Both the position numbers and the translations under genes were made by a program. A stretch of 64,000 bases of DNA from Candidatus Daviesbacteria bacterium. Lineage in GTDB: Bacteria; Patescibacteriota; Microgenomatia; Daviesbacterales; UBA10151. Shown here piece after piece: positions 1 through 64,000 of this stretch. How positions within the stretch are numbered: the stretch's first letter is position 1; the number at the start of each line of letters is the position of its first letter. Location: positions 14,607-78,606 of the forward strand of contig JACPKL010000001.1 in assembly GCA_016187035.1 (NCBI GenBank). Reading direction: 5' to 3'. The notes below the pieces were generated by a model. That model was not told the DNA's origin. It made no database searches and was given only the letters and a program-made list of their open reading frames with translations.

Positions 1-413
1 TCCTCCTTATCAAACCGAACTTTTCCATCATATACACCTACAAATAAAGTAACCAATTCGTTTTCCAAACTTACTTCACCGTTGTTTTGATTCCTGCTTG
101 TTTGGTGATGTGCTTCTCTTATTAACTGAAGACCAACTTCAATCCCCAATTCCTCTTTCAATCCTCTTTTTGCAGCTTGCTCAAAAGTTTCTCCTACCTT
201 TAAATGTTCTGCTGCGCTAATATCCCAATACCCTGGCAGAAGTTTCTTAGGTAATGATCTTTTTTGAAGATAAATTTGATCCTTGGAGTTTTTAATTAAT
301 ATATGAGACGCCCTATGCAGTAATCCTTTTTGATAAACTTCTCCTCTGGATGCTTGTCCAATAACTTTTCCATTTTCATCTACGATATCAAGCTGCTCAT
401 CAAGCTCATCCAT
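1..413 (-). CDS. Nudix-fold hydrolase, IPP-isomerase-like paralog; C-terminal end lies outside the window
   Basis: Not in the ORF track (no stop inside the window). Own minus-strand translation from ATG (cat at 411-413): MDELDEQLDIVDENGKVIGQASRGEVYQKGLLHRASHILIKNSKDQIYLQKRSLPKKLLPGYWDISAAEHLKVGETFEQAAKRGLKEELGIEV, with a Nudix-box-like GETFEQAAKRGLKEELG. Start overlaps the stop of the upstream paralog. Confidence 0.55.
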   Translation of the reverse strand, partial: MDELDEQLDIVDENGKVIGQASRGEVYQKGLLHRASHILIKNSKDQIYLQKRSLPKKLLPGYWDISAAEHLKVGETFEQAAKRGLKEELGIEVGLQLIREAHHQTSRNQNNGEVSLENELVTLFVGVYDGKVRFDKE

Positions 414-939
414 AAAAAAATCCTGATTCTTTTAAAATTTTTAATCCTTCTTGTGACCAAGGAGAGTAATTTTTTGGATTTTTTTCCATATCTTTAAACA
501 GTTCGCCTTTATCTACCCATTTACACTCATAAGCTACTTTGGGATTTAGTTTTATCTCGCCATTATATTCTCCTATCAGGAGGTAATCATGTTCATTCTC
601 GCAAAGAGAACCAACTTTGGCAAAGTAATTAAAACTTCCCACCTCTTTAACTTGAACATTTTCAACTCCATATTCATCTTGTAAAGCCCTTAAGGTTGCT
701 TCTTCTAAACTTTCATCTCCATTTTCTGTATGTAAAGGGTGGGTTGAAGCGGTAAAATCCCAGATATTATCAAAGACTTGATGTTTTCTTTTTTGTAGCA
801 ACACCTCCCCTTTGTTGTTATATAGCAGCACTGTGACAGCCAAGTGTCTTCTTCCTTCTCCGGTATGCCCTATCTTTTTAGGAATATACTCTAAAAATTT
901 ACCTTTATCATCACAAGCTAAAATTATTTGATAAAACAT
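406..939 (-). CDS. Type-1 isopentenyl-diphosphate isomerase-like Nudix hydrolase
   Basis: HLAVTVLLYNNKGEVLLQKRKHQVFDNIWDFTASTHP, EEATLRALQDEYGV and CENEHDYLL resemble the IDI-1/Nudix family. Tandem with a second Nudix ORF at 1-413. Confidence 0.6.
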   Translation of the reverse strand: MFYQIILACDDKGKFLEYIPKKIGHTGEGRRHLAVTVLLYNNKGEVLLQKRKHQVFDNIWDFTASTHPLHTENGDESLEEATLRALQDEYGVENVQVKEVGSFNYFAKVGSLCENEHDYLLIGEYNGEIKLNPKVAYECKWVDKGELFKDMEKNPKNYSPWSQEGLKILKESGFFYG

Positions 940-1675
940 TTATAGTAAAATATATCACTAATACTCCAATAAAAAGACACACTGTTTCCCAAAAAGCTAT
1001 TTTTCGATTCTCCTGCAAATGAATCTCAGGAATCAAGTTTGTAGCTGCAATATAAATAAAAAAACCGGAGGTTAAAGCTAATATTACCGGCAGCAACCCC
1101 TGTATCAAATCTTTACTCAGATACGTCAAAATTGCCCCTGCCAGAGCTGCCAAAGCGCTATAGAAGTTAAGCAGGACCACTCTTTTCCTTGGAACTCCTT
1201 TATGAAGCATCAGACCAAAATCTCCTATCTCCTGGGGAATCTCATGCGCAGCAACAGCCAAAGATGTCACTATACCCAAAGGAATACTAACCAGGAAAGT
1301 GGCTGCCATAGCAACACCATCGATAAAATTATGCAAACTGTCACCAATCATTATCAGCGGTATCACTGATTTTTTATCCTCATGGTTTTTCCCATGGCCA
1401 TGATGATGGATAAACCGTTCCAGAAGAAAAAATATTAAAATCCCAATTAACACCCAAAGAAAAACATCTACCTCTTTATTTCCATTAGCAGCTTCCTGCG
1501 CTTCAGGCAGCAGGTCAAAGAATACTGTCCCAAGCAAAGTCCCGGCAGCAAACGAGGTTAAATAGTGGGAAATTTTAATTGCAAATTTTTCCTTAACTAA
1601 TAACAGGATTCCCCCAATTAAAGAAACTACGCTGCCGAGAAAGCTAAAAATTAAAATGTATAATAAAATTAACAA
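911..1675 (-). CDS. ZIP-family divalent metal (zinc) transporter
   Basis: Multi-TM protein with a His-rich loop HHHGHGKNHEDKK and ZIP motifs HNFIDGVAMA and HEIPQEIGDFG. Confidence 0.8.
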   Translation of the reverse strand: MLILLYILIFSFLGSVVSLIGGILLLVKEKFAIKISHYLTSFAAGTLLGTVFFDLLPEAQEAANGNKEVDVFLWVLIGILIFFLLERFIHHHGHGKNHEDKKSVIPLIMIGDSLHNFIDGVAMAATFLVSIPLGIVTSLAVAAHEIPQEIGDFGLMLHKGVPRKRVVLLNFYSALAALAGAILTYLSKDLIQGLLPVILALTSGFFIYIAATNLIPEIHLQENRKIAFWETVCLFIGVLVIYFTINVLSNNFSL

Positions 1676-1681
1676 ATTAGT

Positions 1682-2455
1682 TTACTTAAGCAAAGGGTCG
1701 ATGGCAGATTGAAAAGCAGAATATGGTTGAGCTCCTATTATTAATTGACCATTGACAACGCCTGATTTCTCAGTTTTTCCTAATACAAAAGATGGAGTAC
1801 CATTAACTCCAGCTGCGCTGCCATCTGAAATGTCTTTAGCGACTTGTTCCTTAAATTTATTTCCCTCCACACAACTTACTAAATTATCAGCATTTAGTCC
1901 CAAATCTGCAGCTATTTGGCGTACTTTATCTTTACTCAAACCATTACCATTTGAGGTTGTTTGTTTAAACATTTCATCATGAAACTTGAAATAAGCGCTG
2001 TCCCCTCCCTTATCTTTTGCACAAAGCGCAGCCTGGGCCTCATATGTAGCCATTGGATCATGGAAAGGTAAAGGGTAATTCCTGAATACCAGCTTCACTT
2101 TGCCTGTATCTATATAATCTTTTTTGAGTTGTGGATAGACCTGGTCAAAATGCCTTTTACAAAAAGGGCATTCATAATCAGAAAACTCAACTAAAGTAAC
2201 TGGAGCATTTTTATCACCTGACACTGGGTCATCAGCAGTCACTGTTGTTTTACCTGTAGCAAGTTGTTGAGGAGCTTGAGGTTGTGGGGCTTGTGCCTGA
2301 GAAGGTTGAGAAGGTTGAGCTTGAGGTTGTGGGGCTACAGCAGTAGTCTTACCTACTTTAATAATCCCGCCATGCATCATAATAGAGACAGCAATTACAA
2401 AAGATCCTAATAAGACTGCCAACGGGGTTGTCAGGAAGGAATTTTTAGCATCCAT
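1682..2455 (-). CDS. Membrane-anchored DsbA-family thiol:disulfide oxidoreductase
   Basis: N-terminal TM helix, P/Q-rich linker (APQPQAQPSQPSQAQAPQPQ) and a thioredoxin fold with active site CPFC (SDYECPFCKRH). Confidence 0.75.
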   Translation of the reverse strand: MDAKNSFLTTPLAVLLGSFVIAVSIMMHGGIIKVGKTTAVAPQPQAQPSQPSQAQAPQPQAPQQLATGKTTVTADDPVSGDKNAPVTLVEFSDYECPFCKRHFDQVYPQLKKDYIDTGKVKLVFRNYPLPFHDPMATYEAQAALCAKDKGGDSAYFKFHDEMFKQTTSNGNGLSKDKVRQIAADLGLNADNLVSCVEGNKFKEQVAKDISDGSAAGVNGTPSFVLGKTEKSGVVNGQLIIGAQPYSAFQSAIDPLLK

Positions 2456-2497
2456 TGTTATACTAGTCTAAAGAGAAAAACTGCTTATGTCAATCCC

Positions 2498-3076
2498 TTA
2501 ATTAAATTGATTCTGAGTTGATTCTAAACCTTTTTCCAAAAGGATCTGTATAGCTTTAACTGTTTGCTTGAGCATATGTTTAACCTGGGATTTTTCTTGA
2601 GGTAAAAATGGCTCTAATACAAACTTCTCAGTTGAAATTGTCTGACCTTTATATTCTCCACTTTGAGTTCTCAGATTCCCTATGCCCAACCTAACTCTGA
2701 TAAATTGATCAGTGTTTAAGCCTGAGATAATTGACTCCACTCCATGATGCCCGGCAGCCGCACCTCCCATCCTGATTTTAATTTTTCCCAAAGGAAGATC
2801 CAACTCATCATGAATAACCATTACATCAGCAGATGGTAGTTTGTAGTAGGTAGTAAGGAGCCTTACAGCCATACCCGAATTATTCATAGATGTTTGAGGC
2901 TTGGCAAATATTAAATCTCCAGTTTTAATAATTTCTGATTTAAGTTTTTCATTGTATTCCCATAATACTTTATACAAAATACTTGATACATACTTATCCA
3001 CAACTTCAAATCCTAAATTATGTCTAACCTTCTGATATTTAACACCAGGATTTCCTAAACCAACGATTAGCTTCAT
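2498..3076 (-). CDS. pth: Peptidyl-tRNA hydrolase
   Basis: MKLIVGLGNPGVKYQKVRHNLGF N-terminus and typical ~190 aa length. Confidence 0.9.
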   Translation of the reverse strand: MKLIVGLGNPGVKYQKVRHNLGFEVVDKYVSSILYKVLWEYNEKLKSEIIKTGDLIFAKPQTSMNNSGMAVRLLTTYYKLPSADVMVIHDELDLPLGKIKIRMGGAAAGHHGVESIISGLNTDQFIRVRLGIGNLRTQSGEYKGQTISTEKFVLEPFLPQEKSQVKHMLKQTVKAIQILLEKGLESTQNQFN

Positions 3077-3085
3077 AATTCTATT

Positions 3086-3122
3086 GTCATCGCGAGCGAT
3101 TAGCGTGGCGATCTTCTAGTGC
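3086..3122. repeat. Palindromic element family A, half copy
   Basis: GTCATCGCGAG-CGATTAGC-GTGGCGATCTTC. The left terminus plus core half is retained and the right half is absent. Confidence 0.65.
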
Positions 3123-3914
3123 CTTGATTATCTGTTCATGCACTACCCCATTTGAGGCTATAATATTTAACCTGTCTTTAGTCCAGTCTATTTCTTTACC
3201 CTCAAAATCAGTCACTTTCCCCCCTGCTTCCTCTATAATAACAGCCCCAGCTGCAAAATCCCAAATCCAGGCTTGATTTATCAAAGCATCCTGAATACCT
3301 TTACCAACTAAAACCATAGACATAGCAGCTGATCCAATTGAATAAACATGACCAACCTTATTAATTAGCGGTAAAATATACAGATTAGTTTTCAATGCTC
3401 TCTTTTCTAAATGCCCATAATCTAATATTACTCCCGCTCTATCTAGACTTGCCCTTTTACTGACAATTATTATCTTTTTGTTAACAAAAGCTCCTGATCC
3501 AACCTCAGCCCAGTATAAATCCTTACTTAACACATGATAAATCACTCCTAAAATTGGCTTATCCCCCTTAAGAAGACCAATTGAGACTGCAAAATAAGGC
3601 ATACCAATTGAGAAAGAAAAGGTACCATCCAATGGATCTATAACCCAGGTATAATCGCAGTTTCCTTGTATCCTTCCGCTCTCTTCTGCAATTATATTTG
3701 ACTCCGGAAAGTTTTGAGTAAGAATTTGAACAATTTTTTCTTCTGCTTGAAGGTCTGCCTGGGTAGTAAAATCGCTCTTATCATTATTCTTATAATTTAA
3801 TTTGTGTTCTTTGCCAAAATACTTAAATATGATTTCCCCAGCCTCCAAAGCAGCCTGTTTAGCAACTTTTAAATATTCATCTTTCATGGTGGAGCAATTG
3901 TACCACTTCTTCAT
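3087..3914 (-). CDS. suhB: Inositol monophosphatase family protein (SuhB-like)
   Basis: WVIDPLDGTFSF and WDFAAGAVIIEEAGG motifs. A more likely start is the ATG at 3887 (MKDEYLKVAK). The last ~11 codons (EDRHANRSR) and the stop codon lie in a half copy of palindromic element family A. Confidence 0.8.
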   Translation of the reverse strand: MKKWYNCSTMKDEYLKVAKQAALEAGEIIFKYFGKEHKLNYKNNDKSDFTTQADLQAEEKIVQILTQNFPESNIIAEESGRIQGNCDYTWVIDPLDGTFSFSIGMPYFAVSIGLLKGDKPILGVIYHVLSKDLYWAEVGSGAFVNKKIIIVSKRASLDRAGVILDYGHLEKRALKTNLYILPLINKVGHVYSIGSAAMSMVLVGKGIQDALINQAWIWDFAAGAVIIEEAGGKVTDFEGKEIDWTKDRLNIIASNGVVHEQIIKALEDRHANRSR

Positions 3915-4515
3915 CGCTTACACTCTCAAATTGATAATAAAATTGACCAACAGCCCGAAAATTCTGGGGTATATTTAAAGCTACCATTATATCAACTGCT
4001 TCTTTTATCTTCTCTGCAGTATCTTTGCTGATTACTGAAACAGCTAAAATTATTGTTCTAACCTGGTGCTTTTTTAGGTAATTTACAGCAGCCAAGGTTG
4101 TTGACCCTGTAGCAATTCCATCATCAGCAAGAATAACTGTTTTCCCTATCAGTTTAATTGGTTTCCTGCCCACTCTATAAACCTGTTCCCTTCTTTTTAC
4201 CTCTATTAATTCTTCTTCTATCTTTTCTCTTAAATCACCAATCTTAAATCTTAAATCTTTTAATAATTTTGTCTCCCATACAACCTCCCCGTCAGTATCC
4301 ACTGCTCCTAAAGCCAGTTCAGGCTGGTTAGGCGCTCCAATTTTTCTGGTTACAATAATATCCAAAGGCAGATTTAATTCTTTAGCTATTTCTGCTGCTA
4401 CCACTACCCCACCTCTGGGAATTCCTAACACTACTCCTCCCTGAAGCCCCCGAATTCCCCTAAGTCTCTTTGCAAGTAATATCCCGGCAGATCTCCGGTC
4501 TTTAAATAGCTTCAT
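3877..4515 (-). CDS. Phosphoribosyltransferase-family protein
   Basis: PRPP-binding motif VILADDGIATGSTTLAAV, plus GIPRGGVVVA. Contains a heptamer tract encoding DLRFKIGDLREK. Confidence 0.7.
   Translation of the reverse strand: MKLFKDRRSAGILLAKRLRGIRGLQGGVVLGIPRGGVVVAAEIAKELNLPLDIIVTRKIGAPNQPELALGAVDTDGEVVWETKLLKDLRFKIGDLREKIEEELIEVKRREQVYRVGRKPIKLIGKTVILADDGIATGSTTLAAVNYLKKHQVRTIILAVSVISKDTAEKIKEAVDIMVALNIPQNFRAVGQFYYQFESVSDEEVVQLLHHER
4229..4259. repeat. Heptamer tract CTTAAAT (in the PRTase gene)
   Basis: The 19-mer ATCTTAAATCTTAAATCTT is identical at 54283-54301 in the SucC-like gene. Both encode DLRFKI. Confidence 0.8.
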
Positions 4516-4519
4516 GAAT

Positions 4520-4640
4520 AATTTTTAATTTTAAGTTTTAAATTTTAATTGAATTTTAAATGTTTTAATGTTTTAAAATTTAATCATTTAGTCATTAAGA
4601 TTTGATTTTAAATTTAAAATTTGTACTTTAAAATTAATAC
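4520..4640. repeat. AT-rich intergenic array of degenerate heptamers (NTTTTAA-like)
   Basis: aatttta attttaa gttttaa attttaa ttgaatt ttaaatg ttttaat gttttaa ... between the PRTase start and the EndoQ stop. Confidence 0.55.
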
Positions 4641-4641
4641 T

Positions 4642-6021
4642 TTAATCAAATAACCCCAATTGCGGAATTTCATTCTTTTCCTCTTTTACAGATTCATCAT
4701 CAGACTGCCAAATTTTCACTACCCCATATACTCCATCATAACCAGGATCTATCACTAAATCACCGTCTCTGTCTTTTTTTACTCCTTCTGCAATTCTTTC
4801 TCCTGAGATTTTAGCTATTTCCTGAATGTCTACTTTGGTCAGAATCTTGATCTCACTACCTAAAGCAGTTGTTAGCTTTTTGTATTCATTTAAGACCTTC
4901 TGGGTTGTTGGAGCAGTATTAAAAGCCTCTGCTATTACCTGTAATAATGGTACTAACATTCTATATTCTGGCCTATCTAGGTTTTTGCTTTTAACCACCC
5001 CTTCTTCTTTAATTTCCCCTAACTCCTCTGCTCCTCTGTCTGCTAACTTCTCCACTCTTTCCATTACTCCTATTGTCAAACCTCTTTTGCAAACAGGACA
5101 GGTTGTTCCCTTAAGTTTTGAATCCTGCGGAGCATACTTAACATTACAATTTCTATGTCCTGTGTAGTGATACTTGCCTTCTTCAGGATAAAACTCAATT
5201 GTCCCAATCACTTTGTCATTGCGAGGGTCGCCGTGGCGACCCGTGGCAATCTCTTTTATTTCCAAGGAAGATTGCTTCGCTTTGCTCGCAATGACGGATA
5301 GTTGAGTAATAGCTCTCCATAAATTGTCATACGTAAACTCAGCCAGATCAAAAACTGTAGACTCCCTGCCTAGATTGGGTAAAGAATGAGCATCAGAAGA
5401 AGATAAAATTGATCTGTTGTCTAACTCTTTAATTCTCCAATTCATGGCCGGGGAAGAGCTTAAACCAGTTTCTATACCATAAACATATTCTGTTAAATCT
5501 TCAAAACACTCTTCCAAACTATCATAGCCGGATTCTGAACCAAATATGCCAAACCAGGGTGTCCAGGCATGCGCGCATACAAAAATAGCCTTGTCTGAAA
5601 CCTGCAAAGCTAAACTTAACAAATCTTTGGAAGATATTCCCACAATTGGTCTGCCGTCTGAGCCTAAATTAGCCCTTCTTGAAAGAAGTTCTTTTTGAAA
5701 CCTTTCTGCTGATGAGAAATCCGGTAAGTAAACTAAATTATGCACCCTTCTGCCCCTGCCTTTGTGAGAATAAATTGAAGCAATTTCTACAGTTAATAAA
5801 AATTTAACACTTGGATCTTTAGGATAAGTTAAAAAACCTGAGCCATCTTCTTTAAGCTGATTTTTAAGTTCTGTTAACCAAAGCGGATGCAGAAAATCTC
5901 CTGTACCTAATAAATCTATACCTTTCAGCTTACACCACTGCACCAAATTAGGAACATTCAGTTGTTGTGAACAAGCCCTGGAATACCTGGAATGAATATG
6001 CAAATCTGCAATATATGCCAT
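4642..6021 (-). CDS. Endonuclease Q-like PHP-domain nuclease with zinc finger
   Basis: MAYIADLHIHSRYSRA, GTGDFLHP, AHAWTPW, SSSDAHS, GKYHYTGHRNC..CPVCKRG and a C-terminal IDPGYDGVYG, collinear with archaeal EndoQ as I recall it. Carries an 81-bp in-frame palindromic element. Confidence 0.8.
   Translation of the reverse strand: MAYIADLHIHSRYSRACSQQLNVPNLVQWCKLKGIDLLGTGDFLHPLWLTELKNQLKEDGSGFLTYPKDPSVKFLLTVEIASIYSHKGRGRRVHNLVYLPDFSSAERFQKELLSRRANLGSDGRPIVGISSKDLLSLALQVSDKAIFVCAHAWTPWFGIFGSESGYDSLEECFEDLTEYVYGIETGLSSSPAMNWRIKELDNRSILSSSDAHSLPNLGRESTVFDLAEFTYDNLWRAITQLSVIASKAKQSSLEIKEIATGRHGDPRNDKVIGTIEFYPEEGKYHYTGHRNCNVKYAPQDSKLKGTTCPVCKRGLTIGVMERVEKLADRGAEELGEIKEEGVVKSKNLDRPEYRMLVPLLQVIAEAFNTAPTTQKVLNEYKKLTTALGSEIKILTKVDIQEIAKISGERIAEGVKKDRDGDLVIDPGYDGVYGVVKIWQSDDESVKEEKNEIPQLGLFD
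5215..5295. repeat. Palindromic element family A, 81 bp, in-frame in the EndoQ-like gene
   Basis: GTCATTGCGAG-GGTCGCCGTGGCGACCC-GTGGCAATCTC..GGAAGATTGC-TTCGCTTTG-CTCGCAATGAC. Translated as SVIASKAKQSSLEIKEIATGRHGDPRNDK. Confidence 0.9.
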
Positions 6022-6041
6022 TTAGCCGAATTTTACCACAA

Positions 6042-7829
6042 TCACCTTTTAAACTGCTGATTATACATCTCAATCAATTCTTTAACAGTGGTGGCATCTT
6101 CCCCTCTCTTATCAGCTTCCCTGAATTTAATCAATCTGGGAAACCTTAAAGCATATCCTGGTTCACTATTTTCTTTACCAGCAGTGTGCAGGGGCGAACG
6201 GGTGATTTCATCTGCTAATACTTCAATTACTATTTTAGGTTCAACCCAAACACTTGGAACTATTAAAGAATTAACTCTGGTCGGTTTACTTTGAACTTTG
6301 AACTTTGAACTTTGAACTTGTATCTCTCTCCATTCTTCATCTGATAAACCTGTTCCTATTTTTGAAACAGTCACGAATTCATCTTTTAACTCATCATAAA
6401 CACCAACCAACAAAGCACCTGCTCCAAACTCCGCTCTTTTACCCTTGCCATAAATATAACCTAACATTACACAATCTATAGTATCTTGTAACTGCCCTGA
6501 GGAATGCCTTTTTAATTTCACCCAGTTAAAATTTCTGGCTCCGGCTGAATAAACCGAAGTCACTCTTTTAACCACTAACCCTTCAAGATTGGCAGTTAAT
6601 GCTTCTTGCAGTAACTCCTCCAAACGGTTAACCTCAATCACTATTTCACCTGGTTGAGGAATTAAAATACCGTTTTCTTTAATAGTATCTTTTAAAATCT
6701 CCATCCTCGCTTTTAAAGGTTTATTAATCAAAGATTTACCATCTTTATACATAATGTCAAAAACAAATGCTTTTAAAGGTAAGCTTTTAGCCATTTCCTC
6801 TACCTTGTACTTTCTTCTTCTTTTAGTAGTTTCCTGAAATGGTAAAAACTCATCTGAGGCAGGATTATAAGCTAACGCCTCGGCATCTAATATAATTGTT
6901 TGAGCCTGAACCTGATTGTAAACTGCCTCAATCAGTTCGGGAAACATATGAGTTGTCTCTTCTAAATTACGGGAGAAAATTCTAACTACTTTTCCATCCT
7001 TATGCAGCTGTGTTCTAAATCCATCAAATTTTTTCTGAACATGAGCTTCTCCTTCAAACTTTTCCAAAATAGTTTTAGCATCAGGCAATCTTTCTGCCAG
7101 CTGGGATCTGATGGGCCTGCCTACTTTGACATCCAGTTTTTGCACTCCTGCCAAACCCTTGGTCCATAAAGTCTCCCCAATCAACCCTAAATCAGATGTT
7201 TTATTGTATGCTTCTTCTAAACTTGATCTTTGCTTGCGATCTCCTAATTTTGCCAAAGCAAATGCATCTAAAATGGTCGGATCACCAATTCCTAACCTGG
7301 ATACTCCCAAAGGAATCCTGACCAAATGTTTGCCAGATACCCCATTAACCTGTTTTAATAAATCAGCCAGGGTGGAAACTTTTTTCTCTACAGTTCCCTC
7401 ACCTTGAGTTTGTGCTATACCTCTTAAAATCTCAAAGACTTCTTTAACTGTCATTCCGAGGTCCGATGAAATCGGACCGTGGGAATCTTTCTTAGTTAAG
7501 ATTGCCACGTCGTCCCGATTTAATCGGGACTCCTCGCAATGACGTTGGGCAACCAATCCTAAATCCCCTACTTTTCCATATTCTTTTAAAACCTCTTCCC
7601 TTTCCATCCCATAAGCCCTGGCAATAGCAGCAGCTATCAGCTTCTCACTCATACCAATTTCGATGGCTTCATAAAAAGGAGCTACCCTGCCCTGGATTAA
7701 ATAACTCACATGTCCAATCTCCCCAACATTCACTTTAGAAAAAAGCTCAGCCAAAATATCAATTAAAGAGAGTCTGGAGGATGTCTGTTCTAATTTTTCA
7801 AAATACTCAGCTAAGGTGGAAAAAGTCAT
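6042..7829 (-). CDS. lig: ATP-dependent DNA ligase (archaeal/eukaryotic type)
   Basis: Adenylation motif I KFDGFRTQLHK, EGLVVK, and an OB-fold C-terminus. Contains one family-A palindromic element and a heptamer tract, both in-frame. Confidence 0.9.
   Translation of the reverse strand: MTFSTLAEYFEKLEQTSSRLSLIDILAELFSKVNVGEIGHVSYLIQGRVAPFYEAIEIGMSEKLIAAAIARAYGMEREEVLKEYGKVGDLGLVAQRHCEESRLNRDDVAILTKKDSHGPISSDLGMTVKEVFEILRGIAQTQGEGTVEKKVSTLADLLKQVNGVSGKHLVRIPLGVSRLGIGDPTILDAFALAKLGDRKQRSSLEEAYNKTSDLGLIGETLWTKGLAGVQKLDVKVGRPIRSQLAERLPDAKTILEKFEGEAHVQKKFDGFRTQLHKDGKVVRIFSRNLEETTHMFPELIEAVYNQVQAQTIILDAEALAYNPASDEFLPFQETTKRRRKYKVEEMAKSLPLKAFVFDIMYKDGKSLINKPLKARMEILKDTIKENGILIPQPGEIVIEVNRLEELLQEALTANLEGLVVKRVTSVYSAGARNFNWVKLKRHSSGQLQDTIDCVMLGYIYGKGKRAEFGAGALLVGVYDELKDEFVTVSKIGTGLSDEEWREIQVQSSKFKVQSKPTRVNSLIVPSVWVEPKIVIEVLADEITRSPLHTAGKENSEPGYALRFPRLIKFREADKRGEDATTVKELIEMYNQQFKR
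6288..6320. repeat. Heptamer tract ACTTTGA x4.7 (in the ligase gene)
   Basis: ACTTTGAACTTTGAACTTTGAACTTTGAACTTG encodes VQSSKFKVQSK. Confidence 0.85.
7450..7543. repeat. Palindromic element family A, 94 bp, in-frame in the DNA ligase gene
   Basis: GTCATTCCGAG-GTCCGATGAAATCGGAC-CGTGGGAATCT..AGATTGCCACG-TCGTCCCGATTTAATCGGGAC-TCCTCGCAATGAC. Translated as RHCEESRLNRDDVAILTKKDSHGPISSDLGMT. Confidence 0.9.
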
Positions 7830-7872
7830 ATCTGGATTGTAATTGATTATACTGCTGTTGTAAAATTCATTT

Positions 7873-8178
7873 ATGGCCGAATCTTCAGAAGGGAAATCCC
7901 CAATTATTCCTCCTATGCCAGAGATTTTAGATATTGAAAAGTTAAGTATCTGGATGAAGGATCATACAATAAGAGCTCCAAAAGGATATGCAGATATGAA
8001 ACGCCAAGATGGTACCCCCTTTAGTTTAGATGAGCAAATTGATGCTCATATAAAACAAACAGTAGACATTATTAACTTCAAGAGACAAAGAAATGATCCA
8101 AGAGAAACTTATCAAGAAATAGAACAAGGTATACTACGTTTTACTCAACCTGATGATCCTACCTCAAAAGGTAAGTAG
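7873..8178 (+). CDS. Hypothetical protein (101 aa)
   Basis: ORF only, no recognisable motif. Its 3' end converges on and overlaps the fic gene by 20 nt. Confidence 0.35.
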   Translation: MAESSEGKSPIIPPMPEILDIEKLSIWMKDHTIRAPKGYADMKRQDGTPFSLDEQIDAHIKQTVDIINFKRQRNDPRETYQEIEQGILRFTQPDDPTSKGK

Positions 8179-9235
8179 CTTTTTTGGTGCCGCCGATTTT
8201 TTTTATCAAGCCTTTTTTCCTTAAAAATTGTAACTCTCTTAAAACTGTATCATCTGAAAAATCAGGGAAGATCTTCCTGAAGTCTTTATTCTGCATGCTC
8301 TTATGACGATGGAGATATTCCATTATTATCATCTGCCTTTCATTTAATATGACCTGCTCCCCTAGTTTATCTTTAATCCTGGCATCAACAGAAATCCTTT
8401 GCACTTTTTCTTTAACCCTGTTTAACTCAATAGCAACACCTTCTGTAAAATATTCCAGCCAGGGAGTTAAATCCCTTTCATGAGTATCCAAAACCAACTG
8501 GTTAGATACTGCCTGCAAAGTTAAATAATACTTCATCGGATTTTCATCAAAATACTCCTCAAATGAGAAAAACTTTTTTATATCATATCCATCTAAAAAC
8601 ATTACTAAAGTAGCCACAGCCCTGGCTATTCTGCCATTCCCATCAACAAACGGATGAACTCTGGCTATTTCATAATGGATAATACCTGCTTTTAAGATGG
8701 GGTGGACTTGTTTCGCTTCATCAGAGTTGATCCAATTAACTAAATCTTCTATTAAATAAGGCACTTCCACTGCCGGAGGCGGTGTATAGGAAATTTGTCC
8801 TGTCTGGGAATTTTTAATAACCACTTGTCTGATTCTAAATTTCCCTGAAGACTGCTCTGGTAATATTTTCTCTGTAGTAAGCTTATGTATTTCTAAGATT
8901 GTTTCCAGGGTGAAGTTATATATACCAATTGAGCCTATTTGTACCTGAATAGACTCAACAAATCTTAAAACATTTCTATAATTAATGACTTCCTGAACAT
9001 CCCTGTCTCTGGCAACCACCTCAGTGCCTGCTAAAACATCCTGGACCTCTTCTTCAGATAAGGCATTGCCCTCAAGATGAGTGCCATGATGGATCGTTCT
9101 TTCAATAGCCTCTTTTCTGAATTTAGCTTCCCAGGCAGGCACCAAAGGAGCATGAATTATGACCTCTTTTGCAGCTTCTACAATACCTATGTCTTTTAAA
9201 ATCTTGTTGGTGATAGAATATTTGGGAACAAACAT
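8159..9235 (-). CDS. Fic/DOC-family protein (putative AMPylase) with C-terminal wHTH
   Basis: Fic motif HPFVDGNGRIARA, N-terminal Fic_N-like THLEGNALSEEEV, and a C-terminal winged-helix-like segment. Confidence 0.85.
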   Translation of the reverse strand: MFVPKYSITNKILKDIGIVEAAKEVIIHAPLVPAWEAKFRKEAIERTIHHGTHLEGNALSEEEVQDVLAGTEVVARDRDVQEVINYRNVLRFVESIQVQIGSIGIYNFTLETILEIHKLTTEKILPEQSSGKFRIRQVVIKNSQTGQISYTPPPAVEVPYLIEDLVNWINSDEAKQVHPILKAGIIHYEIARVHPFVDGNGRIARAVATLVMFLDGYDIKKFFSFEEYFDENPMKYYLTLQAVSNQLVLDTHERDLTPWLEYFTEGVAIELNRVKEKVQRISVDARIKDKLGEQVILNERQMIIMEYLHRHKSMQNKDFRKIFPDFSDDTVLRELQFLRKKGLIKKIGGTKKATYLLR

Positions 9236-9282
9236 ACCATTTCATTATCTCTCATTTCCCGCAAAAAAGCTATCTATATGCG

Positions 9283-9303
9283 TACCAATTTATTGTACGA
9301 TCG
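9283..9303. repeat. 21-bp direct repeat copy 1 (TACCAATTTATTGTACGATCG), upstream of fic
   Basis: Identical 21-mer at 9818-9838. Lies 3 nt after the PaaX-like stop and ~47 nt upstream of the fic ATG. Carries a TACAAT -10-like hexamer on the minus strand. Confidence 0.8.
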
Positions 9304-9305
9304 CA

Positions 9306-9818
9306 TCACAAAATGGTATTAATGGTATTAGCAGTTAAACGATTGACTTCCATTACCACCACCCACTTCTCTATTCCCAAATCTTTAATATATAATTCCA
9401 ATTTATCAAAAACGTTTCTTTTGCTCACCCAAACACTTTTTTGTAAATGCTTAAAACCCCATTTTTTAAGATTTCTTCTAAATAAGTTTCTGATAATTCT
9501 TTTTTGTTCTGGAATATCAAATATTACTATCCTCCACTTTCCATCCCAATCTTTCTCTTCATAATTATCACTGATTAATTCCTTTCCAGCTTGAGTCAGT
9601 TTTATTATTACATCATCCTTGACTTTTGTCTGTTCAATCAACCCCCCTTCCCTTAGTCTTCTTAACGCTTGGGATAAAGAGGATTTCCTAAGCTCAGGGA
9701 TTCCGTATCTGTAACGGTAATGATGATAGGTAAAATCTTCTAAACGAACATAACCATCCACTGTTTTTTCCAATACCAGAAGAATCTTATTTGTCAAACT
9801 CTTTTTATAAACCCTCAT
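9306..9818 (-). CDS. Small PaaX-like regulator (N-terminal wHTH plus Cas2-like/PaaX middle domain)
   Basis: WDGKWRIVIFDIPEQKRIIRNLFRRNLKKWGFKHLQKSVWVS matches the PaaX/Cas2-fold pattern. N-terminal wHTH (LSQALRRLREGGLIE). Paralog at 25795-26310. Confidence 0.6.
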   Translation of the reverse strand: MRVYKKSLTNKILLVLEKTVDGYVRLEDFTYHHYRYRYGIPELRKSSLSQALRRLREGGLIEQTKVKDDVIIKLTQAGKELISDNYEEKDWDGKWRIVIFDIPEQKRIIRNLFRRNLKKWGFKHLQKSVWVSKRNVFDKLELYIKDLGIEKWVVVMEVNRLTANTINTIL

Positions 9819-9842
9819 ACCAATTTATTGTACGATCGTACA
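9818..9842 (-). promoter_or_regulatory. Candidate promoter/operator of the PaaX-like gene: 21-bp repeat copy 2 plus the perfect 14-bp palindrome TGTACGATCGTACA
   Basis: Minus strand reads TTGACA-N16/17-TACAAT-aaattggt-ATG. The palindrome (9829-9842) overlaps the spacer and -10 hexamer. The ATG is 8 nt after the -10, suggesting a leaderless mRNA. Confidence 0.5.
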
Positions 9843-9956
9843 CCGAATTGTCAATAGTAGTAATTAAATATAATAATAAGACTTATGAAATAAAGTCGGG
9901 GGGAAAAGCCTGCAGACTATCTTTAATCAAATCCTCCCCACTTTCAAATTCCTTCC

Positions 9957-12900
9957 TTAACAGGAAATATATTCATCCCAAGACTTAACTTTTAAATCTT
10001 TTAACCTTTTGGGAGTCAGCGCTGAAACCAGAGTCTCAGCTGCCTGTAAGTTGGTAATTAAAGGCACACCTAAATCTACACAATTCCTCCTGATAATATA
10101 ACCGTCAGTCTCCCCTCTGATTGATCCTTTTTCAGGAATATTAATTGCCAGGTCAATCTCTCCTTTTTTCAAAAAATCTAAAATAGATGGATGCTTAGCC
10201 TCTGAAATCTTATAAACCCTGGTATTTCTGATCCCTGATTCCTTTAAAAACTTGTGCGTATGGTCTGTTGCATAAATTTTTAAGCCAAGCCTGAGAAGCT
10301 TTTTTGCCGGTATCAGCATGTCTAACTTATTTTTAGCCCCGCCAATTGACAAAAACACCGATCTTTTGGGCATTTTAAATCCTGTGGCCAGCAAGGCTTT
10401 AAGATAGGCTTCTGGCAAGTCATCACCAAAACATGCGACTTCCCCTGTTGAAGACATCTCTACCCTGAGGCGCGGATCAGCACCCTTTATCCTATGAAAA
10501 GAAAACTGTGGAGCTTTAACCCCAACATAATCTAAATCTAAAGTCTTAAAAGTCTGTTTAATCTCTTCTCCCAATAAAACCCTGGTGGCCAGGTTAACAA
10601 AATTTTTACCGGTCACTTTGGAAACAAACGGGAAAGACCTGGAGGCCCTTAAATTAAGTTCAATCACCAAAATCTTGTTGTCTTTGGCTAAAAATTGAAT
10701 ATTAAAAGGCCCTGATATATTAAGGTGCTTAATAATTTTTTTAGTTGCCAGCTTCACCCTTCTAATAGTTTCCAGATATAATCTTTGCGGGGGTAAAACC
10801 ATGGTGGCATCACCGGAATGAACCCCGGCATTTTCTATATGTTCACTTAAAGCATAAATTATAAGTTTCCCTTTTTGCCCCACCCCGTCAATTTCAATTT
10901 CCTTTGCTCCTTCAATAAATTTAGAAACTACCACCGGATGTTTACTGTAATCTCCGGCCTGCTGCAAATACTTTTTTAGTTCTTTGCCGCAGTAAGCTAC
11001 ATTCATTAAAGAACCGGATAAAACATATGAGGGCCTGATCAGTACAGGATAACCAATCTTTTTAGAAAAACTTGCTGCCTCTGAAACAGCTTTAAAGGAT
11101 TGCCAGGGTGGTTGTTCAATCCCCAGTTTGTCTAAAATTTCAGAAAATTTATTTCTATCCTCTGCCTTGTCAATACTTTCCGGAGAAGTTCCTAATATAT
11201 TATAACCTGCCTGATACAAAGGCAGCGCTAAATTATTAGGAATCTGGCCGCCAAAACCCAGAACCAAGCAGGCTGTTTGCTCAAGATCGTAAATATCACT
11301 AACCCTCTCAAAACTGAGCTCTTCAAAGTACATTTTATCCGCTATATCATAGTCTGTGGAAACAGTTTCCGGGTTACAATTAATAATAATTGTTTGCAGG
11401 CCTTTAGCCTTTAAAGTTTGGGCTGCTGTCACACAACACCAGTCAAATTCAACAGAAGAACCAATCCGATAAGGCCCTGAGCCTAAAACTATAGCCTTCT
11501 TCACTGCTGATTCTTTCGATTCCTCTGACTCTTCTCCATGGTAAGTTAAATAGAGATAATTAGTCTTAGCAGGATATTCTGCAGCCAAAGTGTCAATATG
11601 TTTGACTCTGGGAATTATGCCATGCTTTTTCCTAAATTGTCTGATCTTATCTTCTGTAGTATTTAGTTTCTTAGCTAGTAATTTATCCGAAAATCCCAGC
11701 CTTTTTGCCTCAGCAATTAATTGAAAATTTTTGAGCTTCTGCTCAAACTCTACTATTTCTTCTATCTGAGACAAAAACCAGGGATCAATTCCTGTTTCCT
11801 GGTAGATATTTTCCAACTGATCGCCTTTACTAAATCTTTGGGCAATTACAAACAATCTCTCAGTAGTAGGAAGCAATTTGGTATCATCTATCTGGTTTGA
11901 AAGTAACCCGTCTTGTCCTGTTTCAAGCATCCTGACTGCCTTTTGCAAGCTTTCCGGGAAACTTCTACCAATAGCCATTACCTCCCCCACGCTTTTCATC
12001 TCAGAGCCAATCATCTGCTTGGCTCCAACAAACTTTTGTAAATCCCATCTGGGTAATTTAACCACAATATAATCTAGGGCCGGTTCAAAAAAAGCTGAAG
12101 TGGACCCAGTCACAGAATTCCTAAGTTCCGCTAAATTAAAACCCAAACCAATCTTGGCAGCAATATAAGCCAAAGGATACCCGGTGGCTTTAGAAGCTAG
12201 CGCTGAAGAACGTGACAGTCTGGCATTAACTTCTATTACCCTGTAATCATTATTCTTGGGATTTAAGGCAAATTGAATATTACACTCCCCCACAACCCCC
12301 AGATGCTCAATTACCTGCAAAGATAGTCTTCTTAAAAAGTGATATTGATAATTATTCAAAGTTTGAGATGGAGCAACCACTATACTTTCCCCGGTATGGA
12401 TACCCAAAGGATCCATGTTTTCCATGTTACAAACTGTAATTTTATTACCCTGATTATCCCTGACCACTTCGTATTCCACCTCTTTCCAATGCTTGAGATA
12501 TTCTTCTACAGCTATCTGGGGAGCATGTTTCAGGCTGACAGAAACCATCTTGATCAATTCCTCTTTATTATTAATTACTCCTGAACCAAGACCACCTAAA
12601 GAAAATCCGGATCTGATTAAAAGAGGATAACCTAATTTTTCAGCAATTTTTAAAGCCTCTGAAACAGTTTTGGCAAATCCGCCTTTTGGCACTTTAACGC
12701 CTATTTGCCCTAAAGCTTCGGCAAAAAGTTTCCTGTCTTCAGTAATCTCAATACTTTTAACAGGAGTTCCCAAAACTTTAACTTTGTATTTTTTAAATAT
12801 ACCAAGCCGGTCTAAGGAAAGACCGCAATTTAAGGCAGTTTGCCCGCCAAAACCTAAAAAAATACCGTCAACTTTCTCTTTTTTGATTACATGTTCCACA

Positions 12901-13100
12901 AAATAAGGCATAACCGGTAAAAAATAAATCTTTTGAGCTAAACTTTGGGAAGTTTGAATAGTAGCAATATTAGGGTTGATTAAGACTGATTCAATACCCT
13001 CTTCTTTTAAGGCTTTTAAAGCCTGGGAACCGGAATAATCAAATTCCCCTGCCTCACCTATTTTTAATGCTCCTGAACCTAAGACTAAAACTTTTTTCAT
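9957..13100 (-). CDS. carB: Carbamoyl-phosphate synthase large subunit
   Basis: 1047 aa with duplicated ATP-grasp halves. N-terminus MKKVLVLGSGALKIGEAGEFDYSGSQA, second half KKAIVLGSGPYRIGSSVEFDW, and an MGS-like C-terminus. Confidence 0.95.
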   Translation of the reverse strand: MKKVLVLGSGALKIGEAGEFDYSGSQALKALKEEGIESVLINPNIATIQTSQSLAQKIYFLPVMPYFVEHVIKKEKVDGIFLGFGGQTALNCGLSLDRLGIFKKYKVKVLGTPVKSIEITEDRKLFAEALGQIGVKVPKGGFAKTVSEALKIAEKLGYPLLIRSGFSLGGLGSGVINNKEELIKMVSVSLKHAPQIAVEEYLKHWKEVEYEVVRDNQGNKITVCNMENMDPLGIHTGESIVVAPSQTLNNYQYHFLRRLSLQVIEHLGVVGECNIQFALNPKNNDYRVIEVNARLSRSSALASKATGYPLAYIAAKIGLGFNLAELRNSVTGSTSAFFEPALDYIVVKLPRWDLQKFVGAKQMIGSEMKSVGEVMAIGRSFPESLQKAVRMLETGQDGLLSNQIDDTKLLPTTERLFVIAQRFSKGDQLENIYQETGIDPWFLSQIEEIVEFEQKLKNFQLIAEAKRLGFSDKLLAKKLNTTEDKIRQFRKKHGIIPRVKHIDTLAAEYPAKTNYLYLTYHGEESEESKESAVKKAIVLGSGPYRIGSSVEFDWCCVTAAQTLKAKGLQTIIINCNPETVSTDYDIADKMYFEELSFERVSDIYDLEQTACLVLGFGGQIPNNLALPLYQAGYNILGTSPESIDKAEDRNKFSEILDKLGIEQPPWQSFKAVSEAASFSKKIGYPVLIRPSYVLSGSLMNVAYCGKELKKYLQQAGDYSKHPVVVSKFIEGAKEIEIDGVGQKGKLIIYALSEHIENAGVHSGDATMVLPPQRLYLETIRRVKLATKKIIKHLNISGPFNIQFLAKDNKILVIELNLRASRSFPFVSKVTGKNFVNLATRVLLGEEIKQTFKTLDLDYVGVKAPQFSFHRIKGADPRLRVEMSSTGEVACFGDDLPEAYLKALLATGFKMPKRSVFLSIGGAKNKLDMLIPAKKLLRLGLKIYATDHTHKFLKESGIRNTRVYKISEAKHPSILDFLKKGEIDLAINIPEKGSIRGETDGYIIRRNCVDLGVPLITNLQAAETLVSALTPKRLKDLKVKSWDEYISC

Positions 13101-14194
13101 AGTAAATCCAAAAATTCATCAAATAGAAAACTAGCATCAAATGGGCCTGGACTTGCCTCAGGATGGAATTGAACAGCCAAGAATGGTTTTGTTTTATGCC
13201 TGATTCCTTCATTTGTACCGTCATTTAAATTAACAAACCATTCCTGCCAATCATTAGATAAAGATTTCATATCCACAGCAAAACCATGATTTTGAGAAGT
13301 GATAATGGCTTTTTTATTCTGCATATCTTGCACTGGCTGGTTTTGACCTCTGTGACCGAACTTCAATTTATAAGTATTGCCCCCTGCTGCTAAAGCCAGA
13401 ATTTGGCTGCCTAAACAAATACCAAATATTGGTATGTCTGTTTTCAGTAATTGTCTAGTTGTTTGGATGGTGGCTTTGGCTTGTTTTGGATCTCCTGGTC
13501 CTGGAGACACTGAGACTCCGTCAAAGTCCAATTTAGAATTTAAAGGATTAAAATCCCAAGGGACTTTGGTTATTTTTACGCCTCTTCTAACCAAACTTCT
13601 GATAATGTTCATCTTTACACCACAATCAACTAAGACTATATTTTTCTTACCACTGCCAAAAACTTCTACCTGATCTGTACTAACCTGTGGTAACACATTT
13701 CCTGCATTAGGATCATAATTTTGAATTTTGAATTTTGCTCTGCCGAAGGCAGTTTCGCTATGCGAAACATTTTGAATTTCTATCCTTCCCAGCATGACTC
13801 CATGCTCTCGCAGTTTCGTGGTTAATTGCCTGGTATCTATTCCCTGCAAAGCAGGTATTCCCTCTTCTTTAAGCCAAACATCTAGGTTCTTTTGACTTTC
13901 AAAGTGTGATGGATGATCAATATAATTTTGGACAATTAACCCTTTTACTTGAATTTTTTTTGATTCCCAAAACTCTGGATCTGGTACTCCATAATTTCCT
14001 ACCAGAGGATAGGTTAAAACCAGTATCTGTCCAAAATATGAAGGATCTGTCAAAGACTCAGGATAGCCTACCATACCAGTATTAAAAACCACCTCTCCTG
14101 AGGTACTCGAGAGTCCACTGGACTCTCTCCCCTCTGCCCCAAAAGATTGTCCTAAAAAAACTGTCCCATCGGACAGAATTAATTTTCCCTGCAT
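13097..14194 (-). CDS. carA: Carbamoyl-phosphate synthase small (glutaminase) subunit
   Basis: GEVVFNTGMVGYPESLTDPSY, with GATase triad context GICLGSQIL and VQFHPE. Start set at the ATG at 14194 (MQGKLILSDG). The track's longer ORF (to 14302) would overlap pyrB by 92 nt. Holds two in-frame repeat insertions. Confidence 0.9.
   Translation of the reverse strand: MQGKLILSDGTVFLGQSFGAEGRESSGLSSTSGEVVFNTGMVGYPESLTDPSYFGQILVLTYPLVGNYGVPDPEFWESKKIQVKGLIVQNYIDHPSHFESQKNLDVWLKEEGIPALQGIDTRQLTTKLREHGVMLGRIEIQNVSHSETAFGRAKFKIQNYDPNAGNVLPQVSTDQVEVFGSGKKNIVLVDCGVKMNIIRSLVRRGVKITKVPWDFNPLNSKLDFDGVSVSPGPGDPKQAKATIQTTRQLLKTDIPIFGICLGSQILALAAGGNTYKLKFGHRGQNQPVQDMQNKKAIITSQNHGFAVDMKSLSNDWQEWFVNLNDGTNEGIRHKTKPFLAVQFHPEASPGPFDASFLFDEFLDLL
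13718..13790. repeat. Composite insert in carA: heptamer tract (AATTTTG x3) plus two short hairpins plus a heptamer-like end
   Basis: AATTTTGAATTTTGAATTTTG-CTCTGCCGAAGGCAG-TTTCGCTATGCGAAA-CATTTTGAATTTC. Encodes IQNVSHSETAFGRAKFKIQNY in the inter-domain linker. Confidence 0.75.
14106..14133. repeat. Palindromic element family B core, in-frame in carA
   Basis: CTCGAGAGTCCACTGGACTCTCTCCCCT, a 28-mer identical to 40550-40577. Encodes GRESSGLSS. Confidence 0.85.
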
Positions 14195-14210
14195 AAAATG
14201 GACTCCTCCA

Positions 14211-15173
14211 TCAAAGTCTTCCCAAAACCAGTGAAAGTAAAGCTTCCCTGATATACAAACCATTTCTGGCTTGTTGAAAATAAATAGCATTAGGATGCGC
14301 ATCTAATGAGGAATCCATTTCATTAACCCTGGGCAAAGGATGCATAAGTTTTACTCCTTTGTCTAAATACTCTTTAAAAGAAGCATCTAAAATAAACTTA
14401 TCTTTAATCTTTTTATACTGGCTTAGATTGATAAATCTTTCTTTTTGCACCCTGGTTTGATATAAAAAATCTACTCCCTTCAAATCCTCAGGCAGCTTAT
14501 CCCAAACCTTAAATTCTCTCTTTTTTTCTTTTAAAATTTTTAGATATTCATCTGGCATAGCCAAAGAAGGGTGAGATATAAAAATCTGCTTTACATTAAA
14601 GTGAGACAAAGCAATAGAGAGGGCATGAACGGTCCTGCCATATTTTAAATCCCCCATTAAAGCTACAGTTATTCCATCAAGCTTGCCTGCCCTTGCACCG
14701 TCCGGTGCGGGGCCTGCTTCTTTCATCATGGTATAAAGATCTAACATGGTTTGCGTTGGGTGCTGATTAGGACCATCTCCAGCATTAATGACTGGGATTT
14801 GAGCTACATCTGCAGCTTCTTTGGCAGCACCGGCTCTGGGATGCCTGATAATCAAAACATCTGCATATGAATCCATAATTCTGATGGTGTCTGAAAAACT
14901 TTCCCCTTTATGGATAGATGTAGACTCAGGGTCATTAAAACCAATAATGCCCATGCCAATTTTTTGGGCTGCTGATCTAAAAGATTGTTCAGTGCGGGTA
15001 GATTGTTCAAAAAATAATACTGCTGCAATTTTTCCCTGGGCTAGAGTGTAGTTAGATCTGTCTTTTTTAACAAAGGCAGGGTCAAATTTTTTGGCTGTTT
15101 TTAAAATAAAAAGCAGTTCCTCTTTGGAAAAATCATTTATATCAATAATGTCTCTACCTTTAAAACTTTTCAT
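14211..15173 (-). CDS. pyrB: Aspartate carbamoyltransferase catalytic subunit
   Basis: STRTEQSF, HPTQ, LKYGRTVHA and HPLPRV motifs. Confidence 0.9.
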   Translation of the reverse strand: MKSFKGRDIIDINDFSKEELLFILKTAKKFDPAFVKKDRSNYTLAQGKIAAVLFFEQSTRTEQSFRSAAQKIGMGIIGFNDPESTSIHKGESFSDTIRIMDSYADVLIIRHPRAGAAKEAADVAQIPVINAGDGPNQHPTQTMLDLYTMMKEAGPAPDGARAGKLDGITVALMGDLKYGRTVHALSIALSHFNVKQIFISHPSLAMPDEYLKILKEKKREFKVWDKLPEDLKGVDFLYQTRVQKERFINLSQYKKIKDKFILDASFKEYLDKGVKLMHPLPRVNEMDSSLDAHPNAIYFQQARNGLYIREALLSLVLGRL

Positions 15174-15242
15174 TTTTTTCTAAAAAATATACTTTCTACG
15201 AAAGACTGTCCCGCTTCGCGTGAAAGTCCCACGGTTTATTTC

Positions 15243-15267
15243 AAAAAAAATCCCGCCACAGCGGGAT
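15243..15267 (-). terminator. Rho-independent terminator after argF
   Basis: Minus strand AUCCCGC-UGUG-GCGGGAU followed by UUUUUUUU. Separates argHGF from pyrB-carAB. Confidence 0.75.
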
Positions 15268-15356
15268 AATCAAACTATATTTTTATCTTCAACAATACAA
15301 AGTTTTTGCATAATTCTTTTTGCTAGTTTATAGGTTTATAGTCTATCTGTCAACTA

Positions 15357-16280
15357 TCAAAACTTCTTCCTGCCAAACTTCATTAAGTATATTAATAATC
15401 CCTTTTGGGAATAGAGTCTATTTTCTGCCTGCAGGAATACTACTGATTGAGGTCCATCTATCACCTCAGATGCTACCTCATTTCCTCTATAAGCAGGCAA
15501 ATCATGCATAAAGATTACATCTTTTTTAGCCAAACTCATTAAACTTTGACTAACCTGATATGGTTGAAAGATTTTTAGTCTTTTTTCTTTATCCTTATCA
15601 CCCATGCTTACCCAAGTGTCTGTATAAATTATGTCTGCATTTTTAACAGCTTCTTCTGGATTTTCAGTTTCTAAAATATTTACTCCAGTAGCTTTAGCTA
15701 TTTGTTTTGCTTTTTGGACTATTTCTTTCTTCATAAAGTAACCTTTAGGTGAAGCGCATCTAAAATCAATGCCTAAAAGAGCACATCCCAATACTAAAGA
15801 ATGCGGCACATTATTTTCCCCATCGCCTAGATAAGCCAGGGTTAAACCCTCAAGCCTTCCTTTAACCTCTAATACAGTTAAAAAATCAGCTAAAGCTTGG
15901 CAAGGATGTTCTAAATCAGATAAAGCATTAATTACAGGCACTTTTGAATTATCTGCTAATTCTTCTAAATCTTTATGAGAAAAAACCCTGGCCACTATCA
16001 GATCAGCCATGCTGGATATTATCTTAGCCACATCTGAGACAGACTCTCTTTTACCTAAACCAACTTCCTGGGAACCAAAATAAACAATATGTCCTCCCAG
16101 TTGGTTAAAAGCTATATCAAAACTTAGTTTGGTTCTCAAACTTGGTTTCTCAAACAGCATTACCATAGTTTTACCTGCAAAATAATTTGCATTTCTTTGC
16201 TTTAACTTTTTTACCAATAAAAGCACCTGCCAAATTTCTTTAGCAGATAAATCTGCTATTGATAAAAAATCCTTTTTCAT
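15357..16280 (-). CDS. argF: Ornithine carbamoyltransferase
   Basis: FEKPSLRTKLSF, HPCQALAD, DTWVSMG and HDLPAYRGNEV motifs. Confidence 0.9.
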   Translation of the reverse strand: MKKDFLSIADLSAKEIWQVLLLVKKLKQRNANYFAGKTMVMLFEKPSLRTKLSFDIAFNQLGGHIVYFGSQEVGLGKRESVSDVAKIISSMADLIVARVFSHKDLEELADNSKVPVINALSDLEHPCQALADFLTVLEVKGRLEGLTLAYLGDGENNVPHSLVLGCALLGIDFRCASPKGYFMKKEIVQKAKQIAKATGVNILETENPEEAVKNADIIYTDTWVSMGDKDKEKRLKIFQPYQVSQSLMSLAKKDVIFMHDLPAYRGNEVASEVIDGPQSVVFLQAENRLYSQKGLLIYLMKFGRKKF

Positions 16281-17524
16281 GCTCCCTTTCCTGTCTGGTT
16301 TGCCAGCTTCATCTGTAAGGAATATACTTCTATAAACCCGGCTGATGCATTGGTATTAAATGGATATCCACCTAAGGAAAAGGACGTATGATCCAATCCA
16401 TATGGCGATGCCATTGCTACCACATCTGCTTTGCCTTTAAACAATTTGACTGTAACTTCACCTGTGGCTTTTTCATTAATAAAATCATTAAAAGCATTAA
16501 TTGCCTTCATAGCCGGATCAAACCATAAGGCTCCATAGCAAAGATAAGCCCATTTTGTATCTATCATTTCTTTTATTTCATTCAGGTTTCTGGTTGAGAC
16601 ATATTTTTCCAAAGCCTTATGAGCCAAAATGATTACATGGGCTGCGGGTAGATCGTAAACTCCACCATTTTTAACTCCAACTAACCTATCTTCAAACATA
16701 TAGACCACTCCCACTCCATGCTTCCCGGCAATCTTGTTTAACTTGATTGTTAATTTAGCCAGGCTTAATTTTTCTCCATTTAGGGCAATTGGCAGTCCTT
16801 TTTCAAAAGTGAGTTTAACTAGTTCCTCTTGATTTGGGGCATCTTTTGGCAGCGTGTGAGTTAAAAATTTCTCAACAGGAGCAATTAAATTTGGTTCTTC
16901 AATTTCTCCACCTTCCCAGGTAATTCCCCACATATTGTCATCACTGCTATAGGGAAAATTTACAGAGGCTGGGACAGGGATGCCATGTTTTTTGGCATAT
17001 TTAATCTCTTCATTTCTATCCATAGCCCATTCCCTGACAGGAGCAATGATTTTCATTTTAGGATCCTCTGTTAAAATATACCCATCAAGTCTCACCTGAT
17101 CATTACCTTTACCAGTACATCCGTGAGCTATGGCATCGCAGCCAAGTTTTTTTGCAATTTTGACAGCTTCTTTTCCTAAAATAGCCCTGCCCATAGGAGT
17201 TGACAGATGATAATTACCCTGATAAGAAGCATTGGCTTTTATACCTTTGGCTAAATATTCATTGGCAAATTCCTCTTTTAGATCCAAAACTATTGCCTCT
17301 ACAGCACCAAATTTAAGAGCTTTCTTTTTTATACTTTCCAAATCATCATGCTGTTGGCCTAAATCAGCTGTTAAAGCAACTACCTGACATTTATAATTGT
17401 CCTGTATCCATTTCAACATCACTGAGGTATCTAAGCCTCCTGAATAAAGAAGTAAAACCTTTTTCGCTTCTCCTGCTTTTCCTTCATATGAAGATACTTT
17501 TATATAATCAGTATTACTTTGCAT
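16277..17524 (-). CDS. argG: Argininosuccinate synthase
   Basis: VLLLYSGGLDTSV PP-loop and AHGCTGKGNDQVR. Confidence 0.95.
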   Translation of the reverse strand: MQSNTDYIKVSSYEGKAGEAKKVLLLYSGGLDTSVMLKWIQDNYKCQVVALTADLGQQHDDLESIKKKALKFGAVEAIVLDLKEEFANEYLAKGIKANASYQGNYHLSTPMGRAILGKEAVKIAKKLGCDAIAHGCTGKGNDQVRLDGYILTEDPKMKIIAPVREWAMDRNEEIKYAKKHGIPVPASVNFPYSSDDNMWGITWEGGEIEEPNLIAPVEKFLTHTLPKDAPNQEELVKLTFEKGLPIALNGEKLSLAKLTIKLNKIAGKHGVGVVYMFEDRLVGVKNGGVYDLPAAHVIILAHKALEKYVSTRNLNEIKEMIDTKWAYLCYGALWFDPAMKAINAFNDFINEKATGEVTVKLFKGKADVVAMASPYGLDHTSFSLGGYPFNTNASAGFIEVYSLQMKLANQTGKGA

Positions 17525-18707
17525 TTTTATTCACCTCCATTCCAATTTTTTGATAAGCCTCTCTAAAAGACATTCCTTTTATAACAAGTTCTAAAGCTTT
17601 TTCTGCTTGATAAAGCTCAGCAGTCATGGAATCTTCCAGCTTTTGCTTATTGGGAATTAAATTTTCCAGTAAAATTTTTGTTACTTTTAAGCAAGATTGG
17701 GTAATTTCAAAACTTTCTATTAATGGTTTTTTAGTATCCTGAAAATCCCTGTTATATCCTGAGACTAGATTAGAAGATAGACTAACTATTTGTGTGTAAT
17801 TTCCTAGCACTAAATGTACTTTTGATCTTAATAACTCTCCTATATCCACATTTTTCTTCTGAGGCATGATTGAAGAACCAGTGGTAACCTGATCTGAAAC
17901 CTCAAAAAAGTCAAATTCAGATGTGGTAAATAACATTACATCAGAGGCAAATTTATTAATTGTTTGTAAAATACTAATTAAGCTGGAAACAACACTTGCC
18001 TCAATTTTTCCTCTTGAATTTTGGCAGTAAGTTGTCTGCTGGACTTTTCCAAAACCTAATAAATTCTTTGTATATTCCCTGTCTAATTCAATTGGCGCTC
18101 CATACCCTGCCCCAGACCCTAAAGGAGATTGGTTATTTAACTTGTAAGCAGTTTTTAGAACCAAAAGATCGTCTTTTAATGATTCCATAAAGCTATCTGT
18201 CCAAAGGGCAATTGTTGAAGGCATAGCTTTTTGCATATGAGTATAGCCTGGCATCAGAATTGATCCATAATTTTTGGAAAACTTTTGGAAATTTTCAATC
18301 AAAGCGAATATTTCTATTTCAATTTGCTCTAAATTCTCATTGCAGTATAATCTTATGGCTGTTAAAACCTGATCATTTCTGGATCTGGCTGTATGAATCT
18401 TTCCCCCAGCCTGACCATATTTATCAGTTAAATAATTCTCTATCTTTGTGTGTACATCCTCCTCTCCTTTTTCTAAAATAAATTTATTTTGGTTATCTAA
18501 TTCAAGAATTTCATTTATCCCTTTCTTAATCTCTGCTAGCTCCTGACTGGAAATAATCCCAATTTTTTTCAACATCTTGGCATGGGCTAAAGAGCCTAAA
18601 CAGTCATATTTGACCAATTTTTGATCCATTATCAGATCTTCCTCTGTTTCAAAGGCTTCAACATCTGGATCTAACTCATATTTATCTTTTTGCCATAACT
18701 TTTTCAT
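17514..18707 (-). CDS. argH: Argininosuccinate lyase
   Basis: Fumarate-lyase signature GSSIMPQKKN, TARSRNDQV and PGYTHMQKA. At 397 aa it is somewhat short at the C-terminus. Confidence 0.9.
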   Translation of the reverse strand: MKKLWQKDKYELDPDVEAFETEEDLIMDQKLVKYDCLGSLAHAKMLKKIGIISSQELAEIKKGINEILELDNQNKFILEKGEEDVHTKIENYLTDKYGQAGGKIHTARSRNDQVLTAIRLYCNENLEQIEIEIFALIENFQKFSKNYGSILMPGYTHMQKAMPSTIALWTDSFMESLKDDLLVLKTAYKLNNQSPLGSGAGYGAPIELDREYTKNLLGFGKVQQTTYCQNSRGKIEASVVSSLISILQTINKFASDVMLFTTSEFDFFEVSDQVTTGSSIMPQKKNVDIGELLRSKVHLVLGNYTQIVSLSSNLVSGYNRDFQDTKKPLIESFEITQSCLKVTKILLENLIPNKQKLEDSMTAELYQAEKALELVIKGMSFREAYQKIGMEVNKNAK

Positions 18708-18720
18708 ATATTTTTTAGGC

Positions 18721-19023
18721 TTTAAAAAAGCCCTTGCTAAACCACAAAATTATTGTGATCTAACAAGGGCCATCTTTTGGCGGTGCCACCTTGCTTAATT
18801 TCCTTTAAAAAACCTCCGCTTTTGCGAAGGCTAAAAGAAATTATCTCTTTCAGCGCTCCGTTACCGACACGCTTAGCTGATTTTACAGTTTGCTTTCTGT
18901 CATACTCTGTCCTTCGACTTCGCTCAGGACTGATGTATGCTGCTTGCCTGCTGCGGCAGGCTCAAACGCATTTAAAATATTTAATTGTAAATATACTATA
19001 TCAAGAAATTATTATTTTGTCAA
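18721..19023 (-). promoter_or_regulatory. T-box riboswitch-like leader (promoter, antiterminator/terminator switch) upstream of argH-argG-argF
   Basis: Minus strand: TTGACA (19018-19023), N17, TATAGT (18995-19000). T-box core AAGCAAGGUGGCACCGCC (18779-18796). Canonical antiterminator GCAAGG[UGGCACC]GCC-AAAAGAU-GGC-CCUUGU competes with terminator GCCCUUG..CAAGGGC + UUUUUU (18721-18770). The Stem I specifier is not resolved. Confidence 0.75.
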
Positions 19024-19044
19024 ATTTTACATTTCATTCTGGTA

Positions 19045-19266
19045 TTATTTTAGAGCTTTCAGGAAATCTTCTAAGAGTATATTTGCTTTCTTGACTTGGG
19101 ATTTTAATAAAAATGGAGCTACCTCTTTGTGGAGCGGAATAGATAAAGAAGGTGCATTTGGTTTTTGTAAAATGGCATGGTCACCAGAAGTATGAACATG
19201 GGTATATCCAAATTTTAAGAATGCCTTGACTGCTTTTTTACCTGAAATATTTGCAATCTTAGGCAT
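19045..19266 (-). CDS. hicA: HicA-family mRNA interferase toxin
   Basis: 73 aa. SGKKAVKAFLKFGYTHVHTSGDHAILQK...IPLHKEV matches the HicA/YcfA pattern. Confidence 0.75.
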   Translation of the reverse strand: MPKIANISGKKAVKAFLKFGYTHVHTSGDHAILQKPNAPSLSIPLHKEVAPFLLKSQVKKANILLEDFLKALK

Positions 19267-19498
19267 TTAAAGTAGGGATTGGAGTGTCAACCGACCTCTT
19301 CGCATATTGAGTATTACTTTCTTTATTTGAAGTAATTACCTCCATATAAGCTTTAATAGCTTTTTCTATATTTTCTAAAGCCTCTTTTTTGGTTTTGCCT
19401 TGGGACATACAACCATATAAATTCACTACATCAGCCACATAGCCTTTGTAGGCTTTATCATAAGTTAATTTAATAATGTAATCTAATTTCTTGGTCAT
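19259..19498 (-). CDS. hicB: HicB-like antitoxin (UPF0150)
   Basis: YKGYVADVVNLYGCMSQGKTKKEALENIEKAIKAYMEV matches the HicB N-domain pattern. ATG at 19498 is preferred over the TTG at 19507. Overlaps hicA by 8 nt. Confidence 0.65.
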   Translation of the reverse strand: MTKKLDYIIKLTYDKAYKGYVADVVNLYGCMSQGKTKKEALENIEKAIKAYMEVITSNKESNTQYAKRSVDTPIPTLNA

Positions 19499-19507
19499 AC
19501 ATGTCAA

Positions 19508-20575
19508 TTATACCATTTCTGGAAAAATGACTTGGCCATATGGACCTATTACTCTACCCTGGTCAAAAACTGTTTTTCCCCTTAAGACAACCTTTTTTAC
19601 TTTTCCTTGAACCTCCATTCCTTCAAAAGGAGTCCATTTGCATTTAGTAAATAATTGTTTATGGTTTATCGTATATTGTTCATTAAGATCCACTTCTATC
19701 TCTGTATCTGCTTGCTCTGGGATCTTAAAAATCCTTCTAGGGTTTTTATTGGTTAATTGAATTAGCCTGTCTATTGTTAGTTTTCCCTCTGCCACTGCTG
19801 TTAACAAAATAGGTAAGCTGGTTTCTAAGCCTGGAACTCCATTAACTATCTTTCCTGGTGTTTCTTTTTCCTGCCTGGTATGAGGCGCATGGTCTGAGGC
19901 AATCATGTCTATGTAATCCAGATTGTCCCAAAGAGCCTGCTGATCTTCTTTAGAAGACAAAGGCGGCCTCATACACCCAAACGGACCCAACCTTTTAACA
20001 TCATCAGAATTTAAAAACAAATGATGGCAGGACACTTCACAGCTTATATCCAACCCTTCTTTTTTGGCTTGTTTTACTGCCTCAATTTCTTTTTTTAAAG
20101 AAATATGGCAAACATGCAGTCTTTGATGGTATTTTTTGGCTAGGTTAACAGCTTTTTTTAAAGTCTCCCCCTCTGCATGAACCATGATTACTTTTCCTTT
20201 AGGCCACTTTGAGAAAACCTCTTCCAAAGCATTCATATCTTCCATTAATAAATCTCCTGTGGTGTAATTCATGTAAACTTTTAATCCAAAAACCTTATCC
20301 TTAATTTTTTCAAAAACAGGGTAATTTGCGGGAGTTGCTCCAAAATGAAAACCCAAATCAGAGTATATTCTGCCTGTTGCTAATTTAATTTTTTGTTTTA
20401 AAGCTTCCTCTGATATCGTGGGAATAGGATTATTAGGCATGTCCAAAATAGCAGTATATCCTCCTGCTATAGCAGCTTTAGTGCCGGATTCAAAATCTTC
20501 CTTCTGAGTGGCACCTGGTTCTCTAAGATGTGTGTGCACATCAATTAAACCGGGCAAGGTAAGTATTTTTGGCAT
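19508..20575 (-). CDS. pyrC: Dihydroorotase
   Basis: Amidohydrolase metal ligands DVHTHLREPG, MVHAE and SDHAPH. Confidence 0.85.
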   Translation of the reverse strand: MPKILTLPGLIDVHTHLREPGATQKEDFESGTKAAIAGGYTAILDMPNNPIPTISEEALKQKIKLATGRIYSDLGFHFGATPANYPVFEKIKDKVFGLKVYMNYTTGDLLMEDMNALEEVFSKWPKGKVIMVHAEGETLKKAVNLAKKYHQRLHVCHISLKKEIEAVKQAKKEGLDISCEVSCHHLFLNSDDVKRLGPFGCMRPPLSSKEDQQALWDNLDYIDMIASDHAPHTRQEKETPGKIVNGVPGLETSLPILLTAVAEGKLTIDRLIQLTNKNPRRIFKIPEQADTEIEVDLNEQYTINHKQLFTKCKWTPFEGMEVQGKVKKVVLRGKTVFDQGRVIGPYGQVIFPEMV

Positions 20576-20591
20576 ATGCTAGAATGATACC

Positions 20592-20852
20592 ATGGCAACA
20601 AAAAAAGAAAAACCCTTTCACCGTGAACTTTTATCCCAGATGGTTACTTTATCAACTTCAGCATTTGGCTTGGCAGCAGCTTTAGCCTGGAATGAAACTA
20701 TTCAGCAGGCTGTCAAGGATTTTATAGAGCCGTCTTTACCCGGTTCAGGCATTTTATCCAGATTTATTTATGCTATCTTGGTGACTTTGTTGGGTGTCTT
20801 GGTTACTTACCAGCTTTCCCGTCTAGCCTCCAGATGGGGAATTAAGAGGTAA
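20592..20852 (+). CDS. Small membrane protein, hypothetical
   Basis: 86 aa with two predicted hydrophobic helices. Its 3' end converges on recF. Confidence 0.4.
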   Translation: MATKKEKPFHRELLSQMVTLSTSAFGLAAALAWNETIQQAVKDFIEPSLPGSGILSRFIYAILVTLLGVLVTYQLSRLASRWGIKR

Positions 20853-21894
20853 TCTGCCCATCCTCTACTCTTAAAATCCTGGATGAATCTAAAAAAGATC
20901 TGGGGATATTTTCCAGTTCTACAGTAGCTATAACAGTTTGCTGTTGACCTACAATTTCCACTACATGGGCCCTGTGCAAAGCATCCAGTTCTGAAAATAC
21001 ATCATCAAGCAAAAGCACTGGTCTTTTACCAAGAAGTTTAGTCATATATTCAAGTTGGGCTAGTTTGAAAGCTAAGGTAGCTGTTCTTTGTTCACCTCTT
21101 GAGCCAAAGTGGGCAATGTTTCTCTTGTCTAAAAAAATCCCAAAATCATCTCTGTGAGGACCAATTAATGTAGCAGCAGCAGCTACTTCCCTACCATTAG
21201 TTTCTGTGAGTTTTTCCATAGAAATCGGACTCATTTTATATTCAAACTTAAACTCTCCTAAAGGGCTTTCCAGACTATTTATATACTGAAAAAATTCTTC
21301 ACGCTTTACTCTAATTTTTTCACCATATTTAATCAATCCTTCAGTCCAATAATCTAGCTCATCTACTTTGCCTTTGCCTTCCCTGATCCTTTTTAAAACT
21401 CTATTCCTGGCAGTTAAGAATTGTTCATATAAAGTCAAAGACTTTTTGTAATCCTGATCTATTTGAGCCAGTCCCAAATCTAAATGCCATCTTCTTAAAC
21501 TGGGAGATCCTGTTATCAGGTTAATATCTGAGGGATAAAAGATTATAGCAGGAAGATTACCTATAAAATCTACCACTCTTTTGGAAAGCCCATTTACCAA
21601 AACTTTCTTTCTAAAAGACACCTCTTCTAAGGATCGGTTAACAAGCACCAAAAGCTCTGTTTCAGGACCATCCAAAAAACCTTCTACTCTTAAGAAATCC
21701 TCCTGATCTTTGATCAACTCATCTTCTGTAGTAACTCTTAAAGATTTTGTGGTAGATAAAAGATAAATGGCTTCCAAAATATTAGATTTCCCAACAGCAT
21801 TATTACCAACTAAAATAGTTGGCCTATGGTCGAACTCCAAATTAAGACTTGAGTAATTGCGAAAATTTGTCAGTGTAAGACGTTTAAGAAACAT
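20842..21894 (-). CDS. recF: DNA replication and repair protein RecF
   Basis: MFLKRLTLTNFRNY, Walker A GNNAVGKSNILEAI, and signature/Walker B region LLLDDVFSELD. ATG at 21894 is preferred over the TTG at 21906. Confidence 0.9.
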   Translation of the reverse strand: MFLKRLTLTNFRNYSSLNLEFDHRPTILVGNNAVGKSNILEAIYLLSTTKSLRVTTEDELIKDQEDFLRVEGFLDGPETELLVLVNRSLEEVSFRKKVLVNGLSKRVVDFIGNLPAIIFYPSDINLITGSPSLRRWHLDLGLAQIDQDYKKSLTLYEQFLTARNRVLKRIREGKGKVDELDYWTEGLIKYGEKIRVKREEFFQYINSLESPLGEFKFEYKMSPISMEKLTETNGREVAAAATLIGPHRDDFGIFLDKRNIAHFGSRGEQRTATLAFKLAQLEYMTKLLGKRPVLLLDDVFSELDALHRAHVVEIVGQQQTVIATVELENIPRSFLDSSRILRVEDGQITS

Positions 21895-21896
21895 CC

Positions 21897-23312
21897 CTAC
21901 TCCCAATGTCCTAATCCCAGAAACTGCCTAATACGGTAAGATAATTTATCTTTTTTGAAAAACCAACTAGGGTTTAAACCAAATAACCCTACTATAAAAA
22001 TAGCAAGCCCCATTCCGATAAATATCGGAGTAGTGCCAAAAAGATCAGCCAATAGTCCGGACAATATTACTGGAATAATTGATAATCCAGCCATAGCTAC
22101 ACCTAAAGTAGCAAATACCTTACCTCTGTCTTTTTCAGGGGTATTTTCCTGTAAGACTGTTTGCGAAGGAACTAAGATAGATACCACAGCAATACCTAAT
22201 AGAAATGATCCTGTGACCAGTATTTTAGATAATGGTGGCTGATAAAAAAACGGCAAGGGTTTAGGATACTTCAGATGACGGATAGCCGGCGAAACAAGCG
22301 GAGCTATTCCTACCAGGAAAAAAAGCACCCCGGCAAAAATAATAGCCCTTGCCACCAGTTTCCGTTTGATTAACTTACCGCCTATCCTGCCCAAAATCAT
22401 TCCTCCGGCTACTATACCCAAACCTAAGGGGACAATCACTATATAAGAAGCATCTGTTGCTTTAATTTGCAAGGATTTCTCAAAAAATGAAGGTATCATA
22501 ACTGCAATAACTCCTATTACTACTTGTACACCTGCCATGATAATAATTGAGGTTAAAACCGGTAATTTTCCTTTGATAAGCCGTATTGTTTGCAAAATTT
22601 CAAAATGCCCTGTTTTTACAAAAGCAGAGTAATCTTTTTTCCTTATGGCTGTTATGAGTTTTTTTCCCTGCTCATCTGTTACCCCATAAATAGAAGGGAA
22701 TATTAATGATAACAAAAATGCCAACCCTAACAGGAAAGCGCCTGCACCAAACACAAAATCAATATTAAGATGATTAATTAATGGCCCGGCTAATCCAAAA
22801 CCTATCAAGAAACAAGAAAAGAACGTAGCAGAAAAAATAGAGTTTGCAATAATCAGCTCCCTTTTTTTAACAATAATTGACATGGCTGAAGCTTCAGCTG
22901 GAGTGTGAAATTGCACTAAAGCGTTTACCAAAAAAGTAATCATCAAAACTGCAATATAACTTTCCTTAAGAAAAATTAAACTGATAAAAGCAAAGCATAA
23001 CAGCAAATCAACACCCATGATGATTTTTTTGCGGTCAGTCACATCTACTAATACCCCGGCAAACAACCCTAAAATTACTGCCGGTAAGTAGATGGAGAAA
23101 AGCAAGGCAGATACTGCAGTATTAGAATCTGTTAATCTAAACACCCAAATAATCAAGGCAAAGTTTAAGGCGTTGTAGGAAAGGGATATTAGAATTTGAT
23201 TAATCCATAAATTTGAAAACCCCCGATTTTGTAAAACCGAGGTAAAGGTTGGTTTACGTTTTTCGACAGAAAAAGGAAAGCTCTGCTTATTCATCTTTGG
23301 CAATTTGGGCAA
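21897..23312 (-). CDS. MFS transporter
   Basis: 471 aa with ~12 hydrophobic segments and typical MFS topology. Confidence 0.75.
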   Translation of the reverse strand: MPKLPKMNKQSFPFSVEKRKPTFTSVLQNRGFSNLWINQILISLSYNALNFALIIWVFRLTDSNTAVSALLFSIYLPAVILGLFAGVLVDVTDRKKIIMGVDLLLCFAFISLIFLKESYIAVLMITFLVNALVQFHTPAEASAMSIIVKKRELIIANSIFSATFFSCFLIGFGLAGPLINHLNIDFVFGAGAFLLGLAFLLSLIFPSIYGVTDEQGKKLITAIRKKDYSAFVKTGHFEILQTIRLIKGKLPVLTSIIIMAGVQVVIGVIAVMIPSFFEKSLQIKATDASYIVIVPLGLGIVAGGMILGRIGGKLIKRKLVARAIIFAGVLFFLVGIAPLVSPAIRHLKYPKPLPFFYQPPLSKILVTGSFLLGIAVVSILVPSQTVLQENTPEKDRGKVFATLGVAMAGLSIIPVILSGLLADLFGTTPIFIGMGLAIFIVGLFGLNPSWFFKKDKLSYRIRQFLGLGHWE

Positions 23313-24163
23313 AAGTATGTTCCCCTACCCCCTAAGGAGATCTTCTTGATTTGAGTCCCACACATTTTACATTTCTGTCTATTTCTGCCGTAACAATAAG
23401 CATAATCTAAATAATAACCTTTCTGCCCTTCGCTGTCTACAAAATTGGCTCTGGTAGAACCCCCAAACTTAATACCATCTTTTAAGGACTTGACTATACC
23501 ATAGTACAGCTTCTTAAATTGTTCGTCAGAAAGCTGAGAAACTAATGTTGCCGGATTAATCCCTGTATCAAAGCAGGCCTCATTAGCATAAATATTGCCT
23601 ATTCCTGAAACAACAGATTGATCCATAATAGCTGCTTTCACAGACTGAGATTTATGATTTAAGAGATTAGATTTAAGAATCTGCCAAGTGAAACTCTTTT
23701 CCAAAGGCTCTGGACCCAACTTTTCAAACAAACGATTTACGATTAACGATTTACGATTAACGATTTTTATCCAGCCGAATTTTCTTTGATCGTTAAAGTA
23801 AAGGTGTGATCCATCGCTAAAACTAAAAATAACCCTAGTATGCTTATTGGGCATATCCCCTGTCATATCTTCTGTTGGATGTCCTCCAATAAATTTGCTG
23901 TTACCATTAAAAACTAATTGTCCGCTCATCTTTAGGTGAAATAAAAGAGTCAAATTACCAGTTATATCTATGCCTAAAATCTTAGCTCTTCTCCATACTT
24001 TGAGTACTTTTCTACCCTGTAGATCCTGAGTGTAGTCGAAGGGTTGTCCTTTTTCATTTTGGAAAGATTTTGGGGAATTTATCTGGATTTTAGTTAATTT
24101 CAATCCTACAATTCTTTTCTCTAATCCAATTTTTATAATTTCTACTTCAGGTAATTCTGGCAT
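23291..24163 (-). CDS. mutM: Formamidopyrimidine-DNA glycosylase
   Basis: MPELPEVE N-terminus, LGPEPL, and a C-terminal zinc finger CKMCG..CPNCQ. Five heptamer units encode KIVNRKSLIVNR. Confidence 0.9.
   Translation of the reverse strand: MPELPEVEIIKIGLEKRIVGLKLTKIQINSPKSFQNEKGQPFDYTQDLQGRKVLKVWRRAKILGIDITGNLTLLFHLKMSGQLVFNGNSKFIGGHPTEDMTGDMPNKHTRVIFSFSDGSHLYFNDQRKFGWIKIVNRKSLIVNRLFEKLGPEPLEKSFTWQILKSNLLNHKSQSVKAAIMDQSVVSGIGNIYANEACFDTGINPATLVSQLSDEQFKKLYYGIVKSLKDGIKFGGSTRANFVDSEGQKGYYLDYAYCYGRNRQKCKMCGTQIKKISLGGRGTYFCPNCQR
23733..23767. repeat. Heptamer tract CGATTTA/CGATTAA x5 (in fpg)
   Basis: CGATTTACGATTAACGATTTACGATTAACGATTTT encodes KIVNRKSLIVNR. Confidence 0.85.
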
Positions 24164-24179
24164 GAAGGTATTTTAAACA

Positions 24180-24962
24180 CTAAATTACTTTAACTAATTT
24201 GCCCCCTTTTAGAACGCTTTTTAAAATAAAGGCAAAAAAGATAATTGATAAAGTTAGATAAATGATATTTAAGATTAAAGAGTGCCAAAAAAGATTAGTA
24301 TTAAACTGTCCGCTGACAATCACATACCTCATTCCCTCAAATACATGAGAGATAGGAATCAGGTAAGCTATTTTTTGGAAAACTGGGGGTAAAACAGACA
24401 GCGGGTAAAAAACTGCGGCAAATGGCTGAACTAAAAAAGGGATAATCCAGGTTAAAGGCCCGATTGAGTGGCCAAATCGCAGTACCAGAGCAATATTAAA
24501 AATACCAAAAGAAGCAGCAAACATAAACAGATTGACAGCAAACAAAGCTAAGCCAAAACCTAAACTAGTAATTTGAAAATTATAGAAAATTGCAGCAATC
24601 AGTCCCATCATTGAAAAAGCAAAGAAAATCTTAATCAAGCTGACAATTACCAGTGCTGCTAAATACTCTACAAAAGTAATAGGGGTAGATATGACATTAA
24701 TAAAATTCCTATCCCAGATATCAAACATAAAATTCACTCCTATATCTGTTCCTACTTTCTCAAAGATAATCCAAAGCAGTATTCCTCCTAACAAAAATGC
24801 AGCCAGGGTTTGCGACTGTAGGGTTTGAACATACTTTGTCATAAATCCCCATAACATTACCATCAGAACAGGAGAAATTAAAACATCAAAAAACCTCTCA
24901 AGCTGCCGCAGAGAAAGAAAATAATGCCTTAAAATAATGGCTGAAATTCTGTTGATATTCAT
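24180..24962 (-). CDS. ABC-2 type transporter permease
   Basis: Six-TM ABC-2 permease. Paralog of 47632-48423 with the same N-terminus (MNINRI.A.I.R). Confidence 0.8.
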   Translation of the reverse strand: MNINRISAIILRHYFLSLRQLERFFDVLISPVLMVMLWGFMTKYVQTLQSQTLAAFLLGGILLWIIFEKVGTDIGVNFMFDIWDRNFINVISTPITFVEYLAALVIVSLIKIFFAFSMMGLIAAIFYNFQITSLGFGLALFAVNLFMFAASFGIFNIALVLRFGHSIGPLTWIIPFLVQPFAAVFYPLSVLPPVFQKIAYLIPISHVFEGMRYVIVSGQFNTNLFWHSLILNIIYLTLSIIFFAFILKSVLKGGKLVKVI

Positions 24963-25705
24963 TGTTGTCTTGATAACTGTATGAAAACATCTCTTAAATT
25001 TGGTTCAGCTGCTTCACCTTTTAAAACCTGCTGGGTTAACTGCAAAGGACTACCCTGGGCAATAATCTTTCCATGGTTAATAAAAACAACGTCAGAGGCC
25101 ATCTCTTCTATTTCCCACATATTATGGGAGGTATATAAAATACTCATCTTTTCCTCTATTTGGATTTGTTTAATTAAACTTATCCCTTTATCCACCACAT
25201 CAGGGTCCATTGAAGCCATTGGTTCATCTAAAAGTAAAAGTTTTGGTTTATTAAGCAAAGCTTTGCATAAGTTTCCTCTGGCTCTTTGTCCAAAAGATAG
25301 GTCACGGATAGCCTTGGTCTTAAGATGGCTCATCTCAAAAACATCCAATAATTCTGTTATCCTTTTTTTAAGATCCCAAACCTCATATAACCTGCCGTAC
25401 ACCAGTAAACATTCCCATAAAGACAAATTCCAGGGCAAACTATATTCAGCTGAAGCATAGTTTACCTGCTTTAAAATCTCTGATCTGTTTTTTTTAACAT
25501 CTTCACCAAAAATGTTAATGCTCCCAAAATCAGGATCAACCAAACCTAAAATACAATAAATAGTGGTTGACTTACCTGCACCGTTAGGGCCTAAAAAGCC
25601 TAAAATTTGCCCTTCCTCTAAACTGAAAGAGATATCTTCAATGGCAACAAATTGGCCAAAAGTCTTCTTCAAATTTTTAACCTCTAAAATTATTTTTGTC
25701 ACCAA
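24959..25705 (-). CDS. ABC transporter ATP-binding protein
   Basis: Walker A GPNGAGKST, signature-like LSFGQRAR, Walker B LLLLDEP. Confidence 0.9.
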   Translation of the reverse strand: MVTKIILEVKNLKKTFGQFVAIEDISFSLEEGQILGFLGPNGAGKSTTIYCILGLVDPDFGSINIFGEDVKKNRSEILKQVNYASAEYSLPWNLSLWECLLVYGRLYEVWDLKKRITELLDVFEMSHLKTKAIRDLSFGQRARGNLCKALLNKPKLLLLDEPMASMDPDVVDKGISLIKQIQIEEKMSILYTSHNMWEIEEMASDVVFINHGKIIAQGSPLQLTQQVLKGEAAEPNLRDVFIQLSRQQ

Positions 25706-25794
25706 ATGATTTTAGCAGGTTTTACCTTGGCGGGCTAAGGAGACTTTTTTACTTCGAGTCTTATATTCTCGTCCTATACTTATACACGATCGTA

Positions 25795-26310
25795 TTATTG
25801 TATGTCCAGAGGACCATACTTTTCAGATTCAAAAACCCATACCCACTTCTCCACTCCTAAATCTCTAATATAATTGAATAATTTATCAGTAACGTTCTTT
25901 TTGGAAATCCAGACACTTTTTTGAAAATGTTTAAAACCCCATTTTTTTAAATTCCTTCTAAAAAGATCTCTTATCAACCTCTTTTGTTCTGGTATATCAA
26001 AAATCACTATTCTCCATTTTCCATCCCAACTTGCTGTACCATCACCAGTCAGCAATATCACTGTCTTACCTTCATCTGTCAATTTCAAAACCACTTGACC
26101 GATATCTTTCTTGTCAGTTTCTATCAGACCCTTCTCTTTTAACCTGGCAATAGCCTTAGATAAAGCAGATTTCTTCAGCTCAGGAATCCCATATCTGTAG
26201 CGATAATGATGGTAGGTAAAATCTTCTAAACGTACATAACCATCAATACTTTTTTCTAAAAAAGTCAAAAGGCTATAACTCAAACTTCCTCTTCTAACCT
26301 CCATACCCAT
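25795..26310 (-). CDS. Small PaaX-like regulator, paralog 2
   Basis: WDGKWRIVIFDIPEQKRLIRDLFRRNLKKWGFKHFQKSVWIS. Long identical blocks with 9306-9818 (YVRLEDFTYHHYRYRYGIPEL). Sits directly upstream of the ABC pair. Confidence 0.6.
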   Translation of the reverse strand: MGMEVRRGSLSYSLLTFLEKSIDGYVRLEDFTYHHYRYRYGIPELKKSALSKAIARLKEKGLIETDKKDIGQVVLKLTDEGKTVILLTGDGTASWDGKWRIVIFDIPEQKRLIRDLFRRNLKKWGFKHFQKSVWISKKNVTDKLFNYIRDLGVEKWVWVFESEKYGPLDIQ

Positions 26311-26364
26311 AACAATAACCGATCGTTTAATAGTATGTCAACCCCGACTGAGTCGGGGTCAAGA

Positions 26365-27225
26365 TTATATACTAAATATTGATAAAAGGACTATACCTAT
26401 TAAGGTAGTTACTACCCCTACGACTTGCTGCTTGGTGATAGGATCTTTAAATATAAGAAATGCCAGAAAGACAAACAAAGTAACTGAAGATGAAGCAATA
26501 GGGGCTACCAGAGAAACCAAACCCTCACTAATGGCTAAATTATAACTAATCCCCCCTATGTTAATTAGCAATGCAGCTAACAAAAGAGGGATAAATACTC
26601 TTTTGTCTGGTTTTATCAATTTGATTCTCTTTACCTGCATTACTATCAGGATGATAGGGAAAGATAACCAGGTGAGATATCCTGGCCAAAACCAACCAAT
26701 CTGCTTAATTGGTATTTTGATAAAAGTAAAATATACTCCCCATAAAAGCATAGCGACGATGGCATAGGGTATTCCCCGATCGAGTAAAATATTTTTATTT
26801 TTTAACTGCCTCAAATTTAAACTGCTTAGGATTATCCCTAAAAATATTATTGAGATAAAAATTGACTGACCAAGTGAAATCTTCTCCCCTAAAAAAATTA
26901 TTGATAATAAAACTGTAACCAAAGCAAACGAAGAAGCAATAGTCCCGACTACAGCAGCATTTCCTACCCGCAATCCTTCATAAAAAGCCACCAAAGGTAT
27001 TGGGCCCAAAAATGTGAGTATAATAATTATTATTAAAGACTCCAGAGTAAATTTATTCAAATCTGCAAGTGCAAAAGGAATGTAAAAACTAGATAATATC
27101 AATCCTATTACAGATAGATATAAACTAAAGCTATATCCCCCGATTTTCCTAGAAGTTTGCGCACCCAAAATATCCCCAATTCCCCAACCTAAATATGATA
27201 TAAATGCAAAAATTATAGCTAACAT
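26365..27225 (-). CDS. EamA/DMT-family transporter
   Basis: 286 aa with ~10 TM helices in two EamA-like halves. Confidence 0.75.
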   Translation of the reverse strand: MLAIIFAFISYLGWGIGDILGAQTSRKIGGYSFSLYLSVIGLILSSFYIPFALADLNKFTLESLIIIIILTFLGPIPLVAFYEGLRVGNAAVVGTIASSFALVTVLLSIIFLGEKISLGQSIFISIIFLGIILSSLNLRQLKNKNILLDRGIPYAIVAMLLWGVYFTFIKIPIKQIGWFWPGYLTWLSFPIILIVMQVKRIKLIKPDKRVFIPLLLAALLINIGGISYNLAISEGLVSLVAPIASSSVTLFVFLAFLIFKDPITKQQVVGVVTTLIGIVLLSIFSI

Positions 27226-28220
27226 TAGGAAGGCTTTGCTTGGCGGGCTAAGGAGACTTTTTTACTTCTTTCCAAGAAGGCTTGTTGGGCAAGCTTTACA
27301 TTTTCTTCTTTACCTGCCCAGGCAGTCAAAGCCTCATCCTGCAAGGCCCTGCCATAAGAGTAGGAAAGCTGCCAGGGACTACCTTCTATCAGATTTATTT
27401 CATATAAATTTGTGGTTGCTTCATCAGGTGATTGCCCCCCAGACAAAAAGACAATACCTGGCATTGGGGATGGAACTACCTTTTTAAATGTTTCCACTGT
27501 AGCTTTAGCTATCTCTTTTGCAGACGCTTGAGTTGGGCATTTTTTGCCTGAGATAACCATATTTGGTTTTAAAATCATCCCTTCTAAAATTACTTTATGG
27601 GCAGCTAGTCTTTCAAAAACAGCTTTTAAGGTTTTTTCTGTTACATCCTGGCAGACTGCCAAAGTATTATCAGCATCCATCAATACTTCAGGCTCTACAA
27701 TTGGCACTATATCAGCCTCCTGGCAAAGGCTAGCATATCTGGCTAAACTTTCAGCATTAGCCCATATACAAGTATCTGAAGGTATCCCCTCTACTATGGT
27801 AATCACCGCTCTCCATTTGGCAAACCTTGCTCCCATCTCTTTATACTCAGTCAATCTGTCTCTTAACTCATCCAACCCTTCAGTTACCTTTTCTCCGGGA
27901 AAATTAGCCAGTTTCCAGGCACCTTTATCTACCTTAATTCCAGGGATTATCCCTTTGCTTTCTAAAAACTGAGGTACAGGAGTTCCGTCTATACTTTGTC
28001 TGATGGTTTCATCATATAAAATCACTCCAGAAATATAGTCTGCTATACCTGAAGTGGTAAAAAGCATTGTTCTGTAGGCTAAATTAGTCTCTGGAGTAGA
28101 AGTTAAACCAATTTTGTCAAATCTTTTTTGAATGGTTTTTGAAGATTCATCTGCAGCTAAGATCCCTTTTCCAAGAGCCACCATAACCCGAGCTGTTTGT
28201 TTTAAGACATTTATATCCAT
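27225..28220 (-). CDS. fba: Fructose-bisphosphate aldolase, class I
   Basis: GILAADESSKTIQKRF and the Schiff-base lysine context MILKPNMV. Eukaryote-like class I length. Confidence 0.85.
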   Translation of the reverse strand: MDINVLKQTARVMVALGKGILAADESSKTIQKRFDKIGLTSTPETNLAYRTMLFTTSGIADYISGVILYDETIRQSIDGTPVPQFLESKGIIPGIKVDKGAWKLANFPGEKVTEGLDELRDRLTEYKEMGARFAKWRAVITIVEGIPSDTCIWANAESLARYASLCQEADIVPIVEPEVLMDADNTLAVCQDVTEKTLKAVFERLAAHKVILEGMILKPNMVISGKKCPTQASAKEIAKATVETFKKVVPSPMPGIVFLSGGQSPDEATTNLYEINLIEGSPWQLSYSYGRALQDEALTAWAGKEENVKLAQQAFLERSKKVSLARQAKPS

Positions 28221-28231
28221 TGCTATAATAT

Positions 28232-28317
28232 GTCATTGCGAGGGATGTACCATACGGTACGTCCCGTGGCAATCTTCCTACTTGAGGTGGAAGATTCCTC
28301 ACTACGTTCGCAGTGAC
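28232..28317. repeat. Palindromic element family A, intergenic copy (86 bp)
   Basis: GTCATTGCGAG-GGATGTACCATACGGTACGTCCC-GTGGCAATCTTCC-tacttgaggt-GGAAGATTCCTCAC-..TTCGCAGTGAC. The right terminus is degenerate. Lies between fba and glpX. Confidence 0.85.
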
Positions 28318-28328
28318 AACGGTAACAT

Positions 28329-29318
28329 CTAATGATGTTCCTGTTTATGTAACTTTACACCATTATCGTCTACTGTCAAGGTGGCCACTTCATATCCATC
28401 CTCTTTACTCTTAACTCCAGATAGATTAAACCATTTATTGTCATCAGTTATTGCTGAAATTGACACTAAACAATCCTCCTTTTTACCGCTAACCACTTCA
28501 TCCACACTCCAGACTTTACTGTATCTTTTAGTAATTTCTGGATCAGCAGACCACCCTCTCGTCTCACAAGCAGCACCCAAAGCTTTAGCAGCTACTACTG
28601 CCATCACTCCCTCTTCAAATCCACCAATACCCATTATCAGATAAATTCCTTTGTTGTACCTTCGGGGATCAGTACAGGATAAAATAGAAGGCATAAAATC
28701 CCCTGCTTTGATTAAAATCAGATTAACCCCAAACTTTTGACAGGCATTAATATAATGGGCATTCCTATCTCTGTCCATCATGACCACATTAATCTCCGAA
28801 GGTTTAATTTTAAAAGTATCAACTACCTCTGCTAAATTCTCTTCAACAGGATTCCGAATGGAAATCCTGCCTTTAAGCTGTGGTGGGCCAAACAGCTTAT
28901 CCATATAATCAATATCCAAAGGAGTAGGCATTAAACCTTTATGTGACCCAACAGCTATCACAGATACAGCCCCAGGACTATTTAGTTTGGCCGCTTTTGA
29001 ACCTTCCACTACATCATTCACCATATCCAGCTGATGTTTTCCTAAGCCAAAAGTGCCCATTAAAGTTGGTAAGCTTTCCCCATACTGGTGGATATGTTTT
29101 CTGCCCTCAGACCCAACTACCTCCAGTACAAATGGAATGTCAGTTAAAGCTGTATACATGGCATCAACCCCTGTTTGATCTATCAGCTTTTCTCTTGCTT
29201 TAGATTCTTCCTCATCTAAAAAATCTTCTGGTGTGAAACCTTTTTCTTTAATCAGTCTGGCAACTGAAATAGCAGTCAATTCTGTAACTCTGGTTATGTA
29301 TTTTTTGACTTGATTCAT
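28329..29318 (-). CDS. glpX: Fructose-1,6-bisphosphatase class II (GlpX)
   Basis: Collinear GlpX-like blocks VTELTAISVARL, DVVEGS, YMDKL, AGDFMPSILSC and GIGGFEEGVMAV. Confidence 0.8.
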   Translation of the reverse strand: MNQVKKYITRVTELTAISVARLIKEKGFTPEDFLDEEESKAREKLIDQTGVDAMYTALTDIPFVLEVVGSEGRKHIHQYGESLPTLMGTFGLGKHQLDMVNDVVEGSKAAKLNSPGAVSVIAVGSHKGLMPTPLDIDYMDKLFGPPQLKGRISIRNPVEENLAEVVDTFKIKPSEINVVMMDRDRNAHYINACQKFGVNLILIKAGDFMPSILSCTDPRRYNKGIYLIMGIGGFEEGVMAVVAAKALGAACETRGWSADPEITKRYSKVWSVDEVVSGKKEDCLVSISAITDDNKWFNLSGVKSKEDGYEVATLTVDDNGVKLHKQEHH

Positions 29319-29692
29319 GGTGTAATAACCTGAACATCTGTCATTGGAAAATCAGATTTATTGTGTGTAATCAAAGTTAATTTATTTAATTTTGCCTGGG
29401 CTGCTAAAAAGCAATCTAAAAGATGTACCTTTTTTGTCTTTAGACTCATCTTTCGATATTTTGCCGCTATTCTTGCTGCGTCTAAATTCACAGAAAGAAT
29501 TATAAACTCATTTAACAACTTTTCAAATGCTTTTTCTTCTTGAGATGTGGCTTTTGACAAGAATTCTCCTGCCACTATAGAAGAAATCTTAATTTGTTTC
29601 TTTTTGATTAGTTTACTCAAAAGTTCTGATTCTGGAGAATAACCCTTAGCAGCTCTGATAAAGATATTTGTATCCGGTAAATAACCTATCAC
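29315..29692 (-). CDS. vapC: PIN-domain toxin VapC
   Basis: 125 aa. N-terminal acidic residue (LPDTNIF), LLDCFLAAQA and a THN C-terminal region. Overlaps the upstream antitoxin by 4 nt. Confidence 0.8.
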   Translation of the reverse strand: MIGYLPDTNIFIRAAKGYSPESELLSKLIKKKQIKISSIVAGEFLSKATSQEEKAFEKLLNEFIILSVNLDAARIAAKYRKMSLKTKKVHLLDCFLAAQAKLNKLTLITHNKSDFPMTDVQVITP

Positions 29693-29979
29693 TTTCTTAG
29701 TAGCGCTTTTTGCAACCTTTCCTCTCTTACTTCATCTGACAGTCTTCTCTCTTCTCTGACCCAATCTAACCATTCCTGAATTTCTTCATCTGTTCTTTTG
29801 GAACAACCGATAAATTCATCTGCTAATTTTTTCAGGTCAGTTTTTCTTTTTTTATCTTTTTCCAAACGTTCTTTGGCAGCTTTCCTTAAATAATCAGTTA
29901 AACTCTCACCACAGGCTTTACGGTGTTGATCTATTTCTCTGCGTAATTCTTCTGGTAAATAAATTTGAGTCCTTTGCAT
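29689..29979 (-). CDS. vapB: Ribbon-helix-helix antitoxin (VapB-like)
   Basis: MQRTQIYLPEELRREIDQHRKACGESLTDYLRKAAKERL is a typical RHH N-terminus. Confidence 0.7.
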   Translation of the reverse strand: MQRTQIYLPEELRREIDQHRKACGESLTDYLRKAAKERLEKDKKRKTDLKKLADEFIGCSKRTDEEIQEWLDWVREERRLSDEVREERLQKALLRK

Positions 29980-30021
29980 ACATCACTATTATACATCATT
30001 TGATTACTAAGTCAATCGCGA

Positions 30022-30315
30022 CTACTTGCTGACTTGGGATTCCAGTGCCTGATTGATATTTTCTACAGTATTATCTTTTAATTTAACCCGAACTTTATCT
30101 CCAGAAACTGTGTAAGTAGGTACACTGTTATTTTTACTTTCATCCTCAACCATTTGCTGGGTTTGGTTATCCATATCCAGCGAGGAAGACATATTCCAAG
30201 AAGCCTTGGATTTAAAAATTTGTTTTACCTGGACTAAATATAAGGTTGCAAAAAGACCTAGAAGTAGCAGTATTATTATCAAAAATAACCATTTATTTTC
30301 TCTTATATAATCCAT
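30022..30315 (-). CDS. Small membrane-anchored protein, hypothetical
   Basis: 97 aa with an N-terminal TM helix (WLFLIIILLLLGLFATLYLV). Last gene of a three-gene secreted-protein array. Confidence 0.4.
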   Translation of the reverse strand: MDYIRENKWLFLIIILLLLGLFATLYLVQVKQIFKSKASWNMSSSLDMDNQTQQMVEDESKNNSVPTYTVSGDKVRVKLKDNTVENINQALESQVSK

Positions 30316-30321
30316 ATTATT

Positions 30322-32529
30322 TTACTGTACGCAACCATCTCCCCATGGGCCTACATCATATTGATCACATCTTGTTGCCCCTTCATGATTTTGGCTACAC
30401 ACTGCATCAGATCCTTCTCTATCATTTGGATCACCATTAATCCAACAGGCTGTTTCAGGAGGTATGGGCACTTCCTCTGCTGGTTGTTCATCAGGTCTGG
30501 ACTTTTCAATATAAAAGGAGCTGTCTTCTTCGGAAGTTTCATCATTATAAATGATGATAATTTTAAATAAATTAAGATCATTTCTTAATTCAATTTCAGG
30601 ATTCTGATAACCTCCTTCGTCAGTATAAAGAATTATTTTATTTCCTTCATCACCAACAGGAACAAGATCCACCTCTTTAACTTTTTTAGCTATTTTAGCG
30701 ATAATTTTGATCCCGCCCACCTCAGTAGTTTCACCATTGTTAAGATCAGCTGAATAATCCTTAACATCCCCATCTTTTTCCACTACCCTGATATAGGTGA
30801 TATCATCATTTCCATTTTCCGGAGGACTATAGTATATTTCTTCTGTTTGCTCAGGATTATTTATTACCTCAGTTGTGGTGATCTCTTCCCCTTTGGCATC
30901 TTGTCTGTCCACAAAGTCAGCATCATTGGAGATTAACACCTGTTGAAGGTCATTATCCTGTGAAGAAGTTAGGTCATTCGGCTCCTCGGATGTGGTAGAT
31001 GTTGGGGTGGGTGTTAGGGTAGGATTGATTAAATGACCTGGACACTGAGGGTAGTTAAAGAAAACACTATAGATACCATCACGACTGTTATTAAACAATA
31101 GCAGCCGACGACGTCCACCATTAGGTCTAATATTACCTATTGGATCAACTACGGCAGAATCATAACCAGAACTGGAAAATTTTAAAAGTGCCTCTCCCTG
31201 GTTATTGGTAGTGGCTTTAGCCACTACTTCCTTAGTATCATCTTCTCTCTCCACTCTGACTGGCAGGTTAGGTACAGGAATCTGATCTGGATTACAGGTG
31301 ACAAGCGCTTTTACAGTTATGCTAATTGGTTTAGAAGTGTCAATTGTTTCCAAAGTTACGTTAATCGATTTGGATTTGTTTATAATGGGTTTAACCTTAC
31401 CGTTAATGCCAAGGAGGTTTGGAGAGTGGACTGATCTACTTGGATCATTCTTAGTTTGAATGGTTAGATCCCAGTAGGTTGTGAACTCTTTAGTAGCTTC
31501 ATCCCTAATCTTAATCGTAATACTTGAATCTGACCACTGCACGATGTCAAATTTAGTTAAATCTTCTACCAGAATAGAGTTGTACAATTTGATAGCGCCC
31601 GGCTCTTTGCCAAATCCCTTCCCTTCAATGATTACTTGTTGACCGGGATCAATTGCAGCAGGAGAAATCCTGCTGATAATTGAGTTTACAACAGAAGAGG
31701 TTGGTATAACCTGACTAAAGGCTCTGCTTTGGGGACTAATGATGAATGGATTCTTAAGTAGTTTTGATACCTCCGGGTTAACAATTGAGTTATTGATATT
31801 AGCATTGGGAAATAGAGCGGCGCCAGATCCGTCCCAAGACATCATATCATTGTAATGTTCTATTGCAGGCGGCAGCGGTTGCGGAGCATTTGGTTTGCAC
31901 TCTTTTAGGCTGGCAATTGAACAAGGATGAAAATAGGCATACTCAGAATTAACCAGGCCAAAAGCATGCCCCAGTTCATGCGCTATAGTGCCAAGACTAT
32001 AACTCTTTGCATAATCTGAATTTAGTTTAAGCAGATTATCTTCATCCAATATAGCATATGGAATATCCCACTCGTAAATCCAGGCGCAATTATTAAGAGA
32101 CTTTGATCCTATTACCCAGATTGCATAAATAATATTAGCCTGTTTTTTAAAATAGTCAAACCCGTCAGCTCTTGTAAAGACGTCACAGGCCTGCTTTGCG
32201 CCAGTTCTGGCTGATCCTTTCTGAGCAATCTTAACATCAACATCAAGATAGATTTTAAAAGTGGCGCCGTTTAGTCTCTTAGCGTAGAACTGCTGTACAT
32301 CTTTTAAAGCCTGAATAATTTGCGGTTTAAACCTTTCAATCTCTTTATCAGAAAAGTCGTTTTTATGATCTGCTAAAATAAAAAGTCCTGGTTTAACAAT
32401 ATATTCCTGGGCATAAACTTCTCTTGAAGTCACAAAGATTAACCCTAGACAAATTATAGAAAAGAAGCAAAGCTTTTCTACGAATAAGCAAAGCTTTTCT
32501 ACGAATAAAAAGCATCTATTAAATTTCAT
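30322..32529 (-). CDS. Secreted zinc-metalloprotease-like protein (HEXXH) with beta-rich middle region, acidic tract and Cys-rich C-terminus
   Basis: Signal-peptide-like N-terminus ending VYA-QE, HELGHAFGL motif, Thr/Pro linker TPTPTSTTSEEP and a C-terminal CWINGD..C..C..C module. The N-terminus contains a 21-bp perfect tandem duplication. Confidence 0.55.
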   Translation of the reverse strand: MKFNRCFLFVEKLCLFVEKLCFFSIICLGLIFVTSREVYAQEYIVKPGLFILADHKNDFSDKEIERFKPQIIQALKDVQQFYAKRLNGATFKIYLDVDVKIAQKGSARTGAKQACDVFTRADGFDYFKKQANIIYAIWVIGSKSLNNCAWIYEWDIPYAILDEDNLLKLNSDYAKSYSLGTIAHELGHAFGLVNSEYAYFHPCSIASLKECKPNAPQPLPPAIEHYNDMMSWDGSGAALFPNANINNSIVNPEVSKLLKNPFIISPQSRAFSQVIPTSSVVNSIISRISPAAIDPGQQVIIEGKGFGKEPGAIKLYNSILVEDLTKFDIVQWSDSSITIKIRDEATKEFTTYWDLTIQTKNDPSRSVHSPNLLGINGKVKPIINKSKSINVTLETIDTSKPISITVKALVTCNPDQIPVPNLPVRVEREDDTKEVVAKATTNNQGEALLKFSSSGYDSAVVDPIGNIRPNGGRRRLLLFNNSRDGIYSVFFNYPQCPGHLINPTLTPTPTSTTSEEPNDLTSSQDNDLQQVLISNDADFVDRQDAKGEEITTTEVINNPEQTEEIYYSPPENGNDDITYIRVVEKDGDVKDYSADLNNGETTEVGGIKIIAKIAKKVKEVDLVPVGDEGNKIILYTDEGGYQNPEIELRNDLNLFKIIIIYNDETSEEDSSFYIEKSRPDEQPAEEVPIPPETACWINGDPNDREGSDAVCSQNHEGATRCDQYDVGPWGDGCVQ
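32465..32506. repeat. Perfect 2 x 21-bp tandem duplication (AAGCAAAGCTTTTCTACGAAT)
   Basis: Read directly. Encodes the duplicated FVEKLCL/FVEKLCF at the N-terminus of the metalloprotease-like ORF. Confidence 0.9.
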
Positions 32530-33014
32530 ATTTGACCTGTCCAGGCTATACTACCATCAGGGTAAAATAATCTAATGATTGCGCCTTGGGCGTAAACAGT
32601 AGTCACACGGAAATCAAGGTCACCTTTAGCTGTTTGCAGTATCTTTTTAGCAGTTGTAGACCAACCTTTTTGTAAAAGCTCATTTTTATTGGAAACAACT
32701 TCCAGTCTATAAATAAATTCATTTGGATCATTCGGAGGTTGAGAAGGAAATAAAGGAGGCAGGTCGCCTTTTGTTGTACCTGTGCTAAGTTGAGAGATAA
32801 GATTAGTTTTAGGATTGTATTCTAGATCTACATAATATAGGTCTGGGTGAGTATCCGTAGCTAACTTATTTATCGTTGTTTGCTTAATTAATTTAGGTTG
32901 AATTTTAGTGGTAACACCAGCGCTTTTTAGAAAAAGAAAATATCCTCCAATACTAAACACTATAATGAGGGCTAAAATTATCAATAATATTCCCAGGAAT
33001 TTAGAGGTTTCCAC
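32526..33014 (-). CDS. Membrane-anchored/secreted hypothetical protein
   Basis: 162 aa with an N-terminal TM helix. Overlaps the downstream metalloprotease-like start by 4 nt. Confidence 0.45.
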   Translation of the reverse strand: METSKFLGILLIILALIIVFSIGGYFLFLKSAGVTTKIQPKLIKQTTINKLATDTHPDLYYVDLEYNPKTNLISQLSTGTTKGDLPPLFPSQPPNDPNEFIYRLEVVSNKNELLQKGWSTTAKKILQTAKGDLDFRVTTVYAQGAIIRLFYPDGSIAWTGQI

Positions 33015-33034
33015 ACTTTTATCATGTACCTAAA

Positions 33035-34192
33035 TTAATACTCAGTCAAGTCCTCTAAATTTTTCTCCACCAATTCTAAAATTTCTTTTTTAAATCTAAC
33101 TTTTCCAAACTTCTCAGCGTTTTTGCGGCAGTCTTCGGTTTTGATACGATGATTCGTATCATCAAAGCGTTTAAGGACTTCTATTAAACTGTCCACAGAA
33201 ATTTGTCCTGGACAACCATATAATAATCCTGTTTTTCCATCTATGACTGTTTCTAAAAAGCCCCCGCTAAGCGGGGCTATGACCGGAGTTCCACAAACCT
33301 GGGCTTCTATTGAAGTAATCCCAAAATCCTCATCTTCTGAGGCCACAATTAAAGCCTGAGCATTAGACAGTAACTCTACTCTATCCTGATCAGATACCCA
33401 ACCCAGGAAAGTAGTTGGTAGTTGGTAGTTGGTAGCAAGCTTTTTTAGATTTTTTAATTCAGGACCAGATCCTGCTACTTTGAGTGGTAAACCTAATCTA
33501 CCACAAGCTTCTACCACTACCTCTACTCCCTTTCCCCTGACTAATCTACTCAGCACTAAATAATAAAATTTTGAATTTTGATTTGTATTTTTGATTTTTG
33601 AATTTTGAATTTTGAATTCTGCAAGATCCACTGGTGGGTAAATTACCACACTATCCCTTCTGTAAAATTTCTTGATCCGCTCTTGAACATTCTTAGAATT
33701 AGCAATTAAAATATCCGGTCTTTGGGAGGTCTCAAAATCATAAATTCTTAGAATATGATTAGCTAACTCCCCTAAAATTCTAGTAATAAAGTTTTTTTTA
33801 TAATTAAAAGAAGTCACATAACCATATAAAAACCTGGGCGGGGTATGAATGTAGCTTAAATGGAGCGTCTCGGGTTTAGTAATAACGGCTTTGGCAAAAT
33901 ATATGGCAGATGAAGAAATGACCAAATCATATTCAGATAAATCAAAACTTTCAAACATTAAACAAGCAAATACTCTGCAAGGAGACAACAGCTTATTGGC
34001 AAAAGGAAATTTTTGAAACCAGGAAGGCCTGATATCCCAATCCTTGAAACGCTTGCCATTCTCCCCCATTGCCTCCAAATTTACATAAGCAGTGTAGACA
34101 GGAGCATTAGGAAAGATTTCATGAAGGGCTTCTAAAACTCTTTCTGCTCCACCATATTCTCTTAAATAATCATGAGCTAATGCAACCTTCAT
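33035..34192 (-). CDS. Glycosyltransferase family 4 (GT-B fold)
   Basis: MKVALAHDYLREYGGAERV N-terminus and EDFGITSIEAQVCGTPVIA (EX7E region). Two in-frame heptamer tracts. Confidence 0.8.
   Translation of the reverse strand: MKVALAHDYLREYGGAERVLEALHEIFPNAPVYTAYVNLEAMGENGKRFKDWDIRPSWFQKFPFANKLLSPCRVFACLMFESFDLSEYDLVISSSAIYFAKAVITKPETLHLSYIHTPPRFLYGYVTSFNYKKNFITRILGELANHILRIYDFETSQRPDILIANSKNVQERIKKFYRRDSVVIYPPVDLAEFKIQNSKIKNTNQNSKFYYLVLSRLVRGKGVEVVVEACGRLGLPLKVAGSGPELKNLKKLATNYQLPTTFLGWVSDQDRVELLSNAQALIVASEDEDFGITSIEAQVCGTPVIAPLSGGFLETVIDGKTGLLYGCPGQISVDSLIEVLKRFDDTNHRIKTEDCRKNAEKFGKVRFKKEILELVEKNLEDLTEY
33411..33436. repeat. Heptamer tract GTAGTTG x3.7 (in GT4)
   Basis: GTAGTTGGTAGTTGGTAGTTGGTAGC encodes ATNYQLPTT. 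Confidence 0.85.
33567..33621. repeat. Heptamer tract AATTTTG/ATTTTTG, ~8 units (in GT4)
   Basis: AATTTTGAATTTTGATTTGTATTTTTGATTTTTGAATTTTGAATTTTGAATTCTG encodes FKIQNSKIKNTNQNSKF. The unit is the same as in the carA tract. Confidence 0.85.
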
Positions 34193-35001
34193 GCTGATTT
34201 TGCTACCTCAATCAACTGTTCAAATGATAATTTAGTAGGTTTACTATCTGGAGCTGATGATGAACCACAAATAACCATATGATGAGATTGGTGTAAAAAC
34301 CAGTCAGCCTTTGGATCTAACTCTTTGACTTTTTTGTATATAGCTTCTATATCTGCCTCAGGAGCAAAAAATTGAACTGCAGGATACTTTGGATTATACA
34401 TTAAAAACAGATCCCTGCCTTGCTCCCTGACAAATTCCCTGTCCACAGTTTCTGAAATAACTGCATAAGATTTGCCAAATTCAGACTCAAACTCCACTCT
34501 TTTCTCCCAGTCTAGCAAAGATTGTTCTTTTCTTTTTAATACTTTTAAAACCCTATCTAATATCTCTCTACCCAGCGCTACAGATTTTTGGGAAGTTTCA
34601 TTGGAATTAGCTTTGGTTCTGATAAAAGATTGAATACTAAACTCATCAAACTGGTTATTTGGAGCTTTACCTGTATCAATAAGTTTATTCCAGGAAACTA
34701 ACTTTTCTAAAGCCTTTTGGGTCAAACCAGAAGGTATAAATCCCTGCTCTTTTAAATATTCATAGACAAGGGACCCTGCGCAAGTGTCTAAACCTTCCTT
34801 ATGCTCATCAAATCTTCCTCCTCCTGTGCCTACAAATACTCTATCTGCTGTTTCCTGTCCTGCTTTGTCATGTGAGGCTGAAATGAACTCTACCTGGGCA
34901 TCTTTGAACTGCGGATGGAATTTTTTAAAAAGCCAGATCCCACAAATATCATCCAGGTGTGGATTAATGTGGGTAACCAAAACTTTTGCCATAGTTGTCA
35001 A
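34189..35001 (-). CDS. Conserved hypothetical protein; possibly an MYG1/UPF0160-like metal-dependent hydrolase
   Basis: VTHINPHLDDICGIWL ... GTGGGRFDEH loosely follows the MYG1 His/Asp pattern. The family assignment is tentative. Confidence 0.35.
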   Translation of the reverse strand: MTTMAKVLVTHINPHLDDICGIWLFKKFHPQFKDAQVEFISASHDKAGQETADRVFVGTGGGRFDEHKEGLDTCAGSLVYEYLKEQGFIPSGLTQKALEKLVSWNKLIDTGKAPNNQFDEFSIQSFIRTKANSNETSQKSVALGREILDRVLKVLKRKEQSLLDWEKRVEFESEFGKSYAVISETVDREFVREQGRDLFLMYNPKYPAVQFFAPEADIEAIYKKVKELDPKADWFLHQSHHMVICGSSSAPDSKPTKLSFEQLIEVAKSA

Positions 35002-35100
35002 AGTATAACATTCAAGAAGTTTCTCTACAATTTATTCCCATACATTTAAACGATCGTATTGTGTTATGTCTTTTTACATATACTATGATAAGATCATCAT

Positions 35101-35892
35101 ATGATTCTAGTTAAAAAGCTACTTTTTGCACCTTTATTTTTAATTACTTTTGCTTTATTAATTTCCCAGCTCTCCCCTATTTTTAAATCTTCTGATTTTA
35201 TCTTTTCTTTATCCATTAACAATCTTTTTCAGTTAATTATTATTTCCATCTTATTGAGTTTATCCTCTTTTTTATTTATTATATTTGCAACTTTGTCTTT
35301 TGACTTAAGACTAATCCTCCCGGTCAATTTACTAATCTCTGTCATTCCTATGTTTTTTTTAGATCAGGCTATTGGAGTAGTTTTAGCTGTGGCAGTGTTT
35401 ATAAGTTTGCTTGTTAGTTATCTTTCTTTGGAAAATACTCTAAAAACTTACTTGAATTTTCAACCAACTATCTTATTTGGTCCATCTTTCAGGCGTTTAT
35501 CCTCTTTTTTAATCTTAGTTATCTCTATCACATACTTTTTGGCAAGCAGCAGCATAATTGCTCAAAATGGTTTTCAAATTCCTGATTCTATAATAGATAC
35601 TACTCTAAAGTTTACTCCTCAATCTGAAACAACTACCAAAATTCCCCAAGAACTAGTTGATAATCTAATCAAACAAACTGTAAAAGATCAGATCCAATCA
35701 TTTATTAAACCTTATTTAAATTTTATTCCTGCAATTTTGGGATTACTGCTGTTTGTAACTTTCCAGTCTCTAACTTCCATTATCAATCTTTTGATATATC
35801 CCCTGCTTTGGATTACTTTTAATATTTTAGAAAAAACAGGGTACGTAAAATTTACAACTGAGATGAGGCCAGTTAAGAAGATGGTTATTTAA
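35101..35892 (+). CDS. Polytopic membrane protein, hypothetical
   Basis: 263 aa with several hydrophobic helices. Its last ~14 codons form the left copy of a ~42-bp direct repeat. Confidence 0.5.
   Translation: MILVKKLLFAPLFLITFALLISQLSPIFKSSDFIFSLSINNLFQLIIISILLSLSSFLFIIFATLSFDLRLILPVNLLISVIPMFFLDQAIGVVLAVAVFISLLVSYLSLENTLKTYLNFQPTILFGPSFRRLSSFLILVISITYFLASSSIIAQNGFQIPDSIIDTTLKFTPQSETTTKIPQELVDNLIKQTVKDQIQSFIKPYLNFIPAILGLLLFVTFQSLTSIINLLIYPLLWITFNILEKTGYVKFTTEMRPVKKMVI
35851..35892. repeat. Direct repeat, left copy (target duplication flanking the TA cassette)
   Basis: TTTACAACTGAGATGAGGCCAGTTAAGAAGATGGTTATTTAA versus 36490-36531 TTTATAACTTAGATGAGGCCAGTTAAAAAAATGGTTATTTAA (38/42 identical by my alignment). 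Confidence 0.85.
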
Positions 35893-36102
35893 TACTTATC
35901 TCTAGATAATAAACTTCTTTCCTATGACCAATCCTATCTACATAAATAGTAGTTTGGTCTAGATAAAAAGCTATTCTATAATTCCCTACCCTAAACCTAT
36001 GAGTTGCAGGTGGTAGATTAATTAAGGGTTTTGAAAAGGTTAAAGGATCAGCTTGGTTTCTAAATCTTTCAGGCCACGGGGTGTAAATTTAGCATCAAAC
36101 AT
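35885..36102 (-). pseudogene. RelE/ParE-family toxin pseudogene (frameshift plus internal deletion)
   Basis: Own translation: frame a is MFDAKFTPRGLKDLETKLIL then stop. Frame b is DPLTFSKPLINLPPATHRFRVGNYRIAFYLDQTTIYVDRIGHRKEVYYLEISIK then stop, with the RelE/ParE signature RVGxYR..IGHRKEVY. The helical segment between the two parts is missing. Confidence 0.6.
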
Positions 36103-36489
36103 TTAGAGATTGTGCTACTTCTTCTAAAGGTATCCATCTGGTTTTTTTGGCATTCTTTATAGATGATTTTAAATCAGAGGCAAATTTTGGATTTACAGGT
36201 AGTTTTTCCTCAATTAAATCAATCAGCTTCCCGGCTGGATTATCAAAAGCTTTTTTAGGATCATTAACTCTTTTTTCAAATTCGTCATCTATTACTGTGC
36301 ATAAAGAGATGAAAGAATCCCTTCCAAAAACAAAACCTAAAGGATTATTATCTTTATCTACTACTACTGATGCATCAGATAAAGACAGATTATTCTCAGA
36401 TTTAGTGAATTTTTTAAAGGGAATTAACTTATTCATGGTATAAAAATTATACCATCTTTTAATTAAAAAGTGCCACTTTCACTTTTGAA
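35893..36489 (-). mobile_element. Inserted toxin-antitoxin cassette (decayed RelE/ParE toxin plus Phd/YefM-like antitoxin) bounded by ~42-bp direct repeats
   Basis: The segment between the two repeat copies contains only the TA pair. The right copy is a stop-containing duplicate of the 3' end of gene 35101-35892. Confidence 0.6.
36095..36436 (-). CDS. Putative antitoxin (Phd/YefM-like N-terminus)
   Basis: 113 aa. VVVDKDNNPLGFVFGRDSFISLCTVIDDEFE resembles the Phd/YefM beta-alpha core. Its stop overlaps the start of the decayed toxin. Confidence 0.5.
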   Translation of the reverse strand: MNKLIPFKKFTKSENNLSLSDASVVVDKDNNPLGFVFGRDSFISLCTVIDDEFEKRVNDPKKAFDNPAGKLIDLIEEKLPVNPKFASDLKSSIKNAKKTRWIPLEEVAQSLNV

Positions 36490-36531
36490 TTTATAACTTA
36501 GATGAGGCCAGTTAAAAAAATGGTTATTTAA
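36490..36531. repeat. Direct repeat, right copy
   Basis: See 35851-35892. Abuts the stop of ORF 36535-37017. Confidence 0.85.
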
Positions 36532-36534
36532 ATC

Positions 36535-37017
36535 TTATTCATTTCTGCTTAACGTTCTAGGAATTGTATATAAGGAACTGGGTAGGTTTCTTATTAAAGT
36601 GTCAACCCCTCTGATATTACTCACTCTAGCCCCTAAAAACTCTTGCTGATAAGTATGACCTGCTGCCAGAAATATCCCTCCCTCGTCTATCATCAAGCTG
36701 GTTGATCCACTGCCAGTTCTATAGATATTATCAACAACTGCCTTAGCTCTAGTTTCAACAGAACCTTTATTGACTCTTAGTTGCTCAAGTAGTTTAGGAA
36801 GGTAATTAGGGTCTAACGGTTCTTGATTTTCTACTCTTTGGAGTGTTCCAAATGTATCCTGTTCTGTATCTGAAAGATAGCTGGTAGATTGAGCATCCTT
36901 AGGAAATATTGTTTGTTCATCAGGAAAATGTTCCAATCCTGAATGAAGACGATCATAACCTAACTTTGCAGCAGTACCAACGGCAGCTATTCCAGTTAGT
37001 CCAACCAGAATATCCAT
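36535..37017 (-). CDS. Hypothetical membrane-anchored protein
   Basis: ATG at 37017 (MDILVGLTGIAAVGTAAKL, a TM helix) is preferred over the TTG at 37053. No confident family. K-poor composition unlike its neighbours. Confidence 0.4.
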   Translation of the reverse strand: MDILVGLTGIAAVGTAAKLGYDRLHSGLEHFPDEQTIFPKDAQSTSYLSDTEQDTFGTLQRVENQEPLDPNYLPKLLEQLRVNKGSVETRAKAVVDNIYRTGSGSTSLMIDEGGIFLAAGHTYQQEFLGARVSNIRGVDTLIRNLPSSLYTIPRTLSRNE

Positions 37018-37022
37018 CCTTG

Positions 37023-39347
37023 TTAATTTTCCTCCGGCTTCATTTCTCCCCAAGTTTTGCCTGCTTTTAAATCAACTACCACTGGTACTGATAATTCTAG
37101 AGCATTTTCCATTTTTTCTTTGACCATTTTAGCAATCTGGCGGACTTGTGGTGAGCCTGCCGAACCATCACATTCAAACAAAAGCTCATCATGAACTTGA
37201 AGAATTAACTTACAGTTATCAGTTTTCGGTTTTCTGTTTTCAGATATTGGTTTGCCGGTTTTCTGTTTACCAGATTGACTGATAACTGATGAACTTTCAT
37301 CCGACGACTGACCACTGAGAACCGATAACTCCTTATCAATTTCCACCATAGCCTTTTTAATCATGTCAGCTGAAGATCCCTGAATAGGATGATTAATTGC
37401 TGCTCTTTCTCCTTGAGATCTGATCATTCTATTTGAGGCTTTTAGCTCCGGCATATATCTTTTTCTACCCCAGATAGTCTCTACATAACCATTTTCATAC
37501 CCAAAAGCTAAAGTTTGCTCCATCCATTCCCGTACTTTAGGAAACTGCTCAAAATATTCCACTATGTATTGACGGGCTACTTCATATTCCACTCCTAGTT
37601 GCCTGCTTAAAGCATGTGGACCCTGGCCATAAAGAGTAGCAAAATTCATGGTTTTCCCAACATTTCTTTGCTCATAAGAAACCTTTCCCACAGGTACTTT
37701 AAAGATCTTTGCAGCAGTGGCGCTGTGGATATCCAAGCCTGCTAAAAAAGCCTGTTTTAATCCTGGATCATCTGCCAGATGAGCCATAATCCGAAGTTCT
37801 ATCTGAGAATAATCAGCTCCAAATAATACTTTTCCCTTGGGAGCAATAAAGGCTTTTCTGACCTCTCCTCCAAGTGTACCCCTGATTGGGATATTTTGAA
37901 GGTTGGGGTCCTGGGAAGAAACACGTCCTGTGGCAGCTCCTTCCACATTAAAAGTAGAATGTATTCTGCCGTCTTCCCCAACTGATTTTGGTAAAGCGTC
38001 AATATAGGTGGAAACTAACTTGAAAAGTTGGCGGTATTCCAACAAAAGGGGTACAGCAGGGTGAGCTATAGATAATTCTTTCAAAGTCTCCTCATTTGTT
38101 GACCTGCCGGTTTTGGTTTTTTTAAAAACAGGCAATTTTAACTCGTCAAAAAGCACTACCTGCAGTTGTTTTGGGCTGTTCAGATTAAACTGATGACCTA
38201 TTTTAGAGTAAATTTCTTTTTCAATATTAGTTAATTTAGCTTTTAAATCGGTCCCAAGCTTATTTAAAAACTTAAGATTTATTAATATTCCTGACTTGGA
38301 CATTTTTTCCAAAACCGGCTGGACTTGGAGATCTAAATCAGTAGTGTCATTGCGAGGAAGTTTACCCTGAGCCGATTCGGCCTGAGGGCTCACGGCCTCG
38401 AAGGCTTGTCGAAGGGTGGCAATCTTCCCACTTGAGGTGGAAGATTCCCACGGCCCTTCGGGCCTCGGAATGACAGGAAAAGGTAATCTGTTTATCAAGC
38501 TCTTAAATTCCAATTCTTCGAATAATTCTCTTACCTTATTAGCATCGTAATCATGTACTCTACAAGCTGCTAAATCTAGCTTGACAGGGGCATTTGTATC
38601 TAGAGTAGCTAATTTTTTACTCATCACAGCTGATTCTGCTCCCTCGGCCAGTAACTTTTGCATTCTTTCGGGTAAGGTCTTCAAATTTTTAGGCAAGTAG
38701 ATTTTCTCAATAGAACCGAATTGGTGAATCAATTTAGTGGCTGTTACATCTCCTATACCAGCTACCCCTGGAATGTTATCTGAAGCATCTCCTGCCAAAG
38801 CTTTGTAATCTATCATCTGAGGAGGCATAAAACCATATTTAGCTACAAACTCCTCTACTCCATAAAGGCCCACATCCTGTAAAGTTTTTTTTGGCATTAA
38901 TACTTTAATATTTTCATCAATCAGCTGCATAATATCCCTGTCACCCGTGACTATTATAACTTCTAATTTTTGAGCTTTGAGCTTTGAGCTTTGAGTTGCC
39001 AAAGCGCCTATTAAATCATCTGCCTCATAACCTGACAGCCTAAACTCAGGAATATTAAAAGCTTTCACTACCTGATAAACCCTATCATACTGGGAAGATA
39101 AACCATCATCAGCCGGTCCCCTGGTAGCTTTATACTGAGTGTAAGCTTGATGCCTGAATGTTGGCCCTTTTTCATCCCAGGCAATGGCTAAAAAATCAGG
39201 TTTTAATTCATTTAAAGTCCGAAGAAGCATTGAGGAAAAACCATATACAGCATTAATTAACTCACCATAAGATGTGGAAAAAGGAGGAGTGGCGTGATAA
39301 GCCCGATGAAGTAAAGCATTCCCATCAACCAAAACCAAATGTTTCAT
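37023..39347 (-). CDS. polA: DNA polymerase I: 5'-nuclease plus polymerase domains, no 3'-5' exonuclease domain
   Basis: N-terminal 5'-3' exonuclease (VLVDGNALLHRAYHA, GDRDIMQL, GVAGIGDVTATKLI). Pol A motifs DYSQIELRI, RNVGKTMNFATLYG and QVHDELLFE. The two domains are joined by a translated 129-bp palindromic element. A second ~40-aa heptamer-derived insert precedes QVHDE. Confidence 0.9.
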   Translation of the reverse strand: MKHLVLVDGNALLHRAYHATPPFSTSYGELINAVYGFSSMLLRTLNELKPDFLAIAWDEKGPTFRHQAYTQYKATRGPADDGLSSQYDRVYQVVKAFNIPEFRLSGYEADDLIGALATQSSKLKAQKLEVIIVTGDRDIMQLIDENIKVLMPKKTLQDVGLYGVEEFVAKYGFMPPQMIDYKALAGDASDNIPGVAGIGDVTATKLIHQFGSIEKIYLPKNLKTLPERMQKLLAEGAESAVMSKKLATLDTNAPVKLDLAACRVHDYDANKVRELFEELEFKSLINRLPFPVIPRPEGPWESSTSSGKIATLRQAFEAVSPQAESAQGKLPRNDTTDLDLQVQPVLEKMSKSGILINLKFLNKLGTDLKAKLTNIEKEIYSKIGHQFNLNSPKQLQVVLFDELKLPVFKKTKTGRSTNEETLKELSIAHPAVPLLLEYRQLFKLVSTYIDALPKSVGEDGRIHSTFNVEGAATGRVSSQDPNLQNIPIRGTLGGEVRKAFIAPKGKVLFGADYSQIELRIMAHLADDPGLKQAFLAGLDIHSATAAKIFKVPVGKVSYEQRNVGKTMNFATLYGQGPHALSRQLGVEYEVARQYIVEYFEQFPKVREWMEQTLAFGYENGYVETIWGRKRYMPELKASNRMIRSQGERAAINHPIQGSSADMIKKAMVEIDKELSVLSGQSSDESSSVISQSGKQKTGKPISENRKPKTDNCKLILQVHDELLFECDGSAGSPQVRQIAKMVKEKMENALELSVPVVVDLKAGKTWGEMKPEEN
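37212..37330. repeat. Degenerate heptamer array with inverted ends (CAGTTATCAG / CTGATAACTG) in polA
   Basis: CAGTTAT CAGTTTT CGGTTTT CTGTTTT CAGATAT TGGTTTG CCGGTTT TCTGTTT ACCAGAT TGACTGA TAACTGA ... encodes LSGQSSDESSSVISQSGKQKTGKPISENRKPKTDN just upstream of QVHDELLFE. Confidence 0.7.
38346..38474. repeat. Palindromic element family A, 129 bp, in-frame in polA
   Basis: GTCATTGCGAG..(extra GC-rich hairpins CCTGAGCCGATTCGGCCTGAGGGCTCACGGCCTCGAAGGC)..GTGGCAATCTTCCCACTTGAGGTGGAAGATTCCCAC-GGCCCTTCGGGCC-TCGGAATGAC. Translated as VIPRPEGPWESSTSSGKIATLRQAFEAVSPQAESAQGKLPRND. Confidence 0.9.
38971..38995. repeat. Heptamer tract TGAGCTT x3.5 (in polA)
   Basis: TGAGCTTTGAGCTTTGAGCTTTGAG encodes SKLKAQKLE. 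Confidence 0.85.
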
Positions 39348-40240
39348 CGCCAGACACCCCTTTTCCTCTTTGGTAACAAGTCTGCTATTTTCTTCATAAC
39401 CAGATCACTTTGTTTCCTGATATGTTCTTTAACCTGTCCATACCTTACCCTTTCTTCATTTTTCTCCTCAGCAGTTAATGTTTCTACTTGAGTCCTACTA
39501 GCTGCTTTACCATAACAGGCAGCATACCGCTTCTCAAAAGATTCCCATGCCTCTCTATAAGTCTGATCAAGATTAAAAGGTTGACCAATAATAACTCTTA
39601 CTTTAGGCCTTTGTCCTTTTATCAATCTTTTGATTGTACCCCCTACATCTGCTGACATAGCAACTGGCTGGTCTGTCTGAATATCAACAGCTACAGGTAA
39701 CAGAGTAGCATTAGTTCGTTGTGCTAAATAAGCAGCACCCAGACCTGACTTACCGGGAAGCTCCCATGACAAACCTGTAATATTAGATAAAGGTTCATGT
39801 GCAGATATGATTAAATCTGTTCCTTTTTGTAATGCCTCTGTCATCTTATCAAAATTCTCAGGGTTAAACCGAAATCGTAAATGGCCTGTTTCTTCATCCG
39901 GGTAGGCATCCAACGGGAAAAAGTGCTCTTTCCCTACCAGTTTTATTGGTAGGGCAGTCCTGAGATCACGGAAATTATCAGATTGCAAAGTTATACCCAG
40001 CCCATGGCCAGGACGGACCTTTTTTAACTGGGGCCTTAAAACGCTTTCAACTGTCTGCACATCCGCATCTGAAAAGTGTGAAGTCGCAATAATTAATGGT
40101 AAATGCGCTGGTATTTCACCCAGATCTTCTGCTCCCAAAACTTCAGAGACTCTAAAAACCAAGCTTTTATTTAATCCCATCAATACATCAAAACGTCGTT
40201 GTCCTGGAGCTTCCGGACCACCCCCTACACCTTCTGCCAT
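39344..40240 (-). CDS. Hypothetical protein; weak PlsC-like acyltransferase motif
   Basis: SHFSDAD fits HX4D. Start set at the ATG at 40240 (MAEGVGGGPE) because the longer ORF overlaps the upstream gene by 79 nt. The family call is tentative. Confidence 0.35.
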   Translation of the reverse strand: MAEGVGGGPEAPGQRRFDVLMGLNKSLVFRVSEVLGAEDLGEIPAHLPLIIATSHFSDADVQTVESVLRPQLKKVRPGHGLGITLQSDNFRDLRTALPIKLVGKEHFFPLDAYPDEETGHLRFRFNPENFDKMTEALQKGTDLIISAHEPLSNITGLSWELPGKSGLGAAYLAQRTNATLLPVAVDIQTDQPVAMSADVGGTIKRLIKGQRPKVRVIIGQPFNLDQTYREAWESFEKRYAACYGKAASRTQVETLTAEEKNEERVRYGQVKEHIRKQSDLVMKKIADLLPKRKRGVWR

Positions 40241-40275
40241 ATCTTTTATTGTATCAGTTTTAGATAAACTAAAAC

Positions 40276-41334
40276 CTAAAACAGCTGTTTGGCTAAGTTT
40301 AGATACTCCGGGTAGCCGTTTTGAGCCATTAAATACCACCACTCTACTCCCCAAAGATAGGCTTCATTAAAAGCTGTTTTTCTAACAAAGTTAATATTAT
40401 CTTTAAAATCAGCCAGTGTAAAAAGTTTTGCCTGAAACTGATAAGAATCCTCCCTTTTATCTCTTCTGGCTAACCACGGTTCTGCCTGAAGCTCTGAAAT
40501 TATAATTTTTTTATTCTGCTGCCTTCCTGCCACCTCGAAGGTGGGCTTTCTCGAGAGTCCACTGGACTCTCTCCCCTTCGAGGTGTTACTGACCAGATAA
40601 GCTTTTAAACTATACATTCCAGGAGTAAAAGGATAACTGGTATACATATTCACCATAGAATTAAAAGATCTTCTGTAAATAGAAACACCTAATACATCAG
40701 CCAGCTTAAAAGAACTCACCCAGCTCCCCCATTCACCGCTATCTGTGATAATGACCGGCCGGCTGTCTAATCTTTTAACCAAACCAATCTCTTCTTTCAG
40801 AAATAAAGAATTAGGAGAATCACAGCCTTCTCCAAACCAAAAAGCAAAAGGCTCATTTTCTATCTGCCAGGCCCCGATAGCCTGATTACCCTGATATCTT
40901 TCCACTACTTTTTGAACAAACTGCATGGTTTTTTGTCGCCTTTTCGGTAAAGATACTTTTTTAGCCCAATCAGGATACTGGCATTCCGGCCAACGAGGCT
41001 GCCTGGCGCCCAAGACTAAAATTACATTCGCTCCTCTTTTTTCCGCCTCAGATAACATAAAGTCAGTTTCAGAAAAATCATATTGATCCTGCTCTGGCTC
41101 TAGACTATTCCAATAACTGGGAAGCCTTAAATTTTTAACTTTTAACTCATCCAAGATCTGAAGATAGACTTTTTGCCAATCCAATTTTAGAAACCTGGCA
41201 TACCTGGGGGAAAAAGTTACCCCATATTTAACTTGATCAGAAGAATAATACTTTTCAAAGATAAAAGATATAAAAATTATAACAGTTATAATAGTTATAA
41301 ATATTATGATAGCGGCTTTAAGTATTTTACCCAT
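40276..41334 (-). CDS. Membrane-anchored TIM-barrel glycoside-hydrolase-like protein (clan GH-A type NEP motif)
   Basis: N-terminal TM helix. WQIENEPF (acid/base-like NEP) and ISELQAEPW (candidate nucleophile Glu). Contains the family-B palindromic element in-frame. Confidence 0.5.
   Translation of the reverse strand: MGKILKAAIIIFITIITVIIFISFIFEKYYSSDQVKYGVTFSPRYARFLKLDWQKVYLQILDELKVKNLRLPSYWNSLEPEQDQYDFSETDFMLSEAEKRGANVILVLGARQPRWPECQYPDWAKKVSLPKRRQKTMQFVQKVVERYQGNQAIGAWQIENEPFAFWFGEGCDSPNSLFLKEEIGLVKRLDSRPVIITDSGEWGSWVSSFKLADVLGVSIYRRSFNSMVNMYTSYPFTPGMYSLKAYLVSNTSKGRESSGLSRKPTFEVAGRQQNKKIIISELQAEPWLARRDKREDSYQFQAKLFTLADFKDNINFVRKTAFNEAYLWGVEWWYLMAQNGYPEYLNLAKQLF
40531..40585. repeat. Palindromic element family B, full 55-bp copy, in-frame in the GH-like gene
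   Basis: CACCTCGAAGG-tgggctttc-TCGAGAGTCCACTGGACTCTCT-cc-CCTTCGAGGTG. An 11-bp perfect outer inverted repeat surrounds the central palindrome. Encodes TSKGRESSGLSRKPTFEV. Confidence 0.85.
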
Positions 41335-41358
41335 CTAATCAATGATATAATATTTTAA

Positions 41359-42525
41359 GTGAAAATTGCATATTTTACAGATACCTTTTTACCTCAAGTA
41401 AACGGGGTGGCTACAGCTTTAGCTAATCAAACTAAAGTCTTGGGTGAAATGGGCCACGAAGTCCTCATTTTTACTCCTAAATTGGATAATATTAACAGGC
41501 CGAAATTTAAAGCAAAAAATGTTCAAATAATCCCCCTGCCTGCTGTACCGGCTTTGGTTTATACTGAATTTAAACTGGGAGTATTTGGTTTACCCAGAGT
41601 ATTCAAACACTTGACCAAATTTGATCCTGATATTCTTCACCTTCACACTCCTTTTACAGTAGGCATGGATGCAGTTATAGCTTCCAAATTATTAAAAAAA
41701 CCGCTGGTTGGCACAATCCATGTTTATTACACTGATCCAGAATATTTACGCTGGCTGAAATATAATTTTGCTGTGAAACTGGCTGATAAAATTTCGCAGC
41801 GTTACTTAAACTTTTTATACAGCCAATGCGATGTTGTTTTAGCTCCTTCAAAAATATTAGCGGAAGAACTAAACAGGAATGGATTTAAAAAAACAGTATC
41901 CCACCTGCCAAACGGCATTATCATAAAGAGTTCAAAAACATTATCTTTGCAAGAGAAAAATCATATTAAGAAAAAGTATGCACTTAAAGAAAAAGTTATA
42001 TTACATTTTGGTAGATTGTCTTATGAAAAAAATGTTGATGTGATAATCAAATCCTTTAACCTGGTTACTAAAAAACACCCTGATGTCAGTTTACTGATTA
42101 TAGGTGACGGACCTGCTACTAAACATCTTAAAAAATTAGTCAGAAAATTAGGACTTGACTCCAAGGTAGTTTTTACAGGCTTTATAGATTATCAATCCTT
42201 AATAAACTCCAGTCTTTTATCTGTTGCTGACCTTTTTGCAACAGCCTCAACCATGGAAAATCATCCAATGGTAGTACTTGAAGCCATGATGTTTGGATTA
42301 CCAATTGTAGGGGTTAAACAGGCAGGACTCATTGAGTTGGTTTCCTCAAATGGTTACTTAGCAAAAGCAGGAGATACAAAACAGTTAGCAGAAGCAATGG
42401 GGAAAATACTTTTTGATAAGCAGCTGGCTAGTAAAATGAGTAATGAGTCCATAAAAATGATCAAGCAATATTCAGTTGATAAAACTACTGATAAACTATT
42501 AAACTTATATCATAGTTTAGTGTAA
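41359..42525 (+). CDS. Glycosyltransferase family 4
   Basis: GTG start. MKIAYFTDTFLPQVNGVA, and ENHPMVVLEAMMFGLPIVG (EX7E). Confidence 0.8.
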   Translation: MKIAYFTDTFLPQVNGVATALANQTKVLGEMGHEVLIFTPKLDNINRPKFKAKNVQIIPLPAVPALVYTEFKLGVFGLPRVFKHLTKFDPDILHLHTPFTVGMDAVIASKLLKKPLVGTIHVYYTDPEYLRWLKYNFAVKLADKISQRYLNFLYSQCDVVLAPSKILAEELNRNGFKKTVSHLPNGIIIKSSKTLSLQEKNHIKKKYALKEKVILHFGRLSYEKNVDVIIKSFNLVTKKHPDVSLLIIGDGPATKHLKKLVRKLGLDSKVVFTGFIDYQSLINSSLLSVADLFATASTMENHPMVVLEAMMFGLPIVGVKQAGLIELVSSNGYLAKAGDTKQLAEAMGKILFDKQLASKMSNESIKMIKQYSVDKTTDKLLNLYHSLV

Positions 42526-43145
42526 TCATTTAAACTACTAAAGCATTTTTTTGCTCTACCCTTTAAAACTACCTGTTCTATCTGATTAAGGGCAGAGGAT
42601 GAAGCTTCTCTATTAAAAAGGTAGCAGATTGGCAGCCTAGCTTCTTGTGGCACATCAGCCCTTTGAATTACCCTATTCATAGCAGATCTAATAGCCATTT
42701 TTGCTCTTGCATTTGCAGCAGACTGATAAACTTGTTCAAGCACCTTAAGATGAATTGTTAAATTATCTCTAAGAATCGCTGCAAATTCATCTGTCTTTTT
42801 GTGTTTATCAGGTAAAGTGTTTAAATGAGCTATATACCTTTCTAAGGTTGGGGGGATAAGGTTTTGATCTATTAGTATCAGAGTTTTTGTTTCACGCAAC
42901 CTTCTAGTAGCAAATTCTAATTGTCTAAGGTATTTTACCCTAGTAGTCTGTGCAGATCCCATTTCCAGACTTTCCCTGACTGTTTTTAAAAAGTAAAAAG
43001 GGTGAGCAGGATGAAGCTTGGAAGAATCAATGGTCTCTTGAGCAAAGGTAGGGGTATTTATAACAGTTATAATTATTATAAATATTATAAGCGAAGCTTG
43101 AAAAGCGAGCTTACAAACTCGCTTTATAAATATTATAATTTTCAC
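42510..43145 (-). CDS. Secreted helical hypothetical protein
   Basis: 211 aa. N-terminal hydrophobic signal-like segment ending TFAQE. Overlaps the ftsH stop by 4 nt. Confidence 0.4.
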   Translation of the reverse strand: MKIIIFIKRVCKLAFQASLIIFIIIITVINTPTFAQETIDSSKLHPAHPFYFLKTVRESLEMGSAQTTRVKYLRQLEFATRRLRETKTLILIDQNLIPPTLERYIAHLNTLPDKHKKTDEFAAILRDNLTIHLKVLEQVYQSAANARAKMAIRSAMNRVIQRADVPQEARLPICYLFNREASSSALNQIEQVVLKGRAKKCFSSLNDYTKL

Positions 43146-44983
43146 TTTTTTGAACCTACAATACCCTCAAATTCATCAGATTCTAGGGTTTCTTTCTCCA
43201 GTAACGCCTTTGCTACTAAATCTAGTTTAACTTTATATTTCTTTAAAGAAATCTGGGCGTTTTTATAACAAGTATCTATAATTTTCCTGATTTCTATATC
43301 CACTGCATCATGAAGCTTGGGAGAAAGATCTTCTCCATCACTCATCCCTCTCCAGATGCCAAACATTGGTTTGGATGTAATACTGATTGGACCTAAAGCA
43401 GACATCCCATATTGAGTCACCATTTGCCTGGCAATATTTGTGGCTATTTCAATATCAGATGCCGCTCCTGTTGAAATATCTTTAAACACTAAATCTTCTG
43501 CAGCTTGGCCGCCTAAAGCAGCTGTAATTTGCTCCAGCAGGCGCGACTTACTTTCGTTTGACCTATCCTCTGTGGGAGGAAATAAAGTATGGCCGCCGGA
43601 GATGCCGCGGGAAACTATGGAAATCCTGTGTACCGGATCAACGTTTTTAAGAAAATGGCCAACCACGGCATGACCTGCCTCATGATAGGCTGCCAATTTT
43701 CTGTCTTTTTCTGACTGCATCCTTTTCCTTTGCGGGCCTAATTTCTCTTTTGTGGCTGCCTCTTCCAAATCTTTTGGCTCAATGGCTTTTTTGCCTTCCC
43801 TGGCTGCTAAAATAGCGGCTTCATTTAACATATTAGCCAAATCAGCTCCGGAAAAACCAACTGTTCTTCTGGCCAATTTCTCCACACTAACATTTTTAGT
43901 AAAAGGTTTACCTTTCATATGGAGCTCAATAATGGCTTTTCTTTCTTGCAAATCAGGCAGACTTAAAACTACTCTTCTGTCAAACCTGCCTGGCCTGATT
44001 AATGCTGCATCCAATAAATCAGGACGGTTTGTTGCAGCCAGAATTATTAAGCGCTCGTTAGGGGTAAAACCATCCATTTCCACCAGAATTTGATTTAAGG
44101 TTTGCTCTCTTTCATCATGGCCTCCAGAGATCCCAATACCCCTTTGACGCCCAATACTCTCAATTTCATCTATAAAAATAATGGCCGGAGCGTTTTTCTT
44201 TGCCTGCAAAAACATATCACGAACGCGACTAGCACCCACACCTACGAGCATTTCCATAAACTCTGAACCGGCTATTGAATAAAAAGGTACTCCTGCTTCA
44301 CCTGCTATGGCACGCGAAATTAGGGTTTTTCCGGTTCCGGGTGGCCCTACCAACAATACTCCTCTGGGAATTCTGGCACCTAATGCTTTAAATTTATCAG
44401 GAGTTTTTAAAAACTCTACTATTTCAGATAATTCTTTTTTCGCTTCTTCTGCTCCTGCCACATCTGTAAATTTAATCTGCGGCTGGTCTTTAGTAAATAG
44501 CCTGGCCCTGGATTGGGCAAATGAAAAAATCCCCTGGGCTCCTTCTCGGGCGTTTCTAAACAATAAAAACATTAGCCCTACCAGAATTAATACGGGCAAA
44601 ATTGCAGATATAATGCCAGTCCAAGCCTGTTGCGTAGATAAATCCTTAACCTCAATAGTAACTGATTTTGGATCAACGCCTGAGGATTCCAGGATTTTAT
44701 AAATGGATTCGCCTTCTTCTTTACGTGAGATCAGCTTTTGGTCAGAAGATTTAACCTCAGCAGTTATTTTATTGCCTTCTATGGAAACCTTTTCTATTTT
44801 ATTGTCTTTAACCTGATTAATAACCTGAGAGATGGGCACCTCATTACCCGTACCAGATGGTCCCCCTGCCACCTGGTAGAAAAAGATTAAAGCAGATAAA
44901 GCAATTAATACATAAATTGCCAAACCCTTTAAAACTGACATCAGCCTTTTGTTTAAATTGAATCTCTTTTTACCATTTGCCAT
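43142..44983 (-). CDS. ftsH: ATP-dependent zinc metalloprotease FtsH
   Basis: Two TM helices, Walker A GPPGTGKT, Walker B IIFIDEID, SRH region and protease motif HEAGHA. Confidence 0.95.
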
Positions 44984-45027
44984 AGGCGGATTGTACCACA
45001 GACTAATCTTGGGGTAAAATAATTTAT

Positions 45028-46764
45028 TTACTTTGATGGGGTGAATTGTCTGAAGCCCATAAATTGACCTCTATCTCTTATCCTTTGTCTTTCTGCATAT
45101 TCCCTGCTCACTTTAACCCGCAGTCTTAAAATATCATCAGTTGTCACCGGAACCCATTCATCCTGATCCAACTTTTCATCAAGAGCAGTATTAATAAGGT
45201 TTTCCAACTCTGCCCCGCTAAACTGCTCAGTTTGATCACCAATAGCAACCCAATTAACATCTTGTGCAAATAAATTTTTATAACCTTCATGTGCCCTACT
45301 TACTGCAGCCTGGGCCTTACTTTCTAAAATAGCGGTCCTGCCTCGAGCCTCTGGTAATGGTACCTCTATAATCCTGTCAATACGGCCAGGCCGCATAATT
45401 GCAGGGTCTATTGCATTCGGCCTATTAGTTGTAGCAAGCAGTGTTACTCCTTTAGATTCAACCAATCCGTCAAGCCTTTGCAGAAAAATAGAAATGGTTT
45501 TAACGTCTTCCGGGTGTACTCCCTCTCTATTCTGAGTCACTGCATCAATCTCATCAACAAAAAGAATAACTTTTCTACCTGCTTTAACCCTTCTCACAGC
45601 ATCATCAAATATGGCATTAACTTTTTGGGCTGATTCATTGATCCATTTGCTGCCAATATTGGCTGCATTTATCTGGATAAAATCAGCATCTGTTTCAGAT
45701 TGTATAGCTCTGGCAATCATAGTCTTACCGGTTCCCGAAGGACCAACCAGCAAAACTCCTTTGGGAGGTTTTACTCCCCTGCGTTCATACTTTTCCGGCT
45801 CGTTGATTGCCCTAACCAGCCTTCTGCATTCTTGAACAGCACGATCCTGACCCTTTACGTCATTTAATGTTAATTTTTCCGGAACAACCTGTTCCTTGGT
45901 CAGAACCCTAGGCTCTGGCTCTGCAGCACTTTGTAATTCTATTAATATATCTTCTGCTTTATTAGGTGGTCTTAAATTTATCTCAACTCGCGGAGTTACG
46001 TCTGCTTCTTTATACAAAACTTGAATCATATATGCTAATCCCTTTCTATAAAATTCTGTTTGTTCGTAAAACTCTGTTTTATCCTGGGGAATGGTTGGAC
46101 TAGCAACTGCCAAAAAGTCACCGGCTAATCTGGCTTTGCTGGATAAGTGGATAGATATTTGAGTATTGTTCTTAGTTACCGCCTCTGCTGCCTGCTTTCT
46201 TGCTTGTTCCTCCAACTGCTGTGGATCAGTAATCTGCCCAGCATACGTCTGTCTATTTAGGTTATACTCATACTGGTAATAACTCTCTCTAGAAGGCCAT
46301 CCTAGGATCATCTCAATTCCATAATCTTTATTATCCGGACCATAAATCATAATACGCTGATTACCATTACCTATATCTCCAAAACGGGCATTTATTCTGT
46401 CTTTTTGGAAAATTGCCATAAGATTGTGTATTCTGTCCGGGTTATAATACCCGCCATTATTCTTTTCAATCTGCTTAGCGGTAAGGTACAAAGATGTATA
46501 GTATCCATAGTTATCTACAGGGAAAATATCTCCTTTTCTTCGTACATCAACCTCTGTATGCTCACTTGAAAAAAGATCATCGTTCAAAACGGTATTACTT
46601 AATGGGTTTTCTCCAGTTCTTCCTGAACTTACATTAATAGCTGCAAATATAAGATCTGGCTGGGAAACGTTTACCCTGACAAAACCTTGAGGGCGTTCTG
46701 CACTAGGATCTCCAACAGGAAGTCTAGAAGGCTCAGATGGAGGCGGAACAGGTACTTCACTCAT
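45028..46764 (-). CDS. Classic-clade AAA+ ATPase with a ~300-aa N-terminal domain of unknown family (no TM helix, no protease domain)
   Basis: C-terminal half has GPSGTGKTMIARAI (Walker A), ILFVDEIDA (Walker B) and ATTNRPNAIDPAIMRPGRIDR (SRH). I recognise no motif in the N-terminal 300 aa. Confidence 0.8.
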   Translation of the reverse strand: MSEVPVPPPSEPSRLPVGDPSAERPQGFVRVNVSQPDLIFAAINVSSGRTGENPLSNTVLNDDLFSSEHTEVDVRRKGDIFPVDNYGYYTSLYLTAKQIEKNNGGYYNPDRIHNLMAIFQKDRINARFGDIGNGNQRIMIYGPDNKDYGIEMILGWPSRESYYQYEYNLNRQTYAGQITDPQQLEEQARKQAAEAVTKNNTQISIHLSSKARLAGDFLAVASPTIPQDKTEFYEQTEFYRKGLAYMIQVLYKEADVTPRVEINLRPPNKAEDILIELQSAAEPEPRVLTKEQVVPEKLTLNDVKGQDRAVQECRRLVRAINEPEKYERRGVKPPKGVLLVGPSGTGKTMIARAIQSETDADFIQINAANIGSKWINESAQKVNAIFDDAVRRVKAGRKVILFVDEIDAVTQNREGVHPEDVKTISIFLQRLDGLVESKGVTLLATTNRPNAIDPAIMRPGRIDRIIEVPLPEARGRTAILESKAQAAVSRAHEGYKNLFAQDVNWVAIGDQTEQFSGAELENLINTALDEKLDQDEWVPVTTDDILRLRVKVSREYAERQRIRDRGQFMGFRQFTPSK

Positions 46765-46900
46765 AATAGGTCTAAGTTAAACATACCACACAGGGACTAT
46801 ATAAAGCCAATCATTTCTTCCAGAACTCCTGAGGTATTTAGTTTTTTTGCCCATTTTCGGCTGTTTTCTTCATTGGGATTATTATACAATATCGCGGCTT

Positions 46901-47635
46901 ATGACAGATGTAATTTTAGAGGTAAAAAATTTAAGAAAGAAGTTTGGCAAATTTGAAGCTGTCAAAGGAATCAGCTTTAATTTAAAAAAGGGTGAAATCT
47001 TAGGATTGTTAGGCCCCAATGGAGCTGGTAAAACCACTACTATCCAGTCTATTTTAGGCTTGATTCATCCTACCTCCGGTGTAGTTTCAATTTTTGGTAA
47101 AAAAATGCCCGGGGACAGGGAGGAAATTTTATCCCGTGTTAATTTTTCTTCTGCTTATGTTTCTTTGCCTACTAATCTAAAAATTTGGGAGAATTTATAC
47201 ACCTTTGCCAGATTATATAATGTACCTGACTTTAAACAAAAAGTAAAAGATTTGGCAGGCTTTTTCCAAATTAATGATTTAATGGGCAAAATGTATGGTA
47301 CCCTATCCTCTGGCCAAGCCACCAGAGTAAATCTGGTTAAAGCTCTGCTTAATTCTCCCCAGTTATTATTTTTAGATGAACCAACTGCCTCTTTGGACCC
47401 TGATATTGCTGACAGGGTAAGAAGGTATTTAAAAATTTTTCAAAAACAGGATAATTTAACTATTCTTTATACTACCCATAATATGGGGGAGGTGGAGGAA
47501 CTTTGTGACCGTGCTATTTTTATTAATGAGGGCAAAATTATTACCCAAGGCACACCTAAACAGTTGGTTAGAAGGTTTGGGAAAAAGGATCTAAATGAAG
47601 TATTCATTAAAATTGCCAGGGAGAAACACCTGTGA
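46901..47635 (+). CDS. ABC transporter ATP-binding protein (paralog of 24959-25705)
   Basis: ATG at 46901 (MTDVILEVKNL) is preferred over the TTG at 46847. Walker A GPNGAGKTT, LSSGQATR, LLFLDEP. Confidence 0.85.
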   Translation: MTDVILEVKNLRKKFGKFEAVKGISFNLKKGEILGLLGPNGAGKTTTIQSILGLIHPTSGVVSIFGKKMPGDREEILSRVNFSSAYVSLPTNLKIWENLYTFARLYNVPDFKQKVKDLAGFFQINDLMGKMYGTLSSGQATRVNLVKALLNSPQLLFLDEPTASLDPDIADRVRRYLKIFQKQDNLTILYTTHNMGEVEELCDRAIFINEGKIITQGTPKQLVRRFGKKDLNEVFIKIAREKHL

Positions 47636-48423
47636 ACATTAACCGTATTTATGCTTTGATAATGCGTTATTTATATCTTTATCCCCGTTCTGTTCCCAGA
47701 ATTTTGGATATTTTCTTCTGGCCAATGGTGGAACTTTTGATTTGGGGCTTTTTAACTTTATATTTACAGCAATCCAGACTGGCTATTCCCAATTTCATTA
47801 CTGCTTTACTGGGAGCTTTAATATTTTGGAATTTTATCCAAAGATCCCAGCAGGCTGTATCCATTGCTTTTTTGGAAGAAGTTTGGGAAAGAAATTTATT
47901 AAATATTTTTGTCACCCCTTTAAGAATTAGTGAATTCCTAATAGCAACTGTTTTTGTGGGTATAGTCAGGCTTATCTTGATTGGGTTAACCCTGGGTGTG
48001 CTGGCCTATTTATTATTTAAGTTTAATATTTTCTTTTTTGGCTTTTTACTTATCCCTTTTATATTAAATCTATTTTTGTTTGGCTGGATTTTAGGACTGC
48101 TTGCCACTTCAATTATCATGAGGTTTGGCCAGAGTGCCCAGGTATTGGCTTTTGCCCTCACCCTACTTTTACAACCCTTTATGGCGGTTTTTTATCCGGT
48201 ATCAGTTTTACCTAAGGCTTTACAATATTTTGCTAACCTGATTCCAGCCACCCATGTTTTTGAAGGAATGAGAGTAGTGGTATTTAGCGGACAGATACCA
48301 TTAACCAGTTTATTTTTTGCAACCGTGCTAAACATCGTCTGGTTTATTATTGCCATAATAATATTTTTTAAAATGTTTGATTATATTTTGGAAACAGGAC
48401 AACTGATGAAGCTGGTAGATTAA
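47632..48423 (+). CDS. ABC-2 type transporter permease (paralog of 24180-24962)
   Basis: MNINRIYALIMRYLYL..., collinear with the other permease (..ATHVFEGMRVVV versus ..ISHVFEGMRYVI). Confidence 0.8.
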   Translation: MNINRIYALIMRYLYLYPRSVPRILDIFFWPMVELLIWGFLTLYLQQSRLAIPNFITALLGALIFWNFIQRSQQAVSIAFLEEVWERNLLNIFVTPLRISEFLIATVFVGIVRLILIGLTLGVLAYLLFKFNIFFFGFLLIPFILNLFLFGWILGLLATSIIMRFGQSAQVLAFALTLLLQPFMAVFYPVSVLPKALQYFANLIPATHVFEGMRVVVFSGQIPLTSLFFATVLNIVWFIIAIIIFFKMFDYILETGQLMKLVD

Positions 48424-49412
48424 AAATAATCAAGTTTCATCATCTTTTTAACTTCTGCTAAAGTTTTTTGGGCTTCTGCTCTTATCTTTTCTGTCCCTTT
48501 TCTTAGGATCTCATCTACCAAATCAGGTTTATTCTCATACTCAGCCCTTTTTTTCCTAATAGGTTCCAGAAAATTATTTAAAACTTTAGTAAGGTACTTT
48601 TTTACCTCAACATCGCCTACTTGGCCTTTTGTGTATTGTTCTTTATAACTTGTTACTTGTGCCTTGTCATCTTCTGTACCAAAGGCATCCAGATATATAA
48701 AAACAGGGTTGCCTCCAACAGTTCCGGGATCTGTGGGATGTATTCTTTTTGGATCTGTATACATACCCATGACCTTTTTTTCTACTTCTTCTTGGGTATC
48801 TGTTAGGAAAATAGCATTACCCAATGATTTGCCCATCTTAGCCTGCCCGTCAGTACCAGGCAGAGTTGGCACCTCTCCTATTAAAGGTTCTGGGATGGGA
48901 AAAACCTCCCCATATTGGTCATTAAACTTTTGGGCAATGTCTCTGGCAAACTCCACATGAGCCTTTTGATCCTTACCCACAGGCACCAAATTGGCTCTGG
49001 GAAGCAAAATATCAGCAGCCATTAAAACCGGGTAGTAAAAAAGTCCAACAGTATCTTCAGACCCCTGGTCCAGTTTTTCTTTTAAAGCAGGCTGCCTGGC
49101 AATTAAACTTCTGGGAGTAAGCAGGCTAAGAAAATATGCCAGCTCCAAAACCTCCGGCACTTTGGATTGAACAAAAAAAGTTACTCTCTCAGGCTCTAAT
49201 CCAACTGATAAATACCCAAGCATCAGCCCCCTGATATTTGATTCTAATTCCCGGGTTCTATTAAAATGAGTAGTCAAAGCATGAAGATCAACCAAAGGGA
49301 TAAACATTTCATATTCCTGTTGCAGCTTAACTCTATTTTTTAATGACCCCACATAATTACCTAAATGAAAACTATCATAAGTAGGCCTATCCCCTGTTAA
49401 AATCCTTTTCAT
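48420..49412 (-). CDS. trpS: Tryptophan--tRNA ligase
   Basis: Class I motifs GDRPTYDSFHLGNY (HIGH-like) and KMGKS (KMSKS). 330 aa. A 21-nt heptamer module encodes DKAQVTS. Confidence 0.9.
   Translation of the reverse strand: MKRILTGDRPTYDSFHLGNYVGSLKNRVKLQQEYEMFIPLVDLHALTTHFNRTRELESNIRGLMLGYLSVGLEPERVTFFVQSKVPEVLELAYFLSLLTPRSLIARQPALKEKLDQGSEDTVGLFYYPVLMAADILLPRANLVPVGKDQKAHVEFARDIAQKFNDQYGEVFPIPEPLIGEVPTLPGTDGQAKMGKSLGNAIFLTDTQEEVEKKVMGMYTDPKRIHPTDPGTVGGNPVFIYLDAFGTEDDKAQVTSYKEQYTKGQVGDVEVKKYLTKVLNNFLEPIRKKRAEYENKPDLVDEILRKGTEKIRAEAQKTLAEVKKMMKLDYF
48648..48668. repeat. Heptamer module ACTTGTT-ACTTGTG-CCTTGTC (in trpS)
   Basis: The 20-mer ACTTGTTACTTGTGCCTTGT is identical to 52002-52021. 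A variant lies at 52266-52286 in the SucD-like 3' end. Confidence 0.8.
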
Positions 49413-49458
49413 GATACTCTTTTATTCTATCTTATTCCAGTGGCGATTGATAGGAGTA

Positions 49459-50214
49459 TTAGACCCTTCTAGCAATAATATTATGATACCTACCACTTTT
49501 TGTCCCAACTCTTTGCATTTTTTCGTAATGAACAACTTCGAAACCAGCGAAGATAAGCGCATTCATTAATTCTGGTTTTGTATAGTAGGCAATGAAACGA
49601 GGATTCCCCATACCATAGCTAGTTGAAAAATGCTCAGAACTACCTCTTAACATCCCCATACCTAAGATACCTCCAGACACTAAGGTCTCTCCAATCTCTG
49701 CCAATGTTTGTACAAACTCAGTTTTTGGGACATGAATTAATGAGGTGTATGCCCAAGCTCCATCAAAAACACCTCTACTAAAGGGGAGCCTGCGAAAATC
49801 TCCTTGCACTGTAGTAAATCCTCTTTCAGACGTTAACCTTGTCATACTTACACAAGCATCTAGACAGATAACTTCTAACCCAGTCAGCGACAATAATTTG
49901 CTATCCCATCCTGGGCCACTTCCTACATTTAAGACTCTCCCATTCGGTGGTAAATGGTTTCTATAGTTTTCAATAAATCCCAGTGGAAATCTCCTCCAGA
50001 ATCTGGCAGCTTCTCGATCATACACAACTGCCATTGTTTCATAAGCTTGGTGAGTAAGTGATAAGGCATCTGGCTTAATTCTTTGATAAAGCGTAGCTGG
50101 AAAGCTACCTAGCTTATCTTGCGTTACTCTGACCTCTTCAACGGCTACCATCGCATTAAAAAGAAGAGTATTTGTGGCACTCTGTCTCTCAATTGAATCA
50201 GGTGATATTGGCAT
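49459..50214 (-). CDS. Class I SAM-dependent methyltransferase
   Basis: Motif I VLNVGSGPGWDS. K-poor composition unlike its neighbours. Confidence 0.7.
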   Translation of the reverse strand: MPISPDSIERQSATNTLLFNAMVAVEEVRVTQDKLGSFPATLYQRIKPDALSLTHQAYETMAVVYDREAARFWRRFPLGFIENYRNHLPPNGRVLNVGSGPGWDSKLLSLTGLEVICLDACVSMTRLTSERGFTTVQGDFRRLPFSRGVFDGAWAYTSLIHVPKTEFVQTLAEIGETLVSGGILGMGMLRGSSEHFSTSYGMGNPRFIAYYTKPELMNALIFAGFEVVHYEKMQRVGTKSGRYHNIIARRV

Positions 50215-50226
50215 ATTTTCCTTTTT

Positions 50227-50259
50227 TAAAACGAAAAAACCGCTTCTTGGGAAGCGGTT
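50227..50259 (-). terminator. Rho-independent terminator
   Basis: Minus strand AACCGCUUC-CCAA-GAAGCGGUU followed by UUUUUCGUUUU. Lies ~200 nt downstream of the vapC stop and immediately upstream of the methyltransferase start. Confidence 0.75.
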
Positions 50260-50464
50260 TCAAGTCTTTCTAGATTCTTTTAGAATCTTTAGACACTCGA
50301 ACCGTTCCCCTTTGTAAAGAGGCGGCGTTGCCAAACAACAATTTGTTTAAAAAACTTCATTGTATTTAAACTAAAAACATCCCCTATGGGATATTTCTAT
50401 AGTAATTTTAACCACAAACAAAATACTCTGTCAATAGGGATTATACTATGGGGCTTAATTAAAA

Positions 50465-50851
50465 TCAAACTTTAGCGAACTGCTTTTCTAGCTTATCATC
50501 AAACGTTCTAAAATCTTCAACCTTGAGCTTCTTCGCATAAAGTAGGTTATAGCAATCTTCTATTTCTAATGTAGTGTTTCTGAATAAATGCAAAACCTCA
50601 AACAATAAATCTCGATTTTCAATATTAAGACTTAAGGTCAGTATCTTGTATAAAGCCTCAGTCAAACTATCTCTATCTTGACCATAACTAGCTTCCAAAA
50701 CCCAGGCTACCTCAAAAAAGACCACCACGGAAGTTATCAATTCCAATTCACCTCGAGCTGCTTTGAGAAATAGCTCTTTAGACTGCTGGTAATGAGAATC
50801 AATATCATTTAGCAAAAATCTAAGGAAGTAGTTTGTATCAACAAAAGTCAT
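50465..50851 (-). CDS. vapC: PIN-domain toxin VapC
   Basis: MTFVDTNYFLRFLLND, with acidic residues spaced as in a PIN domain. Overlaps the antitoxin by 4 nt. Confidence 0.8.
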   Translation of the reverse strand: MTFVDTNYFLRFLLNDIDSHYQQSKELFLKAARGELELITSVVVFFEVAWVLEASYGQDRDSLTEALYKILTLSLNIENRDLLFEVLHLFRNTTLEIEDCYNLLYAKKLKVEDFRTFDDKLEKQFAKV

Positions 50852-51108
50852 TTAATGTGGTATTTTCTTAAAAAATGTTCTTCTTTGGCTTTTCTAACAA
50901 CTTCCTTAATACTGTTACCATACCATCTCTTAGGCAAAGCTACTGATCCAGCAAGCTCCTCCACCACCCTTTCAGCTGGAGTAATCTTTAAAGACCCATT
51001 TTCCTCTGATACCATCACCCTTTGTCCGATTTTGAGCCTAGCTCTTTCAAAAATCTTGGCAGGGATAGTTAATTGTTTTTTGCCAGTAATTGTAGCTATC
51101 TGAACCAT
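50848..51108 (-). CDS. vapB: AbrB/MazE/SpoVT-type antitoxin
   Basis: ITGKKQLTIPAKIFERARLKIGQRVMV, a swapped-hairpin barrel motif. Confidence 0.75.
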   Translation of the reverse strand: MVQIATITGKKQLTIPAKIFERARLKIGQRVMVSEENGSLKITPAERVVEELAGSVALPKRWYGNSIKEVVRKAKEEHFLRKYHIK

Positions 51109-51200
51109 AGTAAGGAAATTATACTATTGCAAGGAAGGAATGTCAATATCAAGGCAAGAAACTAATTAGTTCTTCCCCTTGGCTGGGAAATACTGAATAG

Positions 51201-51950
51201 CTACCAAGGCAATTTTCTGGGTGAAGTCCCATCATATTCAATCTCTTCACTAGGTATTCTTCTGAATGGTTTTTCTCTGACCCATTCTTCAAATACATGG
51301 GCTATGAGTCCTACTACCCTACCGATTAAGAAAAATCCCTTGCCTAACCTGTAGTCAAAGCCCATATCAGAAATAACAGCTGCTATGGCTCCATCCACAT
51401 TAACAGGTATTTTTTTACCTTTCTTTTGCTCTAAAACCTGTTCTACTTTAACTGCCAACTCACAATATTCCCCAAAAAAACCTAATTTTTTAGCCTTTTC
51501 AAAAATCTGTTTAGCTCTGGGATCCTCCGTCTTATAAACTTTGTGTCCAAATCCAGCAATTCTGTCTCCTGCTGCTAATACTTTTTCCACCAATTTTTCA
51601 GCAGACAGGCCCATCTGCAGCAGTCTGGCACATTCTTCAATTGCTCCTCCATGATATTCCCCTATTCCTAATACTCCTGCTGCCACAGCAGCCTGCATGG
51701 GATTGCCGGCAGAGGCAGAATTCCTGGCATTAGTTGTGGATGGCGGACCCATGCCATTATCAATGGTGGAGATTAAAATAGCATCCAGCATAGCTTTCTC
51801 TTTTTCTGTAGGCAGCTCCCCTTTTAATTCCAGCCAGATAGCCGCTGTGAAGTTTACCTTATCCATCAACTCAGTCACTTTATAACCATGAATCAAAGTC
51901 TCCCCATCAACAATTCCAGCAATAGATGTTTTCCACTTTTTATCAGACAT
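51201..51950 (-). CDS. Short citrate-synthase-family protein (citryl-CoA lyase-like)
   Basis: GFGHKVYKTEDPRA citrate-synthase signature in a ~250-aa protein. ATG at 51950 (MSDKKWK) is preferred over the TTG at 51986. Confidence 0.65.
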   Translation of the reverse strand: MSDKKWKTSIAGIVDGETLIHGYKVTELMDKVNFTAAIWLELKGELPTEKEKAMLDAILISTIDNGMGPPSTTNARNSASAGNPMQAAVAAGVLGIGEYHGGAIEECARLLQMGLSAEKLVEKVLAAGDRIAGFGHKVYKTEDPRAKQIFEKAKKLGFFGEYCELAVKVEQVLEQKKGKKIPVNVDGAIAAVISDMGFDYRLGKGFFLIGRVVGLIAHVFEEWVREKPFRRIPSEEIEYDGTSPRKLPW

Positions 51951-51959
51951 AATAGTAAC

Positions 51960-52024
51960 TAGTAACAAGTACAGTAAAGGTAACAAGTTGAAATAAAAAT
52001 AACTTGTTACTTGTGCCTTGTTAC
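51960..52024. repeat. Long imperfect hairpin built from heptamer modules (ACTTGTT/ACTTGTG/CCTTGTT and complement)
   Basis: TAGTAACAAGTACAGTAAAGGTAACAAGT - tgaaataaaaata - ACTTGTTACTTGTGCCTTGTTACTA. Lies between the four-helix-bundle fragment stop and the ccl-like start. Confidence 0.7.
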
Positions 52025-52263
52025 TATTTCTGTGAAATGTATAACCTCCAAATTATATGTCCTGTTTCTGATCTTAGCAAGCAGACATCCTGAAATTCTG
52101 TTTCTTTTATTAATTTTCTCTGGTAAGAAAACTCAAGCAAATATTCCGTTTCTGCAAGCGAGCCTAAGGCTATAGATAAAAATCTATAAAATTCTTTCTT
52201 ACTGTTTCTAGCATGCCCTTCAACAATGTTTGTTGGAACTGATAAGCACGCTCTTTGTAGTTG
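52024..52263 (-). pseudogene. 5'-truncated four-helix-bundle protein gene (23S rRNA intervening-sequence protein family)
   Basis: Not in the ORF track (contains no Met). Own translation: QLQRACLSVPTNIVEGHARNSKKEFYRFLSIALGSLAETEYLLEFSYQRKLIKETEFQDVCLLRSETGHIIWRLYISQK then stop. Matches the family core RA..S...NI.EG..R.S.KEF..FL.IA.GS..E. It begins right after the SucD-like stop, and roughly 40 N-terminal codons are absent. Confidence 0.7.
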
Positions 52264-53169
52264 TTACTTGTCACTTGTGCCTTGTTGCTTTAGTAATTCT
52301 GGGATTTCATCTGGAGTTTTGGCAATAATAACTCCAGCTGCTTTTAAGGCTGTTATTTTTGATTTATAACTGCCCTTATCACCATAAACTATGGCTCCTG
52401 CATGACCAAGTTTTGTACCTTGGGGCAACTTTTCGGCAAATAACCCTGAGATAAAGGCTACCACTTTTTTGCTAAACTTACCACTTTTAATAAGCTGTGC
52501 AGCCTCTTCTTCATAAGTTCCCCCAATTTCTCCAAATAAAACTACTGCTTTAGTTTGCTCATCTTTTTCAAAGTCTACCAATAAATCAGCAAAGCTTGAC
52601 CCCACCAGTATATCTCCTCCAATACCCACAACAGTTGATTGCCCAATGCCATTTTTGGTTAGAATCCAGGATACCTCAGATGCCATTCCCCCGCTTTTAG
52701 AAATTATCCCCACATTTCCTTTAGAATAAACGCCTCTGGGATCATCCCCGCCAATTGAGCCCACTTTACCTATACCTGGAGAAATAATCCCAATAGATGA
52801 GGGGCCTACAATTCTCACTCCATTTTGTTTGGCTAAAGCTATGGCCTTGGCGCTATCTGCTATTGGAATATGTTCTGTTAAAACATTGATTAGAGGAATT
52901 TTGTTATTGATTGCCTCTTCTATTGCACCAAAGGCGGCAAAATTTGGCACAGCTATGAAAGAGGTATTAATCCCGGGGTGATTATCCAATGCTTCAGAAA
53001 CTGTATTATATACAGGTATTCCGGAAACCTCATATCCACCCTTACCAGGAGTTACTCCGGCTAAGACTTTAGTTCCATAATTCCTCATCTGTAAGGCTGC
53101 TTTAGAGCCTTCTTTACCAGTGATACCCTGGATTAAAACCTTAGTCTTTTCTGTTACTAAAACACTCAT
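52264..53169 (-). CDS. Succinyl-CoA synthetase alpha-subunit family protein (CoA-binding plus CoA-ligase domains)
   Basis: VLIQGITGKEGS, SKSGGMASEV and phosphohistidine loop LGHAGAIV. The C-terminal QQGTSDK is encoded by a heptamer module. Confidence 0.8.
   Translation of the reverse strand: MSVLVTEKTKVLIQGITGKEGSKAALQMRNYGTKVLAGVTPGKGGYEVSGIPVYNTVSEALDNHPGINTSFIAVPNFAAFGAIEEAINNKIPLINVLTEHIPIADSAKAIALAKQNGVRIVGPSSIGIISPGIGKVGSIGGDDPRGVYSKGNVGIISKSGGMASEVSWILTKNGIGQSTVVGIGGDILVGSSFADLLVDFEKDEQTKAVVLFGEIGGTYEEEAAQLIKSGKFSKKVVAFISGLFAEKLPQGTKLGHAGAIVYGDKGSYKSKITALKAAGVIIAKTPDEIPELLKQQGTSDK
52266..52286. repeat. Heptamer module ACTTGTC-ACTTGTG-CCTTGTT (3' end of the SucD-like gene)
   Basis: Third copy of the module. 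Together with 51960-52024 it brackets the truncated four-helix-bundle gene. Confidence 0.75.
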
Positions 53170-53202
53170 ATGAATTCTTTACTCCTTTTTTTATCTTCGT
53201 AG

Positions 53203-53252
53203 ATTTAAGATGTAAGAATTAAGAATTAAGATCTTAAATCGTAAATCATAAA
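53203..53252. repeat. Intergenic heptamer tract with central palindrome TTAAGATCTTAA
   Basis: ATTTAAG ATGTAAG AATTAAG AATTAAG ATCTTAA ATCGTAA ATCATAA ATC. Confidence 0.7.
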
Positions 53253-54485
53253 TCACTTAACTCCATATGCTAACTCCACCATGATTTTTGCAGTTGAAGT
53301 CATTGGAGTCTCCCTGCCAAATATATGAAAATCAAACCCTTCCTTACGGCCTACTCTTTTTAGCTCCTCAAAAGCTTCCTGATCCCTTGGCCCGCCTCTT
53401 CTTATCACAATTGGGTAAGCAGGCTTTGGTTTAATTTCCCTAAGCCCTTCTACAAAGCCCATTAAAGTTTCATAAATATCAGTAAAATTGGCTGTGCCTC
53501 CCACAAACCAACAACCCTTAAGTCCTGGTTTTCCTAGAACAATTTTAGTTAATTTTTTCAATTTTTCTCTGGGAGGGTTGCCTGAGTGTTCAGTATAATT
53601 AGCCGCCCTTCCTCCAAAAGTTACTAAAGCATCCATGTTAACTATAGACCCTCCACCTCCTGCAGCAATGACTGCAATGTCTCCATCCCGAAGGTCCCAA
53701 TAAACAGAGCCTGCAGTACCTCTGTGATCTCCTTCATCTATTTTTCTGGCTTCAATTTCAGCCTCAGTTGGGGGTCTGCCAAACAAATTTCTTTGGGGAA
53801 ATTTAATTTCCCTTCTAAAGTCTGCATCATCGTCCAAGATAACTTTGGCATCTAAAGCATAGACTCTCTTGTCATTGCGAGGTCCGCCCTGGCGGACCGT
53901 GGCAATCTTTCCATTTGAGATGGAAGATTCCTCGCTTATGCTCGGAATGACAGAAGTGGTAGAAACTACCAAAGGATTTATTTCTGCCAGTTCTAAGTCA
54001 TATTTTGTGAATACCTCCCAAAGCTCTGTAATAGTATCTGTAAATTGGACATAATGTTCAACGATCGTTGAAGGTAACGTCATATTTAGAGGATCAACAG
54101 GAAAACTCTCTGCGCCTTTTTCCTCTACTCCTGTCCCACCTTTGCCAAAAGTTAACACAGGTCCTCTTGTTGCTGTGGAGTATGAGAAAGACAGATAATA
54201 CTCCTTACCAACATCAACCATTTGTTCAACTAAAACCTTCTCCACCTTCTCATTGTTAATTGTCTTTGAAAGTAATTCTTCAATCTTAAATCTTAAATCT
54301 TCCATCTTCTCTACCACCAAAATCCCCCCAGCTTGTGCTCTTTTTCCAGACAAAACTTGAGCTTTCAAAACCAAAGGAAGTTTTAAGGTTACTTCCTGAT
54401 CTGCAGATTCTAAGAGTTGTGACTGGGGAACATTAATCCCACAACTTTTAAAAAGTTGTTTGCCTTCAAATTCGAAGAGTTGCAT
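53253..54485 (-). CDS. Succinyl-CoA synthetase beta-subunit / ATP-citrate-lyase beta-like ATP-grasp protein
   Basis: N-terminal ATP-grasp (MQLFEFEGKQLFKSCGI). C-terminal ligase-CoA-like IAAGGGGSIVNMDALVTFGGRAANYTEHSGNP. Carries an 81-bp family-A element in-frame between the halves. Confidence 0.75.
   Translation of the reverse strand: MQLFEFEGKQLFKSCGINVPQSQLLESADQEVTLKLPLVLKAQVLSGKRAQAGGILVVEKMEDLRFKIEELLSKTINNEKVEKVLVEQMVDVGKEYYLSFSYSTATRGPVLTFGKGGTGVEEKGAESFPVDPLNMTLPSTIVEHYVQFTDTITELWEVFTKYDLELAEINPLVVSTTSVIPSISEESSISNGKIATVRQGGPRNDKRVYALDAKVILDDDADFRREIKFPQRNLFGRPPTEAEIEARKIDEGDHRGTAGSVYWDLRDGDIAVIAAGGGGSIVNMDALVTFGGRAANYTEHSGNPPREKLKKLTKIVLGKPGLKGCWFVGGTANFTDIYETLMGFVEGLREIKPKPAYPIVIRRGGPRDQEAFEELKRVGRKEGFDFHIFGRETPMTSTAKIMVELAYGVK
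53871..53951. repeat. Palindromic element family A, 81 bp, in-frame in the SucC-like gene
   Basis: GTCATTGCGAG-GTCCGCCCTGGCGGAC-CGTGGCAATCTTTCCATTTGAGATGGAAGATTCCTC-GCTTATG-CTCGGAATGAC. Translated as SVIPSISEESSISNGKIATVRQGGPRNDK. Confidence 0.9.
54285..54301. repeat. Heptamer tract CTTAAAT x2.4 (in the SucC-like gene)
   Basis: See 4229-4259. Confidence 0.8.
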
Positions 54486-54488
54486 AGC

Positions 54489-55781
54489 TTAAAGTTTTTT
54501 TCTGAACTGATCGTAGCTGGTTAAAGAAGGAGTACGCTTGGATACCTGATACTGCTGTTTAACTAAAATCCTGGTGTTGTCTTTGACATCTTCATGCAAA
54601 ACCACCCCTGGGCCAATCAGGCAGTTTACTCCAATCCTGACTCCAGGCATGATTGATGCATTTACTCCTACTCTTGAGCCTTTACCAGCTACTGTCCCCA
54701 GTTTGGTTCTGCCTGTATCAATTTTTTCATCCCCTATTCTAATTGTAGCATCATCCAGCCTGAGATTAGCTAAAACTGCACCAGATCCCATCCCAAAATC
54801 CCCTTCTATTACAGAGTCTCCTACATAATTGGTATGAAACCAGCTGTTTCTGCCTATATATGAGCGGGTGATATCGCAGTTAAAACCTGTTACCACCCCT
54901 TCTTCTAAAATAGATTCCCTGATCATAGTGTTGTTACCAACAATGACATTCTTGCCAATGTAACAAGGGCCTTTAATGACAGCCCCTTCAAACACTTTTG
55001 CTCCCTCTTCTATCTTCACATTACCCTCTATAATTGCTTTATCAGACACTTTTGACCCCGGGGAAATATTTTGTTCAAGTGTGGATAAAAAGTAAGCCCC
55101 TGTTTCTAAAATCTGCCAGGGATATTTTAAAGGAATCCACACTCCGTTATATCTAATAAACCTGACATCACAACTATCACAAATCTTAGCTAAAGCTACT
55201 TCATAAACATCATCTTTTTCACTTGAAGCTTCTTCTAGATATGAAACCAGCTTTCCACCATCTCTAAAATAATCTACTACTAGTTTAACTAAATCAGACG
55301 GTTCATTACCCTTGCCAGGTTTTTCCACTATACCCTGTATCCTATCCCTTTTAACCTCTAAATATCCTCCCGGAAAATAACTTTTAACCTGCAAACCTGA
55401 CAAAACCACATCAGATTGAGTATCTGAAGCTGTAGTCAAAACATCCTGATAAACTCTTTCTTCCAAAACATCCTCAGCATTAATAACCAAAATCTCACCG
55501 TTTATATCCTCTTTTGCAGATAAAAGCGCATCTGCCATACCTTTAGGTTCTTCTTGGATAGCTATTTTGTGCTTTATGCCTAGGCTTGAGGCTATTTGAG
55601 AAACCTGATCCCTTGAGGCTTCTTTGGTAACTATAATTACTTCATCAAAGTTTATTCCATCAGCTATTCTTTTCAGAGTATAAGAGATCAAAGGCTGGCC
55701 TAAAAAGGGAATCAGATACTTATCAGTCTGAATAGGCCACATTCTTTTGCCTTCCCCCCCGGCTAGAATTATTATTTTCAT
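54489..55781 (-). CDS. Sugar-phosphate nucleotidyltransferase fused to a left-handed beta-helix domain (GlmU-like architecture)
   Basis: MKIIILAGGEGKRMWP (NTP-transferase G-loop). The C-terminal half has hexapeptide-repeat periodicity (IGKNVIVGNNTMI..). Confidence 0.75.
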   Translation of the reverse strand: MKIIILAGGEGKRMWPIQTDKYLIPFLGQPLISYTLKRIADGINFDEVIIVTKEASRDQVSQIASSLGIKHKIAIQEEPKGMADALLSAKEDINGEILVINAEDVLEERVYQDVLTTASDTQSDVVLSGLQVKSYFPGGYLEVKRDRIQGIVEKPGKGNEPSDLVKLVVDYFRDGGKLVSYLEEASSEKDDVYEVALAKICDSCDVRFIRYNGVWIPLKYPWQILETGAYFLSTLEQNISPGSKVSDKAIIEGNVKIEEGAKVFEGAVIKGPCYIGKNVIVGNNTMIRESILEEGVVTGFNCDITRSYIGRNSWFHTNYVGDSVIEGDFGMGSGAVLANLRLDDATIRIGDEKIDTGRTKLGTVAGKGSRVGVNASIMPGVRIGVNCLIGPGVVLHEDVKDNTRILVKQQYQVSKRTPSLTSYDQFRKKL

Positions 55782-55851
55782 AAAATTAATATACTACTTT
55801 AATTATGATAAACTATTTTACACTAAACAGAAAGGTTGATAGACTTAAATT

Positions 55852-56511
55852 ATGAAAGTTAAGAAAATTAAAAAGAATTATCTTATGCTAATAGGATTAG
55901 TGCTCGTACTTTTTATAATATTTTTTTACTCTACAAAGTCCACAACTCTCTTGCAAGAAATTAGTATTGAACCAGCTTTTCCTTTCAAAACACTCCCACC
56001 AAATACATACAATACAGATAGTTTTTCCTGTAATTCTAATGAGGATTGTGAAATAAATATCTGTCAGTGTACGGCTATGAATAAGAAATACATTAGCCCC
56101 GAAGATAGGTTATGCACAAGGGTATGTGAAGGAATAACTCAATGTATAAACAACAAATGTAAGTTCAAAGAAGATAAATCAGCAAATTGTTATTATTCAA
56201 GAATAATTTGTGTCATGGGTCCATGTAATCCTAAACGGGTTTGTAGTAGTAAAAATCACAGTTTAATAATGGCTGTAGTTAATGATTTATCAAAAAGGCT
56301 AAGGGTGGATAGGAATACAATTATTGTTAACAAAGTGACTGAAGTTATGTGGAGCGATGGTAGTTTAGGTTGCCCAGAACCTGGCAAAATGTATACACAG
56401 GCGACTATTGGTGGCTACAAGATAAGTCTATCTCAGGAAGATAAAACTTATCTTTACCACACTGGACCCCAAGAAAGGTTTATTCTTTGTGAAAATCCAG
56501 AAAAAGATTAG
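55852..56511 (+). CDS. Secreted cysteine-rich hypothetical protein
   Basis: N-terminal TM/signal segment, then a Cys-rich module (CNSNEDCEINICQC..C..C..C..C). Confidence 0.45.
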   Translation: MKVKKIKKNYLMLIGLVLVLFIIFFYSTKSTTLLQEISIEPAFPFKTLPPNTYNTDSFSCNSNEDCEINICQCTAMNKKYISPEDRLCTRVCEGITQCINNKCKFKEDKSANCYYSRIICVMGPCNPKRVCSSKNHSLIMAVVNDLSKRLRVDRNTIIVNKVTEVMWSDGSLGCPEPGKMYTQATIGGYKISLSQEDKTYLYHTGPQERFILCENPEKD

Positions 56512-56559
56512 TCCGATATATCAATCCATTCAGCACTTTGGCGAAGAGGGTGCCCCGTA

Positions 56560-56634
56560 TGGTGGCAGCGACAGGGATCGAACCTGTGACCTAGCGGTTA
56601 TGAGTCGCTCGCTCCGCCACTGAGCTACGCTGCC
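56560..56634 (-). tRNA. tRNA with anticodon CAU; G1-C72 paired, so elongator Met (or Ile2 if lysidine-modified); CCA encoded
   Basis: Own fold of the reverse complement: GGCAGCG-TA-GCTC-AGTGGCG-GAGC-G-AGCGA-CTCATAA-CCGCT-AGGTC-ACAGG-TTCGATC-CCTGT-CGCTGCC-ACCA. Confidence 0.85.
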
Positions 56635-56695
56635 ATACCATTATTATACCAAAGCTGGTCTTGACTCACCCTAAAATTGGGTTTACTGTTAAATT

Positions 56696-58069
56696 ATGAA
56701 TGATTCAGAAAAATTTATAGAAAAAATGGCTGGGGCTCCAGCTTATGTTCTGGATAAAACTTTGGATACCTCAAGGCAGATAGGTGAAACAATCATTACC
56801 AAAAAACAGATAGGCCATGCCAGGAATTACTGGAAATCATTAGGACCAGGGGTTATCACCGGCGCTGCTGATGACGACCCTTCCGGGATCACCACCTATT
56901 CTCAGGCTGGAGCAATGTATGGTTTTAATCTGCTTTGGCTGTCTGCTTTCACCTTTCCTTTAATGGCTATTGTGCAGGAAATGTGTGCCAGAATTGGCCT
57001 GGTAACCGGCAGGGGTCTAGCTGCCAATATCAGGCAGTATTTTCCTAAGTGGGTGCTATATCTGGCCACATTTTTGCTATTTTTTGCCAATTCTTTAAAC
57101 ATTGGAGCAGATTTGGGTGCTATGGCTAAAGCAACTCAACTGATTTTCCCTAAATTGACCTTTACTTCCCTTCTTTTAACTTTTACCACCCTTTCTTTGG
57201 CCCTGCAGATCTTTACCACTTATGAAAAGTATGCTAAATACCTAAAATGGCTGGCTTTGGTATTATTATCTTATGTTTTCTCTGCTTTAACTTTAAATTT
57301 AAATTGGGGGATGATTTTACAAAAAGCTGTGGTGCCTGCCATTACTTTTTCCCGCGATCAGATCTTTTTAATTACAGCTGTTTTAGGCACTACTATTTCA
57401 CCTTATTTATTTTTTTGGCAAACCTCACAAGAAGTTGAAGAACAGATCTTAGGCGGCAAAACTACCCTTAAATTGCGCCGGGAAGAAACTACACCTTTAG
57501 AGATTGGAAACATGAGAACAGATGTCTGGTCTGGCATGTTTTTGTCAAACTTGGTAATGTTTTTTATCATTGCAGCCTGTGCTGCCACACTTTTCACTGC
57601 CGGTATTACAATTACTACTGCCTCTGATGCTGCCCAAGCCTTAAGGCCTATTGCCGGTGAGCAGATTTATCTGCTTTTTGCTTTAGGAATTATTGGAACC
57701 GGGATGTTGGCTGTGCCAATTTTGGCTGGATCTGCCTCTTATGCTTTATCTGAAAGTTTTGGCTGGAAATTGGGATTATATAGAAAGCTGAAAGAGGCTA
57801 ATGCTTTTTATGGAGTGATTATTATTTCAACCGGTATCGGATTAGCTATTAATCTGTTAGGTTTTGATCCTATTAAGGCTTTAATTTATTCAGCTGTGGT
57901 CAATGGGTTAATTGCTCCAGTGGTATTAGTTTTAATAGTATTAATGAGTGGTAATCAAAATATTATGGGCAGATGGACCAATGGCGCTCTCACTACCCTA
58001 CTTGGATGGTTTATTACCCTACTGATGGCTGCAGCAGGCCTAGCCACTATCTTCTATTTATTTGTCTAA
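56696..58069 (+). CDS. NRAMP-family divalent metal cation transporter
   Basis: 457 aa with ~11 TM helices. GPGVITGAADDDPSGITTYSQAGA resembles the NRAMP DPGN-region. Confidence 0.75.
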   Translation: MNDSEKFIEKMAGAPAYVLDKTLDTSRQIGETIITKKQIGHARNYWKSLGPGVITGAADDDPSGITTYSQAGAMYGFNLLWLSAFTFPLMAIVQEMCARIGLVTGRGLAANIRQYFPKWVLYLATFLLFFANSLNIGADLGAMAKATQLIFPKLTFTSLLLTFTTLSLALQIFTTYEKYAKYLKWLALVLLSYVFSALTLNLNWGMILQKAVVPAITFSRDQIFLITAVLGTTISPYLFFWQTSQEVEEQILGGKTTLKLRREETTPLEIGNMRTDVWSGMFLSNLVMFFIIAACAATLFTAGITITTASDAAQALRPIAGEQIYLLFALGIIGTGMLAVPILAGSASYALSESFGWKLGLYRKLKEANAFYGVIIISTGIGLAINLLGFDPIKALIYSAVVNGLIAPVVLVLIVLMSGNQNIMGRWTNGALTTLLGWFITLLMAAAGLATIFYLFV

Positions 58070-58122
58070 ACATTGACTTATTAACTTCTCAAAGCTAAAA
58101 TATGCATTGTTCTTTTAAATAT

Positions 58123-58194
58123 CGCGGGGAAGTGTAACGGCTGCACACAAGGCTCATAATCTTGAGGCAGTGGGTTCGACTCCCGCCCCCGCAA
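58123..58194 (+). tRNA. tRNA with anticodon CAU and a C1xA72 mismatch: probable initiator tRNA-fMet with atypical D-arm and anticodon stem
   Basis: CGCGGGG..GTGT-AACGGCTGC-ACAC..CAAGG-CTCATAA-TCTTG-AGGCA-GTGGG-TTCGACT-CCCGC-CCCCGCA-A. No encoded CCA. Lacks the three consecutive G-C pairs usual in initiator anticodon stems. About 1 nt short of canonical length. Confidence 0.65.
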
Positions 58195-58440
58195 CCTTTT
58201 TTAATCTTAAATTTCTTCATTCTGTTGGGGCATTAAACAAAATTAAAAAATGATAAAAAAAGTTGGTTATAATGTTGACCATAGGCAGTTTGATAAAGAT
58301 AGTTTCATGTTGCCCATTCTACTTTTTAGAAGTAAAGATAAATTGCCTTTTTGTGTAAGAAAATAGTAATAGATGAGTGTTTTATATTGAAATTAGAGAT
58401 AAGAATCTGTTAAAGTTTGTAAGAAGTTTACGAAAGTCTT

Positions 58441-59112
58441 ATGATTTATAAGATATTGATTGCAGAAGACGACATAGGGATACAGAAATACTTAAAAGAA
58501 CTTCTTTTAGATAACCAATACTCAGTGCAGGTGGTGTATGATGGTATTTCTGCTTTAAACAGCATTGCTAAATTACCCCCTGATCTAATTATATTAGATC
58601 TAGGGCTGCCAAATATGAGCGGGGAATCAGTTTGCCAGGAAGTCAGGAAAAAGTACCCCCATCTTCCCATAATTATCTTAACAGCCAAAGACAGTGTTTC
58701 AGATATAGTCCAGGGATTAAATTTAGGAGCAGATGATTATATTACCAAACCCTTTGTGGCTGAGGAGCTGCTGGCCAGGATTAAAGCCAGATTACGTTCT
58801 AACGGTGAGGCTGAGACTAAACTTAAGGTAGGTAATTTGGAACTTGATGATAAAACTCTGGAAGTTAAAAGGGGTGGAAAACCAATTCAACTTACTCCCC
58901 AAGAGTTTAAGCTGTTAGAGTATTTGATGAGAAATAAAGGCAGGATTTTAACAAGAGAGATGATTTTGAATAGAGTTTGGTTATATTCCCAGGATATAGA
59001 AACCAGAGTAGTGGACGTGTATATGGGATATCTAAGAAAAAAGATTGATGGGGAGAGTAAAAAGAAACTGCTTAACTCAGTCAGGGGTTTTGGTTATATG
59101 ATTAAGGAGTAA
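58441..59112 (+). CDS. OmpR/PhoB-family response regulator
   Basis: Receiver domain (DDIG.., phospho-acceptor context IILDLGLP, TAKD), plus a winged-helix output domain (LTPQEFKLLEYLM, RGFGY). Confidence 0.9.
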   Translation: MIYKILIAEDDIGIQKYLKELLLDNQYSVQVVYDGISALNSIAKLPPDLIILDLGLPNMSGESVCQEVRKKYPHLPIIILTAKDSVSDIVQGLNLGADDYITKPFVAEELLARIKARLRSNGEAETKLKVGNLELDDKTLEVKRGGKPIQLTPQEFKLLEYLMRNKGRILTREMILNRVWLYSQDIETRVVDVYMGYLRKKIDGESKKKLLNSVRGFGYMIKE

Positions 59113-59118
59113 TTAAGT

Positions 59119-60240
59119 TTATTGAGCTAGAGTTAGGAATTTATCTGGTTGGTGATCATGTAAATTATAAATATAACTTCTTCTTCTAAATTCTTCAATC
59201 TGTCTTGGCGAGGCTGGTAGTCCGGGTCTTGAGTTCTCACAAACCAGTACTTGTTCAGGAGGTACATTAAAATTTTCAGGTCCTAACAGCCAAGGAATAC
59301 CAAATGATCTCCAAATAAACAGTCTAGCTGCGTCTATACTAACTAGATCAAGTTCCTGGCTTAGATCAGGCAATTCATCCCCAGAAGCAGTAGAATAATC
59401 CCTAATAAATTCCTCAAGTTCCATATTACCAATTTCTGTTGCCAAAACATTTCCACCAGGTCTTTCCGGAGTTCTACTATCGATAGCACGGCTTTCCAGG
59501 TTTCTTTTGTATTGACCCGGCAATGCTGTCATGGCAGTAACCCATAATTTACTTCTTGAATTTGCAAAGACACCTTGATGTGTACTTAAATCGCAAACAG
59601 CGCTCGTACCCCGATCTTTACCGGTTATTTTTGTTCTGCCCCATCTATCAGTCATCCTATATCCTCCTATACAGGGAATCTCTGCAAATACAAAGTTATA
59701 ATCAACTCCAGCCATATATAAGGCATTTGTCAGAATACGTGTGCCGCCTAAAAAATCTCTTTCATCCCAAAGTTTTGAAAGATCTGCTGGATTAGAGGAG
59801 TGTTTGGGACTCACAAAAAACGATCCATCTGCTCTTGGCAGTCTTTGTCCGGCCCACAATGCATCTTGAATAGTCACAATCGTGCTTTGTATCTTCTTTG
59901 CTTCTTTGCCAACTGCCTCTACATGTTCATCAAAATCATCAATTCCTTGGGCAAAGGTTAAGGTTTTCCCGGTTCCCTGCGGCCCTATTATCACACAGTA
60001 CTGTGTATCCCCTGTTTCTAGGAGAGATCTCACAGCATGATCATTCATTTCCCGGGGAGAAGTTAGTCCACCATATGAGCTTGTTAATATAGTTAAATGT
60101 CCGAATCGAAAAGTTGAGGTAAGATAAGCTGTGGCAGCAACATCACCGGCAATATCTGGTTCTGACTCAGGATGACGCTCGACCCAGCTTCTAATTAGAG
60201 CTATTCGTTCTCCAGAGGTCAATCCCTGTTGTTCAGTCAT
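59119..60240 (-). CDS. P-loop NTPase of unknown family, translationally coupled to the upstream histidine kinase
   Basis: Walker A VIIGPQGTGKT and a possible Walker B NFVFAEIP. K-poor, R/G/P-rich composition. ATGA overlap with the HK stop (60237-60240). Confidence 0.5.
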   Translation of the reverse strand: MTEQQGLTSGERIALIRSWVERHPESEPDIAGDVAATAYLTSTFRFGHLTILTSSYGGLTSPREMNDHAVRSLLETGDTQYCVIIGPQGTGKTLTFAQGIDDFDEHVEAVGKEAKKIQSTIVTIQDALWAGQRLPRADGSFFVSPKHSSNPADLSKLWDERDFLGGTRILTNALYMAGVDYNFVFAEIPCIGGYRMTDRWGRTKITGKDRGTSAVCDLSTHQGVFANSRSKLWVTAMTALPGQYKRNLESRAIDSRTPERPGGNVLATEIGNMELEEFIRDYSTASGDELPDLSQELDLVSIDAARLFIWRSFGIPWLLGPENFNVPPEQVLVCENSRPGLPASPRQIEEFRRRSYIYNLHDHQPDKFLTLAQ

Positions 60241-61424
60241 ATATATGAGGGCAGTATTATTTTAACAGTTGTACCAATATTCATTTTTGATTTAATATCG
60301 ATCTTACCGCGGTGCTTTCGAACAATTTCTTTGACCAGAAATAACCCCAGACCCATCCCTTCCCGGTCATGACCTCTGCCACGATAGAACTTATCAAATA
60401 GTTTATTTAGATCTTCTCGGGAAATTCCTTGGCCAAAGTCTTTGATAGTGATGTGTATTTTTTTGCCAATTTTTTTGGCTTTCAGGATGATTTTTGATTT
60501 TTGAGGGGAAAATTTAACAGCGTTATCTAAAATATTAGTCAGCATCCGCAATAGCTTATCCTTATCTCCAAAAATTATATCTTCCTTTAAAGAAAGCTTG
60601 ACCTCGGTTTCCAGCTCTCTGTCTGTATGAATAATCTTAAAATCTTTCTCTGCCTCACAAAGTAATTTCTTAAGGTGTAGTCTTTCAAAATCAATGAAAA
60701 AAGGTTCCCTGGTTGTTCCCACCTGAAGTAATTCCTGAATTAATTTTATTAAACGGGTTGTTTCAGCAGTAATTGAATCAACCCAATCCTTTTTCGGCAG
60801 TCTATTTACATCCGTGTATTGTCTTATCAGTTGGAGATATCCATAAATAGAAGTTACAGGGGTTTTAAGTTCGTGAGAAGCCATCTCCATAAATAACTCC
60901 CGAGCTTCCAGCGCAGACTTGGTTTCCATATAACTTTCCCCTTTATTGATTGCCAAACATGCTAAAGAGCCATATAGTTTCAGCATGCCTAATTGATCTT
61001 TGGATAGTTGTTCTTGCTGTTTTGATAGTATATTTAATACACCGATCGATTTCTGTCTATAAGTTAAAGGAATAAATATAATAGATTTGATATTAAGCTT
61101 ATATATCTTGGCATTTATATCTGCTTTGGTTTCTATTCTAGTAATTACAGGTTGTCTGGATTTGAAAGCCTGATATGCTCTACCTCTTTGTCTGACAGCG
61201 GCAGCAGCTATAATTTCATGATTTGAGTAAATGCGCTTTAATTCCCCTTTACGGTATAACAAAATGGTTCCATAATCTGCAGCTAGTAATCTTAAAGCTT
61301 CCCAAACTATAGCCTGATAGATTTCATCAGGAGTATTTAGAGCTAAAAATCTCAGGGCAGCCTGATCAATCTCCAGTAAGAATTTTCTCAGGGTTATTGA
61401 TGGATTAGTACTATTTTTTTTCAT
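60237..61424 (-). CDS. Cytoplasmic sensor histidine kinase (GAF-like N-domain, HisKA, HATPase_c)
   Basis: H-box SHELKTPVTSIYGY, N-box NILDNAVKF, G-boxes DFGQGI and GLGLFL. No TM segment. Confidence 0.85.
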   Translation of the reverse strand: MKKNSTNPSITLRKFLLEIDQAALRFLALNTPDEIYQAIVWEALRLLAADYGTILLYRKGELKRIYSNHEIIAAAAVRQRGRAYQAFKSRQPVITRIETKADINAKIYKLNIKSIIFIPLTYRQKSIGVLNILSKQQEQLSKDQLGMLKLYGSLACLAINKGESYMETKSALEARELFMEMASHELKTPVTSIYGYLQLIRQYTDVNRLPKKDWVDSITAETTRLIKLIQELLQVGTTREPFFIDFERLHLKKLLCEAEKDFKIIHTDRELETEVKLSLKEDIIFGDKDKLLRMLTNILDNAVKFSPQKSKIILKAKKIGKKIHITIKDFGQGISREDLNKLFDKFYRGRGHDREGMGLGLFLVKEIVRKHRGKIDIKSKMNIGTTVKIILPSYI

Positions 61425-61430
61425 GGTTAT

Positions 61431-61775
61431 TTAGAAAAAGACCTTCCACCAGCCTAACCAATTGGGTAATTTAATTTGAGCTGATTGACTAACCCCCATC
61501 ACCTGTTTTAACCTTTCTTGGGGAATAACCACAATAGTTTCTCCTATCTTAGAAAGTCCAAGTTTATTTCTGGCCTCTTTCTCAATAAATCCTTCTGATT
61601 GAATCTGGGCAAGTTTCTTTTTCAGCTCTCTATTTTTAGCTTCTAATTTATAAACTTTTTCAGCAGCTTGAGATAATCTTTCTCCAGATTTAACAGCATC
61701 CATAATTTGAATCACTAGGTTATATGTAATGATTGAAATAATTATGATTGCTACAGCCAAGATGATTTTTTTCAT
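61431..61775 (-). CDS. Septum formation initiator family protein (FtsB/DivIC-like)
   Basis: Single N-terminal TM helix, a coiled coil (KLEAKNRELKKKLAQIQSE) and IEKEARNKLGLSKIGETIVVIP. Confidence 0.7.
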   Translation of the reverse strand: MKKIILAVAIIIISIITYNLVIQIMDAVKSGERLSQAAEKVYKLEAKNRELKKKLAQIQSEGFIEKEARNKLGLSKIGETIVVIPQERLKQVMGVSQSAQIKLPNWLGWWKVFF

Positions 61776-61796
61776 GTTCTTCCAGTATTGACAAAG

Positions 61797-62690
61797 ATGA
61801 CCTATAACATTACAATATATGATATGATATCACTTCGTGATGCACACCAACAATTTATTGGACACCTGCAAGGTAAATCCCGCGCCTCAGCTACTATCTT
61901 AGCCTATGGTAAAGACATAGAGCAACTGGTGGATTACTTGCAGAATTTGGGTAAGCTTGATCCTAACGAGATTACAACAGAAGATTTGCAAATCTTTATG
62001 GATAGTTTAGCCAAACAATCTTACACTGCTAAATCTATTTCCAGGAAAACTAATTCCACCAAAACCTTCTTTAAGTTTTTGAAAACCACTGGTGTCATTT
62101 CTAATGATCCAGCTACTAATTTGGCTCATCCTAAGTTTGAAAATAAACCTCCCAGAATTTTAACTAAGCTGGAATACAGAGCTTTAAGAGATGCTGCCAG
62201 AACTGATGTCAGGATGATGGCAGTAATTGAGCTGCTTTTACAAACCGGGATCAGAATCGGAGAATTAGCAAAGCTTAGAGTTGAGGATGTTAATTTGGAA
62301 GAAACCTCATCTTTACATGTTCCCCTCTTTGAGGGGGCCAACGAGAGAACTATCCCTTTGATAAAAGCCGCTTCAGAAGCAGTTGCCAAATATTTAGAGA
62401 TCAGGCCAAAATCACCTTCACATTCTTTATTTATCACTAAAACCGGCAGGCCTTTGCTTATCAGAAATATCAGGACTGCAATTGACAGGTATTTCAGAAT
62501 TGCTGGAATTAAGGATGCCAAGGTAAATGACTTAAGACATACCTGGGTTGCACACCAGCTCCAATCCGGTGTACCTATGACTATGGTTTCAAAGCTGGCC
62601 GGACATAAAAGATTATCAACCACAGAAAGATATCTTCAGTTTATCCAAGGCCAGGCAGTTGATGCTAAAGTCAAACTGGAGGAATTGTAA
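61797..62690 (+). CDS. Tyrosine recombinase, XerC/XerD-like
   Basis: N-terminal SAM-like domain. Catalytic residues in context TGIRIGEL (R), LRHTWVAHQL (H-x-x-R) and GHKRLSTTERY (H..Y). The track start is a TTG at 61788. Confidence 0.85.
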   Translation: MTYNITIYDMISLRDAHQQFIGHLQGKSRASATILAYGKDIEQLVDYLQNLGKLDPNEITTEDLQIFMDSLAKQSYTAKSISRKTNSTKTFFKFLKTTGVISNDPATNLAHPKFENKPPRILTKLEYRALRDAARTDVRMMAVIELLLQTGIRIGELAKLRVEDVNLEETSSLHVPLFEGANERTIPLIKAASEAVAKYLEIRPKSPSHSLFITKTGRPLLIRNIRTAIDRYFRIAGIKDAKVNDLRHTWVAHQLQSGVPMTMVSKLAGHKRLSTTERYLQFIQGQAVDAKVKLEEL

Positions 62691-62737
62691 ATAACTTGTA
62701 TCTTGACATAGTTCTGATTTTCTGATATTCTGAAATC

Positions 62738-62995
62738 ATGAAAACTGTCAGTATTGTTCGAGATAGAGGTCAGCTAACGATACCTGATTCTATTCGTAGG
62801 GTTGTAAATTGGATTGCTCCTATGTCTGCTGTATCTATTTCTGTTGTAAAACCTGATGAGATTATTATCAAACCCCACCAGCAACAAATTGATTGGGATC
62901 AGGTTTGGGAAAATATAAGAAAATCTAGAGCCAGTTTAGGTAAGGGTAAGATTAGTGCAGCAGAATTTTTAGAGCAGGATCGTAGATCACATTAA
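62738..62995 (+). CDS. vapB: AbrB/MazE-type antitoxin
   Basis: IVRDRGQLTIPDSIRRVVNW swapped-hairpin motif. Stop overlaps the vapC start. Confidence 0.75.
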   Translation: MKTVSIVRDRGQLTIPDSIRRVVNWIAPMSAVSISVVKPDEIIIKPHQQQIDWDQVWENIRKSRASLGKGKISAAEFLEQDRRSH

Positions 62996-63414
62996 TGAAT
63001 ACCCTAGTTATTGACACATCAGTATTTGTCAAATGGTTAAGCCAAAATAATGAACAAGATCTAGAAAATGCAGATAAAATTCTCCAGGACGTTAAAAATG
63101 GTCAAGCAGAACTTATAGTTCCGGAGTTAATTAAATACGAAGTTGGAAATGTTCTTCTAAAAGGTAAGCAATTAACACCAAATCAAGCACATATTTCTTT
63201 TGGGACTGCATATTCCTTACCGATTACCTTCATTGCAGATTCAGAGCAACAGGCAAAAGATACTTACTCCCTCGCTTATAACTTAGGAATTAACTACTAT
63301 GACGCCTCGTTTATGTCATTGGCTAAACAATATAATGCTACACTAGTAACGAATAACATAAAACACCAAGGAAAAGATTCAACTATTAAAGTTGTCGCAC
63401 TTAAAGATTACTAA
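62995..63414 (+). CDS. vapC: PIN-domain toxin VapC
   Basis: MNTLVIDTSVFVKWL and YDASFMSLAKQYNATLVTNN. PIN acidic residues are present. Confidence 0.8.
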   Translation: MNTLVIDTSVFVKWLSQNNEQDLENADKILQDVKNGQAELIVPELIKYEVGNVLLKGKQLTPNQAHISFGTAYSLPITFIADSEQQAKDTYSLAYNLGINYYDASFMSLAKQYNATLVTNNIKHQGKDSTIKVVALKDY

Positions 63415-63415
63415 G

Positions 63416-63487
63416 TGGGCGGACCAGGATTTGAACCTGGAACCAAATCTGTATAAGAGATTTGCTCTACCGTTGAGCTATCCGCCC
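63416..63487 (-). tRNA. tRNA-Ile with anticodon UAU (reads AUA)
   Basis: Own fold of the reverse complement: GGGCGGA-TA-GCTC-AACGGTA-GAGC-A-AATCT-CTTATAC-AGATT-TGGTT-CCAGG-TTCAAAT-CCTGG-TCCGCCC-A. All stems are Watson-Crick paired. No encoded CCA. Confidence 0.85.
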
Positions 63488-63504
63488 GATCGGTAGTCAT
63501 TATA

Positions 63505-64000
63505 CTAGAGCTTGGCTCTCTGGGCAATTGAGACCTCTACCTGGGTAACATCTCTGCCATACTTTAATCTTGATAACTCCCTGATGGCTTGTCCTATTTG
63601 AGGCTTTAACATTGCTTTCCATTTAACCATGTCTTTGGTGGTATCCAGAGAAAACGGCACTACCGGTTCACCGCTGACTATAGTCTTGATATAAGCATGA
63701 GGAGATTCAATATTAACCAGATCCTGCTCAGAAAAAGTAGGGGAAAACTCATGTTGTAAATAGTTAGCGTCTGTTACTCCTACTCGGAAAGCTATTACAG
63801 TACCCACATTACCAAAAACCGCATTCTTTAAATCTTCGCCAATTTGGCCGATAAATTGATTTGCCACAGTTAAATTAAGTCTATATTTCCTGGCTTCTGA
63901 TAATATATCTGCAAAAGTATCTGTGGCAAAATTTTGGAACTCATCAACATATAAATAAAAATCGCGTCTATCCTCCATCTGCATATCTGTTCTGGACATG
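63505..64000 (-). CDS. C-terminal part of a type IV secretion coupling-protein-like (TraD/VirD4/TraG-family) ATPase; N-terminus outside the window
   Basis: FYLYVDEFQNFATDTFADILSEARKYRLNLTVANQFIGQI (Walker-B-like DEF plus the ARK..L..A.Q block typical of T4CP/HerA-like ATPases). The ORF is open to the window edge. Confidence 0.6.
   Translation of the reverse strand, partial: MSRTDMQMEDRRDFYLYVDEFQNFATDTFADILSEARKYRLNLTVANQFIGQIGEDLKNAVFGNVGTVIAFRVGVTDANYLQHEFSPTFSEQDLVNIESPHAYIKTIVSGEPVVPFSLDTTKDMVKWKAMLKPQIGQAIRELSRLKYGRDVTQVEVSIAQRAKL

Follow-up and report, generated by a model that had tools for sequence, protein, structure and literature searches.

A palindromic repeat of the CGTC-tagged REP type in a Candidatus Daviesbacteria genome, probably translated as loops of housekeeping proteins

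The window considered here, a stretch of 64,000 nucleotides from a Candidatus Daviesbacteria bacterium (GCA_016187035.1 JACPKL010000001.1:14607-78606), contains a palindromic repeat family in five full copies and one lone half-unit. A preliminary description had reported six loci with shared 11-bp termini, and both loci and termini are real: GTCATTGCGAG occurs 10 times with at most one mismatch, against 0.39 expected from shuffles, and allowing two mismatches also recovers the decayed right end of the copy at 28232. Four full copies lie inside genes. An inverted dimer of 81 bp (5215..5295, plus strand), read as VIASKAKQSSLEIKEIATGRHGDPRND, falls within the gene of an endonuclease Q (EndoQ) homologue (4642..6021, minus strand), which matches PDB 5zb8 (E=4e-47) and no Pfam family. 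An element of 94 bp (7450..7543, minus strand) lies in the gene of an ATP-dependent DNA ligase (6042..7829, minus strand; Pfam, with a PDB match to a Sulfolobus ligase) and is read as RHCEESRLNRDDVAILTKKDSHGPISSDLGMT; it had been described as read in another phase, which is correct, and its orientation is also reversed relative to the other copies, GTGGCAATCTT being on the minus strand. The DNA polymerase I (PolA) gene (37023..39347, minus strand; Pfam, with a PDB match to Taq polymerase) holds a copy of 129 bp (38346..38474, plus strand) whose left half has additional nested hairpins, encoding VIPRPEGPWESSTSSGKIATLRQ...GKLPRND, and a further copy of 81 bp (53871..53951, plus strand), read as VIPSISEESSISNGKIATVRQGGPRND, lies in a gene previously labelled SucC-like, for an ATP-grasp and citrate-binding subunit (53253..54485, minus strand; Pfam). 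The peptides first quoted for these copies are all correct.

The remaining full copy, 86 bp with a decayed right terminus (28232..28317, plus strand), is intergenic, 11 bp past the stop of a glpX-type FBPase gene (28329-29318, minus strand) and 11 bp ahead of the start of a class I aldolase gene (27225-28220, minus strand). It was said to be free of stops in at least one frame and is open in three of six; a search for a terminator-like site at this element found none. The locus at 3086 belongs to the family as proposed, but it is a single, REP-like half-unit of the ATCGC/GCGAT stem subtype, GTCATCGCGAG-CGATTAGC-GTGGCGATCTTC (3086..3118, plus strand, the end being approximate), rather than a full element cut short. 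The 3' end of an inositol monophosphatase (IMPase) gene (3087-3914, minus strand) runs into it, the half-unit encoding the last eight codons (DRHANRSR) and the stop codon, and IMPase orthologs terminate at ILEALK[x] without this tail. Another Daviesbacteria genome holds, at locus L076, an element whose right half, once reverse-complemented, has a run of 29 bases (GTCATCGCGAGCGATTAGCGTGGCGATCT) in common with this half-unit when the two sequences are read against each other. The flanks of the element copies are AT-rich.

Each half-unit is ordered as an unpaired [C/T]GTC tag, a 5-bp stem strand ATTSC, a variable inner part, the complementary GSAAT and a CTT tail, with conserved GAG...(C)GTG internal-loop bases set around the interior, which in the window family is either a variable GC-rich hairpin of 8-59 nt or a short spacer of 6-8 nt. 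Two such units, inverted with their tags outward, make up a nested palindrome of 81-129 bp. All five full copies fold as a multibranch structure closed by a terminal stem (z-scores -3.4 to -8.6), and the central hairpin noted at the outset, GTGGCAATCTT.../...AAGATTSC, is paired in every one of them. On inspection all 11 termini in the window read [C/T]GTC, and the base preceding GTC is a pyrimidine in 141 of 156 half-units (T in 94, C in 47). The ATTSC/GSAAT stem starts with an A-T and a T-A pair and occurs in five complementary variants, complementarity being kept in 266 of 278 cases; its terminal and internal variable positions always pair, as G/C in 125 cases and C/G in 8, with no mixed combination. 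The tail reads CTT or CTC, the search pattern having fixed TT after GSAATC so that this segment was not freely sampled. Alongside the five dimers and one singleton of the window, 70 of 128 elements in other genomes are dimeric.

The family reaches well beyond this lineage. The same 22 specified bases recur across some 20 bacterial phyla, for the most part in non-genic positions and at many loci as a single half-unit. An HMM built exclusively on 135 half-units from other genomes picks out the five full window copies, with no other hit of note; six window half-units score between E=2e-9 and 1e-6. Its nearest described relatives are the CGTC-tagged REPs, divided into families CGTC-1 to CGTC-4 (Di Nocera, De Gregorio and Rocco 2013, PMC3733652). 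These have a CGTC tag (often TGTC or CCTC), a contiguous, AT-initiated stem of 8-9 bp, a loop of 4-5 nt and an unpaired 3-nt tail, mostly CCA; they are interspersed, multi-copy and mostly intergenic, chiefly as head-to-head dimers with variable spacers but also as singletons, and no dedicated or linked transposase is known for them (PMC3733652). In-frame genic copies, in which dimers encode 20-30 residues, are often found in replication or repair genes (PMC3733652). The window family shares with them the [C/T]GTC tag, the AT stem start, inverted dimers, in-frame genic copies and the lack of a linked transposase; it differs in having a 5-bp outer stem interrupted by the GAG/(C)GTG internal loop and an inner hairpin where the canonical stem is contiguous, and apparently in its CTT tail. 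Canonical members, such as GTC-ATCCTGAA-loop-TTCAGGAT-CTx with an 8-bp stem, are found in related Daviesbacteria loci, and the published peptides VIPAKAGI, LDSRFRGND and WIPWSNHGMT (PMC3733652) recur in Daviesbacteria orthologs. The window family is a structural variant of the CGTC-tagged superfamily, its homology to the canonical families being suggested by the shared tag, stem start, dimeric form and co-occurrence. The feature is real and of a kind already described. The preliminary remark that it was not known to be characterised in such genomes may be right: no publications on such elements in the candidate phyla radiation (CPR)/Patescibacteria were found. CPR is absent from the five phyla listed for CGTC REPs (PMC3733652). 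Both the class of element and the phenomenon have been published for other phyla. Taken as a whole, we think it likely that all six loci derive from one REP-type palindromic repeat belonging to this superfamily, translated as loops where they lie in genes.

Comparison with orthologs establishes the genic segments as insertions, the check that the preliminary description had proposed. EndoQ, the ATP-grasp protein, the ligase, PolA and the IMPase tail depart from their close orthologs exactly at the element segments. In EndoQ the insert falls between the stretches aligned to PfuEndoQ (chain residues 4-224 and 237-385), and the closest orthologs, at 63-71% identity, are without it. The ligase element stands in place of a linker of ~11-13 residues, at a site that other lineages fill with different palindromes. 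In PolA, where 5'-nuclease and polymerase domains are joined by only a short linker, the element sits in that linker, which is hypervariable among orthologs and holds many different palindrome-derived peptides. The EndoQ, ligase and PolA inserts lie at domain boundaries, as judged from the PDB matches. The ATP-grasp insert occupies a turn that reads D-K-x-G-K in most orthologs; residues 179-204 of the AlphaFold model, flanked by strands 164-175 and 208-210, have pLDDT below 50 (about 31) and form the only long low-confidence segment, so that the insert is predicted to be a disordered loop. One might suppose instead that these are ancestral, fast-evolving linkers of low complexity that resemble a repeat through shared composition, and the host sites are indeed variable in all orthologs. 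Yet 11-bp termini and 11-bp internal blocks are common to unrelated genes and the intergenic copy, the segments match an HMM built from other phyla and the closest orthologs lack them, leaving that supposition with scarcely any probability; the ortholog alignments refute it. The elements are, from these alignments, lineage-specific insertions in variable linkers.

Each of the four genic copies is open in exactly one of three sense frames, that of its host; their stop-free state within long ORFs is as first described. Their length is a multiple of three in three of the four; the ligase copy, with 94 bp between its termini, is the exception, and its boundaries may lie elsewhere or an indel may accompany it. 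A further 17 distinct palindromes lie in frame within genes of relatives, whose loci were gathered around the ligase gene; every one of some 21 gene-internal palindromes is open in the host frame. Of the non-genic copies checked none splits a gene, each having separate, complete genes on either side. Removal at the RNA level, raised as one option in the preliminary description, would make each element an intron-like or processed hairpin whose terminal stem joins its ends, yielding host proteins without the extra residues. The strength of that stem, the compact fold with its z-scores of -3.4 to -8.6 and the placement in essential genes are compatible with such removal, and CPR bacteria are known for insertions in their rRNA genes. 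Excision would, however, lift the constraint on frame and stops, and all four genic palindromes of the window and all 17 of its relatives are open; a comparison with Rfam gave no match, including one with E allowed up to 5 for 3000-7700, and in other phyla the same family is mostly intergenic. Since none of the copies checked interrupts a gene with a stop, translation is favoured over excision, which we regard as highly improbable. A self-splicing or enzyme-spliced intron does not fit the absence of an Rfam match, the in-frame, stop-free state of all genic copies and the lack of any split gene. Going by the frame statistics, the genic copies are most likely translated as harmless, floppy loops.

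Openness to translation is not a property of the family at large. Amongst pan-bacterial, mostly intergenic copies 31% of frames are open compared with 25% in shuffles, and lengths show no bias towards multiples of three. As these copies are close to the shuffled level and unbiased in length, the openness of the genic ones reflects a survivorship filter, and the earlier suggestion that the element is selected to be translatable does not hold for the family as a whole. Of the four genic hosts, three act in DNA repair or replication (rough length-weighted p about 0.008), a bias that hints at something beyond neutrality, and other palindromic subfamilies recur at the same host sites in other lineages, a repeated occupancy that is not explained by random insertion and selection alone. 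Insertions might have been co-opted and positively selected for modulating host proteins, those of repair and replication above all, or their mRNA, one conceivable route being pauses in translation where domains meet. The identity of the hosts (EndoQ, ligase and PolA), a like bias noted for REPs of other phyla (PMC3733652) and the occupation of the same sites in several lineages speak for this. Against it, inserts at one site differ wholly in sequence, length and subfamily between lineages, the closest relatives have none, the modelled ATP-grasp insert is disordered and the collection of related loci around the ligase gene itself brings a repair-biased gene content; we consider co-option very improbable.

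Close orthologs define the empty site in EndoQ and in the ATP-grasp gene, and neither junction shows a target-site duplication: the EndoQ element is bounded by CTATCC and AAAGTG, the ATP-grasp element by ACTTCT and AAGAGA. Amongst the ~60 window ORFs scanned none has a transposase domain, the only recombinase being a XerC/D-like protein (61788-62690), and no insertion sequence with the same termini was found in the window or in the loci collected from other genomes. The element had been called MITE-like, and a classical MITE, an IS deletion derivative whose 11-bp terminal inverted repeats are recognised by a DDE transposase, would account for the terminal inverted repeats, the shortness and multiplicity of the copies, and the AT-rich flanks. 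The two empty-site junctions, with no duplication, argue against it; the window encodes no parent transposase, no gene family is enriched near 120 loci of other genomes beyond ABC ATPases and similar, and the single half-units at many loci behave as REPs do. We regard this origin as very improbable. ERIC, the Coxiella QMITE and the Anabaena MITEs are comparable, being short non-autonomous repeats that can lengthen or break into an ORF while keeping its frame, but have target-site duplications, related IS elements or both, neither of which was found for the window elements.

The REP-type reading would instead have the repeat spread as non-autonomous selfish DNA, with the missing target-site duplication and linked transposase suggesting that it is probably mobilised through single-stranded-DNA hairpins by an enzyme supplied in trans. 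REPINs and GTAG REPs offer a close parallel, in that an inverted doublet of REP hairpins is the mobile unit, leaves no target-site duplication and, as for the window elements, is presumed to be recognised as a single-stranded hairpin; they differ in pairing a GTAG tag with a RAYT gene, whereas the window elements have the [C/T]GTC tag, and neither a Y1 transposase domain nor any RAYT or IS200-type gene turned up in the window or beside other copies. In this tiny, gene-dense CPR genome many insertions would strike genes, and those surviving would be copies that add a multiple of three bases, have no stop in the reading frame of the host and sit in a linker between domains or a surface turn that tolerates them, to be transcribed and translated, presumably neutrally, as disordered loops of 27-43 residues.

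The dRS3 repeats of Neisseria border mosaic elements between genes and are sites at which phages integrate, and their ATTCC...GGAAT core equals the minor stem variant seen in the window-family repeats. Both dRS3 and the Rickettsia palindromic element RPE-6 are placed in CGTC-1, and RPE-4 in CGTC-4 (PMC3733652). RPEs were first invoked as a precedent for in-frame insertion, and the relationship is closer than analogy, for defining features of the CGTC-tagged superfamily, to which RPE-4 and RPE-6 are assigned, are present in the window elements. In Rickettsia, a reduced genome, RPEs lie in frame in housekeeping genes and are exposed at the protein surface, orthologs carry different element groups at one site, and ATGAC ends are common to RPE-4, -6 and -7, RPE-1, -2 and -3 being of separate origin (PMC3767692). 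The window elements are likewise ATGAC-ended palindromes, inserted in frame in conserved housekeeping genes at surface-exposed positions, with different groups occupying the same site; the likeness is one of shared features and literature, and host lineage (Patescibacteria for the window) and stem sequence differ. An exact GTCATTGCGAG...GTGGCAATCTT element is present in Rickettsia tamurae (locus L042).

The in-frame palindromic repeats of the window are a real finding. A search with GTCATTGCGAG at up to one mismatch gives 10 matches in the window against 0.39 expected, and permitting two mismatches adds the decayed right end of the copy at 28232. By sequence reading, full elements lie at 5215-5295 (81 bp), 7450-7543 (94 bp), 28232-28317 (86 bp), 38346-38474 (129 bp) and 53871-53951 (81 bp), and a shorter one occupies 3086-~3118. 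Each full copy folds, far better than shuffles (z -3.4 to -8.6), into a multibranch structure that the terminal stem closes. The window, with 37% G+C, belongs to a Candidatus Daviesbacteria (Microgenomates, CPR) genome, and two of its proteins match NCBI Daviesbacteria entries at 100% identity. When compared with copies from other genomes, the 'nested palindrome' of the preliminary description reads as an inverted dimer of half-units, each running (C/T)GTC, ATTSC, GAG, either a variable GC hairpin or a short spacer, (C)GTG, GSAAT and CTT; the 'central hairpin' described earlier arises where the two tails and the internal blocks pair. This anatomy rests on three observations. Firstly, the variable bases of the terminal and internal blocks are G/C in 125 cases, C/G in eight and mixed in none, under a search pattern that permitted mixed pairs. 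Secondly, a looser pattern finds five complementary stem variants (TTG/CAA, TTC/GAA, TCG/CGA, TTA/TAA and TCC/GGA), with complementarity in 266 of 278 cases, the TTG/CAA and TTC/GAA counts being partly fixed by the selection of the first 120 loci. Thirdly, the inner inserts are diverse (124 distinct sequences among 156) and fold better than shuffles (mean z -1.8). As the lengths of half-units and dimers are too variable for a covariance model, they were compared by an nhmmer profile and direct covariation counts. Most dimers are heterodimers, with ATTGC on one side and ATTCC on the other, which produces a G·G mismatch in the terminal stem. The 3086 copy, a singleton half-unit, belongs to the ATCGC/GCGAT subtype and, by reading, has 29 consecutive bases in common with the right half of an element from another Daviesbacteria locus (L076). 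The GAG...GA motif was also considered as K-turn-like, an idea dropped because the strands do not fit.

All host genes lie on the minus strand and encode an endonuclease Q (EndoQ) homologue (PDB 5zb8, E=4e-47), an ATP-dependent DNA ligase and PolA with 5'-nuclease and polymerase domains (both by Pfam and PDB comparison), and an ATP-grasp/citrate-binding protein (Pfam). The peptides previously quoted for the genic copies are correct on translation; the ligase copy is indeed read in another phase, and it also lies in the opposite orientation to the others, which the preliminary description had missed. Exactly one of the three sense frames is open in each genic copy, and it is the host frame, which the 94-bp ligase copy likewise keeps. 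DNA-repair and replication enzymes account for three of the four genic hosts (p ~0.008, a rough length-weighted estimate from only four insertions). The short copy at 3086 encodes the stop codon and final eight residues of an inositol monophosphatase whose orthologs end about seven residues earlier, and the 28232 copy sits within a 108-bp spacer between genes for a glpX-type FBPase and a class I aldolase.

Were these segments ancestral protein sequence, orthologs should share them; alignments of all four host proteins instead show lineage-specific insertions in permissive linkers. Roughly 95 of 120 ATP-grasp orthologs read ...EINPLVVDK-xG-KVWALD... at a tight turn where the window protein has 27 additional residues, and about 25 of the 120 have other inserts in that position, several of them bearing the signatures of different palindromic families. 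The AlphaFold model of the window protein contains one long low-confidence segment, residues 179-204, inside the insert and between two strands. The nearest EndoQ orthologs (63-71% identity) are without the insert; three distant ones (46-51% identity) have an insert of the same family (VIAS...RND) that agrees in both site and phase. A rough neighbour-joining tree scatters the four carriers, the nearest relatives of each being insert-less. In the ligase, the insert takes the place of a usual linker of ~11-13 residues, a spot that holds other palindromes in other lineages (e.g. RHSGKRSASRIDSGQARMT), and the linker between the 5'-nuclease and polymerase domains of PolA is hypervariable and packed with palindrome-type peptides in many orthologs. 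In both EndoQ and the ATP-grasp gene, the junctions delimit an insert of exactly GTCATT...AATGAC (81 bp), with no duplicated flank relative to orthologs, and a search of the flanks for a specific target motif found a sole regularity, T/C before GTC, which is part of the tag.

Further features were observed in the host genes. Many ligase orthologs among loci L121-L200 have an 'empty' linker (residues ~96-110) of low complexity, such as SKFKVQSSK, SKIKNQKSK or RNSKFEIRNSK, which may derive from another AT-rich repeat instead of representing the true ancestral state. Immediately upstream of the EndoQ insertion site, the conserved ...(Q/E)AIM... codons of the window and loci L196 and L197 read CAAGCAATCATG or GCGATAATG, and L197 has AAGATTGCC downstream; these resemble the internal blocks of the element, GAAGCAATC and AAGATTGCC, a likeness that may reflect microhomology or coincidence. 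PolA contains a second insertion, unrelated to the element, at 37213-37330 (residues ~672-712), where the alignment with Taq polymerase breaks (Taq residues 772/777). It consists of an inverted repeat, CAGTTATCAGT/ACTGATAACTG, around 54 nt in which the direct repeat CGGTTTTCTGTTT occurs twice, and it encodes ...SSVISQSGKQKTGKPISENRKPKTDNC....

Two explanations had been offered for the openness of the genic copies: removal of the hairpin from the RNA, or selection of the element to be translatable. RNA removal would be expected to leave most genic insertions breaking the frame. Across 1.0 Mb of Daviesbacteria-like metagenome loci, taken around the ligase gene, together with the window, there are 30 GTCAT...ATGAC palindromes against 3 in shuffles, a set that includes some duplicates from overlapping contigs and two chance matches of identical sequence in ordinary coding sequence (L140, L161). 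About 21 distinct palindromes, the window's four included, are internal to long ORFs and leave the host frame open, with hosts that include ligase, EndoQ, Fpg, RecF-like proteins, carB, a glycosyltransferase and NAD(P)H-hydrate dehydratase. The seven distinct non-genic palindromes all lie between ORFs, and those flanking ORFs scanned with Pfam are distinct, complete genes (e.g. carA and carB, or PRTase and Pth); among the flanking ORFs checked in the metagenome loci and window, no conserved gene was seen to be split by an out-of-frame or stop-containing copy. This pattern at sequence level argues for translation of the genic copies rather than their excision from RNA. Rfam gave nothing at the elements, either for the whole window at gathering thresholds or for 3000-7700 at E up to 5. 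Selection for translatability fares no better: foreign copies, which are mostly intergenic, have open frames in 31% of cases against 25% in shuffles, and by length 19 are divisible by three, 18 leave a remainder of 1 and 28 a remainder of 2. As the openness of the family hardly exceeds what its composition predicts, the translatability of genic copies reflects a survivorship filter and not a selected property of the element.

The family extends far beyond the window. The exact pattern GTCATTSCGAG-N8-38-GTGGSAATCTT occurs at at least 120 loci in species-representative genomes, and the matches listed span roughly 20 phyla, counted from record titles. They include Bacillota, Bacteroidota, Chloroflexota, Planctomycetota, Desulfobacterota, Spirochaetota, Fibrobacterota, Synergistota, Nitrospirota, Elusimicrobiota, Omnitrophota, Melainabacteria, several CPR groups, and Alpha-, Beta- and Gammaproteobacteria, Rickettsia tamurae among them. 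An nhmmer profile built from foreign half-units, with none from the window, recovers the five full copies and nothing else above noise (six window half-units at E=2e-9 to 1e-6, three more in part); it does not detect the 3086 singleton. In a sample of 70 full elements from the matches listed, six lie within a long ORF. Phages can carry the core pattern and are not its main home, with 45 stretches in 2.9 million viral contigs; one 52-kb IMG/VR contig, 3300009708_000104 (L202, L221), has four copies. In four Bacteroidales loci (L005, L026, L039, L069) single half-units lie ~15-35 bp upstream of the ATG of genes that start MKK... or MKR..., which suggests a possible 5'-UTR or promoter-proximal role for half-units in Bacteroidota.

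The closest published relatives are the CGTC-tagged REPs, which have an unpaired CGTC or TGTC tag, an 8-9 bp stem that starts with AT, a 4-5 nt loop and a 3-nt tail, occur mainly as head-to-head dimers in five phyla and lack a dedicated transposase (Di Nocera et al. 2013, PMC3733652). Some copies lie in frame within genes, especially in R. conorii, where they correspond to the Rickettsia palindromic elements RPE-4 and RPE-6; hosts are often replication and repair genes, PolA and ligase included, and the encoded peptides listed in the supplement include VIPAKAGI, SFPRKRES, LDSRFRGND and WIPWSNHGMT (PMC3733652). Signatures in Daviesbacteria PolA and ATP-grasp orthologs match these published peptides. 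The window family shares the tag, AT-initiated stem, dimer form and absence of a transposase, and differs in its interrupted stem with a nested hairpin and apparently in its CTT tail, the TT having been preset by the search pattern; simple CGTC singletons are at background in the window (2 matches against 2.2 expected). In the R. japonica genome, RPE-4, -6 and -7 have ATGAC ends in common and orthologs carry different RPE groups at the same site (PMC3767692), a pattern repeated in the Daviesbacteria hosts. The analogy with Rickettsia drawn earlier is apt, and the element class and in-frame phenomenon are already published; the statement that the family is uncharacterised may hold for CPR/Patescibacteria, for which no description of such palindromic elements was found, and full-text searches with the terminus sequence returned unrelated primer matches only. 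What is new is the CPR host lineage, the nested-hairpin structural variant, the finding that a nearly invariant core is far more widely spread among phyla (roughly 20 among the matches listed, against five in the 2013 survey) and clear cases of the same sites being occupied repeatedly.

How the elements move bears on their earlier description as MITE-like. No transposase domain was found by Pfam in ~60 ORFs of the window, the sole recombinase being XerC/D-like, and no enriched protein family emerged when 1,845 ORFs from around the 120 foreign loci were clustered, only generic groups (ABC ATPase, GT2, two-component systems). Together with the lack of target-site duplication, the lack of a transposase fits REP-type behaviour and not a DDE-type MITE; hairpins in single-stranded DNA would then be moved by an enzyme supplied in trans. 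It is conceivable, if rather unlikely, that CGTC-type REP dimers target particular positions instead of inserting at random and then being filtered. This idea draws on the EndoQ insert, of one family, site and phase in four lineages that each have insert-less nearest relatives, and on the ligase, PolA and ATP-grasp genes, each occupied at one site by different subfamilies according to lineage. If true, it would imply a structure- or sequence-guided 'homing' or replacement mechanism without linked transposase or target duplication, perhaps tied to replication and repair, which could explain a near-identical 22-base core across roughly 20 phyla among the matches listed.

The phenomenon of selfish DNA inside protein genes is extended from Rickettsia to CPR, another lineage of very small genomes. 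Such inserts make CPR protein families larger and less distinct and give rise to spurious small ORFs; they are also markers of permissive loops in PolA, ligase, EndoQ and similar enzymes. CPR metagenomes offer many independent insertion events through which the movement of CGTC REPs, their recurrence at the same sites and their repeated hits on DNA-repair genes can be studied.

Elsewhere in the window, the ATP-grasp/citrate-binding host gene (53253-54485) belongs to a cluster at 51201-54485 with genes for a CoA-binding/CoA-ligase protein (52264-53169) and a protein with a citrate synthase C-terminal domain (51201-51986), an arrangement resembling a split ATP-citrate lyase or a citryl-CoA synthetase/lyase set. 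Two paralogues of ~170 residues (9306-9818 and 25795-26310) have the PaaX central Cas2-like domain and weak Cas2 matches, with no CRISPR context visible around them. The window also encodes tRNA-Ile with anticodon TAT (63415-63487) and two tRNA-Met (CAT) genes (56560-56634 and 58123-58196), and these 64 kb of a small genome hold three PIN-domain proteins (29315-29692, 50465-50851 and 62995-63414) and a Fic/DOC protein (8159-9235).

What the first reader, a model, noticed from the sequence alone, without database searches (positions are those of the whole stretch)
5215..5295. 81-bp family-A element in-frame in the EndoQ-like nuclease
Seen: exactly 27 codons (SVIASKAKQSSLEIKEIATGRHGDPRNDK) sit between the PHP-domain end (..LWRAITQL) and the GKYHYTGH..CPVC zinc-finger region. 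The flanking sequence is collinear with archaeal EndoQ as I recall it, and EndoQ has only a short loop at this point.
Basis: partly seen in the sequence, partly recalled or inferred. Interest (0 to 1): 0.6.

Follow-up and report, generated by a model that had tools for sequence, protein, structure and literature searches.

The report
Palindromic repeat translated inside a repair nuclease
An 81-base palindromic repeat of a known, widespread bacterial type (a pair of "CGTC-tagged" hairpin repeats, the kind first seen as Rickettsia palindromic elements) sits in frame in the flexible linker of an EndoQ DNA-repair nuclease of a Candidatus Daviesbacteria genome, probably harmlessly. The case is ordinary in kind but comes from a new phylum and a new host gene.

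Summary
Window 5215-5295 is an 81-nt element with perfect 11-nt inverted ends (GTCATTGCGAG/CTCGCAATGAC). It lies in frame as 27 codons in ORF 4642-6021(-), a clear EndoQ homologue (PfuEndoQ E=4e-47; model TM 0.82). It sits between the last PHP-domain helix and the strand leading into the Zn-binding domain. AlphaFold gives it pLDDT <50 and no secondary structure.

101 of the 120 closest orthologues lack the insert.

The element is an inverted dimer of CGTC/TGTC-tagged REP hairpins. Di Nocera et al. (2013) described this superfamily, including intragenic dimers that encode 20-30 aa and favour replication and repair genes (Rickettsia RPE-4/RPE-6).

Four more copies lie in the window: in the linkers or loops of DNA ligase, Pol I and an ATP-grasp enzyme, and one intergenic. 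A single unit supplies the last codons and the stop of an inositol monophosphatase gene.

Three results go beyond the finding:
- The same codon position in orthologous EndoQ genes carries at least five different CGTC subfamilies.
- Filled and empty alleles differ by a recombined patch, not a clean insertion.
- The hairpin arms are identical at the nucleotide level between genes whose synonymous sites are saturated.

Verdict: a new member of a known kind, of moderate interest.

The parts
4642..6021 (-). Host gene: EndoQ-family nuclease, 459 aa. [quoted passage not shown] It is 100% identical to a Candidatus Daviesbacteria protein (P0001).
   Evidence: Pfu metal ligands H8, H10, E76, H84, H139 and D193 align to H8, H10, E79, H94, H151 and D210, which are invariant in 46 orthologues.
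5215..5295 (.). The 81-nt element: an inverted dimer of two CGTC/TGTC-tagged REP-like hairpin units. It is read through on the minus strand as residues 243-269 (VIASKAKQSSLEIKEIATGRHGDPRND).
   Evidence: Flank bases T5214 and G5296 complete the tags TGTC (+ strand unit) and CGTC (- strand unit).
5215..5253 (+). REP unit 1, read on the + strand: GTC tag, 5-bp outer stem ATTGC/GCAAT, internal loop, inner hairpin, tail CTC. In the gene this is the 3' arm (KEIATGRHGDPRND).
   Evidence: The stretch is 39/40 identical to the orthologous copy in L085, although the two genes are only 71% identical.
5225..5242 (.). Copy-specific inner hairpin GGGTCGCC-GT-GGCGACCC inside unit 1.
   Evidence: I3. The same hairpin is found only in the orthologue L085 among 330 loci, and nowhere in IMG/VR. 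It is replaced by the compensated GTCCGCC/GGCGGAC in L081.
5254..5267 (.). 14-nt spacer between the two units. This is the variable part.
   Evidence: the spacer is diverged between the window, L085 and L081 while the arms are conserved.
5268..5295 (-). REP unit 2, read on the - strand: CGTC-ATTGC-GAGCAAAGCGAA-GCAAT-CTT. This is the short form without the inner hairpin. In the gene it is the 5' arm (VIASKAKQSS).
7450..7543 (.). A second dimer of the same family, in frame in the ATP-dependent DNA ligase gene (6042-7829, -). It is read in another frame (RHCEESRLNRDDVAILTKKDSHGPISSDLGMT).
38346..38474 (.). A 129-nt dimer of the same family, in frame in DNA polymerase I (37023-39347, -). It lies between the 5'-3' exonuclease domains and the polymerase domain.
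53871..53951 (.). An 81-nt dimer of the same family, in frame in an ATP-grasp/citrate-binding (SucC-like) protein (53253-54485, -). It lies between the two Pfam domains.
   Evidence: (D4, 74% identical to 5213-5298).
28232..28317 (.). An intergenic dimer of the same family, between the class-I FBP aldolase gene and the GlpX FBPase gene.
3085..3116 (+). A single TGTC-tagged unit (TGTC-ATCGC-...-GCGAT-CTT). It supplies the last ~9 codons and the TGA stop of the inositol monophosphatase gene (3087-3914, -).

Best explanation
The 81 bases are a non-autonomous palindromic repeat of the CGTC-tagged REP superfamily. It consists of two hairpin units in inverted orientation, with the tags (C/T)GTC at the outer ends, each stem opening with A-T pairs, and a short spacer between the units.

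**Shown**
- The element lies in the EndoQ gene at the connection between the PHP domain and the Zn-binding domain.
- It keeps the reading frame and has no stop codon.
- The hairpin arms are kept at the nucleotide level, while the spacer, the flanking codons and the synonymous sites diverge.
- Filled and empty alleles differ by a patch of diverged sequence, not only by the element.

**Inferred**
- The element is transcribed and translated with the gene. It adds a 27-residue disordered surface loop and leaves the enzyme working. The peptide itself has no function.
- The copy survives because it landed in one of the few places in the protein that tolerate extra residues.
- The constraint on the arms acts on DNA (hairpin or cruciform) and not on the mRNA.
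- The filled linker moves between related Daviesbacteria as a patch by homologous recombination.
- Related CGTC subfamilies have repeatedly occupied, or replaced one another at, this same position.

The enzyme that moves these repeats is unknown here, as it is for the whole CGTC superfamily.
For: **Element anatomy**
- Perfect 11-nt inverted ends and an inner hairpin. Fold z = -6.4.
- Family copies occur 10 times against 0.39 expected.
- In 263 non-redundant family copies, position -1 is C 64% / T 31% and position +1 is G 66% / A 30%. There is no target-site duplication. This matches the published CGTC/TGTC tag, the stems starting with AT, the CCA-like tail, the preference for dimers and the lack of a transposase (PMC3733652).

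**Host gene is intact**
- PfuEndoQ E=4e-47. All metal ligands are invariant (with PMC5961232). Model pTM 0.74, and Foldseek gives TM 0.82 to 5zb8/7k30.
- Filled alleles are as conserved outside the site as empty ones (0.743/0.744/0.755 identity).

**Loop location**
- Residues 243-268 have pLDDT <50 and no secondary structure. They lie between helix 231-239 and strand 271-277.
- The same alignment column carries inserts in other Microgenomates.

**Read through, not spliced**
- All 22 intragenic copies examined restore the host frame and lack stops, whatever their own length mod 3.
- The family at large shows no preference for multiples of 3 (88/103/91).

**Peptide not selected**
- The same arms are read in different frames in different genes (VIAS.., RHCEE.., SSLR..).

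**Nucleotide-level constraint on the arms**
- Window against L085: the right arm is 39/40 identical, the best 40-nt window in a gene that is 71% identical overall.
- B-type copies in L082, L331 and L332: arms 26-27 of 27 identical, spacer 57-71%, genes 69-71%.
- Among identical amino acids, 17-18 of 18 codons are identical in the arms against about 50% elsewhere (p = 3e-6 to 6e-5).

**DNA, not mRNA**
- G-U pairs number 33 on the sense strand against 44 on the antisense strand. The sense strand is the more stable in 8 of 22 cases.

**Patch exchange**
- L082 (filled) and L329 (empty) are about 90-95% identical across most of the gene. They are near-random over about 55 nt upstream and about 20 nt downstream of the element.
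- The nearest relatives of filled proteins are empty ones.
Against: - There are no expression or proteomic data, so translation of the loop and activity of the enzyme are inferred.
- The structure model is only moderate (mean pLDDT 72). It does not show whether the loop faces the DNA-binding side. The loop ends 14 residues before K283/Y284, the counterparts of Pfu K243/Y244, which matter for cleavage (PMC5961232).
- Family-A units do not meet the published stem and loop sizes (8-9 bp, 4-5 nt). They have a 5-bp outer stem, an internal loop and an inner stem.
- No mobilising enzyme and no autonomous parent were found.
- The arm conservation could reflect recent re-insertion from a circulating pool rather than constraint at this locus.
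- The neighbour-joining tree used for non-monophyly is poorly resolved, because the sequences are nearly equidistant.
Confidence: 0.78

Rival explanations
1. The hairpin arms are functional for the host at this locus, for example as a binding or processing site for a DNA enzyme, or as a structure that modulates replication, recombination or expression of repair genes. On this view the element is kept by host-level selection and is not merely tolerated.
For: - Arms are invariant at synonymous sites in three orthologues whose genes are about 70% identical.
- A copy-specific inner hairpin is shared only by the window and its orthologue L085.
- The exact B-type arm occurs nowhere else in 2.5 Mb of fetched loci and only once in IMG/VR, so homogenisation against many other copies is not evident.
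- Three of the four in-frame copies in the window are in DNA-metabolism genes. This echoes the published bias towards replication and repair genes (PMC3733652).
Against: - 101 of 120 close orthologues do without any insert.
- Several alleles carry partly deleted elements (P0028, P0045, P0059, P0103).
- Occupants of unrelated subfamilies are interchangeable at the site.
- Only +/-5 kb around each gene was visible, so other genomic copies that could act as conversion donors cannot be excluded.
- The sample of host genes is small.
Confidence: 0.15
2. The 27 residues are an ancestral or lineage-specific linker of the protein that only happens to be palindromic, or they add a useful peptide (a new loop function). 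On this view they are not a mobile repeat.
For: This site is length-variable across Microgenomates EndoQ. The insert-bearing alleles share a flank type, (E)FTY[DE]GLWxAI..PS.
Against: - The same sequence family occurs in four other places in the window, in unrelated genes and in intergenic DNA.
- It occurs in at least 120 metagenome contigs and at least 120 IMG/VR contigs of 35-73% GC, and in alphaproteobacterial plasmids.
- The peptide differs completely between orthologues (A to E types, two entry frames) while the DNA arms are conserved.
- AlphaFold gives no structure for the segment.
Confidence: 0.03
3. The element is removed from the transcript (intron-like) or disables the gene, so the annotated 459-aa protein is never made in that form.
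For: The element forms a very stable hairpin in RNA as well (-36.9 kcal/mol). In one orthologous locus (L083) the neighbouring ligase gene, which carries elements, is split into two ORFs.
Against: - All 22 intragenic copies examined preserve the host frame and have no stop, although element lengths are spread evenly over the three classes mod 3 in the family at large. This is unnecessary if the element were spliced out.
- There is no Rfam match to any ribozyme or intron.
- The rest of the gene is under the same constraint as in insert-free orthologues, and the catalytic residues are intact.
Confidence: 0.04

Closest known systems
CGTC-tagged REPs (Di Nocera, De Gregorio & Rocco 2013, BMC Genomics 14:522; PMC3733652), including Rickettsia conorii RPE-4/RPE-6 and Neisseria dRS3
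   Same: - An unpaired terminal CGTC or TGTC tag.
- Stems that open with A-T pairs, and a short tail (CCA-like).
- Mostly inverted dimers with a spacer.
- No target-site duplication and no linked transposase.
- Intragenic dimers that add 20-30 residues, lie in linkers and are frequent in replication and repair genes (Pol I is named in the paper and is hit here too).
- The B-type element at this very site in orthologues (TGTC-ATTCCTGC-GAAT-GCAGGAAT-CCA) has the canonical 8-bp stem and 4-nt loop.
   Different: - The host phylum (Patescibacteria/CPR, Microgenomates, Ca. Daviesbacteria) is not among the five phyla listed.
- The host genes EndoQ and ATP-dependent DNA ligase are new.
- The window's 'family A' units have an interrupted stem (5 bp, internal loop GA/GWR, then an inner stem of 2-8 bp) instead of 8-9 bp with a 4-5 nt loop. 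The tail is CTY and the spacer is only 14 nt.
- Occupation of one codon position by several subfamilies, and nucleotide-frozen arms, were not reported.
Rickettsia palindromic elements (RPE-1 and others; Ogata et al. 2000 Science 290:347, as summarised in PMC10969869)
   Same: Palindromic repeats inserted in frame in many unrelated housekeeping genes. They are read through and are predicted to be compatible with fold and function.
   Different: - RPE-1 is about 150 bp and confined to Rickettsia.
- The peptides here give no hit to any NCBIfam model.
- The organism here is a free-living or episymbiotic CPR bacterium.
- By my recollection, not tested here, RPEs are usually treated as decaying relics. 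Here the arms are conserved at synonymous sites.
REPINs/BIMEs with RAYT transposases (GTAG-tagged REP doublets)
   Same: Doublets of short hairpin repeats in inverted orientation that can fold into one long hairpin. They have no target duplication and are presumed to be handled as single-stranded DNA hairpins.
   Different: The tag is CGTC, not GTAG. No RAYT or other Y1 transposase is linked (not found here; reported absent for CGTC repeats in PMC3733652). REPINs are almost entirely extragenic.
[quoted passage not shown]
   Same: Small, non-coding, with terminal inverted repeats and many copies. They can create in-frame fusions (PMC10969869).
   Different: No target-site duplication. No parent insertion sequence with the same ends in 2.5 Mb of loci. 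The whole element is palindromic, not only its ends.

Membership tests
CGTC-tagged REP superfamily (PMC3733652) | Unpaired terminal tetranucleotide CGTC (variants TGTC, CCTC) | tested here: met
   Window: T5214+GTC gives TGTC, and the reverse complement of GAC+G5296 gives CGTC. In 263 family copies, position -1 is C 64% / T 31% and position +1 is G 66% / A 30%.
CGTC-tagged REP superfamily (PMC3733652) | Stem opens with complementary A-T pairs in the first and second positions | tested here: met
   ATTGC...GCAAT in both units. The same holds in all subfamilies at the EndoQ site (ATTCCTGC, ATTCTGAA, ATGCCGAA).
CGTC-tagged REP superfamily (PMC3733652) | Stem of 8-9 bp and loop of 4-5 nt | tested here: not met
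   The window units have a 5-bp outer stem, an internal loop, and an inner stem of 2 or 8 bp. The feature is met by the B-type element at the same site in L082, L331 and L332 (8 bp, 4 nt). The paper itself notes that bulged units may have escaped its survey.
CGTC-tagged REP superfamily (PMC3733652) | Three-base unpaired tail, mostly CCA | tested here: inconclusive
   The window tails are CTC and CTT. Many metagenomic family-A copies and the B-type have CCA or CC.
CGTC-tagged REP superfamily (PMC3733652) | Units mostly paired in inverted orientation with a spacer | tested here: met
   All five full copies in the window are inverted dimers, and there is one singleton at 3085-3116. The spacer here is 14 nt, against the 20-100 nt usual in the paper. 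I could not check which of the paper's labels, HH or TT, applies, because the figures are not held.
CGTC-tagged REP superfamily (PMC3733652) | No dedicated transposase next to the repeats | tested here: inconclusive
   No long element bounded by the same ends was found in 2.5 Mb of fetched loci. Only 8 of about 60 window ORFs were scanned against Pfam, and the rest of the genome was not seen.
Rickettsia palindromic elements (RPE) | Palindromic repeat inserted in frame in protein-coding genes and read through | tested here: met
   (frame kept, no stops). Translation itself was not tested.
Rickettsia palindromic elements (RPE) | Sequence membership in an RPE family / Rickettsia host | tested here: not met
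   The seven element-encoded peptides gave no hit to any NCBIfam model at E<=10. I believe that library includes RPE domain models, but I did not verify it. The host is Ca. Daviesbacteria. The only link to RPE-4/RPE-6 is the shared CGTC architecture reported in PMC3733652.
MITE | Target-site duplication flanking terminal inverted repeats | tested here: not met
   Direct-repeat matches of 1-6 nt at the flanks are at control level (k=3: 3 against 3.2; k=2: 16 against 6.7).
EndoQ family (host protein) | PHP domain with two-metal site, Zn-binding domain and C-terminal helical domain, collinear with PfuEndoQ | tested here: met
   phmmer E=4e-47 over residues 4-440. Foldseek TM 0.82 to 5zb8. The ligands are conserved. 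The first Zn-finger Cys is His in this clade. TIGR00375 scores 153.7, below its curated cut-off of 326.6. Activity was not tested.

The most novel reading that the evidence does not exclude
CGTC-tagged hairpin repeats in these reduced CPR genomes are not decaying passengers.
- At fixed intragenic sites their arms are held invariant at the nucleotide level while everything around them diverges.
- Different subfamilies that share only the YGTCAT ends replace one another at exactly the same codon. This is seen in EndoQ, and again at a site in the neighbouring DNA ligase.

That pattern would imply an as yet unknown hairpin-specific DNA transaction that exchanges cassettes without disturbing the flanks. 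Alternatively it implies a host-level DNA function placed preferentially in replication and repair genes.
Probability: 0.2. Interest if true: 0.7.

Novelty: new member of a known kind. Interest (0 to 1): 0.4.

Why it matters
- The case extends in-frame palindromic repeats (the Rickettsia RPE / CGTC-REP phenomenon) to the Candidate Phyla Radiation and to EndoQ and ATP-dependent DNA ligase.
- It explains part of the odd length variation and the 'hypothetical' low-complexity peptides in CPR proteins. This matters for annotation, for alignments and for structure prediction of these proteomes.
- The orthologous series at this one site offers a natural experiment on an open question raised in 2013: are CGTC repeats, which have no known transposase, still active, and what maintains them? 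The series includes empty alleles, five subfamilies and partly deleted copies. The arms are frozen while the spacers drift, and the flanks are exchanged by recombination.

Tried and rejected
- **Rfam scan of the whole window:** only three tRNAs, nothing at the element.
- **Literature searches** for the end sequences, the encoded peptides, and CPR/Patescibacteria with MITE or palindromic terms: nothing relevant. The key paper surfaced only through an RPE search.
- **NCBIfam scan of seven element-encoded peptides:** no hit.
- **Search for an autonomous parent** (the same 11-nt ends 300-5000 nt apart) in 2.5 Mb of loci: the few candidates were separate small elements or an inverted duplication (L103). 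No transposase was found.
- **Tandem arrays in L121 and L157** looked CRISPR-like by spacing. They are plain tandem duplications of element plus flank, with identical 'spacers'.
- **mRNA-structure hypothesis:** no excess of G-U pairs or of stability on the sense strand.
- **Arm-to-arm covariation in family A:** only a weak signal (own-arm score -1.34 against -1.96 for random pairing). Most dimers pair a short unit with a long one.
- **Generic scan for single units with 5-nt stems:** not specific (12 found against 11 in shuffles). Real units were recognised by tag, tail and the GAG...GWR motif.
- **Monophyly of insert-bearing orthologues:** rejected by nearest-neighbour identities. Only a neighbour-joining tree was possible, because no maximum-likelihood program was available.
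- **The idea that 'KIAGT' in empty alleles is a remnant of the element's AAGATTGCC core:** rejected. (K/Q/R)IA(G/F/Y)T is conserved in distant Microgenomates EndoQ.
Full report
**1. The observation**

Window 5215-5295 reads GTCATTGCGAG GGTCGCCGTGGCGACC CGTGGCAATCTC TTTTATTTCCAAGG AAGATTGCTTCGCTTTG CTCGCAATGAC.

- The two ends are a perfect 11-nt inverted repeat. An inner 8-bp hairpin lies at 5225-5242.
- The end motif, with at most one mismatch, occurs 10 times in the 64-kb window against 0.39 expected.
- The 81 nt fold into a closed multibranch hairpin: -36.9 kcal/mol as RNA (z = -6.4) and -22.6 kcal/mol as DNA on either strand (z about -6). None of 200 shuffles does as well.
- On the minus strand the element is exactly 27 codons (VIASKAKQSSLEIKEIATGRHGDPRND, residues 243-269) of the 459-aa ORF 4642-6021.

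The quoted peptide has one extra residue at each end.

**2. The host gene**

The ORF is 100% identical to a Candidatus Daviesbacteria protein (Microgenomates, CPR). That protein is annotated 'DNA helicase UvrD', and close relatives are annotated 'endonuclease Q family protein'.

- It matches Pyrococcus furiosus EndoQ at E = 4e-47 in two collinear blocks: query 4-239 to Pfu 4-224, and query 277-440 to Pfu 237-385. Where Pyrococcus has 12 residues, this protein has 37.
- The published domain limits are PHP 1-238, Zn-binding 239-303 and C-terminal helical 304-400 (PMC5961232). The insert therefore lies at the PHP/Zn-domain junction.
- The Pfu metal ligands H8, H10, E76, H84, H139 and D193 align to H8, H10, E79, H94, H151 and D210. 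All of these are invariant in 46 orthologues.
- The zinc finger is H289-C292-C308-C311, with His replacing the first Cys of the archaeal C4 site.
- An AlphaFold model built from the orthologue alignment (pTM 0.74) matches 5zb8 and 7k30 with target-normalised TM 0.81-0.83.
- In that model residues 243-268 have pLDDT below 50 and no secondary structure. They lie between helix 231-239 and strand 271-277.

**3. Orthologues with and without the insert**

Of the 120 closest proteins (65-76% identical), 101 have no insert. They read ...F(E/R)(A/D)IK-(E/N)QKIAGTIEFYPEEGKYH and are about 431-432 aa long. Nineteen carry extra residues at exactly this place. Synteny (ligase - EndoQ - phosphoribosyltransferase - inositol monophosphatase - peptidyl-tRNA hydrolase) shows that these are orthologous loci.

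The DNA at the site is palindromic in every filled case, but it belongs to different subfamilies:

| Type | Loci | Sequence |
|---|---|---|
| A | window, L081, L085 | GTCATTGCGAG...CTCGCAATGAC |
| B | L082, L331, L332 | GTC-ATTCCTGC-GAAT-GCAGGAAT-CCA...GG-ATCCCCGC-CTAC-GCGGGGAT-GAC |
| C | L084 | ATTCTGG-type stems |
| D | L086, L087 | ATTCTGAA/TTCAGAAT and ATGCCGAA/TTCGGCAT; entered one base later, read as RHSEF.. |
| E | L083 | (not listed) |
| partly deleted | e.g. L003 | right half only |

A distant Microgenomates EndoQ (L030, 44% identical) also has a full A-type element at the same column and in the same frame. Four other lineages have other hairpin-forming inserts there.

That test is not met.

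**4. What the element is**

In 263 non-redundant A-type copies from public contigs, the base before GTCAT is C (64%) or T (31%). The base after ATGAC is G (66%) or A (30%). There is no target-site duplication.

Each half of the element is therefore: (C/T)GTC, then a stem that opens with AT, then a loop, then the closing stem, then a short tail. The two halves are inverted, with the tags outermost.

This is the architecture of the CGTC-tagged REP superfamily defined by Di Nocera, De Gregorio and Rocco (2013; PMC3733652). Its published features are:
- a CGTC tag, often TGTC;
- stems that begin with A-T pairs, and a CCA-like tail;
- units mostly arranged in dimers;
- presence in five phyla, above all the Alphaproteobacteria;
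- no dedicated transposase;
- intragenic dimers that encode 20-30 residues, lie in linkers and are strikingly frequent in replication and repair genes. Pol I is among those genes.

In Rickettsia conorii these repeats are the known RPE-4 and RPE-6.

The B-type element meets even the published stem and loop sizes (8 bp, 4 nt). The window's A-type units depart from them. They have a 5-bp outer stem (ATTGC/GCAAT), a conserved internal loop (GA opposite GWR), and an inner stem that is either minimal (GC-GAA-GC) or a copy-specific 8-bp hairpin.

The A family is very widespread:
The host contigs range from 35 to 73% GC.
- It occurs in plasmids of Methylosinus, Novosphingobium (18 places in one replicon), Methylocystis and Methylobacterium.

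I found no paper describing these repeats in CPR bacteria.

**5. Other copies in the window**

| Position | Context |
|---|---|
| 7450-7543 | ATP-dependent DNA ligase, read in another frame as RHCEE...GMT |
| 38346-38474 | DNA polymerase I, between the 5'-3' exonuclease and polymerase domains |
| 53871-53951 | ATP-grasp/citrate-binding protein, between its two domains |
| 28232-28317 | intergenic, between the FBP aldolase and GlpX genes |
| 3085-3116 | single unit that provides the last ~9 codons and the TGA stop of the inositol monophosphatase gene |

Sources. Every intragenic copy therefore lies in a linker, a loop or a terminus.

The ligase shows the same behaviour as EndoQ. One site (after VGDLGLVA) carries different subfamilies in the window, L003, L083, L086 and L087, and is empty in L081, L082, L085 and L329. 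A second site (after DGFRVQIH) is filled in L081 and L083.

**6. Read through or removed?**

All 22 intragenic copies examined restore the host frame and contain no stop. Their own lengths fall in all three classes mod 3, and the entry and exit frames combine accordingly (VI.../...ND, RH.../...MT, SLR.../...ND). In the family at large, lengths show no preference for multiples of three (88/103/91). Such filtering is expected only if the copies are translated.

Outside the site, filled alleles are as conserved as empty ones (mean identity 0.743 filled-filled, 0.744 filled-empty, 0.755 empty-empty). There is thus no sign of relaxed constraint on the gene. Translation and activity are nevertheless inferred, not shown.

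**7. What is conserved is the DNA, not the peptide**

The same arms are read in different frames in different genes. The peptides at the EndoQ site are unrelated between subfamilies. At the nucleotide level, by contrast:

- *Window against L085.* The genes are 71% identical overall, with third-codon identity about 48%. The 40 nt of the right arm are 39/40 identical, the best such window in the whole gene. The single change lies in the hairpin loop. That inner hairpin is copy-specific. It occurs nowhere else in 330 loci or in IMG/VR.
- *L081.* It has the compensated variant GTCCGCC/GGCGGAC.
- *The three B-type orthologues.* The genes are 69-71% identical. The left arm is 27/27 identical in all pairs and the right arm 26-27/27. 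The spacer is 57-71% identical and the 54 nt upstream 63-70%.
- *Codon test.* Among positions with the same amino acid, 17-18 of 18 codons are identical in the arms against about 50% in the rest of the gene (p = 3e-6 to 6e-5 per pair).
- *Rarity of the B arm.* The exact sequence is otherwise absent from the 332 loci and occurs once in IMG/VR.

Pairs in the stems are about 95% Watson-Crick on both strands. There is no excess of G-U pairs or of stability on the sense strand (33 against 44 G-U pairs; sense more stable in 8 of 22). The constraint therefore looks like one on DNA, as a hairpin or cruciform or as a recognition sequence, rather than on the mRNA.

Two readings remain open. The first is selection at this locus. 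The second is that each lineage's occupant is a recent arrival from a circulating pool, in which the arms are kept because they are needed for mobility. The turnover of subfamilies favours the second.

**8. How the filled allele spreads**

With the site masked, the nearest relatives of filled proteins are empty ones. For example, P0006 is 93% identical to P0030, and P0016 is 89% identical to P0112.

At the DNA level, L082 (filled) and L329 (empty) are about 90-95% identical over most of the gene. They become unalignable from about 55 nt upstream to about 20 nt downstream of the element.

Filled alleles share the flank type (E)FTY(D/E)GLWxAI..PS-[element]-K(V/I)(V/I/A)GT. A few empty alleles have the same upstream flank (L088, L330).

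The simplest reading is that the linker with its occupant is exchanged as a patch by homologous recombination. The very conserved SDAHSLPNLGRE and EFYPEEGKYH segments would serve as anchors. The element did not simply transpose afresh into each lineage's gene. How five subfamilies came to occupy the same position within this allele class is not resolved. The options are:
- replacement at the shared YGTCAT ends;
- repeated targeting of the same position;
- strong filtering for the only tolerated position.

**9. Verdict**

In kind it is already known: an intragenic CGTC-REP dimer, the class to which RPE-4 and RPE-6 belong, sitting in a repair-gene linker.

What is new:
- the phylum;
- the host genes (EndoQ, ATP-dependent ligase);
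- the interrupted-stem unit;
- the evidence that the arms are frozen at the nucleotide level;
- the evidence that one codon position is reused by several subfamilies.

I rate it a new member of a known kind, with moderate interest (0.4).

Noticed in passing
window 7450-7543 (ligase ORF 6042-7829, -); L003, L081, L083, L086, L087: The DNA ligase gene next door has two reused insertion sites. The site after VGDLGLVA(Q/E) holds elements of different CGTC subfamilies in five orthologues and is empty in four. The site after DGFRVQIH is filled in L081 and L083.
   Followed up: partly
window 3085-3116: A single TGTC-tagged hairpin unit overlaps the 3' end of the inositol monophosphatase gene. It supplies its last ~9 codons (..DRHANRSR) and the TGA stop. 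In one of the three frames the ATGAC end of these repeats always gives a TGA.
   Followed up: partly
window 38346-38474 and 53871-53951: Two further in-frame dimers, both placed between Pfam domains. One lies in Pol I (5'-3' exonuclease | polymerase). The other lies in an ATP-grasp/citrate-binding protein. With the copies in ligase and EndoQ, three of the four in-frame copies in this window are in DNA-metabolism genes.
   Followed up: partly
window 4519-4636: An AT-rich imperfect inverted repeat of 58 nt (72% complementary, arms 2 nt apart) fills the spacer between the phosphoribosyltransferase and EndoQ genes. It is unrelated to the CGTC elements.
   Followed up: no
window 6288-6320: A short tandem run of the heptamer CTTTGAA/TTTGAAC (about four copies) lies inside the ligase coding region (..QSSKFKVQSKP..).
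   Followed up: no
window 9400-9549 vs 25880-26029; 25532-25701 vs 46902-47071; 24306-24428 vs 48172-48294: Long diverged direct and inverted repeats (71-81% identity) lie between distant parts of the window. They are probably paralogous genes. I did not examine them.
   Followed up: no
L121 3969-5019; L157 1897-2223: In two metagenome contigs an A-type element and its 33-45 nt flank are amplified together as tandem units of 121 and 124 nt (9-10 and 3 copies). The 'spacers' are identical, so these are tandem duplications and not CRISPR-like arrays.
   Followed up: yes
L063, L071, L074: Some EndoQ homologues (Desulfobacterales, Fodinibius and others) are fused to a UvrD-like helicase of about 600-700 residues. 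This probably explains the 'DNA helicase UvrD' label carried by the stand-alone Daviesbacteria proteins.
   Followed up: no
window ORF 4642-6021, residue H289: In this clade the first cysteine of the archaeal C4 zinc site (Pfu C249) is histidine, invariant in 46 orthologues. The site is therefore H-C-C-C.
   Followed up: partly
L083 3118-4983: In one orthologous contig the ligase gene, which carries two elements, is split into two ORFs (354 and 250 aa) about 50 nt apart. This may be a frameshift, a pseudogene or an assembly error.
   Followed up: no
L012 4220-4315; L010/L012/L040 alignment columns 87, 287, 435: EndoQ of other Microgenomates carries inserts at three further positions. One of them is a full A-type element (VIASEAKQSKILNQVQDDNKGIATSSSTTRND) in the PHP domain of a Curtissbacteria gene.
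   Followed up: partly

Follow-up and report, generated by a model that had tools for sequence, protein, structure and literature searches.

Within the window (the whole 64,000-nucleotide stretch of DNA analyzed here), the gene for an ATP-dependent DNA ligase carries a 94-bp nested palindrome inside its coding sequence (Table 1). The ligase ORF is 100% identical to the NCBI entry 'ATP-dependent DNA ligase [Candidatus Daviesbacteria bacterium]', to which the Pfam domains PF04675, PF01068 and PF04679 are assigned, and its reading through the element runs ...VAQ RHCEESRLNRDDVAILTKKDSHGPISSDLGMT VKEVFEILRGIA without a break, so that the open frame claimed in the earlier note is borne out over all 595 residues. 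The host sequences on either side of the slot are GTTGCCCAA and ACAGTTAAAGAA, and a tryptic peptide, DSHGPISSDLGMTVK, is predicted from the element-encoded stretch. Every feature previously ascribed to the segment, namely the inverted repeat with its core and the two flanking hairpins, is found in the sequence. The flanking bases are C and A in the coding direction (T and G on the plus strand), and this pyrimidine/purine pair together with the 94-bp element makes up a block of 96 nt. As single-stranded DNA the element is predicted to fold into a four-way junction (-32.3 kcal/mol, z = -7.5), a stability reached by 0 of 200 shuffled sequences.

Table 1. Features of the ligase element and other copies of its family in the window.
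Feature	Position	Strand	Remarks
Half copy	3086..3115	+	minus-strand reading gives last residues (..LEDRHANRSR) and TGA stop of ORF 3087-3914
81-bp family copy	5215..5295	+	in MJ0043_C-family gene (4642-6021, minus), antisense, read VIAS...PRND
ATP-dependent DNA ligase (host gene)	6042..7829	-	595 aa, intact, conserved motifs
96-nt block (cGT...ACa)	7449..7544	-	exactly 32 codons; residues 96-127, RHCEES...LGMT
Family-A nested-palindrome element	7450..7543	-	94 bp tip to tip; sense orientation in ligase gene
3' terminal inverted repeat (12 nt)	7450..7461	-	coding orientation CCTCGGAATGAC, read C-CTC-GGA-ATG-ACa; plus strand GTCATTCCGAGG
Side hairpin 2	7461..7477	-	7-bp stem, 3-nt loop, in 3' arm; plus strand GTCCGAT-gaa-ATCGGAC
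Conserved core inverted repeat	7478..7509	-	coding orientation CGTGGCAATCTT / AAGATTCCCACG, 8-nt loop; plus strand CGTGGGAATCTT (7478-7489) and AAGATTGCCACG (7498-7509)
Side hairpin 1	7512..7530	-	8-bp stem, 3-nt loop; fills the family's variable GAG[..]GAC slot; plus strand GTCCCGAT-tta-ATCGGGAC
5' terminal inverted repeat (12 nt)	7532..7543	-	coding orientation GTCATTGCGAGG, read xGT-CAT-TGC-GAG-G; plus strand CCTCGCAATGAC
86-bp intergenic copy	28232..28317	+	2 mod 3; between ORF end 28220 and ORF start 28329
129-bp family copy	38346..38474	+	in DNA polymerase I (minus), read VIPRPE...LPRND
81-bp family copy	53871..53951	+	in ORF 53253-54488 (minus), read VIPSIS...GPRND

We interpret the 94-bp segment as a nested-palindrome repeat of MITE-like, non-autonomous character. 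Five full copies of its family, the ligase copy included, and one half copy share identical conserved modules in the window; four of the six lie inside ORFs, the half copy forms the 3' end of a gene, and no long ORF runs across the intergenic copy. All copies have terminal inverted repeats of 12 nt, whose consensus is (T)GTCATTSCGAGG ... CCTCGSAATGAC(A), and the conserved core, GTGGCAATCTT/AAGATTSC, is accompanied by a slot for variable GC-rich hairpins; the flanks are the conserved parts and the hairpins vary freely, a second side hairpin being present only in the ligase and Pol I copies among six aligned. Fifteen matches to the 12-nt terminal pattern, with two mismatches at most, occur in the window where 3.5 are expected, and 0 of 100 shuffles reach that number; the exact matches form pairs at five places. 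At least 120 stretches matching the family were found in public metagenomes and 21 further ones in IMG/VR. Copies are mostly 55-130 bp in size, with a few candidate pairs of up to about 300 bp, and the family is abundant outside genes too, across many habitats and GC contents. A strict superfamily census (11 of 12 complementary end bases, 80 ligase loci) returned 10 copies, too few to use. No Rfam 15 family matches the element at gathering or permissive thresholds (best hit 16.9 bits versus a threshold of 94; only the three tRNAs of the window pass). Our literature search found no paper describing the repeat, whose end sequences turned up only within primers or genes that have nothing to do with it, nor any that connects MITEs to Patescibacteria or palindromes to Daviesbacteria.

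The ligase copy is indeed read in a different phase, giving (R)HCEES...LGMT where the other genic copies give VI(A/P)...PRND, and it also faces the opposite way in its host gene from the other three in theirs: followed in the direction of reading, the arm that contains the slot, GAG[hairpin]GAC-GTGGCAATCTT, is on the 5' side in the ligase and on the 3' side in the others. Its tip-to-tip length is, as had been pointed out, no multiple of three. The earlier note had left room for a corrected boundary that would turn all copies into simple 3n insertions; checked against the 81- and 129-bp copies, no uniform redefinition does so, because the lengths of the genic copies (81, 94, 129 and 81) are 0, 1, 0 and 0 mod 3. 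Inclusion of the T/A pair, for example, brings the ligase copy to 96 nt and the others to 83, 131 and 83, and thereby fails arithmetically. The copy in the MJ0043_C-family gene amounts to a net gain of 28 codons over empty orthologs, and a 28-residue gap in four orthologs marks the position of the copy at 53871..53951, so that each 81-bp copy, unlike the ligase copy, adds 81 + 3 nt. We found no boundary definition for this gain that also fits the ligase copy. The Pol I copy is located in the linker that follows the 5'-3' exonuclease domain; Pol I orthologs were considered as an empty-site reference and provide no clean one, because this linker is variable (about 9 to 60 residues) and mostly filled by other repeat remnants.

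Element-free ligase orthologs are typically 577 residues long and have a linker of 14 codons where the window ligase has 32. The ancestral linker is a tandem array of heptamers (period 7, Tandem Repeats Finder) which, counted through the Val codon, is 45 nt long in 35 of 73 measured alleles; the corresponding linker of the window ligase measures 99 nt, only 5 of them outside the element, which means that 40 of 45 ancestral nucleotides are missing and that the net change is +54 nt. Judged by these orthologs, the element occupies the position of the 14-codon ancestral linker and is not a simple insertion. The nearest non-self ligase has about 72% protein identity, and it is only from orthologs this distant that insertion plus deletion might be told from replacement. 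An empty allele at nucleotide level was looked for and not found; no pair among 82 fetched ligase loci, the window itself excluded, exceeds about 82% nucleotide identity, the closest being at about 80%.

The site falls within the N-terminal DNA-binding domain, in agreement with the earlier note, and there the element appears, on comparative grounds, to occupy a hypervariable surface linker in sense orientation. Its region aligns to a gapped stretch of the Sulfolobus ligase 2HIV, which has a loop of its own at this place. In an AlphaFold model, residues 105-123 form coil (pLDDT <50) between helices 90-106 and 128-140; this model, built from a 19-sequence alignment, is poor overall (mean pLDDT 50.6) and was given little weight, and owing to its low quality the exposure of the loop is argued mainly from alignment variability.

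That frame preservation calls for altered host bases, as had been proposed, is correct insofar as the host did change, from 14 to 32 codons of linker, but neither of the two forms suggested for the change is supported. A small compensating indel does not describe the loss of a whole linker, and the family makes no target-site duplication: a search for direct repeats of 2-5 bp at all offsets in 84 family copies found none clearly above shuffled expectation, the lone flagged case being a 2-mer that overlaps the element ends (12 observed versus a shuffle maximum of 11, a marginal excess). At position -1, 51 of these copies have T and 22 have C, and at position +1, 61 have A and 19 have G, a preference that lengthens the inverted repeat by one pair. 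A cut-and-paste MITE with a 2-bp duplication, represented by the flanking bases, would account neatly for 94 + 2 = 96 nt, exactly 32 codons, and the termini do resemble TG...CA ends once the T/A flank is included; we nevertheless regard it as very improbable, given that the C and A beside the ligase element are no direct repeat, that the 84 copies lack the expected signal, that the 81-bp copies add 84 rather than 83 nt, and that the host linker is missing instead of lying intact around the element.

The junctions of the ligase slot read xGT-CAT and ATG-ACx, and an element residing there must therefore be 1 mod 3 in length. Lengths of 0, 1 and 2 mod 3 are found in 27, 22 and 19 of 68 non-genic copies, where length is free of constraint, and in 6, 9 and 2 of 17 genic ones. 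A non-genic copy has, on average, just 21.6% of its six frames open, and 3 of the 68 combine an open HCE frame with a length of 1 mod 3, whereas all 17 genic copies and all element-bearing ligase alleles are open and 3n-compatible. Genic copies use both orientations and all three phases, each obeying a frame rule (VIA+0 leads to RND, SLR+1 to RND, HCE+1 to ..AM(T), etc.). The element is kept in the ligase as an open frame of 32 residues, and this openness, combined with 3n compatibility, suggests that it is translated. The converse, that it is removed from the mRNA or acts as RNA or DNA structure only, its open frame being incidental, could appeal to the strong predicted four-way junction and to the fact that excising 7449-7544 would leave the junction AQ/VKEVF in frame. 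Such an account seems to us barely credible in view of the open, 3n-compatible genic copies, of the used stop codon supplied by the half copy at 3086, and of the lack of a match to any Rfam family, known ribozyme or intron signature.

The same ligase slot is filled in related species by other palindromic families, at least three in number. The alleles L001 (67 bp), L004 (55 bp), L010 (88 bp) and L011 (58 bp) have the junctions c/GTCAT..ATGAC/a, each with a length of 1 mod 3, and their families recur in the Pol I linkers of other genomes. At this slot L043 and L035 have each lost 14 nt of host sequence and L049 has lost 28 nt, figures divisible by 7, but the loss elsewhere is 40 and 36 nt. Identical junctions in at least three subfamilies are what one would expect if a single ancient insertion had been followed by cassette-like turnover, the resident copy being swapped by gene conversion or recombination via shared GTCAT/ATGAC ends; the window copy would then have inherited a slot that accepts only lengths of 1 mod 3, without the host ever having to be adjusted anew. 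The slot in the MJ0043_C-family gene is alike, its filled alleles sharing a P(S/T/M) flank with right-half remnants present, and a star-like ligase phylogeny (72-76% identity to all neighbors) is compatible with this course of events as well. Against it, a weakly resolved neighbor-joining tree intersperses the filled alleles with those that have heptamer arrays (it groups the window allele, WIN, with L003 and L005, L001 with L015, and L004 with L007), and repeated precise replacement would demand a mechanism without known basis; on balance we consider turnover of this kind unlikely, if deserving of some weight. A broader conjecture, which we consider rather doubtful, sees the linkers between domains in essential genes of Daviesbacteria (ligase, Pol I and the MJ0043_C-family protein) as dedicated exchange slots with fixed junctions, where heptamer tandem arrays and several families of GTCAT...ATGAC palindromes would replace one another without duplication in a structure- or microhomology-directed manner. 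The heptamer arrays (7 = 1 mod 3) might then correct the frame quickly and so allow elements of non-3n length to become established in essential genes.

The reading that we consider probable is that a MITE-like palindrome replaced the ligase linker by a duplication-free entry and is read through as a passenger peptide in a frame kept by selection. Copy length would vary freely in non-3n steps by way of the hairpin modules, and the survivors in an essential gene would be those in which element length and host loss together give 3n and the used frame has no stops; selection, and not a duplication of fixed length, would in this manner preserve the reading frame. Candidate routes of insertion include a single-strand, hairpin-directed recombinase and template switching or recombination at short GTCA/TGAC homologies. 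The encoded peptide may be a tolerated loop passenger rather than a functional module.

Classical bacterial MITEs, such as Correia/NEMIS of Neisseria and ERIC, are dispersed repeats of less than 300 bp with terminal inverted repeats, many copies and no coding capacity of their own, whose occasional intragenic copies give in-frame fusions. The Daviesbacteria family resembles them in its terminal inverted repeats and in being small, multi-copy and devoid of a transposase gene, but it lacks their target-site duplication (84 copies), and its inverted repeat runs from one end of the element to the other as a nested palindrome. A partner insertion sequence with the same ends was sought in 2.3 Mb of loci, and no transposase was found between matching ends; the four candidate intervals with ends 0.5-4 kb apart hold ordinary-looking genes or frames without transposase features, and a Pfam scan of one of them and of the cargo ORF of the viral contig L203 detected no Pfam domain in either. 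In the window, the end pattern is matched at the short copies of the repeat and, weakly, at a few solitary places, and no two matches enclose a gene as a pair.

REP/REPIN elements are extragenic, have a GTAG head and are mobilized by RAYT (Y1) transposases, while palindrome-associated elements derived from IS200/IS605 have subterminal hairpins, no terminal inverted repeats and no duplication, and insert 3' of a fixed tetra- or pentanucleotide. With these groups the present family shares its richness in hairpins, the absence of duplication, a doublet architecture of two inverted halves, each with a small hairpin, and a plausible handling as single-stranded DNA. It departs from REP/REPIN in its GTCATT ends without a GTAG head, in its conserved flanks and freely varying hairpins, and in its genic location (4 of 6 window copies inside genes, a fifth, the half copy, being a gene's 3' end), and from the IS200/IS605-derived elements in its clear terminal inverted repeats and in a 5' flank showing only the T/C preference at -1. 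The coding palindromes of Nematomorpha are reported to be gene-internal perfect inverted repeats of mitochondrial genomes (PMC6649704). They resemble the present case as long inverted repeats embedded in protein-coding genes and translated with them, but are not known to us to form a dispersed multi-copy family with conserved termini.

The closest counterpart, by analogy only, is provided by the Rickettsia palindromic elements (Ogata et al. 2000 Science 290:347). According to a review on which we also drew for the features of classical bacterial MITEs (PMC10969869), they are palindromic repeats of about 100-150 bp in several families, found repeatedly in-frame within unrelated housekeeping genes of a reduced-genome bacterium and read through as peptide, and they are not known to have an associated transposase. 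The Daviesbacteria family is likewise in-frame in genes, being open in 4 genic copies of the window and 17 overall, but its hosts are Patescibacteria/Daviesbacteria and its sequence is apparently unrelated. It differs further in its abundance outside genes in diverse habitats and at diverse GC contents, in its use of both orientations and all three phases, in its modular hairpin slot, and in that the same linker slots hold different families in different species.

Selfish palindromes that colonize essential genes in frame have until now been regarded as a curiosity of Rickettsia; the same seems to take place in bacteria of the candidate phyla radiation, through a family spread across many environments. 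The repeat explains much of the length variation and of the odd low-complexity peptides (RHCEES.., ..PRND, ..LAMT) in the annotated proteins of these genomes, and it cautions those who annotate genomes or predict structures that segments of this kind are loops derived from repeats. The combination of slot reuse with the lack of target-site duplication provides, in addition, a concrete handle for finding the mobilizing enzyme.

On a contig of Candidatus Daviesbacteria, in the Microgenomates of the candidate phyla radiation, the ORF at 6042-7829 (-) encodes an ATP-dependent DNA ligase with three ligase domains, 100% identical to a Daviesbacteria entry at NCBI. Its residues 96-127 (RHCEESRLNRDDVAILTKKDSHGPISSDLGMT) are the read-through of a copy of family A, a nested-palindrome repeat, whose anatomy is exactly as the earlier note described it: 94 bp, two hairpins and an open ORF (Table). 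As single-stranded DNA the copy gives a four-way junction fold (-32.3 kcal/mol, z = -7.5), and the terminal motif has 15 matches in the window against 3.5 expected, a count that no shuffle reached. In oriented alignment, the conserved modules follow the order GTCATTGCGAGG, variable slot, CGTGGCAATCTT, loop, AAGATTSC, optional second hairpin and CTCGSAATGAC; the ligase and DNA polymerase I (Pol I) copies have right halves identical except for the hairpin, and the ligase copy lies opposite in orientation, relative to its host gene, to the other three genic copies, hence differing from them in strand as well as phase. A half copy ends another ORF (3087-3914, 275 aa), supplying its C-terminal ..LEDRHANRSR and a TGA stop embedded in the terminal repeat.

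Table. Family-A copies, parts of the ligase copy, heptamer arrays and elements in the ligase slot (window positions, or alleles of relatives; a slash marks the junction)
Feature	Position or allele	Length	Location or family	Reading, sequence or junction
Family-A copy	5215-5295	81 bp	MJ0043_C-family gene	VIAS...PRND
Family-A copy	7450-7543	94 bp	DNA ligase	(R)HCEES...LGMT
Family-A copy	38346-38474	129 bp	DNA polymerase I	VIPRPE...LPRND
Family-A copy	53871-53951	81 bp	ORF 53253-54488	VIPSIS...GPRND
Family-A copy	28232-28317	86 bp	intergenic, outside any long ORF	
Family-A half copy	3086-3115		3' end of ORF 3087-3914 (-)	last residues and TGA stop
Terminal inverted repeats	within 7450-7543	12 nt	ligase copy	GTCATTCCGAGG and CCTCGCAATGAC
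Side hairpins (two)	7461-7477 and 7512-7530		ligase copy	
Core inverted repeat	between both side hairpins		ligase copy	CGTGGGAATCTT and AAGATTGCCACG
Heptamer arrays	4228-4259, 6288-6319, 13717-13737, 23732-23766, 33411-33435, 33567-33618, 38969-38995, 54273-54301		genic	
Heptamer array	53201-53237		outside long ORF	
Ligase-slot element	window allele	94 bp	family A	c/GTCAT...ATGAC/a
Ligase-slot element	L001	67 bp	family A	c/GTCAT...ATGAC/a
Ligase-slot element	L004	55 bp	GTCATTCTGG... family	c/GTCAT...ATGAC/a
Ligase-slot element	L010	88 bp	GTCATTCTGG... family	c/GTCAT...ATGAC/a
Ligase-slot element	L011	58 bp	GTCATTCTGAAC... family	c/GTCAT...ATGAC/a

The note had also placed the ligase copy in a different phase, with a length that is not a multiple of three, and both statements hold. 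The left end can be read as GTC-ATT (VIA), G-TCA-TTG (SLR) or GT-CAT-TGC (HCE) and the right end as AAT-GAC (ND), ATG-ACx (MT) or TGA (stop); VIA on the left with ND on the right thus implies a tip-to-tip length of 0 mod 3, and HCE with MT a length of 1 mod 3, rules obeyed by 17 of 17 genic copies. The ligase copy reads HCE...MT, as against VIA...ND in the other three genic copies of the window, and the four lengths (81, 94, 129 and 81 bp) are 0, 1, 0 and 0 mod 3. Because equal numbers of added bases never make all of these 3n, a uniform shift of the boundary, which the note had named as its refutation, cannot turn every copy into a simple in-frame insertion, and the core inference stands that the host-side accounting differs by site. 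Non-genic copies (n=68) fall into length classes of 27/22/19 mod 3, showing no length constraint; a mean of 21.6% of their six frames is open, and the ligase-type combination of frame and length is open in 3 of the 68, so that the genic copies appear as a selected subset.

To keep the frame, the note had invoked extra or missing host bases, through a target duplication or a compensating indel. Duplication finds no backing in the 84 flanked copies, where direct repeats of 2-5 bp are at no offset clearly commoner than in shuffled sequence; the one flagged case is a 2-mer that overlaps the element ends by one base, seen 12 times where shuffles average 5.2 and peak at 11. The flanks of these copies carry one signal only, a pyrimidine at -1 (T in 51, C in 22) and a purine at +1 (A in 61, G in 19), a pair that makes the inverted repeat one base pair longer. 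Counting this pair, the ligase block becomes 7449-7544 (96 nt), with codon boundaries at both ends (cGT ... ACa), and the other genic copies become 83, 131 and 83 nt, while both 81-bp copies add 28 codons, or 81+3 nt, relative to element-free orthologs; we could not reconcile the 96-nt block with the latter under one boundary rule.

Comparison with 80 related ligase loci fetched from genome contigs, with a linker measurable in 73 alleles, locates the host-side change. Ligase orthologs are mostly about 577 aa long, and the modal linker, from GDLGxVA(Q/E) to xEVF, spans 45 nt with the Val codon included (35/73 alleles); most such linkers are tandem heptamer arrays of about 4.6 units, with peptides such as LNSKFKIQNSKLTV. 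In the window the linker measures 99 nt, with the element accounting for 94 and the host for just c and agtt, a net gain of 54 nt (18 codons) over the modal linker with about 40 nt of host linker absent. On either side of the slot a host codon (CGN for Arg, ACA for Thr) shares bases with the tips of the element, and host TTGACAGT matches element ATGACAGT, so that the junction inherently carries an uncertainty of a few bases. The element stands in place of a hypervariable linker, at a junction whose exact place lies beyond the resolution of the available genomes. The observation of the earlier note is thus confirmed and its interpretation supported in part: host bases did change, but by replacement of the linker rather than by a duplication or by gain or loss of one or two bases. 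The element would sit in a loop, as supported by the alignment with Sulfolobus ligase 2HIV, which is gapped at the element site and has its own loop there, and, with less weight, by an AlphaFold model of poor quality that shows residues 105-123 as low-confidence coil between two helices.

Heptamer arrays, perfect or near-perfect, comprise about 3-7.6 units (often about 32 nt) and lie inside long ORFs even though 7 is not a multiple of three; eight of the nine in the window are genic, and others occupy the ligase linkers of relatives (L003-L082), with peptides such as SSKFKVQS, KDLRFKIGDLR and EDLRFKIEEL. From species to species the ligase linker keeps its array architecture but not the unit (AATTCAA, AGTTCAA, AAGTCAA, AAGGGGA and others), a pattern suggestive of concerted evolution. 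More speculatively, as 7 is 1 mod 3, an array that gains or loses units might compensate non-3n insertions; host losses lend this weak support, at 14 nt in L043 and L035 and 28 nt in L049 but 40 and 36 nt elsewhere.

In other species the ligase slot also accepts other palindromic families. The five ligase-slot elements in the Table are all 1 mod 3; in L043 and L035 a GTCATCCTGAGCG... family sits within a partly kept heptamer array, and in L019 and L065 small GC hairpins sit within the array. Slot families other than A turn up again in other genomes, inside the Pol I linker, and are therefore true dispersed repeats. In a neighbour-joining tree filled ligase alleles are scattered among array-bearing ones, which favours several independent events; a single old insertion whose content was later turned over may nevertheless account for them, given that this single-gene tree is star-like. 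The L049 linker (cag ATGACCATT tGTCATTCTGG...) has an extra ATGAC-CATT motif directly upstream of its resident element, which resembles joined element ends and could be the footprint of an earlier occupant.

The slot of the MJ0043_C-family gene, which adjoins the ligase, behaves likewise: empty alleles read AIKNQ/KIAGT, and five different families fill it in related species. Three loci (L010, L004, L057) retain there the right half of the element only, from AAGATTGCC or AAGATTGCCACG, the first 9 nt coinciding with the host AAG ATT GCC (KIA) codons of empty alleles, which suggests recombination at, or deletion to, short homology. The Pol I linker after the 5'-3' exonuclease domain (orthologs P0121-P0240; window 37026-39347) is about 9 to 60 residues long, counted from aligned segments, and consists mostly of remnants of several palindromic families. 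One Pol I ortholog (P0221, 1153 aa) has precomputed Pfam hits to PF14528 and PF14890, which we take to be LAGLIDADG and intein-splicing domains. A second insertion hot spot of the ligase lies right after DGFRVQIH in the adenylation domain (about window ligase residue 276), where P0029, P0083 and P0107 carry repeat-derived segments of 40-48 aa (SLR...IATGP.DPRNDK; alignment A1 columns 315-362).

One exact-pattern scan of public metagenomes returned at least 120 stretches, their sources including groundwater, gut and marine samples, with host-contig GC of 31% to 64% among the matches listed, and IMG/VR contigs another 21. The commonest form among the matches listed is 82-87 bp, GTCATTGCGAGGAG-CGAAGC-GACGTGGCAATCTT-loop-GAGATTGCTTCGCTTCGCTCGCAATGAC. 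The GAG[..]GAC slot within the element holds a GCGAAGC mini-hairpin or longer GC-rich hairpins, with stems of at least 4 bp in 49/132 cases against 11/132 shuffled; the 8-bp stem of the ligase copy marks the upper extreme. A CCGAT-loop-ATCGG hairpin (cf. window 7512-7530) recurs widely (23 plus-strand matches; loci including L024, L053 and L043), within other repeat families or as a lone short ligase-linker insert (e.g. L024, GGATCCCCGATTAAATCGGGGATGAC), and may be a separately mobile or exchangeable module.

Within 2.3 Mb of fetched DNA, matching ends enclose no transposase, and no Rfam family matches the element. In an IMG/VR contig (L203 5565-6812; IMGVR_UViG_2847339297_000002), two near-perfect inverted family-A arms enclose 1.15 kb of sequence whose only ORF (373 aa) is free of Pfam domains, so that such arms can bracket cargo. 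Three features, namely missing duplications, hairpin modules and short homologies at junctions, point away from classical DDE transposition; spread might instead follow a single-strand hairpin-directed or a recombination/template-switch route. Our literature search found no paper on family A or on such in-frame elements in Patescibacteria. The closest known phenomenon is that of the Rickettsia palindromic elements, palindromic repeats found in-frame in many housekeeping genes (PMC10969869). Family A is not a REP/REPIN; in behaviour it resembles a Rickettsia palindromic element or a MITE, but lacks the target-site duplication that is classical for the latter. Survival in an essential gene would require, all together, a permissive loop, a stop-free phase, and an element length and host change that sum to 3n.
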